The notes below the pieces were generated by a model. The model saw only the letters and a list, made by a program, of their open reading frames with translations, had not been told where the DNA came from and made no database searches. Shown here one piece after another: positions 1 through 64,000 of a stretch of 64,000 nucleotides of DNA. Made by a program: the position numbers and the translations under genes. The DNA is from Bilabrum cf. latius (lineage: Eukaryota), in assembly GCA_965178125.1 (NCBI GenBank), contig OZ237773.1:1-64000 (forward strand), read 5' to 3'. Numbering within the stretch: the first letter of the stretch is position 1; every line of letters begins with the position of its first letter.

Positions 1-1040
1 ACCCTAACCCTAACCCTAACCCTAACCCTAACCACCCCTAACCCCTAACCCTAACCCTAACCCTAACCCTAACCCTAACCCTAACCCTAACCCTAACCCT
101 AACCCTAACCCTAACCCTAACCCTAACCCTAACCCTAACCCTAACCCTAACCCTAACCCTAACCCTAACCCTAACCCTAACCCTAACCCTAACCCTAACC
201 CTAACCCTAACCCTAACCCTAACCCTAACCCTAACCCTAACCCTAACCCTAACCCTAACCCTAACCCTAACCCTAACCCTAACCCTAACCCTAACCCTAA
301 CCCTAACCCTAACCCTAACCCTAACCCTAACCCTAACCCTAACCCTAACCCTAACCCTAACCCTAACCCTAACCCTAACCCTAACCCTAACCCTAACCCT
401 AACCCTAACCCTAACCCTAACCCTAACCCTAACCCTAACCCTAACCCTAACCCTAACCCTAACCCTAACCCTAACCCTAACCCTAACCCTAACCCTAACC
501 CTAACCCTAACCCTAACCCTAACCCTAACCCTAACCCTAACCCTAACCCTAACCCTAACCCTAACCCTAACCCTAACCCTAACCCTAACCCTAACCCTAA
601 CCCTAACCCTAACCCTAACCCTAACCCTAACCCTAACCCTAACCCTAACCCTAACCCTAACCCTAACCCTAACCCTAACCCTAACCCTAACCCTAACCCT
701 AACCCTAACCCTAACCCTAACCCTAACCCTAACCCTAACCCTAACCCTAACCCTAACCCTAACCCTAACCCTAACCCTAACCCTAACCCTAACCCTAACC
801 CTAACCCTAACCCTAACCCTAACCCTAACCCTAACCCTAACCCTAACCCTAACCCTAACCCTAACCCTAACCCTAACCCTAACCCTAACCCTAACCCTAA
901 CCCTAACCCTAACCCTAACCCTAACCCTAACCCTAACCCTAACCCTAACCCTAACCCTAACCCTAACCCTAACCCTAACCCTAACCCTAACCCTAACCCT
1001 AACCCTAACCCTAACCCTTACCCTAACCCTTACCCTAACC
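1..1040. repeat. Telomeric repeat array (CCCTAA)n / (TTAGGG)n, chromosome left end
   Basis: About 1 kb of near-perfect CCCTAA at the start of the window, C-rich strand on + as expected for a left end. CCCTTA variants occur at the inner edge (~1015-1032). Confidence 0.99.
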
Positions 1041-1049
1041 GTAAACGCA

Positions 1050-1222
1050 GATGGCATGTGGAGGAGGTGTGTGATGGGCGGAGTGGGCCGCGGATGGCAT
1101 GTGGAGGAGGTGTGTGATGGGCGGAGTGGGCCGCGGATGGCATGTGGAGGAGGCGTGTGATGGGCGGAGTGGGCCGCGGATGGCATGTGGAGGAGGCGTG
1201 TGATGGGCGGAATGGGCCGCGG
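1050..1222. repeat. Subtelomeric minisatellite, 4 x 43 bp
   Basis: Unit GATGGCATGTGGAGGAGGYGTGTGATGGGCGGAGTGGGCCGCG starts at 1050, 1093, 1136 and 1179. Confidence 0.95.
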
Positions 1223-1989
1223 ACAGTCTGTTCTAGCTTCTTGAGCCACGATAATCACAACTTCTTCATAACCGTGCGATAGTATTCATATTATATTATG
1301 GCCCATGGTTCTCGATTCTCCAGGTTTTGATGCTTAGCCATGGATGTTACCGCTTTTGAGTTGGACTGTAGCGTAGGATATGACACTAGAAAAAATGCAG
1401 GATGGATCGTTGTTTGGAGTCTTTGCGAGCTAAACGGAATTCTGGCATAGCGGCATCTGGCCCCCAGCAGCAGTTGGGGTGGCTGGTTGGCAGCGAAGCC
1501 CGCAGGCATCAGGGTGTCACGGTGCTAGTGGATGAATTAAAGTAGCACATACCGATTTGATGACTCCGCCCGATAGAACTCGCAGCTTCAGCAGGATTGC
1601 CCAGTCTATACCTGCGGCGCCCCTGGCAGCTTCCGACAGGCAGTTTGGAGACCGTTACTTCGCAACACCCTCTTTGGGGTCCACTGGATCGTGAGTGGTG
1701 TGAAAGGGCAGCAAGAATGGGCTGGGACAGGAACATGCCCATCATACACGAAGTGGTTCGTGCTTCGCCGTACACTGCTGGCAGTTTCAGGGTTCCGCCG
1801 GGTTGACCTGATGGTTCCGGTTAGGGCAATCGGTCTTTTCGTAAAGGGGCATTTGCTATGCATCAAGCTATGTTTTAGGTATTTTTGTTTCTTTTTACTA
1901 CCATGCTTGATTCAGTTCATGGCCGCAGTTCCATCTGCAATTCTGGCGGGCAGGTCGCGAGGTTGCAATTTCCTAGCGGATTGCTGGTT

Positions 1990-4122
1990 ATGAATGGCAC
2001 AGCCACGCACACTAGTTTGTAGCCCCACCGCACTAGTTTCGACAGTATTGCGTATCAGTATTGCTATCAGGAGCGGTTGGGGATTGTTTCATTCGCTGGT
2101 ATTGATAAATTAACTGGGCACCGAAATCGTGGAATGTATCAGCACGGTAGCAGCTTCATAAATAAAGGGATTCTGACGGGAGCGCTACATGCTGGTCACC
2201 ACACTCAGGAGTTTTGGCTGTATCAGAATGTCACGTCTTAGGGCTAGACGCCCAAGACAGTTGAAGATGTTCTACGGCGTTCAACTGCTACAAGCGGCTT
2301 GCACAGCATATTCGCGAATACTTCGATAAGAAATGTGCATTACTGGCACGATGAACCACGAAGTGGCTACTACTGTACTTGGACGCATCGGCAGTCGGAC
2401 CCGGACCCTCCATATCCGGACTGCCTCGACGTGAACACAACTTTCCGCCGCCAAGCACGAGAGCTGCTTGCAGCTGGAGTTGACTACGTGGCCACGGATA
2501 GTACAAACCTTGGCAATATAGGGCCCCTGTCCGACTTGATTCAGATTCGGCCAGAGGAGAATCTGATGCGCATGTGGGCTGCGATGAGGAAGGGGGGCGA
2601 GCCAACTCCGATGGTGGCTGCATGGCAGGTGTGCGCGCCAGGGATGGACTTGTGGAAGAGGCAGCTAGAGCTGTACAATGATCCGGACATATCCCCAATC
2701 ATCCTACGCAGCCCAAAAGACCCCTCAAAGAAAGTCTTCTTCGTGCCTTGGAAGCCAGGCAAGCCGCCCAAAGGCCCCCCAGACAACACCACAGTCGCGG
2801 CAATCGAGGCCAATGGTGGAAGGCACGACGTGACGGTCGTTTTCATGTGGGCTAATTTCGGAATTTAGGAGTACTCGAACGGGTTATGGTCCTTTTTTGC
2901 ACCATGCTTGGTCAATGACACCGACACGCCCTCAGGGCTGCAATACACCACGAGCGTGGCAGCGCCCGACCTCACACCATGCCGCCGGCCGCTGACAACA
3001 GGGTCCCCTCTTGGGACGCAGATGAGCGTCTCACCTTCGTATTAGCTAGGGCATACATCCCTTCCCCTGGCATCGGCTGGCAAGCTTGCAGGGTTTACGG
3101 TCAAGAAAATGTTCGCCAGCGTCTTCCAGAGTCGCCCCGAGAACATTTTTCTCAGCGACTGGAATGCCTTTGCTCAGGCAGGCGAGAGCAACCCGTACCT
3201 CCGAGGACAAGTGCCCTCATAGGGGCTGGGGATGGATGGCCCGTTTGACCCAGAGAGCGGACAGCTCTTTTCAGACACGTACGGCTCCTCTCTCTCCCGT
3301 GACATTGCCCCATCACGTGGGAGCGGAACCCTGTACTACGACATCGTGGCTTCGTGCATCCGGGTGGCTCGCCTGCAGGCGGCGGGACTTCCAGTGCTGA
3401 GCCATACCACTCTGTCCGGTCCTCGTGCAGCCTGCAGCGTGCAAGGGGAGCAATGCTGCGAGTTTGACCCCGCAGTTGAGGCCTGGGTCACTGCGTGGAG
3501 CGTCAGGGCCCGCAATGGGACTGACTGGATCGTGACTAGCGACCCATACTAGTACAGCCTGCTTGTGCATGCCTAGTCAGACGCATGGGAAGAGGTATGC
3601 AACCCTTTCCACGGACCCACTGCGACTTGCGTTAACACTTCGTACGCGCAGACGGGAGCTCCTTATCGGCTGAGCGGACCGTTTTTGGCTTTGAATTGGA
3701 CAGCAAGACAGGAGGCGATTCAGGAGCGAGGCGGCCCAATCCGAGGTTGGCCCACCGAGCAGCCTCATGGAGAATAGCGGAAAGCGCTCACGGCTGGCAG
3801 TCAAGTGTATCCAGAGTACTCTCTGATCAACGAAAGCACGCCTCTCTATCGGTGTGTGGTTGCCCTCGGACTGGAGGAGGCCACCTCTCGTCTGCATTTC
3901 CTCAGTTCAGCCCAGGACTGCGAGGGGATTGGAGTGCTGGATTCGCCACCGATCCTTGGGGGCGTGCTGCCGAATCGATCGTCGTTGGCACCCCGCCGCA
4001 TCCAGCGATGCGACAGAAGGGACTCTACTGGTAATCCAGTGCTCTTTTACCACGTACTAGACTGGGACGCATGCCACGAGCCCGGCGACCGGCTAAGTCC
4101 ACCGCTCGGGTATGTGAGGTGA
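1990..4122 (+). CDS. Hypothetical, probably secreted protein; possible glycoside-hydrolase-like core and Cys-containing C-terminal module (start uncertain)
   Basis: ORFs 2299-2868, 3232-3552 and 3805-4122 are in one frame separated only by TAG codons; ends TGA 4120-4122. Motifs YWHDEPRSGYYC, ELLAAGVDYVATDSTN and PLYRC...HFLSSAQDCEG. Family assignment is tentative. Confidence 0.6.
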
Positions 4123-4265
4123 CTGTTGTCTAAACCTCCACACGTCGCAGTCTTATCAGCTAGTGCTTGTCCCTTGGCCCAACACAAAATAGCTGCACCT
4201 GTCACAGCATTCACCGCTGCAGCTCACAGATCAGCCGAGGCCGCCAATGGGAACATAATGCCGTT

Positions 4266-7200
4266 TTACTTCTTTACTTTCTGCTAACCGACCGTGGCCA
4301 GCAGCAGACGTCCTCATCTGCCCTGCGAGTGCCAATGCCGAAGACGATAGCGCACCGCGGTATCTGCGGCTCTATAATACCGCACTGACAATATTCTTGC
4401 ATCTTGTTCTTAGCTCACACGTCCACGCACTGGCGAGAGACACTGCCATGCTTGACTAGCTGGCTTGAACGGTACACTCTAGCAACTCCAATGGCGAGCA
4501 GCCCGAGTCTCTTTGTGGCTGACAGACTGCGTGAAGGCCACTCGTCCATGCAGTGCACGCCTCTGCTAGCCTCATGCAGGAGAGCAGGCACGCAAGCTCG
4601 CACTTGCGTGGCCCTGGCCCCACATCTGGTACCCGCCCTTGTGCCAGCAACACATCATGCACTCGTTGGCAAGCCCACAAAAGGAAGCCTTGCTGTGCCG
4701 ATTCTGTGCCAAGCTGTGTCCGATTGAGGAACTAGGTGCATCCTGCCTGAGAGGCTTGAATTATACTTCCGATCGTGGTGCTGACTAGCAGGAGCTCATC
4801 AACCCCTGATGCAACGCTGGCTACGAGGGAGGGCTTGGCACTGCGAAGTCGCACGACGCTGCAAATACGCAGCAGTTGCCGTTGAAAGGTATTCTTCAGC
4901 TGTTCACAAATGATGGCTGAGAACCGTAGTCTAGGGTGATGGCTAGCTTGCGGACCGGTGTCTGGCAGGCAAGCCAAGTCGGCCAATCCACCGATGGTCA
5001 AGCAAAGAAGGCGACGGGTCTGGATGTGTGCACCTCTCATCCCTGCGGCAGTACTCCAAGCACCTTCAAGAAGCCCAGCGGTGTCAGCACTAGAGCTCAT
5101 TTTTTTGGAGACACGGCAGTTGCAAAGACGTCTAGCAAGCTCACGCCTAAGCTGCAGTGGCGAGCCTTGGGGTCCGACAGATGCCGCAGAAGGAGCACCT
5201 GGAAGCTCCAAAACTGCAGCATCGCATCCAAGGCTGCGCATACTATCAGCCTATGTAATGCCAGTGTCAACTCGGCCAGGAACGTTCGTAGTGGACGGCG
5301 CTGCAACACTTGTCATTGCGCTAGCGACCACTGATACTGCGCAGTTAAGCATGCTGCGGGCTCGCTGAGACATTTGTGGACCCGTTGCTCGCAATACTCG
5401 GTTGACACACTGCTGCCAAACACAGCATGCATTGCCTGCGAAGCCTACTTTAGATAAGCTCAGCTGCACTTGCGCACCTGCCGCCTTGCTCTGCAAGAGC
5501 GAGCTGAGCACATCGCCAACAAGACCAAATAAGCGATCGCCTGGCGCGTGGCTGACCTCGTTCATTTTCAACCATATCGATTGGACAGCATAACAGCATT
5601 GACCGAGTCTGAGTACACTCGCCTTGGAAGTAGCCTGCGGCGCGGCAAAGAGCATGAGATGCAGAGGGCTTGCGCTGTCCCCTGCAGACAATGAAACATC
5701 GCTTGATTCAACCAACCACAGCGGTGACACTCCAGGAACTTGAACGATCCCGCGTATGTCAAGAGATGAATGGAGAGCGACCATGCCACGACTTGCACCC
5801 CCAATAATGCTGTCCGACACAGACGTTGCTAGGGTTGTTTCGCTAACCGTTCGCACAATGCTCAGCAAAGAGACCTCCGTGGAGCAACACAACAAACTCG
5901 CCCTTGAATCTGCGTTGCTTCCTCTCGATAAAAATGCAGATGGTACTCCAATACAAGATTGCAGTTCTACACTCTGGTCGAGAGACGCTGCTCCGGCAAG
6001 GACAGTTTCACACGCCTTAGTCATTGACCACATCCCAGCAAGCTGCACACTGTTCGAGGCAGCTATTTCGCTAGTAATGATACAGCGAATGGCAGACATT
6101 AGCTTGACCAAGCATTTCACTGGCTCTGTGGAGTCACTCCTTTCTCGCTGCACCAGTAGGCCTGCCATCCATAAGGCGACCTCAACGATCTCGTCTGAGC
6201 CATGGGTGCCCGCGGTCCTCAACAGGTTTATGCACTCATCCAAAGCATTGTACGCGCCAAGGCGAGCCTGCCAGAATCGCAAGAGCGTCTTTTCACCATG
6301 CTTCGCGAGAGGCAACGTTTCATCCCAGCCGAACTAGATCAGCGCCCGTCCTGCCGCGACTCGAACACCAAGGTGCTCTCCAGAGTCGGTCCACACTTTA
6401 CACAAAACTGGGAGAATACGCGCTGCGCTTACTGCTTGGCTACTAGATCGGGAGCTAAGCGATAGCGCTAACGAACGGCGAGTTCTAGCAGCAGCTAATG
6501 AAACCTACACGCACAGCATTGCTGATTGCCTGACCTACCACTAGCGCTCATACGCTGCCCGTACCATCCAATCGAAATCAACGACCTGCAGCAACTTAGG
6601 GCAGCTAAACATGAAACTTGAAGCTGCAAACAGCAGCGATGACCCAGAGAATGTATTCATTGGCCTCACGTGGCCGCATACAATAGACGCCCACTGCTGT
6701 GCAGCTTCTGAAGAAACATCACCTTCAAACTCTGTGAGAAGGTCACCAGCACAGTGCAACAGACGATGAACAGCCAGCTGAGGCATACATGGGCTCGGAA
6801 CCAAACATTCTGGCTAATACCGCTTCATTGACTCGCATAGGATCGAGCTAAGTTGACCAAAAAGACGCAACACGCCAGTCTTGGCGGGACCTACTGATCC
6901 GAGGCGTGCCACATCACGCAGCACAGCACAGCAGCTGGCAACTGTCGCAGCTGAATCATATCCTAAATGATGGCTAGGACATTCTTTAGCTTGTAGTTGC
7001 CATGTCGGCAGTTGGCCACCGTTCAACGCGTGCTCTCGACCGCCGACTCCCATTTTCTGCACCCTTGCGATGGATCCAGTCTCGGAGTCGGTGCAAGTTA
7101 CATCCCGGTGCAGCTGCCACACCGTCCCCAGAGTTGAAGGGGTCTACGGCCATACCAATCCTCTGCCAGATTCTAAGAGTGGGTCGGCCTACAGCCGTCG

Positions 7201-10200
7201 AAGCGACAAGTATGGATCAGCGATGAGCTTGCTTCTGCAGTGTACGTGGTCAGCAGGCGTGTGCCTCGAAGGACACTACGAGCTGCACACAGATTGGATG
7301 ACTTTCATGACGTCAGCAATCACGGATGTACCAAGGCAACCTTCTTGGCCTGTGGCATACAGGCGTAGGATGTCTGATAGTGCTTCCAGTATCTTGACTC
7401 GTTCGCTGCTAGCTTTCCCACGCACACATACTGCCTACGTTGCAGCGCCGCGTGCAATAGTGCGCCAGTCGTCAGTTGAAAATATAGAACAGGGACTCGT
7501 GTCGTGCCAACAGCGAAGTACATGTGCACGGTGTCGCAAGCAGCGTGCTGCAGCCGCTGCCCAGCGCCAGCAAGCCTCCCTCTCCTCATGCGACGACACC
7601 TTGGTGCTTTCGCCGATTGGAGTTCGTACTAGGTCTGCCACTGACAAGTCAATTTTAGGCACAGTATCATGCGGCTGGCGCAATACGTACTCATGAAGTT
7701 CGAACGTACTGTTCGAGTCACAGTGATACAACACCGAAACCAGCGGAAAGGCTGCCAGCTCATCGTCGAGTAGAGGGGGTAAGAAGAACCTTTCGGTGCG
7801 GGCCGTGGAAGGAGGATGCTGATTGCCAGCCCCAGAATGCGCCTGAAACAATAGCTGCGAAAGAGCGCGTGCCGCCACTGGGCGAATTTGCTCCAGTACT
7901 TCGGACCCAGTGTGCACACCAAGCACGACACGCAAACAGAGGTACAGGACATCCATCTTCCTACCAAGCACTGAGTCGCAGGGGCGATCGGGCTGCACTT
8001 CCGTACTCGGCTCTGCGTGCGGACAGGGCCAATTCTCTGCATGCAGCAACACGTCGATGCAGCGTACCGCACAGGCTACTACGTGCGCCTGTGCATCACC
8101 TTCGTGACTCCGCCCTGGTGTAGGAGCTAGGTGCCTGCGGAACAGCATGGCTGATGTACCGTAGTCTATGCATGTACTCCAGACTAGCCGCAGATCACCG
8201 TTTATACAAAACGACTCGTCTTTGGTCGAGCAAGGGTGCTCACACACCTGTAGCACGGCGCGTGGTAGCTGCTCCCACGCTGCCCTCAACGCACCGGATG
8301 ACAAACTTGGAGCATCGTGACGCGACGATTCGCCATCACTAGCTCGAATCAGGCTGCAGAGTGCCCGAACATGGGAAGGACTGTATCTGTTACTAGTTGG
8401 TGGCAATTGTGGATGCAGCATTCCTCTCTACCCCGGCTTCATATCGCGAGCTAGGCTGCCTAGGGGATCTGCGACGAACCGCATGCATGACTTTCCGCCA
8501 GCCTTAATGCTCAAGCCCAATTCCGGCGCAAGACGCGTTGTCGCAGCAATTCGGGCTGCCTTGCATCCAGCAAAGATCATCTAGGCGTCTTTTGCCATGT
8601 CATTCACGGAATACTCGGGCACCAGTACAGGCGCTGTTCCGGCGGCTGCCTGCCTGGCAGGCTCCATTCCTGCGAGCAATGCAGAAAGCAGCTCACAGAG
8701 TTCCACGCTTTCGGGTGACCCGCCATCATGGGTGCCATGGGCTAAACATCTGGCAGTCGCCGCTGCGCACTAGACCATTCGAGGAAACGCCAGGATATTC
8801 TGCAACAGAGCGGAAGCCGTGTCCGGTAGGGATTCTCGTGGCTCCGAACAGACTCGAAGGACACGTAGAAGAGACACAGCGTGCAGAAACCTCCCAGTCG
8901 GGGCGATCCGCAACAGCAAGGCAGCGACGCGGGGGCCTGCAAGCAACACCGTCCCAGCTCGGCTGCTCACGCTCTTCTCGATTGGACGAGACCCACCAGA
9001 AGCAAGCGCTGCTCGACACAACAAATCTACCGCGCATGTTCGCAATCGTACAATCTAGCGAAAGTCGTTTGGTTGCTTGGGATCTATGCTGGATATCGCA
9101 TCAGAGAGTCCAGCGGCCACTTCGCACCGAGTTGGAGATGTCTCATCGACAGATGCCAACACGATGCCAATTGCCACTGCGGTCCACTACTCAAGCAGCG
9201 CACCAGTGGTTGTTGTTCTGGGCTCCGACGGAATCAATACCGTTTTTCCATCGGCGGAGATACCACTGTCAACGGGGGTTCCTTGCTCGGCGCGATCGAG
9301 GGCGGCTTGCAGAAGCGCGCTTGGCCGCACGTGCCCCTGAAACCTTAATCCAGCTGATAAATCGCCATGCAGCCCCGCTATTGCAACTCGAGTTGCCTCT
9401 TCCATAATGCGTATAGCATTATGACTAGTTGCCGACGTGGACCGATCGCGTGAGGCTGGTGCGCACCTTATTGCCGTGGCCTCGAGCAGCACGTCAGCAT
9501 GGCTTCGCTGCCGCATCGCAAGGGCCTCCGCCAAGCTACCAGGAGACTACGAGCGAAGGAATGCGCACCATACTGGCTCGTCGGAGGACACCAACGTCGT
9601 AGATTTACTTGCGCCCGAGCTTGCTGCAACACATGTCGCACCAAGCGACACGAGGCCTCCAACCGTACCTCCACAGGATTGAATCAAGCCAGCCAGTGCC
9701 TGGGATACAGGACAAAGCACAGCTGCCACCTAGGTTGCCAAACACTGTTCAATACGACCGCAATACGTTCGGAGGCTACGGGCAGCTTGCTATGCTAAGG
9801 CATCCAACGCGTTGCACATCCAGCCAGATACAGCCGAGCGCCGTAGAACATTTGGTACTAGCCTTGAGTTGGCAGCCTGGTGAGTTGAAGTTTTCTCAGC
9901 CAGCAGCAGCGCGACTGCCTCAGACAATGTGCTCAGGCACGAGGAGATTGCCGACGCAAGCCCTACTTGGCTCGCTACTTGGGGCGAGGCGCTGTCTCGA
10001 CTGCACGAGCCATGCACCAAACTAAGCAGCGAGCTGGCGACGCCTGCCGCTGTTGCTGCCGCGAGGGCCACCCCCAGCAAACCGTCAATTGGGCGCCTAG
10101 CCCATAGTTCAGCTCGCAAAGTAGACGTGACAGCATCGGCCTATTTTATGGGGGTTGGATTCCGCCTGAAGTCACTGGTGCTAGGCGCAGGATACTTGAA

Positions 10201-12048
10201 AATGCGATCGACAGCCTTGCCAACCCCAGTGTGCATGCTTGGCGGCAGACATATACTAGGGGAGCCTGCGCCACTTGTTGAGTCTCCCATATGAACAGCT
10301 AGGGAATGCTACGTAAACTTCCGAGCCATTGTGGACTGTTCCAAAGCCGCGTCGGTTCCTTCCAGCCAGGAGATGCCGCGCAACGCAGACCTGGCATCAT
10401 GCGATGGATCTGGCATTTTCACGCCTTGGCATGTGCCCCTGATCTGAGAAAGCGCAACGGCCGTCGCTCGCTCGCTCGGGTTGCCGTGCGAGGCAGATGC
10501 GTGTGTTGGTTGCACCCGGCCTCGAGCCAGGTCCGAGTCTCGGAGCTTTCCGATCCACTTGGCCATTGACTCGGAGCAGGCGATGAGTATATCAACTGTG
10601 CAAACATCGGAACCAGGCTACGTCGAAATTCCGTGCGACTGGACTTCATCCGGCGTTGTGACATTCCCCACGGGAAGCAAGGCCATTTGGGCCAAGCCAA
10701 TCATAAGTCGGCAGAGAAGTACTGGCAGGCAGTGCTCGCAGCTGGTCGTTCCGTGGCTACTGTAGGCAAGCCCAAGCAGCCCAGTAGCGCTCTGTGCAGC
10801 CGAACAGGGCCTTTCACTCGCACTCCATGGCACGGCGTGCTTGTCAATCAGTGAAGCGGCTCCGGGTGCGGCTCTGGCACGTTGCAACAGTGTCTCGGCC
10901 GGGAAATCTTCCAGAATGTGATGCTTGATCAGCTGTACGGTCCCTAGCAGTGACAACAAGGACGATTCGCTCGGCAAGGTGGAGCATATAGAGGCTGAGC
11001 TACCTTCTCGCAGGTGAGCCACGCGTCCTTCAAGCGGCTGTTCGCTGCGCTCAAGCAGCCTCTCACCGTGCAGTCGCAGGTGGGTCTGCGCCAAGTCCAG
11101 CACGACCTGGTCTGGTTGGGCCAGGGGGACCCATGGAAACACCAGGCACCCAGGCACCTCGCTAGACTAGTGTTCGAGCAATGCGGAACCAGAAGAGGGC
11201 GGCATGATACTCGCTGCCTCAGCCGCCTGCTAGGCAAGCAGAGCACCAGCTGCTGCAGCGGGGTCTGCCAGTCCTGCCGCCATATGGTTGAGCTTAAAAT
11301 GCAGCTCTTCGGGCACAGCGACCAGCTGAGCCCTGCTGCTGGCACAGACAGCAGTGCGCTCCTTGGGCATGCAATCGCTGGTGCTAGCCTCGGGCATTTT
11401 CGCGATTCGGGCCTCGCCAGCTCCTGCGCCGCGTGCAGGTTCCACCTCGTCCATGCATGAAATGCTCGCAGCATCAGGCAGTCCACCCGTGCAGAAGCTG
11501 TTTAATTTTTCTACGGCTTGGTGAAGAATCGAAGTATCTGCCTGACTTGGCGTCTTGATAGATCCAGATTTCGACTCTAGGGCGCGTAGCAGAGCTCCAA
11601 CTGTTGCTTGTGCAGAGGGCAACACCTGCTCTTTCGATAGGCCGCTTCCACGAAGCATATACTCTGCAATTCTCGATAGTCGATCCACGGATCCGGTCAA
11701 TCTGGGCAAGCCTGTTGTAGCGTGCGTCTAGCCAATGCAAGCGAAGGCGTCCTCGGCAACTGCGGACACAACATCGCCAAGTGCTTCGGAATTATTTACT
11801 AAAATGGCTACTGCCGCATGGGCATCGACCAATTTATGATCCAATTTGACAAGAATAGCATCTAGCAATTCAAGTATGCCATCTGATCTCGCAGCTGCGG
11901 GTAGTAGCAGAAACACATCAAAACCGGAGTACGATATCCACACACTGAGTTATCGAGGTGCCACAAGATCTGAAAATTTCACGGACTTACACAAGACATG
12001 TTCATGCAGTGCATAGACGCAGGTCTCAAACCTTTTAAGCGCTTCCAT
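4266..12048 (-). CDS. Large (~2500 aa) hypothetical protein, probably alpha-helical/HEAT-like
   Basis: ATG 12048, GT-AG intron 11895-11990, then one frame linking ORFs 11230-11709, 10618-11157, 10309-10566, 9790-10119, 9547-9729, 9187-9534, 8770-9045, 7435-8421, 6814-7122, 6541-6804, 5251-6315, 4732-5241 and 4456-4680 through >20 TAG codons; ends TAA 4266-4268. Confidence 0.75.
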
Positions 12049-12160
12049 TGCTGTGGTGTTTCCTCGAATATTTGAACTCAAGACAGAAGTTCGCTGCTGC
12101 TACCCGAACCTTCGCTGACCCTGGATTTTGGCTGCTCTTTCTTACTCCTAATACAGCAAA

Positions 12161-13396
12161 ATGAAGCGATTGATTTCAAGAACAAGTTCTACTACGCTTT
12201 CAATTTTGTCTCGATCTCTGTATCGCTTTGCTCACTTGCCTGCTGGATCAACGGCGGCTGCAGAGAGGAGCCACATTAGTAGACTGTCCATTGCTTGTCG
12301 AAATCCATCGCTTGCTGGAGAAGTTTTTTCCAAGATCATCGGTCATCGAATACTTTCGCGGAATAATAATGGGTCCGAAGTCATCATCGATGGTGGCATT
12401 GGGGCGAGGATAGAGTTTCAGGACAGGCGTTGCCCAAGCCTTCCAGAAGTGGGTGCCTCGGACGACTGGAATCCGCAGCCGTTGTATCCGCTTCCAGTGA
12501 TTGCAACGAGCAATCTGCGGAGAGTATTACGATAGGCCCATGCAAAGGGCTGGACAGTCGCTGCTGGTGGTGGTGTTCGACTGTCCGACCAGATTCGGGC
12601 GGCAAGGGAGGCCCAGCAGGACTACCGCATAGGAGACCAGGCAGTTTTGCGCGGAGGAGGTAGTATGCGCAGGGCTTACGGAGACAAGAGGGCTCTAATT
12701 GCTTTGCACGAAAAGGAGCCCACCGCTGCCGCTCTAGTTGACCCAGATGGCGCAGTGTATTTTGTGGTGCACGCCTTCGCTCGGTCTCCTCTCCTCGCGC
12801 TGAGGGTGCCCGCCCGAGATCCTAGCGCGGATTCTGATTTCTATCACAGCTGTCTAGGTCTAATACAAGAGGGGCGGGCACCTGGTTTAGTTGCAGCAGC
12901 GGCAGCCACGCCTGCGTCCGTGGCACCAGCAGATGCGGACTAGGCGGGTGCTGCTGCCGCGGCCTCAGCTCTGGATGGTCTCGAGGGCCAGGCTGCAGTG
13001 TCACTGTGCAGCTCGGAAGGGGCTGCGGGGCGATCGAGGTTGGAGTTATTTGCCGCGCCGTCTGCCGTCGCCGGCCAAGACCCGCTGCATTCGGTGGTGA
13101 GGGAGCTGCTGGCCTTGGAGGCGGCGCGGCGGACTGCAGTGCGTGGGGGAGGGGCAGTTGAGGCTACCAGCGCCATGGAGGAGTCGAGGCGGCAATCCGA
13201 TGCAAGCCTGTTCTCTCTTCACCCGAGTCGACTCTTGGAAGTAGGTGTGACGAGTGCGTCTGCTGTGTTCGGGCGGGTCTCTCGCCGCGAGGAAGTGGAG
13301 ATCGATGCAGACAGCTTCCGTGATGGGTAGGACCGGGTGTTTATGTGCATTGATCACCTGGATTTGGCGCTTCAGGTGCAGGGGGAGCAGCCGTGA
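12161..13396 (+). CDS. Hypothetical protein (start uncertain)
   Basis: Same-frame ORFs 12161-12535, 12647-12943 and 12998-13330 each end in TAG; first TGA is at 13394-13396. Divergent from the gene starting at 12048. Confidence 0.6.
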
Positions 13397-13615
13397 TGCT
13401 GTTCCACCCTCCGAGAGATTGCCAATAGTCTAGCACACGGTGCGCTCTGGCTCTTGTTGGTTGCATGCACAGGCACGTTTGCACAGGCACCTTGGAACAG
13501 TCACACGCGTCTCTTCAGGGAATAAGCAGGAGAATTTGTCCGGTGCAAAACCTACAAAAGCTACAAAAGCTCAATCCACTCCGCTGTGGCGGCACTTGAC
13601 GACGTCACGCACTGG

Positions 13616-14752
13616 TCACATCCTGCCGTGCGCGCTGGCCTGGTCCGCCGGCCATAGGAGGTCCTTGGTCAGCTCAAACACGAGGAAGCCCGTGGCATTG
13701 GCGGGAATGGACCGGGTCATGCTCGGAGAGAGGCCCCTCAGAAAGCCCCTAGGGCCCTCATCCCGCATGATCCTCTTGGCGCAGTCGAGCCAACCCCGGT
13801 AGGTCCGCTTGGCAGGGTCCACTGCATCCACCTGCAGCTGGGACTTGATCACGTCCGCCGGCTGCGCCAGGAGCCAGTAGAAGAAACCGCCGAGTCCGCC
13901 GGCCGCAAACACCTCCAAGCTACTGGCCTGCCGGCGCCCACCCCCTGTCACGGCCAGCTTGGTAGCTTCATAGAAACCGAAATACATGGAGACCCCGATT
14001 GTGTTGCGCAGCGTCGTGGCCGCGTATCCCTGGAGCAAGCCTTGTGGGCCGCGCGATCGTACGATGCTACGCATACAATCAGCCGTGCTTGAGTACTCCA
14101 GAGGCTATCCTGCCTTGGCAAGCCCAATCTGCCGCTACATTTGTGACTTGATCAAATCCTACGGGCCCTCGATCGCAGCCACGATTACTCCTGTCGCCGC
14201 CCCCGCTGCAAAGAAGCGGTGCACATCTGCCAAACCCTAGTATTTCCCATTCGCCGTAAACAAATTGCGCATATATCCGTACGAAAAGAACTGGACAGCG
14301 TTGAAAAGACCCATGCCGACGAGAGGGGAAGCTACGCCTTTGTACAGCCCCGAGAAGCCCTCTTTGGCTAAAGTTTGCCTGCCTGCATCCATCATTCCTT
14401 TGTAAGCAGGATTTGATGCAGACTGCGTCTACAGCAGCACCTTAATCCTGCGATGAAATACGAATGTGTGTGGTTCGAACGCCTGCAACATGCTGAACTG
14501 GAACGCCAAGATGAGCCATTGGAACGGGACCACCACCCTTACGTGTCAAATGGATGCCCTGTTAAGCATATTCCAAATCCTGCCTGCATTACAGGGGGTG
14601 GTGCGTGGCATTACGCTTTTGTGAATGGCGAACCGAGACATTTCTTTCAAACGAGTGCATGGAGCGCAGATTCTCACAAACGTGCCAGCAACGAGGTTAA
14701 CCCAAGCTGGTGGTGGGGCCAATATAGGCTGAGAGCTAACCGACTTCGACAT
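13616..14752 (-). CDS. Mitochondrial carrier (SLC25), carnitine/acylcarnitine or basic amino acid carrier-like
   Basis: Exons 14752-14678, 14583-14543 and 14447-13616; GT-AG introns 14584-14677 and 14448-14542. Three Px[DE]xxK repeats: GHPFDTIKVLL*TQ, GP*DLIKSQM*, QPADVIKSQLQ. Also EGFSGLYKG and YRGWLDCAKRIMRDEG. Ends TGA. Confidence 0.93.
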
Positions 14753-14974
14753 TGTTGAAATGTGGTTGTACGGGAGACTTCGCCCGCATCTTCCGCATTA
14801 AAAGGAACCTCCGAGTCACCAAACGAACTTTCCGTGCGCACTGCACTGCCAAGTGGGAATCGAGCGCCAATCCATTGGGATCATCGGGTGCTCACACCGC
14901 ACCAACTCACTAACGACACACGCGCATAGAAGAAGATTGCCCGTTTCTATAATTTAAGAACCACTAGCTTATTC

Positions 14975-17900
14975 ATGGTGACGTTCAGTCGAAGCGCGAC
15001 GGTATGCCTGGTCGTAGCAAGTTCACTAAGCGTAGCAAGTAGGTCTGAAGGTACAGCTGATCCCACCGATCCCAAATACGTTGCTTATGGAAGCCTTAAT
15101 GGATATGAAGGGCTTCCAAAATGGAAACAGAGCAACCTGGTGGATGTGTTTAGAAACGATTCAGCTCTGAGAGAGAGCAGCTTGGAGGGATTGCCGGGGG
15201 TCTCGAGAGGCGCGATTCTCGGAGGCATGGGAGAGCCATGGGAGCCGACAGAAGACTCCAAGGCACTGCTTGGAACCACGTGCAACTTTGAGATAGTAGA
15301 TCTGCAAGGTGGCGAGGCATCACGCGGCGATGAGCTTTGGAACAAGGTGGCGACCATTGTGCGCAGCAAGAAGCCTGCGCTCTTCGTCAACATGCTGTTC
15401 GATGCAAGCGGCACGACCGACGACCCGCATGCTGGAGAAAGGAATAGGGAGAAATGGGCCCGGCAAGCCCTTTCTACAGCATGGAGGGGCATCCACAACC
15501 TCAGCGTCATGACTTTCGCGCCCATGGAGCAGTTTGGAAAGGGGTTCCGGATTTCCACCACCATGGAGGATGTGGCGGCCCAGCTGCCACGATCCGTGCA
15601 CGATATAAGCGAGTACAACATCGAAAATGAGTACATGTGGGATCCAAACGCGATGGGATTGTACGGTGACGCGTTGCAGCGCTTCTTTCCCGGTGCGTCT
15701 GCAGCCACGGACCGCCTGTTCAACGACACGACTCGTTTCATACAAGTGCAGAGGGAGCTTGCCTGGCGAATCCTTGGCCAATCGCCTGGCACCCCTTTGA
15801 CTGCAAAGGCAATGAAGCAAGCCAACGAGCTGATGACCAAGAAGAGCCAGGGCGCGGAACTGCTGCACAAGACTGGCTTCATCGATGTAACTGCGGCCCC
15901 AGGCGAGAGGGAGGCCCTTGCAGCGGCTCAAGATAGCGATACAACCAAATGCAGCCCAAGCATAATCGGATTCGGGCCCTCGGGGATCGGCCTCCCGTTC
16001 CACGTGCACGACGAGGTGCCCTTCAACCTGCAGGTGTGGGGTCACAAACGCTGGTTCATCTCCAGCGGAACGCCGCCGAGGGGCTACAACCCAAAGAAAA
16101 ACTCTTACCGCTGGCTAGTGGAGGAGTATCCGCGCCTGACGGATGAGCAGCGGGACCCCTCGGTGTCTGGGCTGTACGAGTGTACGGTGCGCCCGGGGGA
16201 GGCAGTGTACGTCCCCCGTGACTTCTACCACCAGACCATGAACGTCGGCGTGCAGCTCAACCTGGCCTTCTCGTGCCCTGCAGCCAATCGCGAGGAAAAT
16301 CTGTTGCAGAAAGCAGCTACCAGCCGGTCTAGATACACGGCAGGCGGCAAAGACACGATCCAAGGAGACCCCGCGGCAGCCTCCCGCAAGGAGCTCACCA
16401 AGCTCTGGGCAGACGCCGCCAAGCTCTTCGCCGAGGATCCTGCCGACGAAGGGGTTCAGCGAGAAACAGCGACTGTCGGTATCGCGCATGTATTTTCCCA
16501 CCTCCGGCGCATCCGCAGAGCGTTCGTGTCGCTGGCTTAGAACGGCGCTCATGACCTGATGGATCTGGGACTTGGAGATTTCCTCGCGCTGGAATACGAC
16601 CCACTCGATGAAATCCCGTCTGTGGGAGCTGGGGCTGTGATTCGACGCGCGGAGGAGCTGGCAGAGCTCCTTGAATTTGGCTTTGTGCACGAGCACCGCG
16701 TGCAAGCTGCCACGGAATGGTCCCAGGAGGTGCTGGCGGGGCTGGACGGCAACGATGTTTCATCCGAGTCTGACTCAGCGGTGAATGGAACATGGACTTC
16801 CGGGGCCAATTCGTCTGACACGGCCGACGGGCACACGTAGCAGCAGCCGGTGCTGCAGCAGCTTCCATAGGACGATGCCGAGGTGAGGTCGCGGAGGCAC
16901 CTGGCCCGAATCATCCGGGCCGCAGATATGCTCGCACTTCGGGATACCGTCATAAAATCGAAGCGGCTGCTGCTCAAGAGCGCTCGGAGCAACCCGATTA
17001 ACCCGCAGGTATGGAGGAATCTCGCAATCGCGGAGCTAATGCTTGGAAATGCAACGAGATCGCTAAAGGCAGCAAGCCGCGCGCTTGACTTGGACAGAAC
17101 GGACGTAACCTCTTGCAATCGAGCCGTGCTTGCAATGCTTGGGCCAGTTGACCTCTCCACGCAGGCGCCGCCGATTGCCATGATTTCCAACTTCTCTCTG
17201 GTGCCACTTCGAGCTGCTGCTGACATCGCGGACGGCACAAAGTATGCCCCTATTGGAGGTGGACGAGGCACAAACGACCGTGGTCGCCGTGTCGATGCTG
17301 GAGAAGATTATGACACGGACCGCCGCCTGTCGCAGTACCGGTGGCTAATGAGGTCTGCCGATGCCCTGGCACATGGCTGCATAGACCAAGCGCAGAGAAT
17401 CATGCAGCAGAAGCTGGCAGGGCAGATAGATGCGCTGTGGTTTGGGCAACTGCAGCGCGCTGTGCGGATGTCGAGGTTCGTGTCTTCAAGAGGGCTTGCA
17501 TCGCATGAGGCTGTGACGCATGCTTACATGGCGGCCGCCCAGAGGCACATGGAGAGCATGGGAATACAGGAAGCAAATGCAACGGAGGCCATGTTTGCCA
17601 AGTCGGACCAGACCCTTTCCCCAGAGGACAAAGAGACTGCGCGCAAGCTGAGGGGGCCTCCGGTGGTGATTGAGTGGGGAGACAGCCTGCTGGAGCACGG
17701 CGAGGTCGATGCGACTGGCTAGCCGCCCTAGGAGAGCGGAGTCAGGACTTTGATGGAGCTGTGGAGGCAACGCACTACCCAGACCGTCATCGCGAAGGTC
17801 GAGAGGCTGTACCTGCGGGCCTTCGAGGGCAGGCGCGAGACGGTGTCTGAGAGGGGAGAGCGTCTCGTGGGCCATCCACCACCGTCTGCCATACTGCCAG

Positions 17901-18091
17901 CAGGGCTAGTGACCCGCCCCCCTAGCACTGAAGAGGTCGAGCGTGCGGCACAAGGACAGCGGAGGTCCGAACTGCTTGAGCTGATCCGCAGCGGAGCAAC
18001 CTTTGGCGACGAAGAAGAGCCCGTGGAAGGCGATTCGTTTGAACAAGCTTTGCTGGACGGCACCGCATCTGCTATGGGGGAATCCAGTTGA
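14975..18091 (+). CDS. Signal-peptide JmjC/cupin protein (JMJD8-like) with a C-terminal TPR-like region
   Basis: GPSGIGLPFHVHD, WGHKRWF and CTVRPGEAVYVPRDFYHQTMN are JmjC motifs. ORFs 14975-16540, 16559-16840, 16883-17722 and 17750-18091 are in frame via TAG; ends TGA. Confidence 0.8.
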
Positions 18092-18292
18092 TCTGGATAC
18101 CGGAGGCATATCGCGAGTAGTTCAGCATTTGCCAGTTTGTCCCACAGACACACCTGTTGATGTGCATTCCCAACATTTTCATGCTTGTAGATAATCGAAG
18201 ATACTCCGCTGAAACGACCATTTCGATGCACGACACTTCATAAGTAAACAATCGCGCCAAAGCTACGTCGAAGGGGCGAAGATTAGGCCAAT

Positions 18293-18867
18293 TCACTCCC
18301 CGAACACCATGCCAGCAGCACCTGCCGTTCCTGCGTCAGCATCGGCCTTCTGGCGGTCGAACTTCTCAACAAGGCTTGTCAACGCCATGTCACTCTCGCC
18401 CTTGTCCCTGACGTAGCCAGAGATGGCGAAGCTCTTAGTCTCGCCAGTGTATCGCCCAGTGACGGGGTCTACAATGCCCACGGCCACCTGCACGGCTCCG
18501 AACTCCTTGGCAGCAATCAGGCGGTTGGTCCAGGAGCTGCGAAAGATTCAGATAGAGCAAGTAGGGCCACAGGCTGGATGAGATGGCTGCTCTCAGCACA
18601 TGAAGGGCGTTCTCCAGCTCAAACTAGGACGGCTGTTGGACACAACTAATCGATACTAATTTTTATCGAAACAATAGTTCCTTCATAGTGTCAGCCATTT
18701 GGTAAGCTGGGTCTGGCACACGCTGAAATCAAATTCACTTGCCATACCGTCAAAATAAAATCTCTTGCGGGATCACGGCCCCACATAGCAGTTTACTTGA
18801 AGCCCCAGTCAACTCACCACTTCCTGGGGATGTAGAGATCAACAAGCTTGCCATCAGCGTTCTCCAT
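18293..18867 (-). CDS. RPS21: 40S ribosomal protein S21 (eS21)
   Basis: Exon 1 18867-18818 MENADGKLVDLYIPRKC; intron 18537-18817 (GTGAG...GCAG); exon 2 SWTNRLIAAKEFGAVQV...FAISGYVRDKGESD; ends TGA; no TAG codons. Confidence 0.96.
18583..18698 (-). ncRNA. Candidate structured intronic RNA (snoRNA-like or regulatory) in the RPS21 intron
   Basis: Nested inverted repeats ATGGCTG/CAGCCAT, CAC(T)ATGAAGG/CCTTCATGTG and TCGATA/TATCGA; CTGA (box D-like) just inside the terminal stem on the sense strand. Confidence 0.35.
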
Positions 18868-19001
18868 GGTATCCCTAAAGCAACTTGTGCGGCGTGGCAG
18901 GCAGTCTTGCAACGAATGGTTCCGGCCCGCTCGGATCAGAAAGGTTGCAACCGCTGACACTGCGCAGGTCCAAAATCCAATACAAACTACGTTTCCATCG
19001 A

Positions 19002-21776
19002 TCATATCAAAAACATAATCACAGCAACTGCAACAGCTAGTATCTGCACGTAGTTCGCATGCAGCCCGGCAGCGGGTGCCGCTAGGTCGGCTTGAAGTCT
19101 ACGCCCAGGCCCTTGGACATCCTCCACCTCGAAAGGATAAAAGAGGTCGTGGGGAAGCCTAACTGTGCGTGGACTAGGCGGGATGTAATCAAACGTTCCC
19201 TATGATACTGTCTCGCTGTGCTCGATGATAACTTGCAGCTGGTATGTCCTCGTTGCTGCTGAGTTGACACCGGCATGCGCGTCCCCTCCATACAGGGGAT
19301 TCGGGTCGGGAAGGCCGGGGCCCTAGCCAGAAATGCCCTGAGGAGCAGCCCACGTTCTACTTTCGTACGTCAGACGAGATGCGACGAGGCGTCGCTGCGG
19401 GTTGTCTCGTTCACCTACCTGCGCCGCAAGGAAGCGAAGCCGTGCCACAGCTGGCAGACCGGTGCACGTGCGTGATGCCGCGTCCCATGCGACAGATGAT
19501 GCGTCCGGGAGCGGGTCTACGATGAGCGGCAACCAGTCAAGGGGTTGCCTCGGGTCGGCAGAGCCGTACACTCCAACGTGTGTGGCGTTGAGGGCCAGCG
19601 GCGGAAACACGGCACGCACCGCCCCAGTCACTGCTTGGGTGGCTGCCGCCACCTCGCTCACTGTCACAGCATCAGAGGAAGGACGGAATGCGGACTGGCC
19701 AGCGCTAGGTGCCCCGGCAAGCGCAGCTGCCGCCCCGGTGCACAGTGTCTCCAGCCCGCCAGCATCCAGCACCACGCCGCAGCTCACCACCCCGTCCTCT
19801 CCGAACGGCACCGGCAGCTGCTCCTGCTGGGCACCAAATGAGGCTGATGCGAGCCAGCCCCCGCCAGGCCAAGCATCAGCCCCTCCGGAGCTAGCACCGG
19901 CGCCTTGCAGAGGCTCCCCGCCTTGCACACCGAGGCACCGGCCACCCTCTCCGGGGGCCAGCACCTGCAGCCCAGCTCGAAATGCCAGCATGCCAGCAGC
20001 ATCCGTCGCACCAGTGATGCCAGACTCGGCCGCCGTCTGAACCACAGCCCTCGCTGCCGCGATGCCTCCGCCCGGCCTGTACCCCGGATGTCCGAAGCGC
20101 TGCCTGGGCGCCCCCGAGTCATCCCCGGCGGAGGAGGGGGCCGTCTGCAGCTGGGCATCGTCGGTGGTGCCCTCGGCCAGCCGGGGAACAAATCTCCAAG
20201 AAGCGCTGAACGGTATCTCCACAGCCCCCGCACTCGCCCCTCGCGCACCCCCACCCGCGGATTCACCTGGACAGCGCGCCGGCCGGAAGCCCTCGGCTGT
20301 CTCGATCGAAGCCTCAACCCCAACGATGCTCCCGCCACCTGCCCCTTCATCATCGCCGTCCGCCGTCTCATACCGAAAGGCCAAGTGCAGCGAAGTCACA
20401 GCAGCTCCAGTGCACGCACAGCCGTCGAATCCACCGGCAGTCGCTGGGCTAGACACGAGGGCCGCGTCGATCTGCGCCTGGGTCAGCTCGGGCAAGGCAG
20501 CCCCCGTTGTGGCATCCCGCCGCTTCCACGACACCACGCTCGGTGCCAGCAGCAGCGTGGATGCACTGGCAGCGGCAGACCTGGGGTTGGCACGCGGATT
20601 AGCACCCACCCGCAGGGCACCCACAAGGGCTGCGGGGCTCATGGCGGCGCATAGGTCGGTGCTCGGGGGGGCGCGCACCACGCACTGAGCCGCCCCCTGC
20701 GGACCCCCTGCAGACGGCCCGTCACCTACTGGGGCATCAATCAAGAACTGCGGCCCGCTACCAGATGCACTGCACTGCGATGCAGTGGCAGAAAGGGCCC
20801 CGCCAGCAGGCGCGTTGGCAGCTGCAGCACGACCTCGCGAGGACGAGTCCGCTGCTGATGCGAGGCCAGGGGAAGCAGCACCCCCCACCTGGGGTCCAAG
20901 CAGCAGTAACGGGGCGTGAGGCTGCGGCGCTGCCACTAGGCTGGTGTCTCCGGTCGTGCCAAGGCTGGCCCACGGCAGCACGCCGCCAGTGATGGGCTGC
21001 CCTGGGGCGTAGGCAGCCGTGGCCGACGCGGCCTACAGCTGGGCCACGCTGCCGGGGCCGAGGGGGCCCATGACCGCCCCATCTGCGGGCAGGAACTGCG
21101 GGTCATCCAAGATCGAGGACCGGGAGAAGGCCGAGGACGGCTGCGGACCGGGGTCTGCGACAGGCGAGGGGCTGGGCGGTGTGCGTGCGAAGGATGCGAG
21201 AATTCAGCCCCACATGGAGTTTGCCAGGCAACAGATCGGGAAATTTGATCACAATGGATACTATTGTTGTGCCTCACCTTCGAAAAAGAAGCCCAACGAG
21301 GGCGAATTCACCACTGCCACGCACATGAGCCTGCTCAGCGACCCGTCAGCTGTGGCACCCTGAGCAAGCCCTTCGTCTGCTGGTGTCACCGCGAGCCCTC
21401 GCCTGGTATTGATATCGGCAAAGACAGAAGAGCCGTCCGAAGCTCGATCCGCAACGGTGACGCACGACAGCATCGAGGTGTTGGCAGATCCCTGCGGGAG
21501 ACAGTCGCCCAGCCGCCGGGATGCTGCAATCACATCAGCCGGGCAATCTTGATCACAACAGCAGCCAGCATCACACACACCAGCCTACAAGTCACATGTA
21601 CAGTCACATTCGAACGCAGCACACGGTCTCGCGTCCTCCAAGCATCTGCAGCCAGCAGGCGCCTCGGCTGCTCCCAAATCCTACAGCTCTCGCGCATCTC
21701 CCCAATCAAGAGGTAGAGTAGGCTATGCATATGTGAATATATTGCATATGAGCAAGATTGTAGCAACGCGGTACAT
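19002..21776 (-). CDS. TCTN: Tectonic family protein (ciliary transition zone)
   Basis: Signal peptide MYRVATILLICNIFTYA; CTCDL*AGVCDAGCCCDQDC; intron 21155-21277; GHPGYRPG; C-terminal RLPHDLFYPF plus hydrophobic tail reached only by reading through TAG at 19323; ends TGA. Confidence 0.9.
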
Positions 21777-22144
21777 CACCAGCGCGATGGACTTGACGGC
21801 CTGGCAGCTACTGCAACAAGCAGCAACTCGAGATCAATCTATGAAATGAGCGGCCCAATATGCAGCCCTGAAACCGTTTAGGTATCCTGATAGAGACACC
21901 GAATGCCAGAACAAGTTGTTGAGGCCTTCGTATGCACAGCGACAACGGAAAGGAAACCAGTTCAAACGTCTCGCGGCGCTTTTTATTTAAGTTGCGGAAC
22001 CACCGCCGGTCAGGAACCACTGGCATGTGTGAGCAGGCTAGATCTAGCAGGCTTGCTGGGACAGGGCTCGTTGGTTAGCCCGCCAAAACTTCAATGGCGG
22101 CTATGCATGCTCACTGATGCACAGAGGGTTCCAATTTACCGCCA

Positions 22145-24751
22145 TTATTTGAATCTACTCGATCCAAGCCCAAGAGCCCCAGCCGCCGCCAGTCTGGACC
22201 TCGAGCCAGAAGCAGCTCCCTTGGCTCCAGCATCGGCACGCAGCCGCCCAGAAGCTTTACGAGCCCCCATGGAAGCACCAGATGACTTTCTTGAGAGCCT
22301 TCCTTTTGTCTTCGCACCCCGGCTGCCTGCACCTGTCGAGGACCTGCTGCTACTGCTGTTGTTGCCGGCGCCAGTGCCTGTGCTTCGGGCAGACGAGGGC
22401 GGGGGAGCACTGGCCCCGGTCCCGCCTCGAGGCCCCGCTCCGAGCCCCTGCCGCTCTGCTTCCAGTCGATCCACCCGCTCCTTCAGTCTCACCAGTGCCT
22501 CCGTGTACAGCCTCTCCATCTCGGCCACCTTGTCGCGAGGCACCATGTCCCGCTCCACACGGGCCTGCAGCGTGCGCAGCTGGCCCTCAGCCCGCGCTCG
22601 TGCCCCCTCTGCGTCTGCTATCTGAACTGAAGCCGGCACCAGCCCTCCAACCTCACCGCCTCGCCCATTGCTGTCCCCATGGCTGTCTCTACCATCACCT
22701 CGCCGCTCGCCCGAGTCCCCCCGCCCGTCGGCCCGCAGCCGCTCCACCTCCTCCTTCAGCTCGGTGACCCGCCGGCCCAGGTCCTCCTCAGTCTCCAATA
22801 GCTGAGCCTACGCGCCGCGCCACCCCTGCAGCGCGCTCAGCACCTCCTCCCGCGCCTTCTCGGCCTCGTACTCGAGCGCCTCCCTTGCCTGCGCCTCTGC
22901 ATCCGCCCGCTCTTCCTCCCGCTGCAGTCTCTCCTCCAGTTCGCGCCTTACGCCAGTCAAAGCCCGGCCGTGCCTCTCGGCCTCGGCTCGAAGGGCTGCG
23001 TCCAGCCTGCGGGCGATGTCCACCTCTGTCACTGCGGTGGACACCGTGCCCCGCACATGGTCGGCGTCGCTCGCTCCCCCACTGGGATGCACCTCCTTGC
23101 CTCTATCCGCTCCACCGGTGGATGCAGACCCATCGCTACCCTTGCCCAGCACCATCCCCAGCCGTGCCTCTGCCTCCTCGGCTCGCACCTTCGTTCGCTC
23201 GGCCTCGGCTCGCCACCGGCGGCACTCTGCGTGCGCCTTCTGCAGGGCCAGCTGCAGGCTCTCCTCTCCGTCCTCCCTCGCGTCCAGCCGCGCCTGCAGC
23301 TTTTCGGCGAGCGCCTTGTAATCCATGACACGGTTCAGCGAGGCAAGCACCTTCACGCGCCTGGCCCTCTGCCCGAATTGCAGCGATGCGAATGTCTCGC
23401 CCGCGGAAGCCACGGCCCCGCTGACCGTTACTACCAAGCTAGTTCTGCTGTTCCCCCCGAGCGCGTCCTGCAGCAGACGAGTCAACTTTGAGTCCCGGTA
23501 CGGAATGTGACTTCGACGGTCGTCCGCCAGCGCGGCGATGCACTGGCCAAGCGCGCCCAGCGATCGGTTGATCGCCTTGGCCTCGGACAGCCGCAGCCCC
23601 AGGGCCCCGCTCCGCTTGGCTCGCTCAGACCCAGCGAGGTCCACAAGGAACAGCCGGCCCCGGTACACCCTCGGATCACGGACCCCTTCCTCGCCTGCTT
23701 CCTCCCTTCGCAGTTGTCTGCGCTCTATGTCAAGGGCCAGCACTGCGTGCGAGCGACTAGAGTGTGCGTTCAGCGCCGTCGCAGCCACCGCCCGCCGCCC
23801 CTCGCCTCGCCGCAGGAGCCCCATGCACTCGGCGGCAGACCGGACAGGCACTTGCGCCGCCCCTTCGACGTACACGCCGCGCTCCGAATCTTCTCGAAGG
23901 GGCAACGCACGCATTGTACTGCCAGTGGCTGCAGTCGCCCCCGAACTACCCTCCGCACCTTCAGCTCGAGGAAGAGACCCGCCTGCGGTTGTCGGGCGCC
24001 CGTCCAGCACGTAGCCGGCTCCTGGCCCAACCTACGGCCGCCCGGCCTCTGCACTACTTACTGATCCACTGACCGCGGCGCTTGCGTCTTCTCGAGCACC
24101 GCCAACCGCACCAGACCCCCCTAGGAGGTCGTGCACCAGCTCGCAGTAGATCTGAACCAGCGTCATGCGAGCCGTGACTGCCCAGCCGCGGGAGCGTGCC
24201 ACCTCTGCTGCACTGAACAGTTCGTGTAGAGTCCGTGGAACAATACCAGCACCTGGGCCAGGGGTTCCGTCTGCTAGGGATGCTGCAGCTGCGGCCGCCA
24301 TGCTGGCCCCGCTGCCTTGCGAACTGCCGCCGAACATAGTGTGAGTTTTCCCTGTACCAGTCATGCCGTAGCACATCACACATCCCTAGTATCCAAGCAT
24401 TGCAGAACGCACCACGCCTTGCGCTGCTTTCTTGTACACGGCGTCTTGTGATTCGTCAGGACCAAAGCAACCGTCAAATCGAAACTGGTGTTTGGTCGGC
24501 TGAGGGGCAGGGCCCCCTGGAACTACGGGGGTGTTGGACGCTGGCGGACGCAAAAATTCGATCTCTTCGCTAGTTTTACCCCCTCCGAACGTCTTGAACG
24601 TCGAGGGCTGGTGTGGACCAGCAGGTTGAGGCCGCATTCTGCAAAACACTCGAACCCTTTCTGCTGCTCGCATATCATCGTCGTCCTGCAAGTCTGAGTC
24701 TTGCAATGATGGCAGCCAGTCTAGATCTTCTTTCATGATATCGTCTGACAT
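22145..24751 (-). CDS. N-terminal motor kinesin with coiled-coil tail
   Basis: RVRVFCRMRP, FRFDGCF, GY*GCVMCYGMTGTGKTHTM (P-loop), NAHSSRSHA, LVDLAGSER and HIPYRDSKLTRLLQDALGGN. In-frame TAGs at 24386, 24032 and 22808; ends TAA 22145-22147. Confidence 0.95.
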
Positions 24752-25004
24752 GGCCTTCACTTCAGGTAATATAAGAACTGTGTGAGGTGCAACAATCAAG
24801 CATGCAAACGTCTAGGAACCCGGAATGTCGGCGGCGGCGGCGCCACGGTGGTGACCGGCGGAGCCGCCCGGACAGGTGCCAGTGGCACCTTGGCGCAGCC
24901 GGGGCTGGAACTGCAGTGACTGCTAGGCAGATTGCTGCAAGATGCATGGTGATACCGGAGCAGGAGAGATCAACTGAACATTTCTGGATCGCAGCGTCTG
25001 TCTG

Positions 25005-28000
25005 TCAAGCGTATGCTAGCATGGCATCATCATCACCCCCCTCTCCGTCATTTTCATCAAATCCAAGGCCATCTTCGCCATCACCGAGCCCCACATCGAC
25101 ATCGCCTAGTCCCTGCGCCACGGATGAATTCACCTTGCTACTGCTTGCGGAACGACCACCGCTGACCGCGGCCATCAATTCCTCGGTTGACAGCTCTTGT
25201 GGGCCTCCCGCTCCAGACTGCCCCCCGCGTTTCCGTTTCTTCCTTGACTTGCCATGCTCTGCCTCCGCCGCCCGCTTCCTCTTGCGTTGCTTGACGAACT
25301 ACCCGTGCAGCATGTCCCACATGTGCCGCTTCCGTTGACTCTCTCCGACAGGAAGCACCAACGCCTGCAGCTCTTCATCATCAATTACCACGTCCACCGC
25401 TGCCTTGGGCTACGATGCTGATGCCGCTGGCTCCAGTGCCCCAGCACCTGAACCTACCGGCTCTATGGAATCAGGTGCCCTGTTGGCGGTGGTGCCGCCT
25501 TTTCTACTGCTCGCAGTTGGATGGATCGATTGGCTCCCTCCCCTGCCTGCATCTGCTGCACCGAAGCTCACGTCAGCATTGGCCCTGGCTCTGTGCTCGT
25601 CATTCAGCGGGACCCATTGCTCCTGGATGCTCCCGGCACTAGGTGCCAATTCCGCCGCCTCAGGATTGCTGGGTACCAGCGCGAGCTAGTCCCGGTCCCC
25701 TGAAGGGGCAGGCGCAACGGAAGAGGCTGCGTGTGCCGAAGAGGAGCCGGTCGTGCGCGCCCTCGTCCTCTAGCTCGTCGCCGCCCGAGGGTCCAGCACG
25801 TCCTGCACAGCCAAGGCACCATCTCGTGGAGCCACAGCCAGCCATCCGCCAAGCGCCGCGTCCGACAGCCCGGGTGGCTTGCGGTCGGTTCTGCGCTGCT
25901 TGCTGCGCAGGTCCCTGTGCAGCTCGGAAGCAATCCCAGCGGCGATCCGCAGGTACTGCCCCAGCTCTCGGTGCCTGCGCGCCTCGCTCGGCTGCAGCCC
26001 TAGGGTGCGAAGAAGACCAGTGGGCGCTGCCGAAGAGGAGGTGCCTGTGCCTCGGCTGGGCCCACGGTGGGGTGCACCCGGCGGGGCACTAGTGGCCCCC
26101 GAACCAGAGGCGCGCAGCCTGGCCCTGAGTGCACGCTCTGCCTCCAGGATCACTCGAGGATCGATGTGGACGTCACCATCGTGACTCGCTTGCGCCAGCC
26201 GCAGCATACGCCGCTCTCGCTGTTTCCTCTGCCGCACGCGGTCCACCAGCAGGGAGATGGGCTCGTCCTCGCTGCCGCTGTCCGAGGTGTCCCCGCCGTC
26301 GACTGCCCTTCTCCGGGTGGAGCGCATGGCTGCTTCCTCTGCCGCTAGGCGGGCGGCGCTAGGACTGCCCTGTTCTGCCGAGTAGCTTACAAGAGGGCCT
26401 GCTACTGAAGAAGCAGAGGAAGCCGAACCCGGCGCCTCAGCCAACCCGCCCATGTGCGACGCCGTTGCACGCCACAAGCCGTCTTCCTGAGGCTCCCCAT
26501 CGTCATGCTTGGACGCCTACACAGCTCGACGCAATGCCCGGGATACCCTTGCTGCACCACCGGGCTAGCCTAGGGCACGGGCAATTACCTCCTGCCTCTG
26601 GCGCTCGGCATCCTCGGGCTCAGACCCAGCCATCCCGCCCGCGAAGCTGACGTCAGCTGGGGTCAGCAGTGCAGAGCCGCGCAACGCAGCGGCTGCAGCA
26701 GCCTCAATTTTTTGCAGATGCTCCTGCGCCCGCTCTGCAGCCTGCGTCAGGGTAGGGTTTGCACCGTCCGTCGACTGCGGGCTTGCTGAATCACTGATGG
26801 CCTTCTTTATGCCAGGAGAAGTCCCGCTACTGCTGCTGCTGCTGCTGCTGCCACTCGGTACGGTGGACGGTAGGGCGGGAGGGAACACACCTGCCGATGC
26901 ATCGGTGGACTTGGCCCCATCCGAAGCAGATACAGCCCTGGCTCGTACAAACGCCGCCTCTCGCAGCCGAGCCCGCACAAACGACGGCGGGTCCGCGTTT
27001 ACGGTGGCCTGCACGACTGCTGCGGCCTCAGCCGGAGTGGAAGCCAGGCCACTAGCAATTGCTGCTTTGCGAAGAGACTTTATGGTCTCTTGTCCGAAGC
27101 CAGAATCGGAAGCGCCGCCTGTGGCTTGCTGCCCCACCCTGCCCCTACCCGAAGTGCCTGCCCCACCCCTCCCTGTGCCCCCCTGCTGCTGCTTCCACTC
27201 GTCCAGCGGAAGCAGAGACACTGCACTCTGCTGCAACTCTGCCAAGCGATCTGCCAACGTGGCCTCGCCAATTCCAACGGCCCGCGCCACGAACTAGGCA
27301 GACACGCGTAGCCCGTGCATTCGGCAAGCGATGACCAGACACGCGGCGCACACTCCCGATGGCCTGCGTCCCGCCACGATCCACTACCGCATGAAGAGCG
27401 CCGCTAGCCGCATGGCAGTCGTCCCCACGGCGTATGTGGCCTCTCCCAGCCGGAGCCGCTCCGCGTGCCTGTGCATGAAGAGGGCCGGGTCTGTGCGGGG
27501 CACCTCCAGCTGGGTGGCCTGCACCAGCCCAGAGTACATGCGGCCCAGGGCAAACACGTTCACCTGGCTAACATCCGAGAAATCTAAGAGCTGCACAGGC
27601 TGCTGGTCCCTGCGGCATGCGGCGTAAAGACACGCCGCCAGCAATGGGTCGGTCTTGCGCCCCTTGGCAAAGCCCTTCTGCAGAGCGAAGATGTAGATGC
27701 GCAGCGCGCCCTCCGAGTGGGCTGCGTCTAGTCGCAGCACGCCAGAGAAGGCCTGAATGACCCGCTTGGCCTTATCTACGGCCACTTGGTGGGCATCCCG
27801 CTGCTGGCCGAGCCCGACTGCCATGCCTCCCCCGGCCATCGACATGCCCCCAACAAACGGACGAGAGGATGTGGCGGACACGAACTAGCCCACTACGCTG
27901 CTGGATCCCCCAGCACCTTCCGAAAATTCTACCTGCGACACGGTCTGGTTTTCTGCTTGAACGTGGCCGCAGCTCATGCACGTGCTGTTTCCCTCGGACG

Positions 28001-28376
28001 GGTTGTCTTGCACAGCAATCTCCCCGCACTGCTCGCAACGCCGGCCTCCAGCACCCGGGGGCAACTCTCCGTCTCCACGTCCAAGCTAGGCACGACTATG
28101 AACTTGTTGCCTGTGCGAATGCAGTGCATTTGCCGTTCCTGCGTTGCTTCCAGGCAAAACAGCCCCCGCCCACTCACTCCCACCTCCTATTTCAGCCCGT
28201 CCCTTGCTACTTGCCGACTGACTGCCTCCATGGGATGTCAACAAATTACCGTTGCTGCCTATATTCCCTGAACTTGTCGCGGCTGTGGCTGTCAAGCCAG
28301 TTCCGAACAGAGCCTCCTCGTCCTCGTCTGGATCTCCTGCGCCTCCCATGTCACCATAGATGTCAATCTCAGACAT
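25005..28376 (-). CDS. BRF1: TFIIIB subunit BRF1 (TFIIB-related factor)
   Basis: Zn ribbon CEQCG...CMSCG, VSQVEFSEGAGGSSSVVG*FVS, KGRK...AACLYAACR, DFSD...VNVFALG, DPALF, GRRPSGVCAA, DPPSF, and C-terminal IDDEEL...RKRHMW; ends TGA. Start and a possible 5' intron are uncertain. Confidence 0.92.
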
Positions 28377-28694
28377 AGCCGCCAGAACAATTCAGATTGT
28401 CACGTACAGTACCCCTGCTAATTCCTGCGGTGGAACAAGGGACCTGGCCTGGTTGGAAGAGAGCGAATCAAACCGTCGCTGAGAACCTGGTGTGATGTGA
28501 CGAGTGCGAATCATGTCCGTCTCCGATGATGAGTCAAGTGAAGTGACCGTGCCGCACCGGTGCTTGTTCGAACGAAGTATAGCTCAGCAGTGCAAATCAT
28601 TGCACAGCGCGTGCACGCGAAGATAAAAACCAGGCCTAGCCAATGCTTGTGACGATGATGCATTTGGTTCCATCTCACACACTACTACAAGGTT

Positions 28695-31600
28695 TCAGTG
28701 CTTGCCCCCACCCGCAGGCTTGAGCACCACGGTCTTCCGCCTGCTATCGAACTGCACCATACCTTCCTCCGCCATCCCCTTCACGCAACGCTCTACCTCA
28801 TCCCGCGACACAGGCACGTCAGAGTCCCTCTCCAGCAGCTTGAGCAGCTCCCCCAGTGAGTAGGACGTCCCCGCCCGCACCTGTCCCCCCGCCGCGATCC
28901 CCGCGATGGCCTCCTGCAGCATGTCGTTCCTGTCGCGCGCGCCAGCCGACAGGCCCGTCTAAAGCGCGTCCATGTCGATCGTGCCTGTGCGCGGGTCCGT
29001 GGCGGCCCGCTGCGTGGCCACGTGCATCAGCCGTACCGCCTCCCTGACATCGTCCGCCTCCACGGTCTCGCTCAGCCTGATGCGGGCGTGTGCCTCTGCT
29101 AGCCGCACCAAGCTCTCGAGCTGGCGGGGCGTTGCTGCGATGGTCTTGCGCCCGCTGCTGCCCTGCGCCCCGCCCGCCCCGCCCCTGCGCATTGCGGTGT
29201 ACTCGCGCACCAGGCTGTCCGCTGCTTCCGCCGTCAGCTTGGGCTGCACGGCCCTGCGCACGTACGAGATGAACTGCGTCACCTCAGCGGTGGGAATAGG
29301 CACCTATGCCTGCCCGCGGGCCTCCTCGTCCTGCGCGCGGTCCTCCTCGCTGAAGTAGAGGCTCACGATGTGTCTGGCCAGCCTGCGGTCGTGCTCCGGG
29401 TCGCAGTGGTCGAGCACGAGGTAGATGAGGTCGAACCTAGACAGAATGGTGGGCGGAAGCTTAATATTCTCCACCACGCTCAGCCGCGGGTTGTACCTCG
29501 ACTCGACCGGGTTGGCGCTGGCCAGCACAGAGGTGCGTGCGTTGAGCGTGCACACGATGCCGGCTTTGGCCACAGACACAGTCTGCTGCTCCATGACCTC
29601 GTGCAGGATAGCCCGCGTGGTGTCGTTCATCTTGTCGAACTCGTCGATGCAGCACACGCCCCTGTCGCTCAGCACCAGTGCACCGCTCTCCAGCACCGGT
29701 TCCCTCGTGTCTGGGTCCTTGGTCACGTAGGCAGTCAGACCAACGGCACTGGAGCCCTTGCCGCTCGTGTAGATCCCGCGAGGAGCCAGTTTGTGCACGT
29801 ACCGCAGCAGCTGCGACTTGCTCGTCCCGGGATCGCCGCACAGCAAGACGTTGACCTCTCCCCTGAAGCGCCCCATCGAGCCGAGGTCCTTGGAGCAACC
29901 GCCCACCAGCTGCAGTAGCAGTCCCTTCTTCACGTCCTCCATGCCCCACACGCTGGGCGCCAGCGAGAAACTCAGCCGATCGTAGGCCAATGGGTCGTCA
30001 GCGATGGCACGCGCCCGGTCCCGCTGCTCCTCGTCTCGCCGCCCAGCGTCTGTGACCTCGTCTGCCAGAGCAGTGGGGTCTCCGCGCAGGGCACTTCCGT
30101 CCGCATCTGCATCCGTGCCGTCTGTCCTGGCCTCGGCCTGCAGTCGCCCCTTCTGCACGCGCTGGACGTGCACAACGTCCAGGAATGTGCGGAACACGCT
30201 GCGAGTGGTGCGCTGCCTGGGGTTGGGTCGCACGGGCACCGCTCGGAACACACCAGTCACCTTTACCCTGTCGCCTGGCAGCACCGCATCTACCAGATCG
30301 TCGTGGGCGAAGAGCACTACTGTGTGCGGGGTCTCGCCCTCCGGGATGTGCTCGGGGGTTTCCTGCAGCTTGACCTGCTGCTTGTCCGCAAATTGGCTCC
30401 GGTTGTGCACCAGCATGAACGAGTGCCGCGCCCGGCACTGCTCGCACTGGGCCGGTTCGTCCACACGGGCCCGCTGCACAGGCACCTGCTCGTCCCTGCC
30501 GCACGAGGTGCACTTGAAGTGCGCCACCCTAAGGTCCGGGATGAAGGAAGAGGCCCGGATCACCAGTCCGCTGATGCTCACCAGCGAATCGACGTGCTGG
30601 GGCTCCAGCTCGCGCATGCGTTGCACCGAATGCAGGTTGAACGGCCGTACCTGCACCGACAGGTTGCAGGGCGCGGCCTCGTCGTCCTCGGGCATGCCGG
30701 CCTCGGGCAGCCCCACGCCCGCCTCCCTGCACGTGGCCTGGTACTCCTCAGTGGCCACCCGATCCAGCAGCATGATAACCTCCGTGGGGTGCCGGATGAG
30801 CTGCGCGTACAGCTGCTGCCCCTCGCCTAGCTCGCCCCAGTTGTGCATCGCGTGGCAGTCCAGCGTCAGCACGGGTCGCTCCTGCTCACACATCTGCAGG
30901 TAGAGCCGCTGGAAGTAGGAGCGGCCGCTGTCCGAGGACCTCGAGGAATTTGGCGCCGACCGCTGCGAGGAGGAAGACGCGGAGGCACCGGTGGCAGGCA
31001 CGTCCTCTTCGTCCTCTTCATCCTCGTCCGCCTTGGAGTCGCTAGGCTAGACCCTTCGGACCCCGCTACTCGCTGGCTTGAACTCGCGAAGGAACTGCCG
31101 GAACTCCGCCATAACCTTCTCCACGCTGATGTTCGTGCCCCAAATCACCGTCTCGCCGGCAGAATCGCCGCCAGACGTGCGCGCGGCTCGCATCGCGCTG
31201 CCAGGCACAGCCACCACTGCGTCCCCGGGTCCGTCCCCGTCCGAGCTGGGGTCGTCCTTGCCTCCGCCGCGCCTGCCGCCGCCTTGTCCACCGCCAGACC
31301 CGCCCGGTGCCCCATCCCCCTCGGAAGACCCTGGGTCATCGCTGCCCCCGGGACCATCGCCCCCCGCGCCCCTTCTGCGCCTGCCCTTGCGCCCAGGGGC
31401 CGGCGGCTGCAGCGCACCCAGACCCGAGCCAGAGCCAGAGCCCGCGCCCTCGCCCGCCTCTCCTACGCCGGGAGAGGCCCCAGACCCGGAGGACCCGGAC
31501 ACTGCTGCCGCCTGCTTGCCGGCGCGACTCCTCGGGGTTCGCACGGTGACTGCCTCAAATGCCCCCCTCGCCCGACGGGCGCTTCGCTGCTCCTCATGTC

Positions 31601-32014
31601 CCCCCTCCTCGCTGCCGAGATCCCCCCGATCCCCGCGGCTGCGAGACCGGGAGCGGGAGCGCCCGCGCTGTCTGGACGGGGTGCCGTCGCCATCAGAGGC
31701 CGGCCCACCCAGAGCAGGACTGCCGACACGAAGCAGGCGGCTGTCCCCAAACGCTCCTCTGCCGCGCTCCGACAGACCGGGCTTGGATCGAGCTGCCGCG
31801 CTGCGTGTTGGAGAGAAGTTGCGACACCGATCAACGGCATAGTGGTCGGTCCAGAAGCACACGTACGGCATTTATTGTAAAATGTGGTCATTCAGTCCAT
31901 TCGGTACGCTTACTTTTGGGTGAGGGGATCACTGCTCCCGCGTGCAGGCTGATGCAGCTCGTCGCCGCGACTGCTCATTGGGCGAAGCCCAGGACCATCG
32001 CGCTCAGATGCCAT
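28695..32014 (-). CDS. MCM4: DNA replication licensing factor MCM4
   Basis: VIWGTNISV, Zn finger, GDPGTSKSQ, IDEFDKM, SRFD and TPRQLESL. Putative exon 1 32014-31914 and intron 31801-31913 (GTAAGC...GCAG, phase-compatible). In-frame TAGs at 31047, 29304 and 28959; ends TGA. Confidence 0.96.
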
Positions 32015-32574
32015 TGATCTTGCCCCCTAACTGGCTGCGTATTGGTCTGCGTAGATACAGAATGCGTATGCATAAGCAGAAGCTGAGCGCCGCCATGCGA
32101 GCAAAGTTGGTCTGGGGCAGTTGAAATTGCAACAGCTTGTCGTGCCATAAAGCCTCTGTCTCCAAGACACGTTTCAGCGCAACCCGCCGCAGTCCACGAA
32201 TGCTAAATATCCTGATGCACAGGGTGGTATACATGCTACGCATACTGTCAATAGACTCACTCAATTCAGGACTGCCTCTGCCGGAAACGTCGGCCACACC
32301 ATCGTCCGAAGGAGAATGCATGCGACGTTCAAACTGAGGAGTTCTGCAGATTTCTACTAGTTTAGATATATGCCAATATAGAAAGGCGTACCTGGCTCAG
32401 CGACAATGTGGCAGGCAGTGGAGTTGCACCTGAAAAGCTCGACCGCCGATCCTTGCCATTTCTCTTAAATTATCGAATCGATGTCAACCGACGAAGAACA
32501 CCTCACAAATGAGTTCTTCGCGAACGTTCTTTCATTCAAAATAACATCTCTCTCACATTTCAAGTTGCTACAGC
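32015..32574. promoter_or_regulatory. Probable bidirectional promoter region between MCM4 and CDC45
   Basis: About 560-bp AT-richer interval between divergent start codons; inferred from geometry only. Confidence 0.5.
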
Positions 32575-35500
32575 ATGCCGTTGTACCCACTCTCTTCCGT
32601 ATCGTCCTGGTACGATCAAATTGGCAGGCTATCACAGGCTGCTGCTGCCAGGGCTCGCGAATCATAGTCTGGGGCAATCAAGCCGGATACCGTTGGAAGG
32701 GACCCAGCTGTCCTCGTACTGGTTACGCCCGAGGTAGATAGCCTATGTGCGTGCAGAATCGTTGAGCAGCTGTTGGATGCTGATACGATTCCGTACACTG
32801 TCCGGCCAATGGCGGGCATGGGTTCCCTCGCTGAGGAGGAATCAGCCAAAATTATTCGAAACCACCGAGTTGTGCTTGCCATCAACTCAGGGAATGAGAA
32901 TCCCTACGACATGCTGCTACAGCTCCCGTTGGTGAGGTGTACAATTCAACTGGTCGCCAAAGCACCGAACAGTTCGGCTCCATGCCATCATGATGTATTC
33001 GTAGAAGCCCAGTCATCGCAGGGAAGCCCACCGCCCGATTATCGCCCAGCCTACGATGCCGGGGCCCCCACTGCCAATACAATGGACGAGTGGGCAGTGC
33101 AAGAATTAGGAATAGAGAACGCAACTCGCTTGGGCTACGACGTTGAAGCTGGTGGCGGCAGCGGCGGCGGCGAACCGCGCGCCCTTGCAGCCCGGGCTGG
33201 AGTGCTCGATTCGGATTCCCTGAGCGTGAGTGGGGGTGCCCTGCGGCCCATTGATTCAAGTGAATGGCGCGACCGTGTCGATGTGTTTGTGCTGGACAAG
33301 CACCGCCCCTGCAACCACTCCAATGTGCGCGGGAGACGAGGGGAGCGCGAGACGTGCGGCGCCCTGGAGGCCGCCAGGCGGCACAACGTGCACGTGCTGG
33401 ACCACGGCGTGTCCGCTGGACCGGAGGAGGTGCCGGAGGAGGGCGACGAGGAGCTCGAGCTGGACGACTGGGACGAGGAGGACCCCACGCCGGAGGCTGC
33501 AGGGGAGCGGCGAGCCTTGGCCGCGTTCGGACTGGACGGCAAGGCGGGTCAGGGCGGGTCTGACGGAGAGGACGAGGACGAGGATGAGGACACAGCTGGA
33601 GGCGAGGCAGAGGATGATTCGGATTCCGAATCAAACTAGGAGGAGAGGAGAGGAGACGAGAGGAGCGCAGGAGATGCCGCGGCTGCGTCATCCTCCTCAT
33701 CGTCCTCATCGTCCTCATCCTCCGCGTCATCCGCACCCGCTTCTCAGGGAGGCACGCCATCGATAACACCTTCCTCGTCCTCGTCCTCTGCTGATTCGTC
33801 TGGCTCTGCCCCATCAAGCGGCGCAGGGCAGGGCTCGCTGGGCTCCAAGCGGGAGCGGCCTGTCGGTGCTCGAGACGATGTCAGTGACTCAGAGAACAAG
33901 AGGGCGAGACTCAGGAGCAGACGGCAGAAGAAAAAGCGCCGGAAGCAGCGGGTGGTGCTCCCCGAGAGCCGGGAGGAAGCAGACACGTGGGTGGTGGCTC
34001 TGCGCAGAAGGGGCAGGGCACAGCGGTGGCAGGCGTGGTACTCTAGACGGTTTTGCGGCACTCCGGCGGCGTACTGCGCGTATCGGTTGGCGTGCGACAT
34101 TGGGAGGCGTCAGTCGTCCCTGCTCTGGCTGGCCATCGTTGGAGTCACCGCAGACTACTCCGAGGGCAGGTTTGGCGACATGGACTACGACCAGCTGGCG
34201 GGGTATTTTGCCACTGAGGCGCAATCTATGGCTCCAGCCGACCTGGCGGCCATCGGTGATGGCACGCACGCTGGTGGCGAGGGGCGAGACAAGGGAGCGC
34301 AGGCCGATCACATCGAAGCAGCGGATGCATAGCAGGGGCTCGTGGTCCCAGCAACTGACTACAGATGCCCTCTCCTGCGTGAGTGGACTCTGGAAAACGC
34401 TATGCAGGCCTCTCCTTACATTGGCGCTCGTCTCGGCTTCTGGCTCAAGCATGACAGGGTGGACCGGTTGAAACGACTGTTAGTTCGCATTGGAATACCA
34501 GCTGAAGAGGCGAAGCAACATTGGTCTCATGTGAAGCGACGCACCGCTGAGCGATTGCGCAGCGAAGCTGCCGCAGCGGAGTTTCATCAGGCTGGGATTC
34601 ACAGGTTGCGATTCAACGGTTTCGAGATGCAGCGCGGCTTCTAGCGAAGGGTATCTGCGCTGGATGTAGCCACCGCGGTAAGTGCTCTACTAGAATGTGG
34701 AACTGATTCATCTGGATCCGCTGCCCCGTCTGACTTTGACCCGAAGCTCGGAGTATCCACGTCTGCGAGCAGTGCGGCGCGCACTGGAGTTCTCACTGAT
34801 CGTAAGTATGCATCTGCGTGGCAAGGCAACTGGTCACTGGCCTATAAATGCCTCGGAAACAACGAGCTTGCGGACACTTTGCTTCAGATGGGTATTGAGC
34901 GAGCTAAAGCGCAGCTTTCATGCACTGCATATCTCATCCCAGCGGCACTACGTAGACTGGCCAGTGACCCGTCAAAACGGGGTTCGCGTGCAGATGACAC
35001 TGCCAGGAGATTACGTAGTATAGAGGATGCCCCTGTTCGCCTAGTCATGATCGAAAGACCAACGCCTACGGAAACTTCATTGCTCCACGGGGCTGGTGCT
35101 TGTACAAAGCTTGCATTGACTGCTGCGGACATGTTCAGGGTAGAAGAACTTCGGTACTTAAGTTCTCGCGGTCTTACAATAGAGGACAGCAGTGCTAGAG
35201 CTGAAAAACCAGTTGTTATGGCTATCAGAAATTCCTCAAACGGATGGTGGACTGTTGCTGGGGTTATGGCTCCGCTGACAACCGATGGAACGACCCATAC
35301 CGTGTTTCGGGATTGGATGATGCAGTCAGCAAATGATCCGTCAAGCATCATTCATTTTGATGGTTTCAATGGTGATGTTCTGTATATACATGGCGACAAG
35401 GCCTTTGACCAGTTTCGCTTAAAGTTACTTGGGTTGATGGAATCACCCGAAGAACTTCGAGCTTTAGGTAGCGACAGGCCGGCTGGGAGTTTGCAGCCAG

Positions 35501-35652
35501 AAGAATCTGAAGGTGGCGCCGATGATTTTTTTGATGGTGCATCGTCACCTGCAAGATCAGACGGAACACCAACTCGTCTATCTGATCGAATTGTTCGAAT
35601 TCGAAATGCTTAGATTGATCTTGCTGGGGACTCTGGTCTTGGATCAGACTGA
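32575..35652 (+). CDS. CDC45: Replication initiation factor CDC45
   Basis: VLVLVTPEVDSLCACRI...IPYTVRP, VLAINSG, VLDKHRP..HSNV, acidic loop, LLWLAIVGVT, LLREWTLENAM..SPY and SALDVATAVSALLE. In-frame TAGs at 32665, 33637, 34330, 34642 and 35611; ends TGA. Confidence 0.92.
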
Positions 35653-35768
35653 TACAACTCTATTTAGACTTGAAGCAAACGAAAAAGATTCTCAAAATCA
35701 TTTTATTTGAATTGGAGCGTGAGAAAATGCGACGGAACGCCTTAAGAAAATACTTCATGCCATTTAGA

Positions 35769-38700
35769 TCAATCTAAGAACCTCTCGTCAACAAGAGTCT
35801 TCTCTGCAAGGTTAGCCTACCCCATCTCCATTCTGACATGATCAACACAAAAGTCTATGACAACTGTACAGAAAGCAGCGACCAATGCGTTCTCGGAATA
35901 TATGAGCGCTATCGCGAAAACAAGGAAATTGAAGTGAAGCAGATCAGCCTCCGCACCCCGAAGACATACTCTTTCAAGCCTTCCGTCATCGTCTGGTTCG
36001 AACACGGCGACTCCACCTCTTGGTCCACTTTGCTGCTATCCAAAGCCCTATGTACCAGCATTTGCACGGGCACTCTCTGCCTCGACATCAGGGGATGACT
36101 ATAGAAATCTTTCACAAAATCCTGGCATCCTAAACCGTCTTTGAATACCACCTTTGGTTTCATCCGATGCAACAAATGCACGAAGGAATCGACGGACTTG
36201 CTCCGACACTTCGTTCTTTGCCTAAGCTAAATCGAGTGGGCGCCCTTCTCTCAGATTTGGGCGACGCACCTGTGAAATCGCAGAGTCGAGTGTTGCATTA
36301 CCACTAGTCTCAACACCAGATGCGAGGCCCCGCTTCATAGACTAATTTCCAGTTGATCGAACCCGTTGACCCTGATTCTATCGCGAGAGTTCCAATTGCT
36401 TTTCGTATTCCCTTAATCGTACAAAGTGACTGTCGTACTTGTCTCGCCAGGCCTTTGGGAGGTGAATCTCAAAGGCCTGCTAATCCGCTTGGTCTGAGGG
36501 TGCACCCGGCAACCCGCGACCACCTCGAACAAAACCTTGTTCGTCTTGTAGCTGGGCTACTAGGGATGCCATTGACACATCTGCGAACTCGGTCGGAGCA
36601 TCGCAGTGTAAATAGTACCCGTGGTACTTGTCATCTAGGACGAGCAAGCTAACCTTTGCAACAGTACACAAGTCGATGAATCGCGTGTGAGGTGCCTGCG
36701 CGATGAACCGCTCCCATATGCCCCACACCCACAACCACTGCGTCGAAGCCACGATGCTAAACCACAGCGCCAACGATGCGAACTGCAGCATCGGATTCAA
36801 TGGCCCAGGCGTGAGGCTACCTGCGTCAGGTTTGGGTGTTGCCACGTAGATCATGCTGCCTGCATCAAGCATAACGGCCAGCGTGGCGCACAGCAGGACG
36901 GTGTGCACCCTCCTTACCGACTGTATCTCGCTCCACTCGTTGGCCATAAAGAGAGTGCGCCAAACGGAAATCGGCGCCGGAACTCCCACGAGCCCGTAAG
37001 CCTTGGCCGCGCGCCTGCCACCAACGGCTCCAGGTCCTCCTGCGCCTTGGAGCGACGAGGAGCCGGCTGCACCCTGTCCCTGCGCTCCACCGGCAGACGT
37101 GGAAGCAGACGATGACGGCTGTCCGATCCCTTGCGAATTGCCGCGCTCAGCCTGCAGCAGCTGCCCTGCCGACGCCGACGCAGCTGCTCCAGCGAAGAAC
37201 TGCCCCCCTGTTTGCGCGAGGAGCCCACGCGGCCTCTCCCAGTCGAGGAAGAAGATGTCCGCCCGAGTCTGCACCCAAATTACCTCGCACACCCGGACAA
37301 AGGCTCCCGCTGCCGCTGCCCACAGGAACCCGAGGAAGAGGTTGTAGGGGTTGCTCTCCTCTGGCAGGTGCCGCAGGTCGTCCAGCAGCATGTGGAAGGA
37401 CCGGGCCTGCAGCTTGTACACGATCAGCAGGTAGCCCGCCATGAGCCCCAGCACACCGGTGGTGGCCCACGCGAAGCAGTGGAAGGCCATGAGCACGATC
37501 CGGAGCACCGCCTCGCCGTTGCACCCCTGCTCGTCGTTCCCGCGCGTTGCCCTGCCCTGCCAGGTGTAAAACCGAAGCGCGGTCGAGAACACAGCGGCCG
37601 TCTGCGCGATGGCGAACAGCGCGATGGCGGCGTTTTCAAACCCGGACGTGTCCTGCCTGTAGGCCACGCGGAAAGACTGCTCCGCCTGGTGGTACCCGGC
37701 ATCTGCGGGCGCGGCACCGCCGCCAAGGGCGCCAGACCCGCCCCCCGATCCAGCCGTGGATCCCCCCGCCGCGATCGCCGCCTCCGCCTCGTCCTGCTGC
37801 GCGGGGTGGAAGAACTCCGCCCGCCTGGATTCGTACGTGATGTCTAGCTGCGGAGGCAAGATCAGCTCCCGGTCGTCCTCTTGCACGGGCACTGTCAGCC
37901 GCACCTGGCTGGCAAACCGCACCACCTGCGGCGGCTGCCCCGGCTGCACGGACCCCGCCGCGGCGTCGAAGAGGAAGAACCGCCGGACCAGCACATCATC
38001 CCCCTCCTGCGAGAGCAGCGCGTTTTGGTTCGGCTGGCTCCCGTCCTCTTGCTTGAGGCCCCGCACGCGGACAGGCACGGGCACCAGCCGCACGGGAGGC
38101 AGCTCGGCCCCGCTCCTGCCCCCGGCTTCTGCCTGCCCCCCATCCGCCTCGACGACGAACATCTCTAGCACCTCCGTGTGAGGCAGCACCCCGCCCAGGG
38201 GACCCTGAGTCGCAGACCGAGCCTGCCAGCCCGTCTGCCCCTGGCCCCCGCTGAGGGTGGGCCCTGCGCTCGCCAGCCTCCGCCTCCCGTCAGAGGTCAC
38301 GGTGGCACTAGACCCCGTGCCGGGGTCCCCCCGGCCCGCACCAGGTGCCAGCAGCGTGTCCGCGAGGCTCTGCTGGGCCCCGAACCTCCCCCCGCGGCCC
38401 CCCGCGAGCTCAGCATAGGCGGCCCTAGAGAGCGCCGTGCGTCTGGCGCCCAGAGCCCCCGCCGCCGCGTCACCCGCCGCAGCCGCCCGCGCCCGCTCCA
38501 TCGCGTCGGCTGCCATGCCGTCCAGCTCGCACACTGTCCTCTCGTCCGCCTCGGCACCGAATGCCAGCCACCCCGGCGCGCTCTGGGCCCCGTGCATCGA
38601 TGCCCCGTGCTCGGGCCTGCAGCGCTGCAGATGCCACCGCACAGGCTCCACGCCCAGCAGCTCCCCTCGCAGGCTCCACCGAGCCACCACCAGGCGCAGC

Positions 38701-40184
38701 GCCGAGAGCCGCCAGGGATACGAGCTCGTCACACCCGCCGCATCCCCCCTCCCTCGCTCCACGTCGAGCCCAAGCTTCATGCGCTGGTCCAGGACCCTGG
38801 TCTCGGTGGCGGCAGACACAGAGTCGTACACCAGGAATGGCACCAGAGACCCAGCCTGCGGCCAGCCCGCCCAACCGTGCTGGGCGGCGCCCGCACGGGC
38901 CCCCTGAATCTGCCGGTAGGCCCTGCATGCAGGGTGGCTAAAGTCGTACCCCGTCAGCACGCACAGGTTGGCCAGCACCTGGCACGCCTTCCCTGCCCCT
39001 GCCCCCCGCTGCTCCAGCTCCCTCAGAGCCCTCGCCCCCTCTGTGCCCGTGGACATGCCCTGGTCCCCGATCCAGGACCCCCCTCCGCCCAGGGACTCAC
39101 CCGCGCCCACCCCCGCCAGGATCGGTCCCCTGCTGACCCAGCACGCAGCCGCCGCCCGGAGGTACAGCGCCCGCATGGCCAGGGACTGGATGGGTCCCAC
39201 AGTCGCACCAGTGGCTCCCCCCTCCGAGGGGGGCTGCCTGACGTCCTCAAAGGTGACGGCGGCGGCGGCGGCGTCCCCAAGCCCCGCGTCTTCCAGCGCC
39301 ACCACAACGTCCTGGGGAACACAGGAGGGCCCGGCTCCGGATCCGGCCTCCTCCACCCCTGAGGACACGTACCCCGCCCCGCACCGACACACCCCGTCTG
39401 TGCCCATGCTGGCCCGGGGATCAGAGCATCCCCTGCACATGTAGGGGTCGGGCGCGTACGCCCCCACACCCCCCCGTGTCCCCGCCGCGTCCAGGGGCCA
39501 GAAGGCTCGCTGACCCGATGGGCACGGGACACATGCCTTGCGGGAGGGGGCGGCGGCGGAGGCAGCTGCATCTGCCAGGGAGACTGGGGTGTTCACGAGG
39601 GTCGCATTGGCCCCGCCTGTCCCCACAGTGGGGGCCACAGCGGAGAGAGCAGCGACGCCTTGCGGGGCGTCGGTCAGGACGTACCCAGCAGGACACGTGC
39701 ACTCGAGCGTGGTGCCGTTGAGCACGGACGAAAAGTCGGGTCGCCCGGGGACGGTCCCCGGCAACGGGCACTGCATGCAGCGGGTGCCGTCCCTGGAGGC
39801 GGCCCGCCCGTCCGCCGCGCACTGCCGGCACGGCGGCCGGATGCACGCAGCGGGAGACGTGACGTCGCAGGTAGAGGAGTTCGTCGGGATCTCAAGGGCG
39901 TACCCGGGCCCACATCTGCAGCCCATCGCGTCTCCGAGCACCCCGACAGATCGCACGTCGGGCATGGCGGGCGCGTCCGTGTCCGTGCTGCCAAGCACCG
40001 AAAAGCGACCGGCGCACGGCAAGCACTGGAACGCTGCGCCGTCGCGCGCGGCCCCGCCAGCGCTCGTGATGCTACCATCGCAGTACTCTAGCTCGAGTTC
40101 TTGCGATTGCTGAGCCCGTGCACCAGAGAAACATACCGCAACCAAAGCAAAAGGTGCAACCGAAGCAACAAGTAAGCGTCGCAT
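35769..40184 (-). CDS. TMEM67: Meckelin (TMEM67/MKS3), ciliary transition zone
   Basis: Signal peptide, Cys-rich ectodomain, CQVLANLCVL, DIFFLDWE, ISVWRTLFMANEWSEIQ, FIDLCTVAKVS and HGYYLH. C-terminus G*ANLAEKTLVDERFLD-TGA is reached only through 8 TAG codons. Confidence 0.95.
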
Positions 40185-40464
40185 GGTTGGATCGACACTC
40201 CGAAGGTCACGCCGCACTTCACGTGGACACTCCCTCGCGTTAACTTTCAGCAAGTGGCCTAGCCACGGCATATGGTGATTGCAGGTCTCGAAAATAGCGG
40301 AAAATAGGCAGCCGTTTGAAACCGAATTTGTAGCGTGTAGATTTGCCAGAAAAGGTCCGTTGCATGCGAATCGCAGTAGACAAGGGCGAACAGCCCGAGC
40401 ATCAACCATTTCACGCATCATCATATACATTCATAGGTAACTCAAGCGAACTGGCCTTGCGACG
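40185..40464. promoter_or_regulatory. Probable bidirectional promoter region between TMEM67 and CCDC39
   Basis: About 280-bp AT-richer interval between divergent start codons; inferred from geometry only. Confidence 0.5.
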
Positions 40465-43400
40465 ATGGCATCTAGCGGGGATGGCGCCCCTGGGTAGGAT
40501 CGTGAGCAGGATGTACCATTGGCAGGTGGCGAAGCAACGGGAGGAGAGGTGCCTGAACACCGCGGGGGCGATCCGTACGATGAATCAAATGCTTAGGCGC
40601 AAGGAGGCGACGGAGATGCGGGCGGCGGTGGCGGAGCGCCAGCCGGCGGGTACTGGGGGTACGGGGACGGCGGGGCCGGCGGACAGGACGACGATGTCGA
40701 GGATAGCAGCGACGAAGACAGCGAAGACGAGGACCTTGATCACGAACTGCCCGATTTTGCGTCCAGAGAGACCCGCGCCCTGATGGAGACCGTGAAGCAA
40801 GCAGAGGCGAGCACGGAACAGTACGAATCGCAGGCTGAGCAGCACAAGGACCGGCTGCAGGTCATGCAGGAGCACTTGAAAAACGTCAGGGCCGAGCTCA
40901 AGCAGACGCAATCTCTCCTCTCTGCCCGCCGCCGCGCCATCGAGCAGGAGGACAGGGCGCGGGCGCTCGCCGAGCGGGAGATCGGTCGGTGCAGGGCAGA
41001 CCTGGCAGAGCTGGACGCGCGCGCGGAGGATGTGGCCGACGCGATGGCCAGCAAGCAGGCGGACATCCACCGCGGGCTGGAGAAGCTCGAAGACTTCAAG
41101 GCGAAGAGCGAGATGACGCAGGAGCAGCTGCAGCAGTGGGCTGCCGCTGCCGCGCAGAAGGAAGACGACGCTCTGGCGCTGGCCCGGTATGCAAAGGCGG
41201 ACGAGGGCAAGATCAAGGAACTGTCGCTGGCGCTGGAGAAGCTCGCCCAGGCCGTGGATGCCCGCAAGAAGGCCCTTGAACAGGCGGTCACCTCCACCCA
41301 GGGCAAGCAGGCGGAGCTGGACTCGGCGGCGCAGGACTTCCAAGCGCTGCATGCGGAGCGCGAGAAGCTGCTCGAGCAGCTGGCGGCCGCAGTCCGTGAC
41401 ATCAGACGCAGGGACGAGGCGATCGCGGAGCAGGGGAGGGCCTACGCGGCCGCCCGGCAGAGGGTCCGGGACAGACGAGAGGCCGTGGACAGGCTGGCGG
41501 CGGCCCAGGCCCGGCAGGAAGCAGACAACAAGGAGGTGGAGCTGCAGACGGAGCAGGCGGGCCGCGACCTGGGGGCCCAGAGGCTGCAGCTGAACAGGGC
41601 GCAGGAGATGCTGCAGGCGGCCGAGGACGAGGCGGCGCTGCAGAGGGCAGAGGTGGGCAAAGCGGCAGCGGAACTTGCGCGGCGCCGCACGGAGCGGGAC
41701 CAGCTGCGCGAGTCGATCGGGCAGTCCGAGGAGAAGCTTCGGGCTGCGCTGGCCAAGGAGGAGGCCGCGGGCAAGCGGAAGGCCGAGGCAGTCAGACGTG
41801 CCTCCAAGCTGGGTAAAGAGGCAGACAAGAGGGCCATCCAGCTGGAAGAGCAGAAGATGGCGCTGGAGCGGCTGGAGAGGGAGTGCGCCCAGGCCAGGGA
41901 GCGGTAGTTCCGGTTTGGCGAGGAGCTGGCGGCCCTCCGTCGGCAGGAGGAGGAGCTGGCCCAGGGGATCGCAGGGGCCCACTCGGCCGGTCGCAACCTC
42001 CAGCAGGAGCTGGGCAAGCTGGACAAAGAGGCGGCCCGGCAGGCCGAGCTGGTGTACGCCGCCGAGTTCCAGGTGCAGGCCATGGAGCGGAAGCTGGCCC
42101 GCGTGTCTGGGCACGTGAGCGACGAGGAGAAGGTGCGGCTGGAGGCCAGGCAGGGCGAGCTGAACGAGGAGCTGAAAGGGGCCGAGGGGGTGAAGGCTGA
42201 CCTGCAGCTGCAGCTGCGGCGCATGGAGGATGAGGCCAGGAGGGCGAGGAGGAGGCAGAGGGAGCTGGACGAGTCAGTGGCGAAGGCCAGGGCCGCCATC
42301 GCAGAGGTGCAGCTGCAGGCACGGGCGGGGGAGTCGGCGCTCAAGGCGGCAGCCAAGGAGCGGGACGAGGCGCAGGTGGAGCACGACGTGGTCAAACTGG
42401 ACGTGCGGAGGCTGAGAGCGGCGCTCGCTGCCGCCAGCGACGCCGTGTTTGGCCTGGAGAACCGGTCGGCCCAGCTGCAGCTGTCCATGCAGGAGCGTAG
42501 GAAGGAGGTGGAGGCGCAATCCCAGCTGCAGAGGGCGGAGTTCAGGCTCGCCGAGGAGGCCAGGCACAAGGCGGCGCTGGACCTGAGGGAGAGGGAGGCC
42601 AAAGTGGGGGCGCTTAACCGGAAGTACGAGGCCGTCCGGGCCAAGGGTCTGGGCGCGGCAGCGGCCGCTGCGGGCGAGTCAGTGTCGGAGGGGAAGGACG
42701 GTGGCGGGGGCGGGGAGCCGCGGTCTCAGGCGTACTTCGTGATCCGGGCGGCGCAGCGGCGGGAGGAGCTGCAGCGGCAGGGCGATGAGCTGAACGCGGC
42801 CGTGGAGGGGGCCAAGCGGGAGGCGGCGGCGCTGCGGTCCACGCTCAAGAAGCTGCAGAAGCGAAATGCCGTATTCAGGCAGAGCTTCCGGCCGGCGGAC
42901 GGGACGACGCAGGCCGAGAAGGCGGCACGGCTGGAGCAGGAGGCGCAGGAGGCGACAGACGCGGTGTTCCGGTCCAAGCGTGCCCTGCAGCGGGCAGCCG
43001 CAGACATCGAGGCAGCGAAGGCGCGGGCCACGGATGCGTCGAGGAGGGAGGCAGCTCTACGGGGCAGGTCTGACGAGTTGGAGGCGAGGAGGAGGCAGGC
43101 GGAGGAGGAGCTGGAGGCGGCGCGGGAGAGGGCGCAGGCTGCGGAGGAGGCCGTGGGGGAGGCTAGGGCGGCTCTGGTGCTGGCGATGGAGGGTGGGGAT
43201 GGCGGTGATGGGAATGGTGGTGGGAGTGCTGCGGGGGGACACCAGGAGGGCAAGGGGTAGGAGGAGGCGGAGGAGGTGCGTGCGGCGGGCGCGGCGGGGC
43301 TCGGCACGCGAGGGGGGGCCACTGCGGTGGAGGAGGCAGCGGTGCGGGCCGAGGCACTGAGGGCCAATGCGGCCGCGGTGATGTTCACCTTGGGGCAGCT

Positions 43401-43521
43401 AGCGAGGGAGTTTCCAGCCATGCGGCCGGCGTTGCGATAGGCGGCCCAGAGGCGCGGCCTGCGGGTGCCGGCCAAGAAGCCGCCCAGGGCGAGCACCGAT
43501 GTGCCGGCCGGCGCCAGCTGA
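40465..43521 (+). CDS. CCDC39: Coiled-coil domain-containing protein 39 (axonemal 96-nm ruler, FAP59)
   Basis: LPDFAS, MQEHLKNVRAEL, AQKEDDALALARYAKADEGKIKEL, YAAEFQVQAMERKLAR and SQAYFVIRAAQRREELQRQGDEL. In-frame TAGs include 41905, 43258 and 43438; ends TGA. Confidence 0.92.
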
Positions 43522-43828
43522 CCGTGTCTTGCAATGGCTCGTCGTAATCCTCGAATCTGTTGCATTGGCGCTTCTTCTTCTTTTTTTTTGCTCGGTCCAG
43601 CCAATAACCCCACCACTTGCCGAGCATCTAGCCGGTAAATCTTAGCAGCGATCCACCACGCGTGCACAGCACGGGCTGCACCGGCAGCCCGGCCCCTGCC
43701 CCTGGCCCACCGGTTCCGGGATGCACTTTCTTCCAGTGGTTCCGGTGTTGGCAACAGAGGTCCAGCAACTTGCATGACCGATTCGCAGCCGTTTCACCTC
43801 GGTTTTATTATTTCCCATAGGTATCCCA

Positions 43829-45913
43829 ATGGCCTGGTCGGCTGACAAGTGCGCGTTTGTGGTTCGAGACGGTACTGAGCGTGTTGCTGTTGCGGATAGA
43901 GTGTCGCTGATCTTCGGTCACCTGTTGGCATCGATTGGTCACAACGTACCACTTATTATTGCGATATCTGGTAATTGCAAGAGCGGGAAGTTACCTTTCG
44001 CAAGGCTACTGGCTGCTAAGCTCGGCCGCCGGTGCATGGGTGCAGCCGATCTCCCCGGGAAGGAGGCCAACGTTGCAGAAAGTGCTGCCGTAGTTGTTCG
44101 CGCAGAAGCTGTTTTTGGTTCTGTTATCACAACAACGCCAAGAAAGGGTGGCAGCGGTGCCGATGATTCCATAGCATTTGGTGTGAAGCACTTGGTGTCT
44201 GCCGCAAGCAAGGCTGCAATGGTTTGTGTTACTGGTCGCAGCCACAACCAGGTCCTCCAGGTGTCTCGAGCTTTGCATGCAGCAATTTCGCATACTGGTC
44301 GTACTGCCCACAAGGCTCGTGGGGTTGGTTTTAGCGACAGTGCATTCCGCCTTGCATCGTTGCAGCAGCACCTGCCAGTGCCTCTGGTGGCGGTTCACAT
44401 CCAAGACGCCGGGATTCAGGAGCAGCAAGTCATACTGAGAGACTGGGAAATTCCTAGAGCAGCGGTTGCCATGGGTCTGGTCTCTGCCGGTCGCCGAGAC
44501 ACGCCCCTACCATCGGCTGCAAGCACCAGCAGAATCCAGCAGCAGAAGCAGTGCCCACTGGCAGCCCGCGAGCTTGAAGCGGCAGTGCTGCGAACGGGAT
44601 GGATCGGGAAGGACACGGCACCAGCAGCCGTCATCACGCGCGCACTCATCACAGAGCACGCCCTCGACAGCCTCTGCAGGTGCTACGTGAGGCCAGAGGG
44701 ACACCTGGGGTCAAGGCGACCGAGAGTGGCAGGGGATGCGTCCGTCGGGTCGTAGCTGGGCAGAATTGCCACTCGTGTCGTGGGCTGGCACATCTATACA
44801 CAGGCGCGAATCGGCACCGCTGGCAGTGGGCGATGCAGCAGTCTAGGTTCGATTACGTCGGCAGATTTGCCTGGCCTCATGCAGGAGCCGCCGATCGCAC
44901 CCTATGCAGTTCCTGGTCCCTTGCGTGGCATACAAGGCCCGACTCGCATCGTATGGCCCGCTTCGTGCGCTCGTGTTGCGCGGGATCGTCAGCGACTGTG
45001 CTCGCGTGGCGATCCGTTCACCGCCGCAGAAGCCACGGCCAAACCACAAGATGGCAGTTCTGGCTTGGGTAGAGCTGAGATGATGAAGGGGTTGGGTAAG
45101 CAAGATCCCCTGTGCTTCCCAGTGGGTCGGTCGGTTGCACTGGCTGCGGATGGGGAAGGGTGCGGCACGATCGTTGTGGTGGACGCTTGGATCGACGGCG
45201 GGACGACTGCATCCACCGGTGACTCAATGCGCGGTGCGTTGCAGCTGCCGCGGTCCATCAGAACAACTGGATCCATGGGGCAGTCGATGGCTGAGTCCGT
45301 GCACGTGGCATTCTCGCTGGCCAAGCGGGTCATGATAGGCGCTGCATGTGGTGCCATGAGGGCGGCGAGGGGTACAGCTGCCAAAGCGCAGGATGCGGGA
45401 AGTCTGGGAGAGGAACCACCGCGCAAGACGATGGATGCACACTGTATGCCCTCCGATCAACCGTGCTCAGTCCTGCACGTGCACCTGTGGCGAGGCGGGC
45501 AGAAGAAGGACGGCCCATCTGCCGGCATTGCCTTCCTCATCGCGATCCTGTCTGCCATGTCTGGCATCGCTCCGATTCATCACTGCTGCACCGGGGAAGT
45601 CACTCTATCCGGAGATATCCTTGCAGTCGGAGACATACGCTCCAAGGTGCATGCTGGTGTCGCCGCTCTGGCACCATCGCACGATGTATTGGCGGGGCTC
45701 CGGGGAGACTTGCAACCACAGGCAGGTGTTGGGCGGGCCAACCGCGCCGGTGTTGTAGTGGTACCGATGGCCAACCGGGCCACAGTTGCATCGCTTCCGG
45801 ATGTGGAGATAGGGGCCGGGGCTGTCAAGATTGTTGGGGCGAGCTCAGTGAATGTGGCGCTGGCGTGTGTGGGGCTTGGAGGGGTTCTGGCGAGGGAGGA
45901 GGCAAGGCTATGA
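43829..45913 (+). CDS. Lon protease-like protein (peptidase S16 domain, degenerate AAA+ region)
   Basis: TGSMGQSMAES, HVHL...KDGPSAG (catalytic Ser) and TGEVTLSGDILAVGDIRSK (catalytic Lys); N-terminal ISGNCKSGKL resembles a broken Walker A. One TAG at 44753-44755 joins the two ORFs; ends TGA. Confidence 0.82.
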
Positions 45914-46072
45914 TACTTGGGTAGGCAGGCTCGGGTGTGGGGCTTGGAGGGGTTCTGGCGAGGGAGGAGGCAAGGCTATGATACTTGGGTAGGCAGGCTC
46001 GTGTGTGGGGCTTGGAGGGGTTCTGGCGAGGGAGGAGGCAAGGCTATGATACTTGGGTAGGCAGGCTCGGGT
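45865..46072. repeat. Tandem repeat, 3 x 68 bp, spanning the Lon-like stop codon
   Basis: GTGTGGGGCTTGGAGGGGTTCTGGCGAGGGAGGAGGCAAGGCTATGATACTTGGGTAGGCAGGCTCG recurs at 45867, 45935 and 46003. Confidence 0.93.
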
Positions 46073-46522
46073 GATAGGGGCTAGGATGCACAGCGGTGGA
46101 CTGGGGTCTATTCCTGACTAGATTCGAATGACTCGGCTTGAGGCGCATTTCCTGCTCTGCCCTGGCCCTGGCCATGGGCAAGCAGTGGGCACTGCTTGCC
46201 CATGTCACCGTCCAGTGTGGATGCGGGTGCAACGAGACAGGGAGAGATCCTTACGCGTCGAGAAAGAGTTGCCTAGGAACTTAATTTGGATAGACCATGC
46301 TTGAGTGTGTTGAATTCAAAGCTCTTACGATTGGCTCCACTTCAAATTTGTGCCACAGTGGTGCCCGGTTTAGCCGCGCAGTGGTTCCGCAACCTGCGGT
46401 TCGTTCGTTCTGTTTTCATGCTGCATTGTTTGAGTTGATTTCAACAAATATTAGAACCCAGCCCCCGGAGCCTACACTTTGCACCTTCACACGGGGGCAT
46501 CGTAGAGCTGTTTGTACGGGAA

Positions 46523-49500
46523 ATGTCTCATTCTAGCGGATCCAACGAACTAAACATCCACAATGGGCAGACAGCTGCTCGGAGCGGCACCGAAACTGGC
46601 TTGCTTGTTGCTGCGGCTCCGCTTCAAGCCAACAGTCCTCCCGGTGATGGAGTGTTGCAGACCGCCTCAAGCCAGCAGGTGAACGAATCAGGGACCGTAA
46701 TCCAACGAGCACAAGGACATCCACAAATAGTGTATGGTTCAGCTGGCGCTCCGTCCTCCAAAGGGCCTGACATTGAAAAAAAACCTCGATCAACTTTCAC
46801 CCAAATCGAGTCCCGTGCGCGAGGGGGTTCTCAATCAGAAGAGTAGTCGGAACGGGCCATTGCTGACGACCTCGGCCTCGGCAATGGGCCCAAGAAAGGC
46901 GCTGAGGTGGCTGTGGCAACAGGGTACCAGCCAGTTCCAGAGCAGCCCGACATTTACGAGGCAGCCAGCATGGCGGGTGATGCAGCGGCCCATCAACCAG
47001 CAGGCGGCCATCCCTCTGTGGCCGAAGCTTACACGTCAATTCCCGATCAGATTCCCGGTAGTGGTGGAGTGAGTGCCGGTCCGGTTCTATTGCCAACTGA
47101 AGGAGCCGAAGCTGACACTGTCTCGCCAGGTGCTTCTTCCACAACCTCCTCAAGAGCGGAAAAGGAGCGTGTTCTTCTACAAGGGTCTCACGGTGCATCC
47201 AGACCGGCTGCATCTGGTGCGGGTGCTGATGGTGGCCATTCTAGCGCTGGGCGGGGAGCCATGAATGGAATACTTGCCCCGTTCAACAGCGGCGGTGCTG
47301 CAGGTCGCCAGCCTGGTTTTTTGGCAGCCAAGCGCACGGTGGCTCTCTACCCGCACGAGCAGAAGGAGCGCACGCAAAAGCTGGAGAAGATTGGTCAGCT
47401 GTTTCAGGCCGACGTGCAGAAGGCGCTGGAGGGCTTCCCCGAGGTGGAGATGCTGTGGAGGGGCGATGATCCCGTTGGCTTCACCGATGGGGACAAGGCC
47501 AAGATCGAGGAGGCCCTGGGTCTCAAGTTCATCGATGCGGGCGGTAAGGCTGGGGGCATCAAGGCTGTGCATGAAGGCCTGGGTCTGTTCCTGAAGTTCG
47601 CCTTCGACCACTTGTGCATCTACGGCAGCACGCGCATGGCGGCCAAGGCGGCGAAGCGGGAGGCGGCGGCGAGTCGTTGGGTACACGCGATGGACAGCGT
47701 GCACGTGTCTACTCCTCTAATGGAGTGTGTGGACCTGCCTCTGCGTGTGATGGGAGGCACTGACCGGGTTATACGGGTGCAGGTGTATGCCAAGGTTAGC
47801 GTGAAGGGGAAAGAGACGATGCGAGTGGGTTCCGCCGACGGCTGTAAGTCAATGCACGAGGATGCGGAGCAGGTGTCAGATGTGGTGGAGCCGCTGGCCA
47901 GGCATTTCTGCATTGCACCTTACGATCGCACGCTCGGCACTTGTTATGTGCACTCATACAGCAGGGCGAGCTCTGCACCAAAGAGCACGTTCTTTGATGT
48001 GCTCGAGTCTATTGGCATGGATTCGGCAGCCGTGCAAAGGATCAAGAGCGCCTGTGACCCGAGGCATCTAGAGCTCACCGAGGAGGCCAAGAGGAAGCTT
48101 TCAAATAAAGAACGGGCACTGGCCCAAGCTGTATACGATGCCATCAAAGACACCGGGGCAGTCTTGGACTACAGATGCGTTGCTAACGGTGGCGTAATGC
48201 ATCGCGTATTGACGAAGCTGGACAGCCCAGTGAGGCTACGCTTGCCTTTCGACGTGGAGGTCCACCAGCTTGCCAGCGGCTAGAGGATGGTGCTTGACAC
48301 GCATCGGTTGCTGATCCCAGACGGGCCGTGGATGAAATGGATGAGATCTGATGAGGCTAAACCCAGGGTCTATGCCATTGTTCTGGGTAGGGATGGCAAG
48401 TGGCATCCAGTCCGTGGCCAACTGGCATTAGATCCTCGCAAGCCATCCAAATACAGCTCATCGTCGCTGTCTGAACTTTTGTGTGAGTGGTGGACGAAAG
48501 AAGGAAGGAGCGCTATTGCCAGCGCTGGTTCCGACCATTCCATCGAAATTTCATTTCCCAAAGAGGGTACGGTTGACCACGTGGACTCTGGCTGCGCTTC
48601 ATTCCAGGGCATTGATACAAGCGGCTAGGTGACAGCCCTGGGCTTGGTGTCATGTCCTCGGTGGTACTACTGCGGCAACAGGAGGCTGACTTGCCTGCTG
48701 CCACCTGAAGCTAGCACCCGTCTGCGCGCCGTGATGGGGACTGATTTCCGGGGGCTTTGCCCTGACTTGATCATGAGTGAGAGCGACGGTGGGGCTGCCA
48801 GCTCGAGGGCAAATGAGGCGATCGGAAGGCTGTACGACGAGGCCAGGTCTCGTGGCATGGACAGGTATACTGAATGCTTATCCGTGTAGAAGACAAGCAT
48901 GCCTGGCTTTGACCCTGCCAGCAATCATGCGGCTCACCGGACCGTACTCAAGCGAACAATGCACTCTATGGGGCTGGGGCTGCGACATGTGAGGCTACTG
49001 GTGGATTCATGCACTGACGGTGCACTGCGGGCGTCGATCGTCAGGACGATGTGCGCAGGTGCAATGAGAAACGCAGGCAGGCTAGCGAACGTGCTGGATC
49101 AGATGGGGACTGGGTGCAGTCGGGAGTTTATCGAAAACACCACGGCTGCGGCTGTTTGTTTCGCAAGCAAGGGAATCTCGGTAGGTCCAGGATCATTGGC
49201 GGGCCTGAAGTGGGATGAACGTATCAAAGCACGCTTGTCTGAACCTTGTGCTGGAACTGGACTCGCTGCCGTAGGAGGTGCGTACCACTGGTCGCCGCAG
49301 TCCGCCGCTCTGTCGCTCGTGGCAGAGCTCAAGCACATCCAGCAAGTGGGAGGTAATGGGCAGGACAATGCGCTGGCTGCACTGAGCAAGCTAGCCAAGC
49401 GCTCATCAGGCATGCACGCCGTGGAGCTGGCTGCAACGGCAGCACGTGCACAGTTAGCAGCGAAGAATGAAGAGTACTAGGCCTAGTCTAGTGCCACTGT

Positions 49501-52500
49501 CCCAATCTTGTCACAACCATCATCACGATTTCGGCACATTTTGCACCGTACGGCCAAATGTTTAAACTAGCATGGCAAGTATGGCGAGGCACTGGATCTG
49601 CACGATTTGTGCCGGGCTATTGAAGAATGCGTGATGGGCAAGATTCATCCCGACTATGCGACCACACTTGGCAACATGGCTCAATGCTTGCAGCATCAGG
49701 GGAAGTATGGCGAGGCGCTGGACCTGCACGAGGAGTGCCGATCTATCAGGGAGCGTGTCTTGGGCAAGAAGCACCTCGCCTATGCGGCCACGCTTGGCAG
49801 CATGGCTTCATGCTTACAGTATCAGGGCAAGTATAGCGGGGCGCTGGATCTCTACGGAGAGTGCCGGGCTGCTATTGAGCGTATGCTGGGCAAGGAGCAT
49901 CCCCACTATGCGAGCACACTCGGCAACATGGCTCAATGCTTGCGGTAGTAGGGCAAGTATGGCGAGGCGCTCGATCTGTATGTGGAGAGCCTGGCAATTG
50001 AAGCACGCGTATTGGGCAAGGAGCATCCCAACTTTGCGACCACACTTGGCAACATGGCTCAATGCTCAGAAGGGTAGGGCAAGTATGGCGAGGCGCTGGA
50101 TCTGCATGGAGAGTGCCGATCTATCAGGGAGCATGTGTTGGGCAAGGATCACCCCCACTATGCGACCACAATTGGCAACATGGCTTCATGCTTGAGGGCG
50201 CAGGGCAAGTATGGCGAGGCGCTGGATCTGTTTAAGGAGAACCAGGCCATTGTTGAGCGTGTCTTGGGCAAGGAACATCCTGAGTATGCGACCACACTTG
50301 GCAGCATGGCTTCATGCTTACAGTATCAGGGCAAGTATGGCGAGGCGCTGGATCTCTACGGAGAGTGCCGGGCTATTGAAGCACGCGTATTGGGCGAGGA
50401 GCATCCCAACTTCGCAACTACACTCGGCAACATGGCTTCATGCTTGCGGTAGCAGGGCAAGTATGGCGAGGCGCTCGATCTGCATGGAGAGTGCCGGTCT
50501 ATCAGGGAGCATGTCTTGGGCAAGAAGCATCCCCAATATGCGACTACACTTGGTAACATTGCTTCATGCTTGCAGGCGCTGGGCAAGTATAGCGAGGCGC
50601 TGGATTTGCATGGAAAGTGCCGTTGTATTGTTGAATGCGTATTGGGCAAGGATCACCCCGACTATGCGACCACACTTGGCAACATGGCTTCATGCTTGAG
50701 GGCGCAGGGCAAGTATGGCGAGGCGCTGGATCTCTACGGGGAGTGCCGGGCTATTGTTGAACGTGTCTTGGGCAAGGAACATCCCGACTATGCGACCACA
50801 ATTGGCAACATGGCTCAATGCTTGCAGTATCAGGGGAAGTATGGCGAGGCGCTGGACCTATACGGGGAGTGCAGGTGTATTGTAGAACGCGTATTGGGCA
50901 AGGAGCATCCCGACTATGCGACCACACTTGGCAACATGGCTCAATGCTTGCAGCATCAGGGGAAGTATGGCGAGGCGCTGGACCTGCACGAGGAGTGCCG
51001 ATCTATCAGGGAGCGTGTCTTGGGCAAGAAGCACCTCGCCTATGCGGCCACGCTTGGCAGCATGGCTTCATGCTTACAGTATCAGGGCAAGTATAGCGGG
51101 GCGCTGGATCTCTACGGAGAGTGCCGGGCTGCTATTGAGCGTATGCTGGGCAAGGAGCATCCCCACTATGCGAGCACACTCGGCAACATGGCTCAATGCT
51201 TGCGGTAGTAGGGCAAGTATGGCGAGGCGCTCGATCTGTATGTGGAGAGCCTGGCAATTGAAGCACGCGTATTGGGCAAGGAGCATCCCAACTTTGCGAC
51301 CACACTTGGCAACATGGCTCAATGCTCAGAAGGGTAGGGCAAGTATGGCGAGGCGCTGGATCTGCATGGAGAGTGCCGATCTATCAGGGAGCATGTGTTG
51401 GGCAAGGATCACCCCCACTATGCGACCACAATTGGCAACATGGCTTCATGCTTGAGGGCGCAGGGCAAGTATGGCGAGGCGCTGGATCTGTTTAAGGAGA
51501 ACCAGGCCATTGTTGAGCGTGTCTTGGGCAAGGAACATCCTGAGTATGCGACCACACTTGGCAGCATGGCTTCATGCTTACAGTATCAGGGCAAGTATGG
51601 CGAGGCGCTGGATCTCTACGGAGAGTGCCGGGCTATTGAAGCACGCGTATTGGGCGAGGAGCATCCCAACTTCGCAACTACACTCGGCAACATGGCTTCA
51701 TGCTTGCGGTAGCAGGGCAAGTATGGCGAGGCGCTCGATCTGCATGGAGAGTGCCGGTCTATCAGGGAGCATGTCTTGGGCAAGAAGCATCCCCAATATG
51801 CGACTACACTTGGTAACATTGCTTCATGCTTGCAGGCGCTGGGCAAGTATAGCGAGGCGCTGGATTTGCATGGAAAGTGCCGTTGTATTGTTGAATGCGT
51901 ATTGGGCAAGGATCACCCCGACTATGCGACCACACTTGGCAACATGGCTTCATGCTTGAGGGCGCAGGGCAAGTATGGCGAGGCGCTGGATCTCTACGGG
52001 GAGTGCCGGGCTATTGTTGAACGTGTCTTGGGCAAGGAACATCCCGACTATGCGACCACAATTGGCAACATGGCTCAATGCTTGCAGTATCAGGGGAAGT
52101 ATGGCGAGGCGCTGGACCTATACGGGGAGTGCAGGTGTATTGTAGAACGCGTATTGGGCAAGGAGCATCCCGACTATGCGACCACACTTGGCAACATGGC
52201 TCAATGCTTGCAGCATCAGGGGAAGTATGGCGAGGCGCTGGACCTGCATGGCGAGTGCCAGGCTATTGTTGAACGTGTCTTGGGCAAGGAGCATCCCGAC
52301 TATGCGACCGCACTCGGCAACATGGCTTCATGCTTGCTGGGACAGGGCAGGTATGGCGAGGCGCTGGATCTGCATGGCGAGTGCCAGGCTATTGTTGAAC
52401 GTGTCTTGGGCAAGGAGCATCCCCACTATGCGACCACACTTAGCAACATGGCTCAATGCTTGCAGTACCAGGGCAAGCATGGCGAGGCGCTGGATCTCTA

Positions 52501-52777
52501 CGGAGAGTGCCAGGCTATTATTGAACGCATGGTGGGGAAGGAGCATCCCCACTATGCAACTACACTGAGCAATATGGCTTCATGCTTGCTGGGGCAGAGC
52601 AAGTATGGCGAGGCGCTGGATCTGTATGGAGAGTGCCGGGCTATCAGGGAGCATGTCTTGGGCAAGGAGCATCCCGACTATGCAGCCACGCTTGGCAGCA
52701 TGGCTTCATGCTTGCTGGGGCAGAGCAAGTATGGCGAGGCGCTGGATCTGTTTAAGGAGAGCCAGGCCATTGTTTAA
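46523..52777 (+). CDS. Large protein: ~1000-aa N-terminal region of unknown family plus an array of ~25 42-aa TPR repeats (kinesin light chain/NPHP3-type)
   Basis: One frame from 46523 joined by TAG codons; repeat consensus QGKYGEALDLYGECRAIVERVLGKEHPDYATTLGNMASCL; first TAA at 52775-52777. Confidence 0.85.
49646..52248 (+). repeat. Higher-order tandem duplication, period 1260 bp (10 x 126-bp TPR units)
   Basis: 49646-50905 matches 50906-52165 wherever compared; ORFs recur at exactly +1260 (49656/50916, 50135/51395, 50516/51776). Identity ends near 52249. Confidence 0.93.
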
Positions 52778-53992
52778 CGTGTGTTAGGCCAGGAGCATCC
52801 TTAATGCTTAGCCTTGCTGAAGAACAAAATCGCCTGTCTTCTCGCTCAAGGGAGGCATGCAGAGGCGCTATCCCTTGAGCCTAGACTACAGATCAGTTTT
52901 TTTCCATCAACCACACCCATTGGCCCATCTTCACGGCTGCTGCAATCCCCACTGGTTGGCAGTTACCAAAAAGAAAATTCCTGCCCCCGGTCCCGCGGAC
53001 CCACTGGGCTTCACCCCGAACGACTGGTTCTTCACCGGTCCACCTGAATGCTATGTTTGCAGCTACGAGGCTAGCAGCGATCGCCAGCCGACGACGCTGG
53101 GTTCCGTGTACACTACGAATGTACACGCCACTTTCCCAATGCACCCGACTGGCCTCGTCGCCACATGGCTTCCTGTTCCCGTTCCCCGCCCTAGGGACTG
53201 TGTGCTTTGCTCCCTGCATTGCCACCTTGGCCCTATCCTTTCAGCTTGCACGTGCCGGTCCTGGCCGAGCTGCCGTGCGCCCCATCTGTCCACCCACCTG
53301 TTGGCCCTCTGCGTGCTGCTGGCCATGCAGCCCGCTGCACCCGCGTCTCCCTCGTGCCTTGCGCCTGGAGCCCCCATTCCTCCCGTTGTGATCTCCCTGT
53401 TGACACCGCACTGTCGTCGTCTGTGCCGGTGTCCCCCTCTTCTTCTCCACCTCCTGTCCTCCTGCGCCCACCTCGTCTTCCTGCTCACCTCTGCTCCCCG
53501 TTGCTTCAATCCTGATGTCCGAGTACATATAACGAGGCCACCTTGTTGAAAGTCGACGAGACACTGCAGTACCAAGGCAAAATCATGAAGGCAATTGACA
53601 TGTACAAGCAATGCTTTGCGATCCGTGATGAAGTGCTGGGGAAGGACCACGTCGGCTATTTGGGGACTCTAGGCCGTATGGCTAGGTGCCACGCCCAAGG
53701 GGGCAAACCGGCTAGTTCTACCGCATTTGAACCTAGACTTAAGATTAGATTTGTTCCTTCAACCACACCCATTGGCCAGCTCGCAGCCCGCCACGGCCAC
53801 AGCTCAACCGAGTGGCGGGCTTGCTGTTGGATTCAGGCCGTGGCCCTTTCTGGGTGCCATGATCCTGTCGTTGCAGCCCTCTGTGCATCCAGAGGATCCG
53901 GGGGTTGCGTCGGTGCTTCGCACTGCCGACGCAGGCGTCCGCGCCTCGGCTGTACAGCAGTTGCGACCGGGCGCAGAGTAAGGTTGCCGTAA
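52778..53992 (+). pseudogene. Degenerate TPR-module remnants downstream of the TPR gene
   Basis: After the TAA the frame still reads RVLGQEHP*CLA...AQGRHAEALSLEPRLQISFFPSTTPIG. A diverged second copy, QYQGKIMKAIDMY...VLGKDH...EPRLKIRFVPSTTPIG, lies at ~53560-53780. Confidence 0.5.
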
Positions 53993-54051
53993 GTTTCAGA
54001 GGCTAAGGTAAAGTGGAACAGGGCATTTTTGATTGTATCTTCGCGTCTTTT

Positions 54052-57000
54052 TCAGAGCTGAACACTCAAGAGCTACGAACAAGCCTACACCACACGCCAA
54101 CTTGCCGAACACGTCGGATCAAAATCCAGTGCCTTGCGCACGAGACCGTCGGACAGATCTGCTGGCAGAACCCTACCGGCTACAATAGACTCGACAGTGC
54201 TCTTCGCAGCGTCTAGCTCGCTCTTTGCTTGAACGCTACCCGCCTTTAGCTCATCTATTGCCGTCAGTCTTTCGAGCTTCGGGGAATCTAACGCTTCTCG
54301 AAGCGCATTAGCCTGCCCTCGAGCTGCGACCACCTCCTCCCAGAAATCGTTGTCTCGATCCGCTGGAAACACATCGCTTACTGCTGGAGGCAAAACCGGT
54401 GACCCCAGTTCCTGCCCAGCCAAAGCGACGGCGATAGACACCGTCCCCTCCCGCGCCGACTGCAGCGTATCCACAGCTTCTGCCACAGCTCTAGCCAGCC
54501 CACTGGCAAGAACTTTAGCACCAACAGCCTTAGGTACGACGTGGCCTTCTGCCAGCACCCTCCACACGCTTTGTGTGGCCACATCTTCGCTGCCAGCGGT
54601 AACTTGCCCTGCAGGCCCACCCCCGCCACTAGCTGCAGCAGTAGCACCGTGCACCGCTGCACGGGCGGCATCCCTCACCTAGTCGTCCTCATCTGCCAGC
54701 AGCTGCGCAGCTACTTCCCACGCCCGCCCATGCCCTTCCACTCCCCCATCTCCAGCACCAGCTAGCAGTTGCCCGCTTGCCAGCGCCCTGCCAGCCTCCA
54801 GCCGGTGCCTCCACTCCCTGCGATCCACTGCCGCACGCCCCACCACGGAGAGAAGCCCTTCCAGCCAAGCACTGCGCACAGTGGCAAGATCTCCCTCTGC
54901 GCACAGCAACACGCTGGACACCGCGCTCAGTGATCGGATCACGCGCACCCTGGCGCGATCGTCCGAGTCCTCCCCGTACATGCGAGCCAAGCCCGTCGCC
55001 AGCCCGTCCTGCCCCGCCATCCACCGAGCCAGCTCACCGGAGACGTCTCCCTCCAGTCCAGAGGCAAGGGCAGCCAGGGTCTGCCGGCGCTCGAACATGT
55101 GTTCCCCGAGGCCCATCCGTTCAGGCTGCGGCACTGGCCCGAGGGTCGTGGATGCCAGCCGGATGGCCGCCTGTCTCACCTCTTCCTCCACTGGCAGCTG
55201 GGGTTGCTCCCGGGGTGCGAGAGCATCCGCATCACCGCTAGATACACCACCTGGTGACTCGATGAGCAGTTGCAGCGTCCCGCACGCCTTCACGGCCTCC
55301 TTGAACGGAAATTGCCCGCCCGACTCACTAGCACCACCCAGCCGTGCTGCATCAGCTGCCTCTTTGGCCAGCCTCAGCCGCACGGCCCTTTTGGCTGCCA
55401 GCCTGACTTCATGCTCCGGGTGACTGCAGCACAGCCAGGACAGCCGAGCCCACCCAGGGACCTCAGTGCCCGCATCAGCACCGGCATTCTGCGCGGCTGT
55501 CTCTAGCTCGGCAGCCGCAGCCACTTCAGCACATGCCCCGAGCCATTCCCCAGCGGCAGGGAGCAAGCCGATGCGAGATGATCCGGGCTGATTGGCGGTT
55601 GTAGCTGCTGCATCGCACGCTATATTGCCGGAAGCAATCAAGCAGGCACCAACGACAGAAGCGCTGTCATTGTCTCCAGCGGCGCGGTAGATGTCCATCG
55701 ACTCCCGCAGCATCCTCATCGCTTCCAGCCGCTCCATAGGAGAGAATCCAACCGCTGCACCGTATGCAGTTGCAGCACTGCAGCTTGCCGCTCCAGCTGC
55801 CAGCGCACCGGCTAGGGCCTGCCTGTCTAGCAACTCGCCGAGCGCTTGCTTGAGCTCGTCGCCAGCCCCTGCAGCATGAGCCGCAACAGCCAAAGCAGCG
55901 CTCCACGCCTCAACGTGCTGTGTACATTCGCGGGCATGTCCTTGGGATCGCATGTGCCTCAGCAGGCGCCGCAATGCCATGAATCCCCCGCACAGCTCGT
56001 TTCGCTGCTGGGAAACCCGCGCTTTCCCAGATGCCACGCCCACCGCGGACAGCACCATGTCCTGCATCGCACTCATCACACCCTCAAGCCGATCCACGGG
56101 AGTGGCAGCGGCCAGCGCCCTAGTGGCTGCTCTGCGAGCCAGCTCGGAGGGATGTGCCACGAGCGCCGCGACGCTCCTCACGCAGCCGGCATACCTGTCC
56201 ATCCAGACGGGAGGCTGCTCCCCTGCCTCGGTCTTGGCCTGCGCGCCAGCATTGGTCTTAATGGAGAGAGCGGCCTTCACCGGCTTGAGCCTAGAGAATA
56301 GCAGAAGCACGGGCTGCAGCGAGGGCCGGACGGCTTTGTCCAGGTCCGCTGCCAGGCTCAGCTCCTCATGCAGGAGCTCTGCCAATTCCTCCGATGCAGC
56401 AAACAGCGCGTTGGCGGGCTGCACCGCCCCCCCCTTTGTGTTCCCCGAGGCGTCCTCTCGCCACGTGTCGTTGGCGCTGGCCTTGCCGCCGCAGAATCGA
56501 GCCGTGGCAGACGCAAATAGCATGAGCGCCGCGTTCCGCACGGGCCACCGGGAGGACCTGAAGCCAAGGGTGGCAGCGGCGAAGCACTCGGGCACCAGAC
56601 CCTCTGCCACTCTGGACGTGGCCTTGTCTGCCAGCAGGAAGTGGAGGAGCGTGAGCGCGTGAATCCGGGCATCAGGTGTGACCACCATCTCGCTCGCCTG
56701 CAGCGCGCCAGCACCACTCGCTGCGCCACTGGTGGGACCACTCTTCGCGTGATCGCCTCGTTCCTCTTCCCTGGCACGGGCAATAGGCAGCAGCCTCCGG
56801 AACATGGAGGCAGTCATCTCCCTTGCACTAGCCGTTCCCTCGCTGCCCCCGCCCTTGCCCGACTGGGAGATTGACCTTCCTGCAGCCTTGGCCGCTGCCT
56901 TGGAGACGCCCCCCCTCGTCCTCACCCGCAGCGCAGCGACCGACTCGCCTCTCGCCACCGCCGACACCGCCGCGGCCAGGCCCCCGCTCCTCCTCAACAC

Positions 57001-60000
57001 GCTGTCCCGGCGACGCACCGACACCGTCTCCATGAGTCCGTCCGTCCACCCCCATGCAGTGGCCCGCATGACCGGGTCCGACCTCCCCACGTGCGCCGCC
57101 TCTGTGACAACGACCTCGAGCGCATCCGCGGCGTGCTTCACCGCCCCCATGTGGTGCATCACCATGAGGCTCCTGCACAGAGAGTCGCCGATCCCACGGA
57201 CCACGGCTCGCGCGAGTAGAATCCGGCTGGGCACTTCGCCGTCCGTGTGGCTCCCACCAGAGGCAGCAGATGACCCTTCGCTGGAGACCACGTCATCGAC
57301 TGCGCCACTTTGCCCACCCTACAGCATGGTGGTGGCATCGGTCGGCAATGCTGAGTCATCAGGTACCCCGACTCCTCCAAAGGGGACAGAAGCAACGAGC
57401 CCAGCCAGGCAGGCAGTGGCCTCCTTGCAGACCATCCACCCGCTCACGCTCATGAGCTGGCCCGCGGCCTCACCTGTCGATCTCCCGCTGTCCCGGGCCT
57501 CGGCCCCACGCATGCCCGCGGCTTGCGCACCGCCCAAGGGTGTACCATCGGCATTCTTTTTATCATCACCGGCCTAAACGGCCCCATCCGGTCCCGATAC
57601 CCCCTCCGCACCCTACCCTTCTCTTAGCACGACGTGCCCCCTTGCGTCCAGCTCCAGAGCCTCGCTCGCGTCCGCGTCGCCCTCCGACACACCCACCCAC
57701 GCAGGTACCGCTGCACTGTCATGCGATACACCCGGAAGCACCGGGATGGCTTCGGTTCCACTGACCACCACTCTGGCCACCGCAAACGCCCTGGCGCATA
57801 CGTGCGCATACATCGCGAGCAGCGGGCGCCACAGCCCGGCACACGCAGAGCTTGGAGCAGAGGCCGCCCCGGCTTTGAATCCGAGAGAGCCGATCAGAAG
57901 GCGGCAGGCCATCAGCAGCCCGTGAGGCAGCGGCACGCGGAGAGCACCCCCGTCTGCAGCGCCTGGTTGGCTTCTGTCTCCCGACCCGATGGGCAGATCG
58001 GTGACGTCTCTCCTCACCCGCCCAGCAGGCCCCAGCTGCTGCTACAGGAATGCAGCCAGGGCAGAAGTGCGCCGCCGGATGCACCACAAGAGGTCGTACA
58101 GGGCCAGCGCCTGCACCGCTCTAGCCTCATCCAGGCCACCGACGGAGCCTACACAAGCATCAGTGGCTGCCTCGAGCACTGCCTTGCCTTCTCCTGTCTC
58201 AAGGTATGCCGCCCCCGCTTCTCTCCCCGCCTCATGCACCACCAGTGGCAGCCTAGCCTCGGCTAGGGTGGCAATCATTGCACCCCTGTCCATGCCTTTG
58301 CTGCCGGCGCTCAATCCCGTTTGCTGCCGTGCTGTGGCAGCGGCGGCCTTCCTGCCAGCCAGCTGGGCCAGCACGTGGATGGTCCTCGCCCCGCCCTCCG
58401 CCTCCTTCTCCTTGGGCGAGTGAGTGGTCAGCACTGCCAGGCGGACTCTGAGATCGACGTCTTCTCGCGCACTGAGGCCGTCAAGCTGCTCCGGTACCGC
58501 CAGCAGCAGCTCCTAAGCACCCCGTCGAGTGGGCTCCCACCGCGCTCCCAGGCTGGACGCGAGCAACTCTACCGCAGGGCGCGGCAATAGGTGCGTCAGG
58601 ACACTCGTCATAGAATCTGCGAACGAAGAGTCAGCCGGGAGCCCTTTGCGATCTTTGGCTACGGCTGCAAACCTGTCTGCGCTCGCCTGCTGCGCTACTG
58701 CTTGCAGCACCTGCAGGGGTAGCTGAGTGCGGTCGTTTGGTGCGCCGGGGTACATCATCAGCAGCGATGATTTCACGATCGCCCCCACACCCGCGCTGCA
58801 GGCCCGCACGAGCAGCATGTTCTGGTCGCTCTCCGGTGGCCCGAGGGATGCCGCTGCCTTTGCCACCGAGGCTGGCATTAGGTCAGTGCCTCGTCCTGCG
58901 GCCGCTGCTTGCGATTGTTTGCTCGCCCCTTTTCCTTTATGCGCCTTTTTTTCACCCTTCCTGCCCTCCCTCGTGTCACTCTGGGAGAGCGAGTGGTCCT
59001 GCTTGGCTGCAGGCGGCACTGCGAGCCCCTCCTTGCTGGCCGCAATCAGAGCACGGACCTCGTCAGGCACCCTGGAGCCGCCCTCCACCACAGGTAGAGG
59101 CCCGTGCTCTCTGTCAGAGAGGGCAGACTCGAGAGCGGCCCGGAGCGCCCTAAACCCGGCAAGCGTCCTGCGTGCCGGCTGGGCCGTCCTAAGCAGCACC
59201 TCGACAAGGCCCGAGAGGGAGCGCAGGGCCTGGTCCACTGTTCCCCTGGATGAGGAGGGCAGCTTGCTGGAGGCCCGGAGGAAGACTGCCACCAGCGCGA
59301 TCAGCTCGGCAGGGGGTCGGTCCCCGATGCTGAGCGAGTCGCACAGCAGCTTAAGCGTTGACACACGGATATCCAGGTGGGGATGCATCAGGCACTGCGC
59401 CGCCTCGCTAAAGCTCAGCACAGAGTCGGGCTGCGTGCTCGACGTGGCAGCGGCTGCTCGGCCAAACCCGCTGAGCGGGATCGATGCGAGGATGCCGTCC
59501 GCTGCCCCGGATTTAGGGCCTCTGCTGCTCGCAGTGCTGCGCTGCCGGACTGCCTCAACTTCGCCCGGACCCATGGCTGCTAGCGTCTCGCCCAGCACGG
59601 CCATCGGATCTACCGGTGTTTCCAGCCCGCTGGCGTCGCACATGATCGGAGCACCGAGCGCCTTGCTTCCCGCTTCGATGCAGGCATCCAGACGACCCAC
59701 CTGCTCTGCGCCCAGAATGAGGTACCCCTGACTACCTCCCACCTTCAGCTGGCCCTCGCCTTTGCTCGATTGCGCCGCTCGTAGCACCACCAGCAGCGCC
59801 CGGGTCTGTCGGGGACTCCGACTCGCACTCGTCACACCTCCATGCAGCGGAGTGTCGTCCTCTTTCCTCTCGGCCAGCTCCGTCCACAAGTCCTCCTCCA
59901 GCTCGCCGTCCCCCCAGTCGACTGCGGCGCCCGCTCCGCTCCTGGCCTTGCTGATGTCGGGCAGAGCCGCAAGCAGCCCGGAGCCACCAGACTATGCCCC

Positions 60001-63000
60001 ATGGCCGCCCCTCCCCGGCGAAGCCAAAGCCGCGAATCCACCCGGCCCTGAAGCACCACCCTGCAGCCGGATAGACACCTCCTGCACGGCCCCTGGATCC
60101 ATGGAGAACAGCGGGGGCAGCACCTCCGTGCTCAGCGCGAATCGAGCCCCCTCACTGCCTGCAAGCAGCAGCGCAACCACGTCCTCCATCCACGCCTCCC
60201 TCCAGGCGGCAGTGGCGGCCTCTCGAGCGGACAGAACCGCCGGGTCGGAGTCGTTCATCGCTTGTTCCCGGGCCTTCTCCCGGGCCTTCTTCCGCCGGTA
60301 ACGACCGCTGCTCTGGTCGAGGGGCGGATCGGCGGACTGCGACGGCTTCGAGGCACCCGAGCTGGAGTCCGCTGCTGCGCCTGGCCCCGGTGCATTGCCC
60401 TTGCCCTTGCCCTTGCCCTTGCCCTTGCCCTTGCCCTTGCCCTTCAATTTCTTCTTCATGGCATCCCGCGGGTCCTCCACCGGCGTGATGCTGTGCATGC
60501 GCCGCAGCCTGTCAAACGCTTGCCCGCCAACTCGCGCCAGGGAGGAACCCTCGGGCGCCGCACCGGCGCGAGGCAGGGCGCGCCTCCCGCCAGGAAGAAG
60601 ACTGCCACTCCCCGAAAGACCATCACTCCCAGGGAAACCCCCACCAGCCGGTCGCAACCTGCTCCCCAGCCCACCCAGGTTCTAGGGCACTCCTGCCTCC
60701 TGCGAGGAAGGCACCGCTGCAGTCGCTGACGATGGCCCGCCGCTACTGCTGCCCTCGTCGCTGCCAGACCTAGCCCCTAGCGTACCAGTCGTTGACGCAG
60801 CCGCGGCCAAGCGGCTCCCGCTGCTGCCCGCCATGGGAGACGGTTTCGCTGGAAGCCCCGCTTCCCGGCGGAGACCGCTGAGCCGGGACAGCGGAGAGCC
60901 AGCGCCCGCGAGCCCGGCAGCCGATCCACCTGTAGATCCAGCGCCGGCCGGTTTCTTCTGTCTGGACCTGAGGACGGCAAGAGGATCCACAGCCACCCCC
61001 ACGCTGTCGTTCCTCGTAAGCCGGCTCCTGTAGTCGTCAGTGACCCGCTCGAAATCCTCGTCAGTCATCGCGCTATCATCCAAGCCGTCGTCGCCATCGC
61101 CTCCGCTGCCAGATGCCTCGCTCACGTCGAAGCCAGCTCCGATCGGATACACCCACCCGCTGATCTTGCGACCGCTGCCCACGGCATGCCCGGGCACGAG
61201 CCCTGCGTCCCTCTCGCACTCCACCCGCGCCCCCACCAGCAGATCAAGCAGCACCTCTGCGCCTAGCCCCACGCCGGAGCCCTTCGACGTGCCCATCGAC
61301 ACCAGCTTGTGGGCCAGTCCGGGCACGAGGCTAAGAATCTGCTGGCATCCCACCGAGGGAACAAGAGCCTACAGAGTGGACAAAGCCGCGCGATTCCCGA
61401 GCTGCTTCCCGGCAAAGGAAGCGGCCACCGCTACGGGCCAGCCCTCCAGAGCGTCTGCCAGATCCACGGCATGCCCCGCGGCCCGCTGCAAAGGCACGTC
61501 ACCAGCGCCAACCAAGGGTGAGGACTGGCCAGCAAGCCCACTCGCACTCCCAGCACCCGTGCTCGCGCCAAGCAGCCCGCCAGGCGGTAGCCCCTGCTGC
61601 CTCCTGAGCCCGCTGCCCCCAGCGGCGCCAGACCCACGTCGGAGCTTGCTGGGCGGCGAGGCCGCGGGTGACCCAGCGCCCCCGCCCCCGCCCAGGGGAC
61701 TTGCCCCCCTGGGTCCAACTGACCCCGGGGACACCGACCCCGAGTTGCCCCTCCCCACCGGACTGGGCGATGAGCCGCTTGGCTGCTGTGCGCCCGTGCG
61801 CCTGCCGCTGGATCTGGTCCTGCCTGGCGAGCTGCCCGCAGCGGCTGCATTCGCTTGTTCCCTGGCAAGCGCCCTCAGCACGCGCGCTTGTGCCTTGCCC
61901 GCCGCGTCCAGCGCCCGCACCAGCCGCGGCAGCACCTGTTGCTGCCGCTTCATCTGCGCGTGCACGTCTGCCGACGACCCAGCTACGAGCGAGTCGCTCA
62001 GCGCAGGCCAAATCACCACGCCGGCGGCATGGTCAGAGCTTCCCGACGCCGCCGAGCGGCAGGACCGCGCCAGGATCTCAGGATGGTTCGCGGACATTTC
62101 CAGGAAAGCCGCCGCGCAGTCGAAGGCCTCTGCCGCCGCGTTCCCGCTGAGGCCCCTCCCTTGCCTGCACAGGCTGCCCACCAGCGCGAGCCCCAGGCAG
62201 CGGAGCGGCCGGGGGCTGCCCTGGTCCCTTGACGCGCTGTTCGAGCCCAGGGGAGGTAACTGGCCAATCGCTGCGTCCAGGGAGGGTGCCGCAGGGTCCT
62301 CGGATGGGATCGCCCGCAGCAGCAGGTCTGCAGGCACTGCATCCACCACCGCTCTGACGATGAGGTCGGTTGCAACCGAGGCCCGGCCCACGAGTGGGAG
62401 GCCCGAGGGCAGCGAGAGCCACGGCGACTCCTACCTTCCATCGCTGCTGCCACCCTCAGTCTGAATCTCTCGCACTTCTCCTCCTCGTTGGCTACCTGCA
62501 AGCGCCCCGTGGCATGCCGTGGACAGGAGAGACGAGGCGGCCGATGCCAGGGACCGGGTGGCAAACCCAGAGCCCTCCGCTGCATCGCGATCCATCGCTG
62601 CCTGTGCCTGTTCCCTGGCAGCCTGCAGGAGAGCAGCAGCGGCAAAGCCAGCCGACTGTGTGCTACAGGCCCCCCTGCACCCCTGCTACACCACCAGCCC
62701 GCACGCGATGGAAACGAGGGAAGGAAGGATGCTGCCGCTTGCATCATCATGCAATGCACCCACAGAATCGCCGCTGCTCGAATCAGCCGCAGAACTGCCA
62801 GTATGGGCCCCTTCGCCCGCGAATGCCGCCTCCACCTGCGCAGCCAACGAGTCGAGGAGAGACGCGTCTCCTGCGTTGCCACCCGGCACACTGCCCAGCG
62901 CCAGAACCATTGCAATCGTCACACCTGGCAGCGCAAGTATCTCCTGCAGGCACCTGAGCGCCTGGCCGGCCTCCTTGGCGGCTGCATCAGCGTCCCTCGC

Positions 63001-64000
63001 GCCCACTGGCGCATCCGTGGCGCCCTCAGTGTTGGTATCAGTGACGGAGGGCAGCTCGCCTGCCTCACCCGGGGTCATGCCCAGAGTGCGGCAGCATTCG
63101 CTGATTTTCTTCCACACTCGGCCCACGACAGCTCTCAGGGACCCCTAGATGCCACACCCAGCACTTCTTGCCGCATCTCTCTGCCTCTGTCTCGCTTTAC
63201 CGCGATCGGCCGATCCTGCGGCCCCGAGCCCGGGCCCAGACCCAGCTCTCGGCCCAGCAGCCGACCCATCCACGCTGAGTCCGAGCGACTCCGAATCCTT
63301 CCCGCCTTGTTCCTCGGCGTCCTGGTCCTCCTCCAGCAGGACCAGCGCAAAGGCGGCCCGAACCACCCCGTTGCTGCAGTGCAGTGCATCCGCGATGTCC
63401 CCCAGGCCGGGAGGCAGGGCCAGCAGCGCCGCCTCGCTCCCTGCGGCGGCCGCCCCCTGCAGCAGGCCACGTTCCGTTTCATCGGTCTCTTCAGGCTGAT
63501 TTGCCTGCAAAATGCCGGACCTGGCGCCCATCTCAGTCGCCGCACCGATTGGCGCGTCGAATGTGAGGTCACTCGCGTCATCGTGGCCAAAGTCACTGCC
63601 CCCGTCATGGCCAGCCCCACTGGTCGGGCTCAAACCACCCAGCGCGCCGGCCCGTGGCTGTATGATTGTAGCAACCACATCAGCGCATGCCCGCACCACC
63701 ACGCAAGTCCGTTCCTCCCTCGAAAGCGGAACCAAGGATTGCGCGGCGCCGCTTCGCCTGCCCTCGAGCGATTGCGCGCCGACCCTGGCTGCCCTGACGA
63801 TCGCGTCGCAGGAACCCTCCGTGTCGTTTGTTCCCTGGGGAACAGAGGCCTCCCGGGTCCCGTCTCCGCGCAGCACAGCGGCCCCGGCAGCCGCCGCCGC
63901 CTCTGGCTCCGGCCCGCACAGATCCGCCAGGAGAGCGGAGGCGGCTGGCCGAAGGGCTTGAGCGCCAGCGCGCGTGGCAAGCCAGCCCGCGTATCGCGCC
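54052..64000 (-). CDS. THADA: THADA/Trm732 family armadillo protein (DUF2428), 5' end outside the window
   Basis: GWMVCKEA, HMGAV, LRRSGGL, RIHALTLL, GFRSSRWPVRNAALMLF and PVLLLFSRL. About 10 kb single frame joined only by TAG codons; ends TGA 54052-54054. Confidence 0.85.
60395..60444. repeat. (TTGCCC)n coding microsatellite giving poly-KG in THADA
   Basis: About 8 copies of TTGCCC, translating as KGKGKGKGKG on the minus strand. Confidence 0.85.

What the first reader, a model, noticed from the sequence alone, without database searches (positions are those of the whole stretch)
1990..64000. Non-standard nuclear genetic code: UAG encodes glutamine while UAA and UGA remain stops
Seen: 15 of 16 genes, including MCM4, CDC45, BRF1, kinesin, TMEM67 and CCDC39, are interrupted by in-frame TAG codons with no frameshift. 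Junctions I translated showed no internal TAA/TGA. Established motifs identify the residue: BRF1 SSVVG*FVS at 27885 (family motif GQFVS), carrier KVLL*TQ at 14429 and KSQM* at 14135 (Px[DE]xxKxxxQ), and TMEM67 G*ANLAEKTLVD at 35817 (human GQKNLASKTLVD, from memory). Established: UAA and UAG are usually reassigned together (many ciliates, hexamitid diplomonads, some ulvophytes). UAG-only reassignment is known from few lineages, e.g. the fornicate Iotanema spirale (Gln), a rhizarian (Leu) and some ciliates. Inference: the GC-rich genes, TTAGGG telomere and ~100-nt introns do not look ciliate-like, so this may be an independent, undescribed recoding. Sequence style suggests a bicosoecid/Cafeteria-like stramenopile, but I cannot establish the taxon.
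Basis: partly seen in the sequence, partly recalled or inferred. Interest (0 to 1): 0.97.

Follow-up and report, generated by a model that had tools for sequence, protein, structure and literature searches.

The report
UAG read as glutamine, stramenopile-like nucleus
This chromosome end of a Cafeteria-like flagellate reads the stop codon TAG as glutamine while apparently still stopping at TGA and TAA, a rare genetic-code variant that I could not find reported for this group of organisms.

Summary
The window is a eukaryotic chromosome end with a CCCTAA telomere.

**TAG is a sense codon.**
- Fifteen long reading frames (18,841 codons) hold 123 in-frame TAG and no internal TAA or TGA. The two other frames hold 58/65 TAA and 280/372 TGA.
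- Pfam domains (MCM4, CDC45, BRF1, kinesin, Meckelin, CCDC39, a mitochondrial carrier) run across the TAGs.
- Gene-sized, intron-spliced contigs from other public runs keep 27 of 36 TAGs unchanged.

**TAG means glutamine.**
- Homologues have Q at carrier columns 39 (103/104) and 137 (120/120), and at BRF1 column 169 (113/150).
- An 86%-identical relative has Q where the rest of the BRF1 family has D.
- Summed log-odds over 12 usable columns give Q +12.3 bits and the runner-up −7.6. The same method recovers 49 of 52 ordinary codons.

**Open points.**
- The tRNA and eRF1 could not be examined.
- One gene tail with two in-frame TAA is unexplained.
- The closest named relative is Cafeteria, at 42–50% identity.
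- Seven literature searches found no nuclear code change in stramenopiles.

The code itself (UAG = Gln only) is already known from Iotanema and some ciliates, so this is a new member of a known kind.

The parts
1..1044 (.). Telomere, (CCCTAA)n, 174 copies: a chromosome end
1807..4122 (+). Frame of 771 aa with no Pfam family; 11 in-frame TAG; ends in TGA
4231..11949 (-). Frame of 2572 aa with no family above cut-off; 27 in-frame TAG; ends in TGA. A 78%-identical relative's predicted protein (P0286) spans exactly aa 1177-1504, between this frame's TAG 1174 and TAG 1505.
13616..14545 (-). Mitochondrial carrier (carnitine/acylcarnitine-like) exon; 5 TAG
14429..14431 (-). TAG at carrier aa 39; homologues have Q in 103 of 104
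14135..14137 (-). TAG at carrier aa 137; homologues have Q in 120 of 120
14159..14161 (-). TAG at carrier aa 129; Q in all 9 closest homologues, 38 of 120 overall (I in 55)
14759..18091 (+). JmjC-domain protein frame; 6 TAG; ends in TGA
22145..24775 (-). Kinesin; 3 TAG within the transcript-like contig; ends in TAA, with a second in-frame TAA 3 codons later
25005..28391 (-). BRF1 (TFIIB repeats plus BRF1 domain); 10 TAG; ends in TGA
27885..27887 (-). TAG at BRF1 aa 169 (G-x-FV); Q in 113 of 150 relatives
27384..27386 (-). TAG at BRF1 aa 336; the family has D in 144 of 150, but the 86%-identical relative P0137 has Q
28695..32412 (-). MCM4; 3 TAG in the main exon. Two introns, 31801-31913 and 32047-32260 (GT..AG on this strand), are removed in contigs of runs X5 and X6.
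32545..35652 (+). CDC45; 5 TAG; in-frame 90-nt intron 32931-33020 removed in contigs; ends in TGA; the contig ends at 35674
35769..40430 (-). Meckelin (TMEM67); 8 TAG, all in the last 240 aa; ends in TGA
35817..35819 (-). TAG 15 codons before the Meckelin stop; human Meckelin has Q here. The conserved C-terminal motif lies downstream, so this TAG is read through.
40441..43521 (+). CCDC39; 5 TAG; ends in TGA
43778..45913 (+). Lon_C-domain protein; 1 TAG; ends in TGA
46439..52777 (+). TPR-repeat protein with 26 units of 42 aa; 15 TAG. In the conserved Q column of the 25 complete units the codons are CAG 18, TAG 4, CTG 2, CAT 1. Ends in TAA.
52775..53047 (+). Tail after the TPR gene's TAA. The frame goes on with recognisable repeat sequence, a second in-frame TAA at 52802-52804, then TGA. 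It is either a recently truncated end or TAA read-through.
54052..63999 (-). THADA/Trm732-like protein, at least 3315 aa (runs off the window); 14 TAG; ends in TGA

Best explanation
The nuclear genes of this organism are translated with a variant genetic code. UAG is an ordinary glutamine codon, making up about 14% of glutamine codons here. UGA (the main stop) and UAA terminate translation. This is the code of NCBI table 15. The organism is a GC-rich, flagellated, Cafeteria-like stramenopile.

**Shown here.**
- TAG lies in frame in every long gene.
- TAG stays in spliced, transcript-like contigs.
- TAG sits at positions where homologues, a close relative and paralogous repeats have Gln.

**Inferred, not tested here.**
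- UAG is decoded by a tRNA-Gln with anticodon CUA. A UUA anticodon would also read UAA.
- eRF1 has lost recognition of UAG while keeping UAA and UGA.
- TAG codons arise mostly by neutral C-to-T changes from CAG. Their density falls with GC3 just as that of CAA does.
- A related environmental organism probably shares the code.
For: 1. **Frames.** There are 123 in-frame TAG and 0 internal TAA/TGA in 18,841 codons of 15 frames. Off-frame counts are TAA 58/65 and TGA 280/372. Thirteen frames end in TGA and 2 in TAA.
2. **Domains.** Eleven of the 15 frames match Pfam families at E<=0.001, and the matches run across TAGs. MCM4 matches yeast MCM4 at E 5.5e-198.
3. **Transcript-like contigs.** Contigs from 4 other runs in 3 studies show no difference at any TAG they cover; the only difference in 19.9 kb is at 23194. 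X5 and X6 contigs are gene-sized, stop in intergenic DNA and lack three GT..AG introns. Listed X5 pieces cover 27 of the 36 TAG in 22100-42000 with 0 differences.
4. **Residue at conserved columns.** Carrier aa 39 has Q in 103/104 homologues and aa 137 in 120/120. Carrier aa 129 has Q in the 9 closest. BRF1 aa 169 has Q in 113/150, and at aa 336 the 86%-identical relative has Q. Human Meckelin has Q at the TAG site. In the TPR repeat Q column the codons are CAG 18 and TAG 4 of 25.
5. **Log-odds.** Over the 12 usable of 17 TAG columns, Q scores +12.3 bits and the next best, D, −7.6. The same procedure returns the standard meaning for 49 of 52 sense codons that have at least 8 columns. The largest margin among its 3 failures is 6.7 bits.
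6. **TAG near a gene's end is still sense.** The Meckelin TAG lies 15 codons before TGA, with the conserved motif downstream.
7. **Codon behaviour.** TAG density against GC3 gives rho −0.48 (p 9e-5). CAA gives −0.47 and CAG +0.47.
Against: - **Many TAG columns say nothing or point elsewhere.** Kinesin aa 248 aligns with N in all 4 printed kinesin-1 chains. BRF1 aa 336 is D in 144/150 relatives and aa 1031 is D in yeast. CDC45 aa 700 is K in human. MCM4 aa 971 is T in 18 of 55 aligned and Q in 1, though yeast has Q. Seven of the 8 Meckelin columns are variable or gapped. In the variable TPR column 11, TAG (5) sits beside TAT/TAC (7), so Tyr is not excluded by that column alone.
- **No tRNA to inspect.** The window holds no tRNA gene, and no genome is held.
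- **Neither eRF1 nor peptides could be checked.**
- **RNA status is inferred.** The runs' status as RNA is the tool's guess. I infer it from the splicing and the contig ends.
- **TAA as a stop rests on thin evidence.** Only 2 gene ends use it, and the TPR tail carries 2 in-frame TAA in sequence that still looks selected: 8 of 18 differing codons are synonymous, by my count.
Confidence: 0.9

Rival explanations
1. TAG is a sense codon but stands for a residue other than glutamine, for instance Asp/Glu, Asn, Tyr, Lys or Leu, as in other reassigned-UAG lineages.
For: - Kinesin aa 248 aligns with N.
- BRF1 aa 336 is D in 144/150 relatives and aa 1031 is D in yeast.
- In TPR column 11, TAG sits beside TAT/TAC.
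- CDC45 aa 700 is K in human.
Against: - Summed log-odds: Q +12.3 bits, D −7.6, N −11.4, K −12.4, Y −19.6, E −19.8, L −25.3. The method is calibrated at 49 of 52.
- Two columns are invariant for Q, 120/120 and 103/104.
- The close relative has Q at the 'D' column.
Confidence: 0.04
2. The meaning of TAG is not fully switched. It is read as Gln by efficient read-through (near-cognate tRNA-Gln CUG, or a suppressor) while still ending some genes, depending on context, as in Condylostoma or Blastocrithidia-type codes.
For: - No tRNA or eRF1 data are available.
- Several frames have a TAG within 6-26 codons of the final TGA: THADA aa 3305 and 3309 of 3315, CDC45 aa 1023 of 1035, CCDC39 aa 1000 of 1026. 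I could not show that these tails are translated.
Against: - None of the 15 frames needs TAG as its stop.
- The Meckelin TAG, 15 codons before TGA and about 80-100 nt from the contig end, must be read, because the conserved C-terminal motif follows it.
- A TAG frequency of 6.5 per 1000 codons in essential genes such as MCM4 and CDC45 would be very costly if termination competed.
Confidence: 0.08
3. TAA is also decoded, rarely: a UAR reassignment or TAA read-through in a genome where TAA is almost absent. The code would then not be UAG-only.
For: After the TPR gene's TAA at 52775 the frame continues with clear repeat homology through a second TAA. Both TAA align with Glu codons of the closest unit. 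In the next unit 8 of 18 differing codons are synonymous, similar to the 0.39 seen among ordinary units.
Against: - There are 0 TAA in 18,841 in-frame codons against 61.5 expected at off-frame rates.
- The kinesin frame ends in TAA with another TAA 3 codons on, as tandem stops do.
- TAA is one transition away from a sense TAG, so a recent truncation followed by decay explains the tail.
Confidence: 0.05
4. Artefact: systematic base-call or assembly error (CAG read as TAG), RNA editing, or decayed pseudogenes.
For: None found.
Against: - Contigs of four other runs in three studies agree at every covered TAG.
- The transcript-like contigs keep TAG.
- Only one kind of 'stop' interrupts the genes and there are no frameshifts.
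- Domain matches are intact.
Confidence: 0.01

Closest known systems
Iotanema spirale (Fornicata): UAG = Gln, UAA and UGA stops (Panek et al. 2017, PMC5304391; I read passages)
   Same: UAG alone is reassigned to glutamine, and UAA is kept as a stop. The same mechanistic prediction applies: a tRNA-Gln with a CUA anticodon and an altered eRF1.
   Different: It is an unrelated supergroup, an anaerobic metamonad. There UAA is the primary stop; here TGA ends 13 of 15 frames. That case is known from transcriptomes, whereas this is a telomere-bearing genomic contig of a GC-rich genome. Its eRF1 carries T32G in the GTS motif; eRF1 was not seen here.
Ciliates with UAG = Gln only: Protocruzia tuzeti and two phyllopharyngean lineages (McGowan et al. 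2024, PMC11687900; I read passages of the Discussion); NCBI table 15
   Same: The codon table is the same.
   Different: This window does not look ciliate-like. It has TTAGGG-type telomeres, 54-69% GC, long genes with spliceosomal introns of 90-214 nt, and best named hits to a stramenopile.
UAR = Gln codes (NCBI table 6: many ciliates, hexamitid diplomonads, Ulvophyceae, Streblomastix, Amoeboaphelidium; listed in PMC11687900)
   Same: A stop codon becomes glutamine, probably through a mutated tRNA-Gln.
   Different: TAA is not used as a sense codon here: 0 in 18,841 codons.
Rhizarian exLh (UAG = Leu) and Scotinosphaera (UAG = Ser) (PMC5304391 and PMC11687900, passages)
   Same: The meanings of UAG and UAA are uncoupled in a nuclear genome.
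   Different: The amino acid differs. Here Leu scores −25.3 bits and Ser −14.4 bits against +12.3 for Gln.

Membership tests
Nuclear code with UAG = Gln and UAA/UGA = stop (NCBI table 15 type) | In-frame UAG inside conserved protein-coding genes, kept in the mRNA | tested here: met
   There are 123 TAG in 15 frames. Pfam domains span them. Spliced gene-sized contigs cover 27 of 36 with no change. That those contigs are RNA is my inference from the splicing and the contig ends.
Nuclear code with UAG = Gln and UAA/UGA = stop (NCBI table 15 type) | UAG positions correspond to glutamine in homologues | tested here: met
   Q scores +12.3 bits and the next best −7.6 over 12 columns. Controls give 49 of 52. 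Two columns are invariant for Q.
Nuclear code with UAG = Gln and UAA/UGA = stop (NCBI table 15 type) | UGA still terminates | tested here: met
   Thirteen of 15 frames end in TGA and none has it internally. Meckelin ends at the same residue as the human protein, and the contigs end 22-34 nt after TGA.
Nuclear code with UAG = Gln and UAA/UGA = stop (NCBI table 15 type) | UAA still terminates and is not a sense codon | tested here: met
   There are 0 internal TAA against 61.5 expected. Two frames end in TAA, one with a tandem TAA. Caveat: the TPR tail carries two in-frame TAA.
Nuclear code with UAG = Gln and UAA/UGA = stop (NCBI table 15 type) | A tRNA-Gln with anticodon CUA and none with UUA | not testable with these tools
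   The window holds no tRNA gene and no Rfam match. No whole genome is held.
Nuclear code with UAG = Gln and UAA/UGA = stop (NCBI table 15 type) | eRF1 N-domain changes (GTS, NIKS, YxCxxxF) that weaken UAG recognition | not testable with these tools
   eRF1 is not in the window, and I had no seed sequence from a tool.
UAR = Gln code (NCBI table 6) | UAA used as a glutamine codon alongside UAG | tested here: not met
   There are 0 TAA in 18,841 in-frame codons.
Context-dependent stop/sense codes (Condylostoma, Blastocrithidia type) | The reassigned codon also ends genes when close to the 3' end | tested here: inconclusive
   No frame needs TAG as its stop, and the Meckelin TAG 15 codons before TGA is read. 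Three other frames have a TAG within 6-26 codons of TGA in tails that are not conserved.
Stramenopiles, Bicosoecida-like | Phylogenetic placement by rRNA or many proteins | not tested
   I have only best named hits: Cafeteria roenbergensis at 42% (Meckelin) and 50% (carrier). The window holds no rRNA.

The most novel reading that the evidence does not exclude
This is the first nuclear genetic-code change in stramenopiles. It would be an independent origin of UAG = Gln with UAA kept as a stop, in a free-living, GC-rich flagellate lineage whose environmental relatives share it. Because the genome is GC-rich and TGA-terminated, UAG cannot have been lost through AT pressure. The change would therefore have passed through an ambiguous stage rather than through codon capture.
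Probability: 0.55. Interest if true: 0.8.

Novelty: new member of a known kind. Interest (0 to 1): 0.72.

Why it matters
- **Rarity.** Nuclear code changes are rare, and cases where UAG and UAA have different meanings are rarer still. The 2024 review passage I read lists Iotanema, a rhizarian, Scotinosphaera and a few ciliates. A stramenopile case would add an independent origin in a major supergroup.
- **Usefulness for experiments.** It comes with a telomere-bearing assembly, and the organism turns up in several public runs, so it may be tractable.
- **Theory.** It tests ideas on how eRF1 can tell UAG from UAA, and on whether reassignment needs the codon to vanish first. That is unlikely in a GC-rich genome.
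- **Practical cost.** Standard-code gene calling shreds these genes. The database's own proteins for this locus are fragments of 85-174 aa from a 2572-aa frame. Relatives in metagenomes are likely mis-annotated in the same way.

Tried and rejected
- **Whole genome.** None is held for this window, so tRNA-Gln(CUA), eRF1 and genome-wide statistics were out of reach.
- **tRNA and Rfam scans of the window.** Nothing was found.
- **Metagenome scan with MCM4.** It gave 80 loci, but none was a close relative (best segment identities 29-61%). Their MCM4 columns at the three TAG sites were variable.
- **Meckelin homologues.** Seven of the 8 TAG columns are variable or gapped, so they say little.
- **First kinesin PDB search.** It returned nothing at E<=1e-60. 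I repeated it at 1e-20.
- **Sequencing runs.** No listed holder is on record as RNA. The RNA nature of X5 and X6 is inferred from splicing.
- **Rejected reading: pseudogenes, editing or sequencing error.** See the rival explanations.
- **Rejected reading: a 16-nt 'intron' to remove the TPR gene's TAA.** This is far shorter than the 90-214 nt introns seen.
- **Supplements.** I did not open the supplementary files of the papers. The eRF1 alignment of PMC5304391 is in a supplement.
Full report
**1. What the window is.**

The first 1044 bases are 174 copies of CCCTAA, followed by a 43-bp subtelomeric repeat. GC content is 54-69%. It is therefore the end of a eukaryotic chromosome. The window holds no tRNA gene and no Rfam family.

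**2.

Under the standard code the long frames are broken, and the longest is 1316 aa. With TAG read through, frames of 3315, 2572, 2112, 1553, 1128, 1110 and 1058 aa appear.

In the 15 long frames I took, there are 123 in-frame TAG among 18,841 codons and no internal TAA or TGA. Thirteen frames end in TGA and two in TAA. The other two frames of the same DNA hold 156/141 TAG, 58/65 TAA and 280/372 TGA. TAG is thus about as common in frame as out of frame, while the other two stops are excluded.

The frames were defined as free of TAA and TGA, so the meaningful figure is their length. At off-frame stop rates the chance is about 1e-170, and 61.5 in-frame TAA would be expected. Trimming to the first ATG, and for kinesin to the end of the transcript-like contig, leaves 116 TAG by my count. 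Every frame keeps at least one.

**3. The frames are real genes.**

Eleven of the 15 match Pfam families at E<=0.001:
- a mitochondrial carrier, a JmjC protein, kinesin and BRF1 (TFIIB repeats plus BRF1 domain);
- MCM, CDC45, Meckelin and CCDC39;
- a Lon_C protein, a TPR protein and a THADA/Trm732-like protein.

Four have no family. The MCM is MCM4, matching yeast MCM4 at E 5.5e-198. The matches run across TAG codons.

**4. TAG is in the message.**

Public runs from several studies hold this DNA. I laid contigs of four runs from three studies on 22100-42000.

- The only difference in 19.9 kb is one T>C at 23194, so base-call error is excluded.
- The contigs of X5 and X6 behave like cDNA. They are gene-sized and they stop in intergenic DNA. 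For example, the CDC45 contig ends at 35674, 22 nt after its TGA, and the Meckelin contig starts at 35735, 34 nt after its TGA.
- They lack three GT..AG introns: 31801-31913 and 32047-32260 in MCM4, and 32931-33020 in CDC45.
- Listed X5 pieces cover 27 of the 36 TAG in that stretch with no difference.

The tool marks the RNA status of these runs as a guess. The splicing is my reason for reading them as RNA.

**5. Which residue.**

Many TAG sit at variable positions and say nothing. This applies to Meckelin (7 of 8 columns) and to MCM4 aa 275 and 856.

Some columns point away from Q:
- Kinesin aa 248 aligns with the conserved N.
- BRF1 aa 336 aligns with D in 144/150 relatives, and aa 1031 with D in yeast.
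- CDC45 aa 700 aligns with K in human.
- MCM4 aa 971 aligns with T in 18 of 55, although yeast has Q.

The conserved columns are clear:
- Carrier aa 39 has Q in 103 of 104 homologues and aa 137 in 120 of 120.
- Carrier aa 129 has Q in all nine closest homologues.
- BRF1 aa 169 has Q in 113 of 150 relatives.
- Human Meckelin has Q at the last TAG.
- At BRF1 aa 336 the one close relative in the database (P0137, 86% identical, from a metagenome) has Q where all others have D. The lineage-specific residue is therefore Gln, written there with an ordinary codon.

Within the TPR gene, the conserved Q column of the 25 complete 42-aa units reads CAG 18, TAG 4, CTG 2, CAT 1. Because of a 10-unit duplication, only two of those four TAG are independent.

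I summed profile log-odds over the 12 of 17 TAG columns with enough occupancy. Q scores +12.3 bits, D −7.6, and every other residue lower. The same procedure on the same alignments returns the standard meaning for 49 of 52 sense codons that have at least 8 columns. Its three failures have margins of at most 6.7 bits, against 19.9 for TAG.

**6. The stops.**

TGA is secure. Meckelin ends at TGA one residue after the motif with which the human protein also ends, and contigs end shortly after TGA.

A TAG 15 codons before that TGA must be read, because the conserved motif follows it. This argues against position-dependent termination at TAG.

TAA ends two frames. In kinesin a second TAA follows three codons later.

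One thing does not fit neatly. After the TPR gene's TAA (52775) the same frame continues with clear repeat homology through a second TAA (52802) to a TGA near 53047. Both TAA align with Glu codons of the closest unit. In the following unit 8 of 18 differing codons are synonymous, similar to ordinary units at 0.39.

I read this as a recently truncated end. TAA is one transition from a sense TAG. Rare TAA read-through is not excluded.

**7. Codon behaviour.**

TAG makes up 123 of 881 glutamine-type codons, or 14%. Its density falls with GC3 (rho −0.48, p 9e-5) as CAA's does (−0.47), while CAG's rises (+0.47). This fits a synonymous, AT-richer alternative to CAG, though it would fit other AT-rich codons too.

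**8. Mechanism.**

What is shown is sections 2 to 6 above. What is inferred follows the argument in Panek et al. 2017 (passages). Because UAA is not decoded, the decoding tRNA must carry anticodon CUA. eRF1 must also have lost its grip on UAG while keeping UAA and UGA. Neither could be looked at here.

**9. Relatives.**

A Logan-assembly protein (P0286, 78% identical) covers aa 1177-1504 of the 2572-aa frame. It starts at the first Met after this genome's TAG 1174 and ends exactly before its TAG 1505. A standard-code gene call would look like this if the relative has stops at the same places. I infer a shared code but could not fetch the DNA.

The database's own proteins for this locus are fragments of 174, 109 and 85 aa.

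**10. Taxon and novelty.**

The best named hits are Cafeteria roenbergensis, at 42% for Meckelin and 50% for the carrier. That fits a bicosoecid-like stramenopile but does not place it. The ciliary genes Meckelin and CCDC39 show it is flagellated.

The code itself is known. UAG = Gln with UAA as a stop is reported in Iotanema spirale, Protocruzia tuzeti and two phyllopharyngean ciliate lineages (PMC11687900, Discussion passages; PMC5304391, passages).

Seven full-text searches found no nuclear code change in a stramenopile. The only stramenopile hit was a cited paper on labyrinthulean mitochondria. The library lacks most subscription journals, and I did not open any supplements.

**Verdict.** The finding is real and well supported. 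It is a new lineage for a known variant code, with the tRNA, eRF1, proteomics and the TAA tail left open.

Noticed in passing
window 52775-53047 and 53534-53800: After the TPR gene's TAA the frame continues with degenerate TPR sequence through a second in-frame TAA. About 0.75 kb downstream, a further degenerate TPR unit is followed by the same 'EPRL.I.F.PSTTPIG' tail. These look like relics of repeat units. They could be a recent truncation or TAA read-through.
   Followed up: partly
window 49569-52800: The TPR gene is a 126-bp tandem array of 25.7 copies. Ten units (aa 1075-1494) recur with the same amino-acid sequence at aa 1495-1914, which indicates a recent internal duplication of about 1.26 kb. 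This halves the number of independent TAG sites in the repeats.
   Followed up: partly
window 1046-1223: A 43-bp subtelomeric tandem repeat of 4.1 copies lies directly next to the telomere.
   Followed up: no
window 45867-46086: A 68-bp tandem repeat (3.2 copies, 96% matches) spans the 3' end of the Lon_C gene and the spacer before the TPR gene.
   Followed up: no
window 38993-39401: One X5 contig skips 407 nt inside the Meckelin coding region with non-intron ends (TG..TG, 5 bases shared). This may be an assembly collapse in GC-rich low-complexity sequence, or a length variant.
   Followed up: no
window 35769-36482: All 8 Meckelin TAG lie in the last 240 of 1553 codons, where local GC drops. 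The 32001-36000 bin is 55% GC against 67% for 36001-40000. TAG density tracks local base composition across the window.
   Followed up: partly
window 32931-33020: The CDC45 intron is 90 nt, in frame and free of TAA/TGA, so a read-through frame hides it. Only the spliced contigs revealed it.
   Followed up: yes
window 4231-11949 (proteins P0287-P0289); relatives P0137, P0286: Database gene calls for this organism are short fragments cut at TAG. Two environmental or Logan relatives (86% and 78% identical) exist, so a wider lineage may be mis-annotated in public collections.
   Followed up: partly

Follow-up and report, generated by a model that had tools for sequence, protein, structure and literature searches.

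Departures from the standard nuclear genetic code are rare, and changes that affect UAG alone are rarer still. Under NCBI table 6, UAA and UAG are both read as glutamine, an arrangement found in many ciliates, ulvophytes, Hexamita, Streblomastix and Amoeboaphelidium. A handful of lineages, according to two published accounts, have reassigned UAG while UAA still acts as a stop (PMC5304391, PMC11687900). In the fornicate Iotanema spirale, UAG specifies glutamine and UAA and UGA both terminate, with UAA the primary stop (PMC5304391), and a second account gives the UAG-only change to glutamine for Protocruzia tuzeti and two phyllopharyngean ciliate lineages (PMC11687900). Other outcomes appear in the same accounts, with UAG read as leucine in the uncultured rhizarian exLh and as serine in Scotinosphaera (PMC5304391, PMC11687900). 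Code 15, in which TAG encodes glutamine and TAA and TGA are stops, is described for crAss-like and other phages (PMC9523058). The analysis presented here supports a code of this NCBI table 15 type, in which UAG would mean glutamine and which is known from few lineages, for nuclear genes of Bilabrum cf. latius.

The window analysed, meaning the whole 64,000-nucleotide stretch at the start of contig OZ237773.1, carries a (CCCTAA)n telomere and genes with GT-AG introns and belongs to a chromosome longer than 64 kb. We take it to be the nuclear chromosome end of a flagellated, intron-poor eukaryote of about 60% GC; a phage or prokaryotic origin is ruled out by the eukaryotic genes, the introns and the telomere. 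With TAG treated as a sense codon, ORFs of 300 codons or more add up to 32,619 codons in place of 15,126. The 13 main ORFs (711–3315 codons each, 18,118 codons in total) contain TAG 115 times in frame but never TAA or TGA internally, whereas the other two frames of the same stretches carry 321 and 425 TAA and TGA codons per 18,118; such long open frames are therefore not due to chance. By Pfam, the products include a kinesin, Brf1, MCM4, CDC45, meckelin, CCDC39, a Lon C-terminal domain protein and THADA, and the Pfam and PDB matches extend across the TAGs. A 14th gene, for a mitochondrial carrier, contains five TAGs, and every one of the 14 has at least one. A related metagenome contig, L001, likewise presents a single open frame of 750 codons with five TAGs and neither TAA nor TGA. 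These findings support the view that TAG is used throughout the genes of the window as an ordinary codon, most probably for glutamine.

The same genes end in TGA in 12 of 14 cases and in TAA in the other two, never in TAG. TGA and TAA are thus retained as stops, with TGA the main one. One TAG in the meckelin gene lies at 35817..35819 on the minus strand, 15 codons upstream of the TGA stop, and is judged to be read through because the conserved motif NLAxKTLVDERF comes after it; the motif is kept in 8 of 9 meckelin homologues, the remaining one (P0008) being gapped there. TAGs also lie near the ends of two other genes, 11 and 7 codons before the TGA of THADA and 13 codons before that of CDC45.

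The gene that gave rise to this inquiry encodes a TPR protein and occupies a stop-to-stop ORF of 2112 codons at 46439..52777 on the plus strand, with its first ATG at 46523, 15 in-frame TAGs and a terminal TAA at 52775-52777. Within it there is no TGA or TAA, as against 31 and 61 in the other two frames. The Pfam matches are extensive: TPR_12 (E=6.6e-264, 19 stretches, 853 bits against a cut-off of 30.1), TPR_10 (E=4.2e-221, 24 stretches, 710 bits against 27.5) and TPR_NPHP3 (E=3.3e-96, 322 bits against 100), which place the predicted product with the KLC/NPHP3-type TPR proteins. Pfam CLU scored 21.2 bits, under its cut-off of 24, and a search with residues 300-1012 found no homologues at E<=0.001 (proteins of 556-1771 residues). 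Six of the TAGs fall in the unique N-terminal part (46844..49486, plus strand), at 46844, 48281, 48626, 48887, 49478 and 49484. Here the sequence agrees without a single difference with contigs from run X1 over 46400-47450 and from a second study (X5) over 46472-47449, and also over 47653-49675, and the contigs of the second study, probably derived from DNA, carry identical TAGs. Among the differences listed for paralogue contigs, changes occur at 48280 and 48284 and none at the TAG itself (48281-48283).

The C-terminal part of the gene is a KLC/NPHP3-type TPR array of 26 in-frame units of 126 bp (42 codons) at 49559..52834 on the plus strand, the final unit being interrupted by the TAA. Tandem Repeats Finder reports a period of 126, 25.7 copies, 79% matches and 0% indels at 49569-52800. 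The original prediction held that TAG and CAG alternate at one near-invariant glutamine of the repeat, and the alignment of all units that it proposed, with units cut in register from 49559 and codons tabulated per column (n=26), recovers this alternation. Column 5, the Q of C-L-x-x-Q-G-K-Y, is CAG in 19 units, TAG in four, CTG in two and CAT in one; all four TAGs (49949, 50075, 51209 and 51335) are in frame at the positions given for them, and the sister units CGG-TAG-TAG-GGC-AAG at 49943 and CGG-TAG-CAG-GGC-AAG at 50447 read as described. The adjoining column 4 is variable, with TAT in six units, GCG in six, TAG in five, GGG in four, CAT in three, and GGA and TAC in one each. Repeats downstream of the TAGs had been called intact, and so they are: besides the lack of indels, all 105 pairs among 15 distinct units give dN/dS values under 1 (median 0.38), in a set that omits the 16th, the one with the TAA tail. 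Purifying selection acts on the repeat units, and the neutral decay after the first TAG that would have spoken for nonsense mutations was looked for and not seen.

Part of the array is a recent copy of itself. A stretch of ten units plus 83 bases (49646..50988, plus strand) recurs at 50906-52248, 1343 bases with zero changes at an offset of 1260, or ten units. Contigs of run X1 have a depth of about 80 within the array and of 43.5-43.7 in the unique flank, a doubling that fits a genuine two-copy block and not an assembly slip. Because the repetition is exact, the TAGs at 51209 and 51335 are copies of those at 49949 and 50075, and the four TAGs of the Q column therefore amount to two independent events: 49949..49951 (copy at 51209-51211), which lies in an X1 contig with 0 differences, and 50075..50077 (copy at 51335-51337), also placed by contig comparison. 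The TAGs of column 4 reduce in the same manner to 49946..49948 (copy at 51206-51208), 50450-50452 (copy at 51710-51712) and 49568-49570, the last seen in the unit alignment; all lie on the plus strand. The array thus contains 16 distinct units and five independent TAGs (49568, 49946, 49949, 50075 and 50450), of which two occupy the Q column, where the remaining 14 distinct units have CAG (12), CTG (one) and CAT (one). In the conserved columns of the 16 distinct units, 138 codons are TAG or one base away from it, by residue E 38, K 31, Y 28, L 25, Q 14, G 1 and T 1. Both conserved-column TAGs fall in the Q column, for which P = (14/138)^2 = 0.010 under uniform placement. The claim that TAG behaves as a synonym of CAG is supported, but the array by itself carries less weight than the original prediction gave it, with two independent TAGs and not four in a column that also admits CTG and CAT. 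The reading of TAG as sense is carried by evidence from outside it.

Part of that evidence comes from well-conserved positions. In Brf1, the TAG at residue 164 (27885..27887, minus strand) occupies a column where 114 of 146 homologues carry Q; serine comes next (10), then lysine and histidine (3 each), and leucine does not occur. At residues 331 and 1026 of the same protein, the closest relatives, L001/P0011 (76% identical) and P0010 (91%), have Q, whereas D or D/E is the rule among eukaryotes (D in 143 of 148 homologues at residue 331). The mitochondrial carrier gene (14135..14431, minus strand) has TAG at the signature glutamine of repeat 1 (14429-14431) and of repeat 2 (14135-14137), and comparison of the three repeats finds CAG at the equivalent position of repeat 3 (13832-13834, minus strand). 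The TAG of repeat 2 stands opposite Q in alignments with UCP1 and UCP2; that of repeat 1 was placed by the gene's own three repeats, its N-terminal fragment lying outside the local PDB alignments. Over 11 TAG columns from three alignments of external homologues, the log-odds favour glutamine (Q +6.1 bits, N -2.0, D -4.8, H -7.2, E -12.4, K -13.4, S -13.9, Y -28.1, L -30.2 and W -31.6). The same method decoded 57 of 61 sense codons correctly, and the lead of Q over N, about 8 bits from external homologues alone, is modest. Editing of UAG to UGG (A-to-I) is ruled out by the score for W.

Other TAGs say less about the residue, or stand in columns where homologues keep a different one. Those of MCM4 are uninformative because they lie in columns that are variable, gapped or of T/N/A type (at residue 971, T in 73 of 119). 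The meckelin region yielded nine homologues, against which the majority of its TAGs stand in variable or gapped columns; at residue 1363, in a poorly aligned stretch, G stands in 8 of 8. The TAG at kinesin residue 248 is opposite N in all four solved kinesins shown, and the sole TAG of CDC45 that aligns with a PDB entry is opposite R in yeast. In the pairwise comparison with L001, the 11 residues paired with TAG are K (3) and Q, A, V, R, P, L, D and S (one each), those in well-aligned surroundings (n=4) being A, Q, K and K.

Whether TAA has followed TAG was judged from its frequency. Among the 18,118 codons TAA is never found in frame, although a TAA:TAG ratio like that of CAA:CAG (187:543) or AAA:AAG (120:385) would predict about 35-39. 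The kinesin gene ends in TAA, two codons and TAA again, much like tandem stops. The TPR gene is less clear-cut: beyond its TAA, a tail at 52778..53047 (plus strand) resembles a diverged TPR unit, with a second in-frame TAA at 52802, in a column that holds CAA in two other units, and a TGA at 53045-53047. TAA is not a synonym of TAG and is kept as a stop, with some doubt owing to this unit-like tail.

Several other readings merit consideration alongside glutamine. UAG could be a sense codon for another residue, e.g. Asn, His, Lys, Glu, Leu or Ser, of which Glu, Leu and Ser are known to be assigned to UAG elsewhere. The three lysines opposite TAG in L001, the serine of P0010 at Brf1 residue 989, the asparagine of the kinesins and the CTG (Leu) and CAT (His) codons of the TPR Q column would suit such a meaning, and histidine reaches +2.6 bits once the TPR columns are added. 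We nonetheless consider it unlikely, in view of the negative scores of these residues among external homologues, the prevalence of Q at Brf1-164 and in the carrier signature, and the lack of any TAG in the conserved K, E, Y and L columns of the TPR units despite 122 codons one base away. It is quite unlikely, too, that both TAG and TAA encode glutamine as in the ciliates, ulvophytes and hexamitids of NCBI table 6, high GC having driven TAA near to extinction and left TGA as the sole stop. Such a code would account for the TPR frame that runs on past 52775 to a TGA 90 codons later and for the TAA in a CAA column; it is opposed by the shortfall of TAA relative to the CAR, GAR and AAR ratios, the tandem-like TAAs of kinesin, the absence of TAA from the 750 codons of L001, and the observation that reading TAA as sense extends few ORFs, and these at their ends only.

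A dual UAG, sense within genes and stop near their 3' ends (the Condylostoma type; UAA in Blastocrithidia), finds some encouragement in the late TAGs of THADA and CDC45. It is nevertheless very unlikely, as TAG is needed as a stop in none of the 14 genes, a small sample, and the meckelin TAG precedes a conserved motif. U-to-C editing of TAG to CAG in the mRNA under the standard code would likewise place TAG at glutamine positions, yet many TAGs occupy variable, non-glutamine columns, which suits a free synonymous or near-neutral codon better than targeted repair. We know of no nuclear system that edits U to C as densely as this would demand, in every gene and at about 6 sites for each 1000 codons, and regard this reading as extremely improbable. 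Equally far-fetched is the proposal that a dead, untranscribed repeat gene has collected nonsense mutations at these TAGs. The array consists of repeats and is in part a very recent duplicate, but a pseudogene is rejected in view of the 26 units free of frameshifts, the 2112 codons without TGA or TAA, and the selection on the repeats. In-frame TAGs are moreover found in MCM4, CDC45, Brf1, kinesin and the carrier, which cannot all be dead, and for the window as a whole this null is already refuted.

We return to UAG as glutamine. On the sequence evidence it is quite likely that the nuclear code reads UAG as sense, most likely as Gln, and terminates at UGA, mainly, and at UAA. The TPR gene (46523-52777) would be a live gene whose product, some 2100 residues long, carries an array of 42-residue TPRs at its C-terminus. 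There a C-to-T change in CAG would give a synonymous TAG; because the change is synonymous, TAG and CAG could alternate at the repeat Q without harm to later repeats. Such a code would call for a tRNA-Gln with anticodon CUA, an eRF1 blind to UAG and actual translation of the UAG codons. ARAGORN found no tRNA genes in the 64-kb window, and a Pfam scan of the 13 long ORFs and five further stretches returned no eRF1.

In an MCM4 tree, the query falls in a clade of environmental sequences that adjoins oomycete and labyrinthulomycete sequences, and the host genome is possibly that of a stramenopile. No stramenopile or GC-rich eukaryote with a reassigned UAG was found in the limited literature searched. 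It is tempting to speculate, with due reserve, that this lineage is one without a reported deviant code, the first stramenopile with a reassigned stop, and a case of UAG-only capture at about 60% GC with UGA as the main stop. If true, the compositional setting would be opposite to that of the AT-rich ciliates. A non-ciliate genome, rich in GC and stopping mainly at TGA, would then offer a test case for how UAG and UAA become uncoupled and bear on whether stop-codon capture needs AT pressure. There is a practical side as well: gene calling with the standard code shatters the genes of Bilabrum cf. latius, the protein database holds fragments of 143-202 residues from the Brf1 gene of close relatives (P0010-P0012), and annotation or metagenome binning of the lineage requires the correct table.

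Several known systems come close to that of the window. Iotanema shares the change of UAG alone to glutamine, the retention of UAA as a stop and a non-ciliate, flagellate host, but its primary stop is UAA where TGA ends most genes here, and the present genome differs in its high GC content, its mitochondrial carrier and Lon domain, and an MCM4 that groups with stramenopile sequences, in a tree without fornicates. Protocruzia and the phyllopharyngeans likewise have the same codon, the same new meaning and a retained UAA. In ciliates the telomeres usually belong to the C4A2/C4A4 type, in contrast to the (CCCTAA)n found here on a chromosome longer than the window, with TGA dominant. In exLh and Scotinosphaera, UAG is also uncoupled from UAA in a nuclear code; the meaning differs, leucine and serine faring far worse than glutamine in the log-odds. 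The table 6 lineages share the stop-to-glutamine reassignment and the interchange of TAG with CAG, but here TAA is absent from the in-frame codons and the MCM4 query stands apart from the named green plants or algae and the fungi. The phages with code 15 match in TAG as glutamine and in TAA and TGA as stops, whereas the genes of the window, MCM4, CDC45, kinesin and meckelin among them, are eukaryotic nuclear genes, in a stretch with GT-AG introns and a telomere.

The alternation of TAG and CAG in the tetratricopeptide repeats is supported by sequence comparisons as one facet of a window-wide code in which UAG probably encodes glutamine. When TAG is taken as sense, the window contains 13 long ORFs of 711–3315 codons, with 115 in-frame TAGs in 18,118 codons in total. 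The absence of TAA and TGA inside these ORFs is by construction; the two off-frames of the same stretches, however, contain 321 and 425 of these triplets, so such long open frames are not due to chance. Pfam searches identified the ORF products as a JmjC protein, a kinesin, Brf1, MCM4, CDC45, meckelin, CCDC39, a Lon C-terminal domain protein, the TPR protein and THADA, and returned no family for three open frames at 4231–11949 (minus strand, 2572 codons, 27 TAGs), 1807–4122 (plus strand, 771 codons, 11 TAGs) and 19002–21203 (minus strand, 733 codons, 3 TAGs). A 14th gene, encoding a mitochondrial carrier (13616–14752, minus strand), has 5 TAGs and, close to its 5′ end, two short GT-AG introns; introns are therefore present in this genome, even if the large genes seem to have none. 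By eye, the first exon of this gene begins with the ATG at 14752, the second has ...CCATTTGACAC as its last bases and the third begins at 14446.

The window opens with a TTAGGG telomere seen on its C-rich strand, (ACCCTA)x174 at positions 1–1044 (98% matches), and therefore represents a chromosome end; a 43-bp subtelomeric repeat (4.1 copies, 1046–1223) follows. With its ciliary genes, mitochondrial carrier and GC content of 52–73%, the window is a nuclear chromosome end of a flagellated eukaryote with few introns. Two of the ciliary genes, meckelin (minus strand) and CCDC39 (plus strand), lie head to head in 35769–43521; their stop-to-stop frames are 10 bp apart (40430/40441) and their first ATGs about 35 bp apart, and this gap may be a very short, putative shared promoter region.

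None of the 14 genes terminates with TAG; 12 end in TGA and two in TAA. Meckelin has a TAG 15 codons ahead of its stop, and downstream of this TAG lies the motif NLAxKTLVDERF, which is kept in 8 of 9 homologues (the ninth, P0008, is gapped there), indicating that TAG is read through even close to the 3′ end. TAA, by comparison, is most likely still a stop. Judging from the A- to G-ending ratios in the ORFs (CAR 187:543, GAR 272:807, AAR 120:385), about 35–39 in-frame TAAs would be expected if TAA were synonymous with TAG, and none is observed; the kinesin gene ends in TAA, two codons and a further TAA; and the related metagenome contig L001 has no TAA in 750 codons. Past the TAA of the TPR gene (52775), the frame runs on as a diverged but recognisable TPR unit to a TGA at 53045, and a second TAA in this tail (52802) falls at a column that has CAA in two other units. 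The tail (52775–53047) may represent a last repeat that was truncated recently, or may hint at occasional reading of TAA.

The repeats form the C-terminal half of a single stop-to-stop frame (46439–52777, plus strand; 2112 codons, first ATG at 46523) that has 15 TAGs and neither TGA nor TAA, compared with 31 and 61 TAA and TGA triplets in the other two frames. Pfam matches to TPR_12, TPR_10 and the nephrocystin-3 TPR domain are all far over threshold, whereas the unique N-terminal 1000 residues matched no Pfam family (CLU fell under the cut-off) and a search with residues 300–1012 found no homologue at E ≤ 0.001 among proteins of 556–1771 residues. Within the N-terminal part, the segment 47457–47758 has a contig depth of 500–1000 in sequencing run X1, versus 43 elsewhere, together with many variant contigs; the high depth places it in a large family in the genome, of perhaps 10–20 copies or more. 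Upstream, 3.2 copies of a 68-bp unit (96% matches, 45867–46086) overlap both the end of the Lon-domain gene and the spacer that precedes the TPR gene.

The tandem array itself (49569–52800, period 126, 25.7 copies, 79% matches) has no indels, in agreement with the original prediction that repeats downstream of the TAGs stay intact. Cut in register from 49559, it yields 26 units, each 42 codons long, with the pattern C-L-x-x-Q-G-K-Y-G-E-A-L-D-L...H-P-x-Y-A-T-T-L-G-N-M-A. As predicted, CAG is the commonest codon in the glutamine column (CAG 19, TAG 4, CTG 2, CAT 1); the four TAGs at 49949, 50075, 51209 and 51335 are all present and in frame, as are the pentacodon strings at 49943 and 50447. Half of these TAGs, however, belong to an exact duplicate: 49646–50988 recurs at 50906–52248 (1343 identical bases, zero changes, offset 1260 bases or ten units), leaving only 16 distinct units. 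The array thus has five independent TAGs (49568, 49946, 49949, 50075 and 50450), of which only two occupy the glutamine column. X1 contig depth (78–80 in the array versus 43.5–43.7 in the unique flank, about 1.8×) fits a real two-copy block; the corresponding depths in X5, a run from a second study, are about 19.5–19.8 and 6.6–7.2 (about 2.8×), and given these ratios the copy number of the array may vary from sample to sample.

Neutral decay, the opposing possibility named in the original prediction, is not seen: among 15 distinct units (the unit with the TAA tail excluded), dN/dS is below 1 in 105/105 pairs, with a median of 0.38, and the units are under purifying selection. What the TAGs encode is less readily drawn from the repeats. 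Across the 16 distinct units, the conserved columns contain 138 codons that are either TAG itself or a single base away from it (E 38, K 31, Y 28, L 25, Q 14, G 1, T 1), and both conserved-column TAGs fall in the glutamine column (P = 0.010 under uniform placement). Leucine and histidine codons also occur there, and in variable column 4 (TAT 6, GCG 6, TAG 5, GGG 4, CAT 3, GGA 1, TAC 1) TAG swaps with Tyr, Ala, Gly and His codons. By itself, then, the array establishes tolerance of TAG and gives a hint, short of proof, that TAG means glutamine; the predicted synonymy with CAG draws its support from the window-wide code.

Alignments of 150 Brf1 representatives, 120 MCM4 homologues and 9 meckelins bear on the identity of the amino acid. 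The TAG at Brf1 residue 164 (27885–27887) falls in a column that is Q in 114/146 homologues, and in the carrier signature P-x-D-x-x-K-x-x-x-Q the Q codon is TAG in repeats 1 and 2 and CAG in repeat 3, the repeat-2 TAG lying opposite Q in UCP2 and UCP1 and opposite A in the ADP/ATP carrier. The column of Brf1 residue 331 has D in 143/148, and its sole Q, encoded by CAG, comes from P0011, the closest relative, which is 76% identical and part of L001; the column of residue 1026 has D or E in 87/130, with Q in P0010, a fragment that is 91% identical. A simple log-odds score from profiles, summed over the 11 TAG columns that had sufficient homologues, favours Q (+6.1 bits) over N (−2.0), D (−4.8), H (−7.2), E (−12.4), K (−13.4), S (−13.9), L (−30.2) and W (−31.6); as a control, the procedure decoded 57/61 sense codons correctly, the four misses having 4–14 columns. 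Against glutamine, TAG occurs in an MCM4 column with T in 73/119, at the conserved N of the kinesin G-Y-N motif (4/4 chains shown), in a poorly aligned meckelin G column and opposite R in yeast CDC45, and in Brf1 TAG-versus-residue pairs between the window and L001, Q accounts for 1/11, K for 3/11 and seven other residues for one each. Glutamine is nonetheless clearly the best reading, with a margin that depends on about five strongly conserved sites. Such a code would entail a tRNA-Gln(CUA) that decodes UAG and an eRF1 blind to UAG, with which a C-to-T change of CAG to TAG would be synonymous.

In-frame TAGs are also found in other data. Over the unique part of the TPR gene, X1 and X5 contigs match the window with 0 differences, TAGs included; X1 may derive from the source sample itself. 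L001 (2253 bp), whose Brf1 is 60% identical (413/683 aligned residues), is a single open frame with 5 TAGs, making the trait common to at least one distinct relative. Three fragments of 143–202 residues in a public protein collection (P0010–P0012), 76–95% identical to parts of the window's Brf1, look like relatives' genes split by standard-code gene prediction; the terminus of P0011 coincides exactly with an in-frame TAG in L001. In an MCM4 tree (FastTree, 118 rows; aberrant rows P0161, P0162 and P0233 omitted), the query falls among unnamed sequences in a 12-row clade (support 98), nested in a 32-row clade (support 99) that includes the only two named stramenopiles of the set, Pythium and Hondaea, and lies apart from named plants, green and red algae, fungi, animals and Balamuthia. 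As a single gene, in a set without a named alveolate, rhizarian or excavate, MCM4 provides a lead that the organism may be a stramenopile.

Reassignment of UAG alone is described for an uncultured rhizarian (Leu) and Iotanema spirale (Gln) (PMC5304391), and for Scotinosphaera (Ser), Protocruzia and several phyllopharyngean ciliates (PMC11687900). The limited full-text literature searched yielded no description of a stramenopile or a GC-rich eukaryote with this kind of code. Iotanema and the glutamine-using ciliates share the meaning of UAG proposed for the window; unlike these, the window has TGA rather than UAA as its main stop, a GC content of about 60% and a TTAGGG-type telomere.
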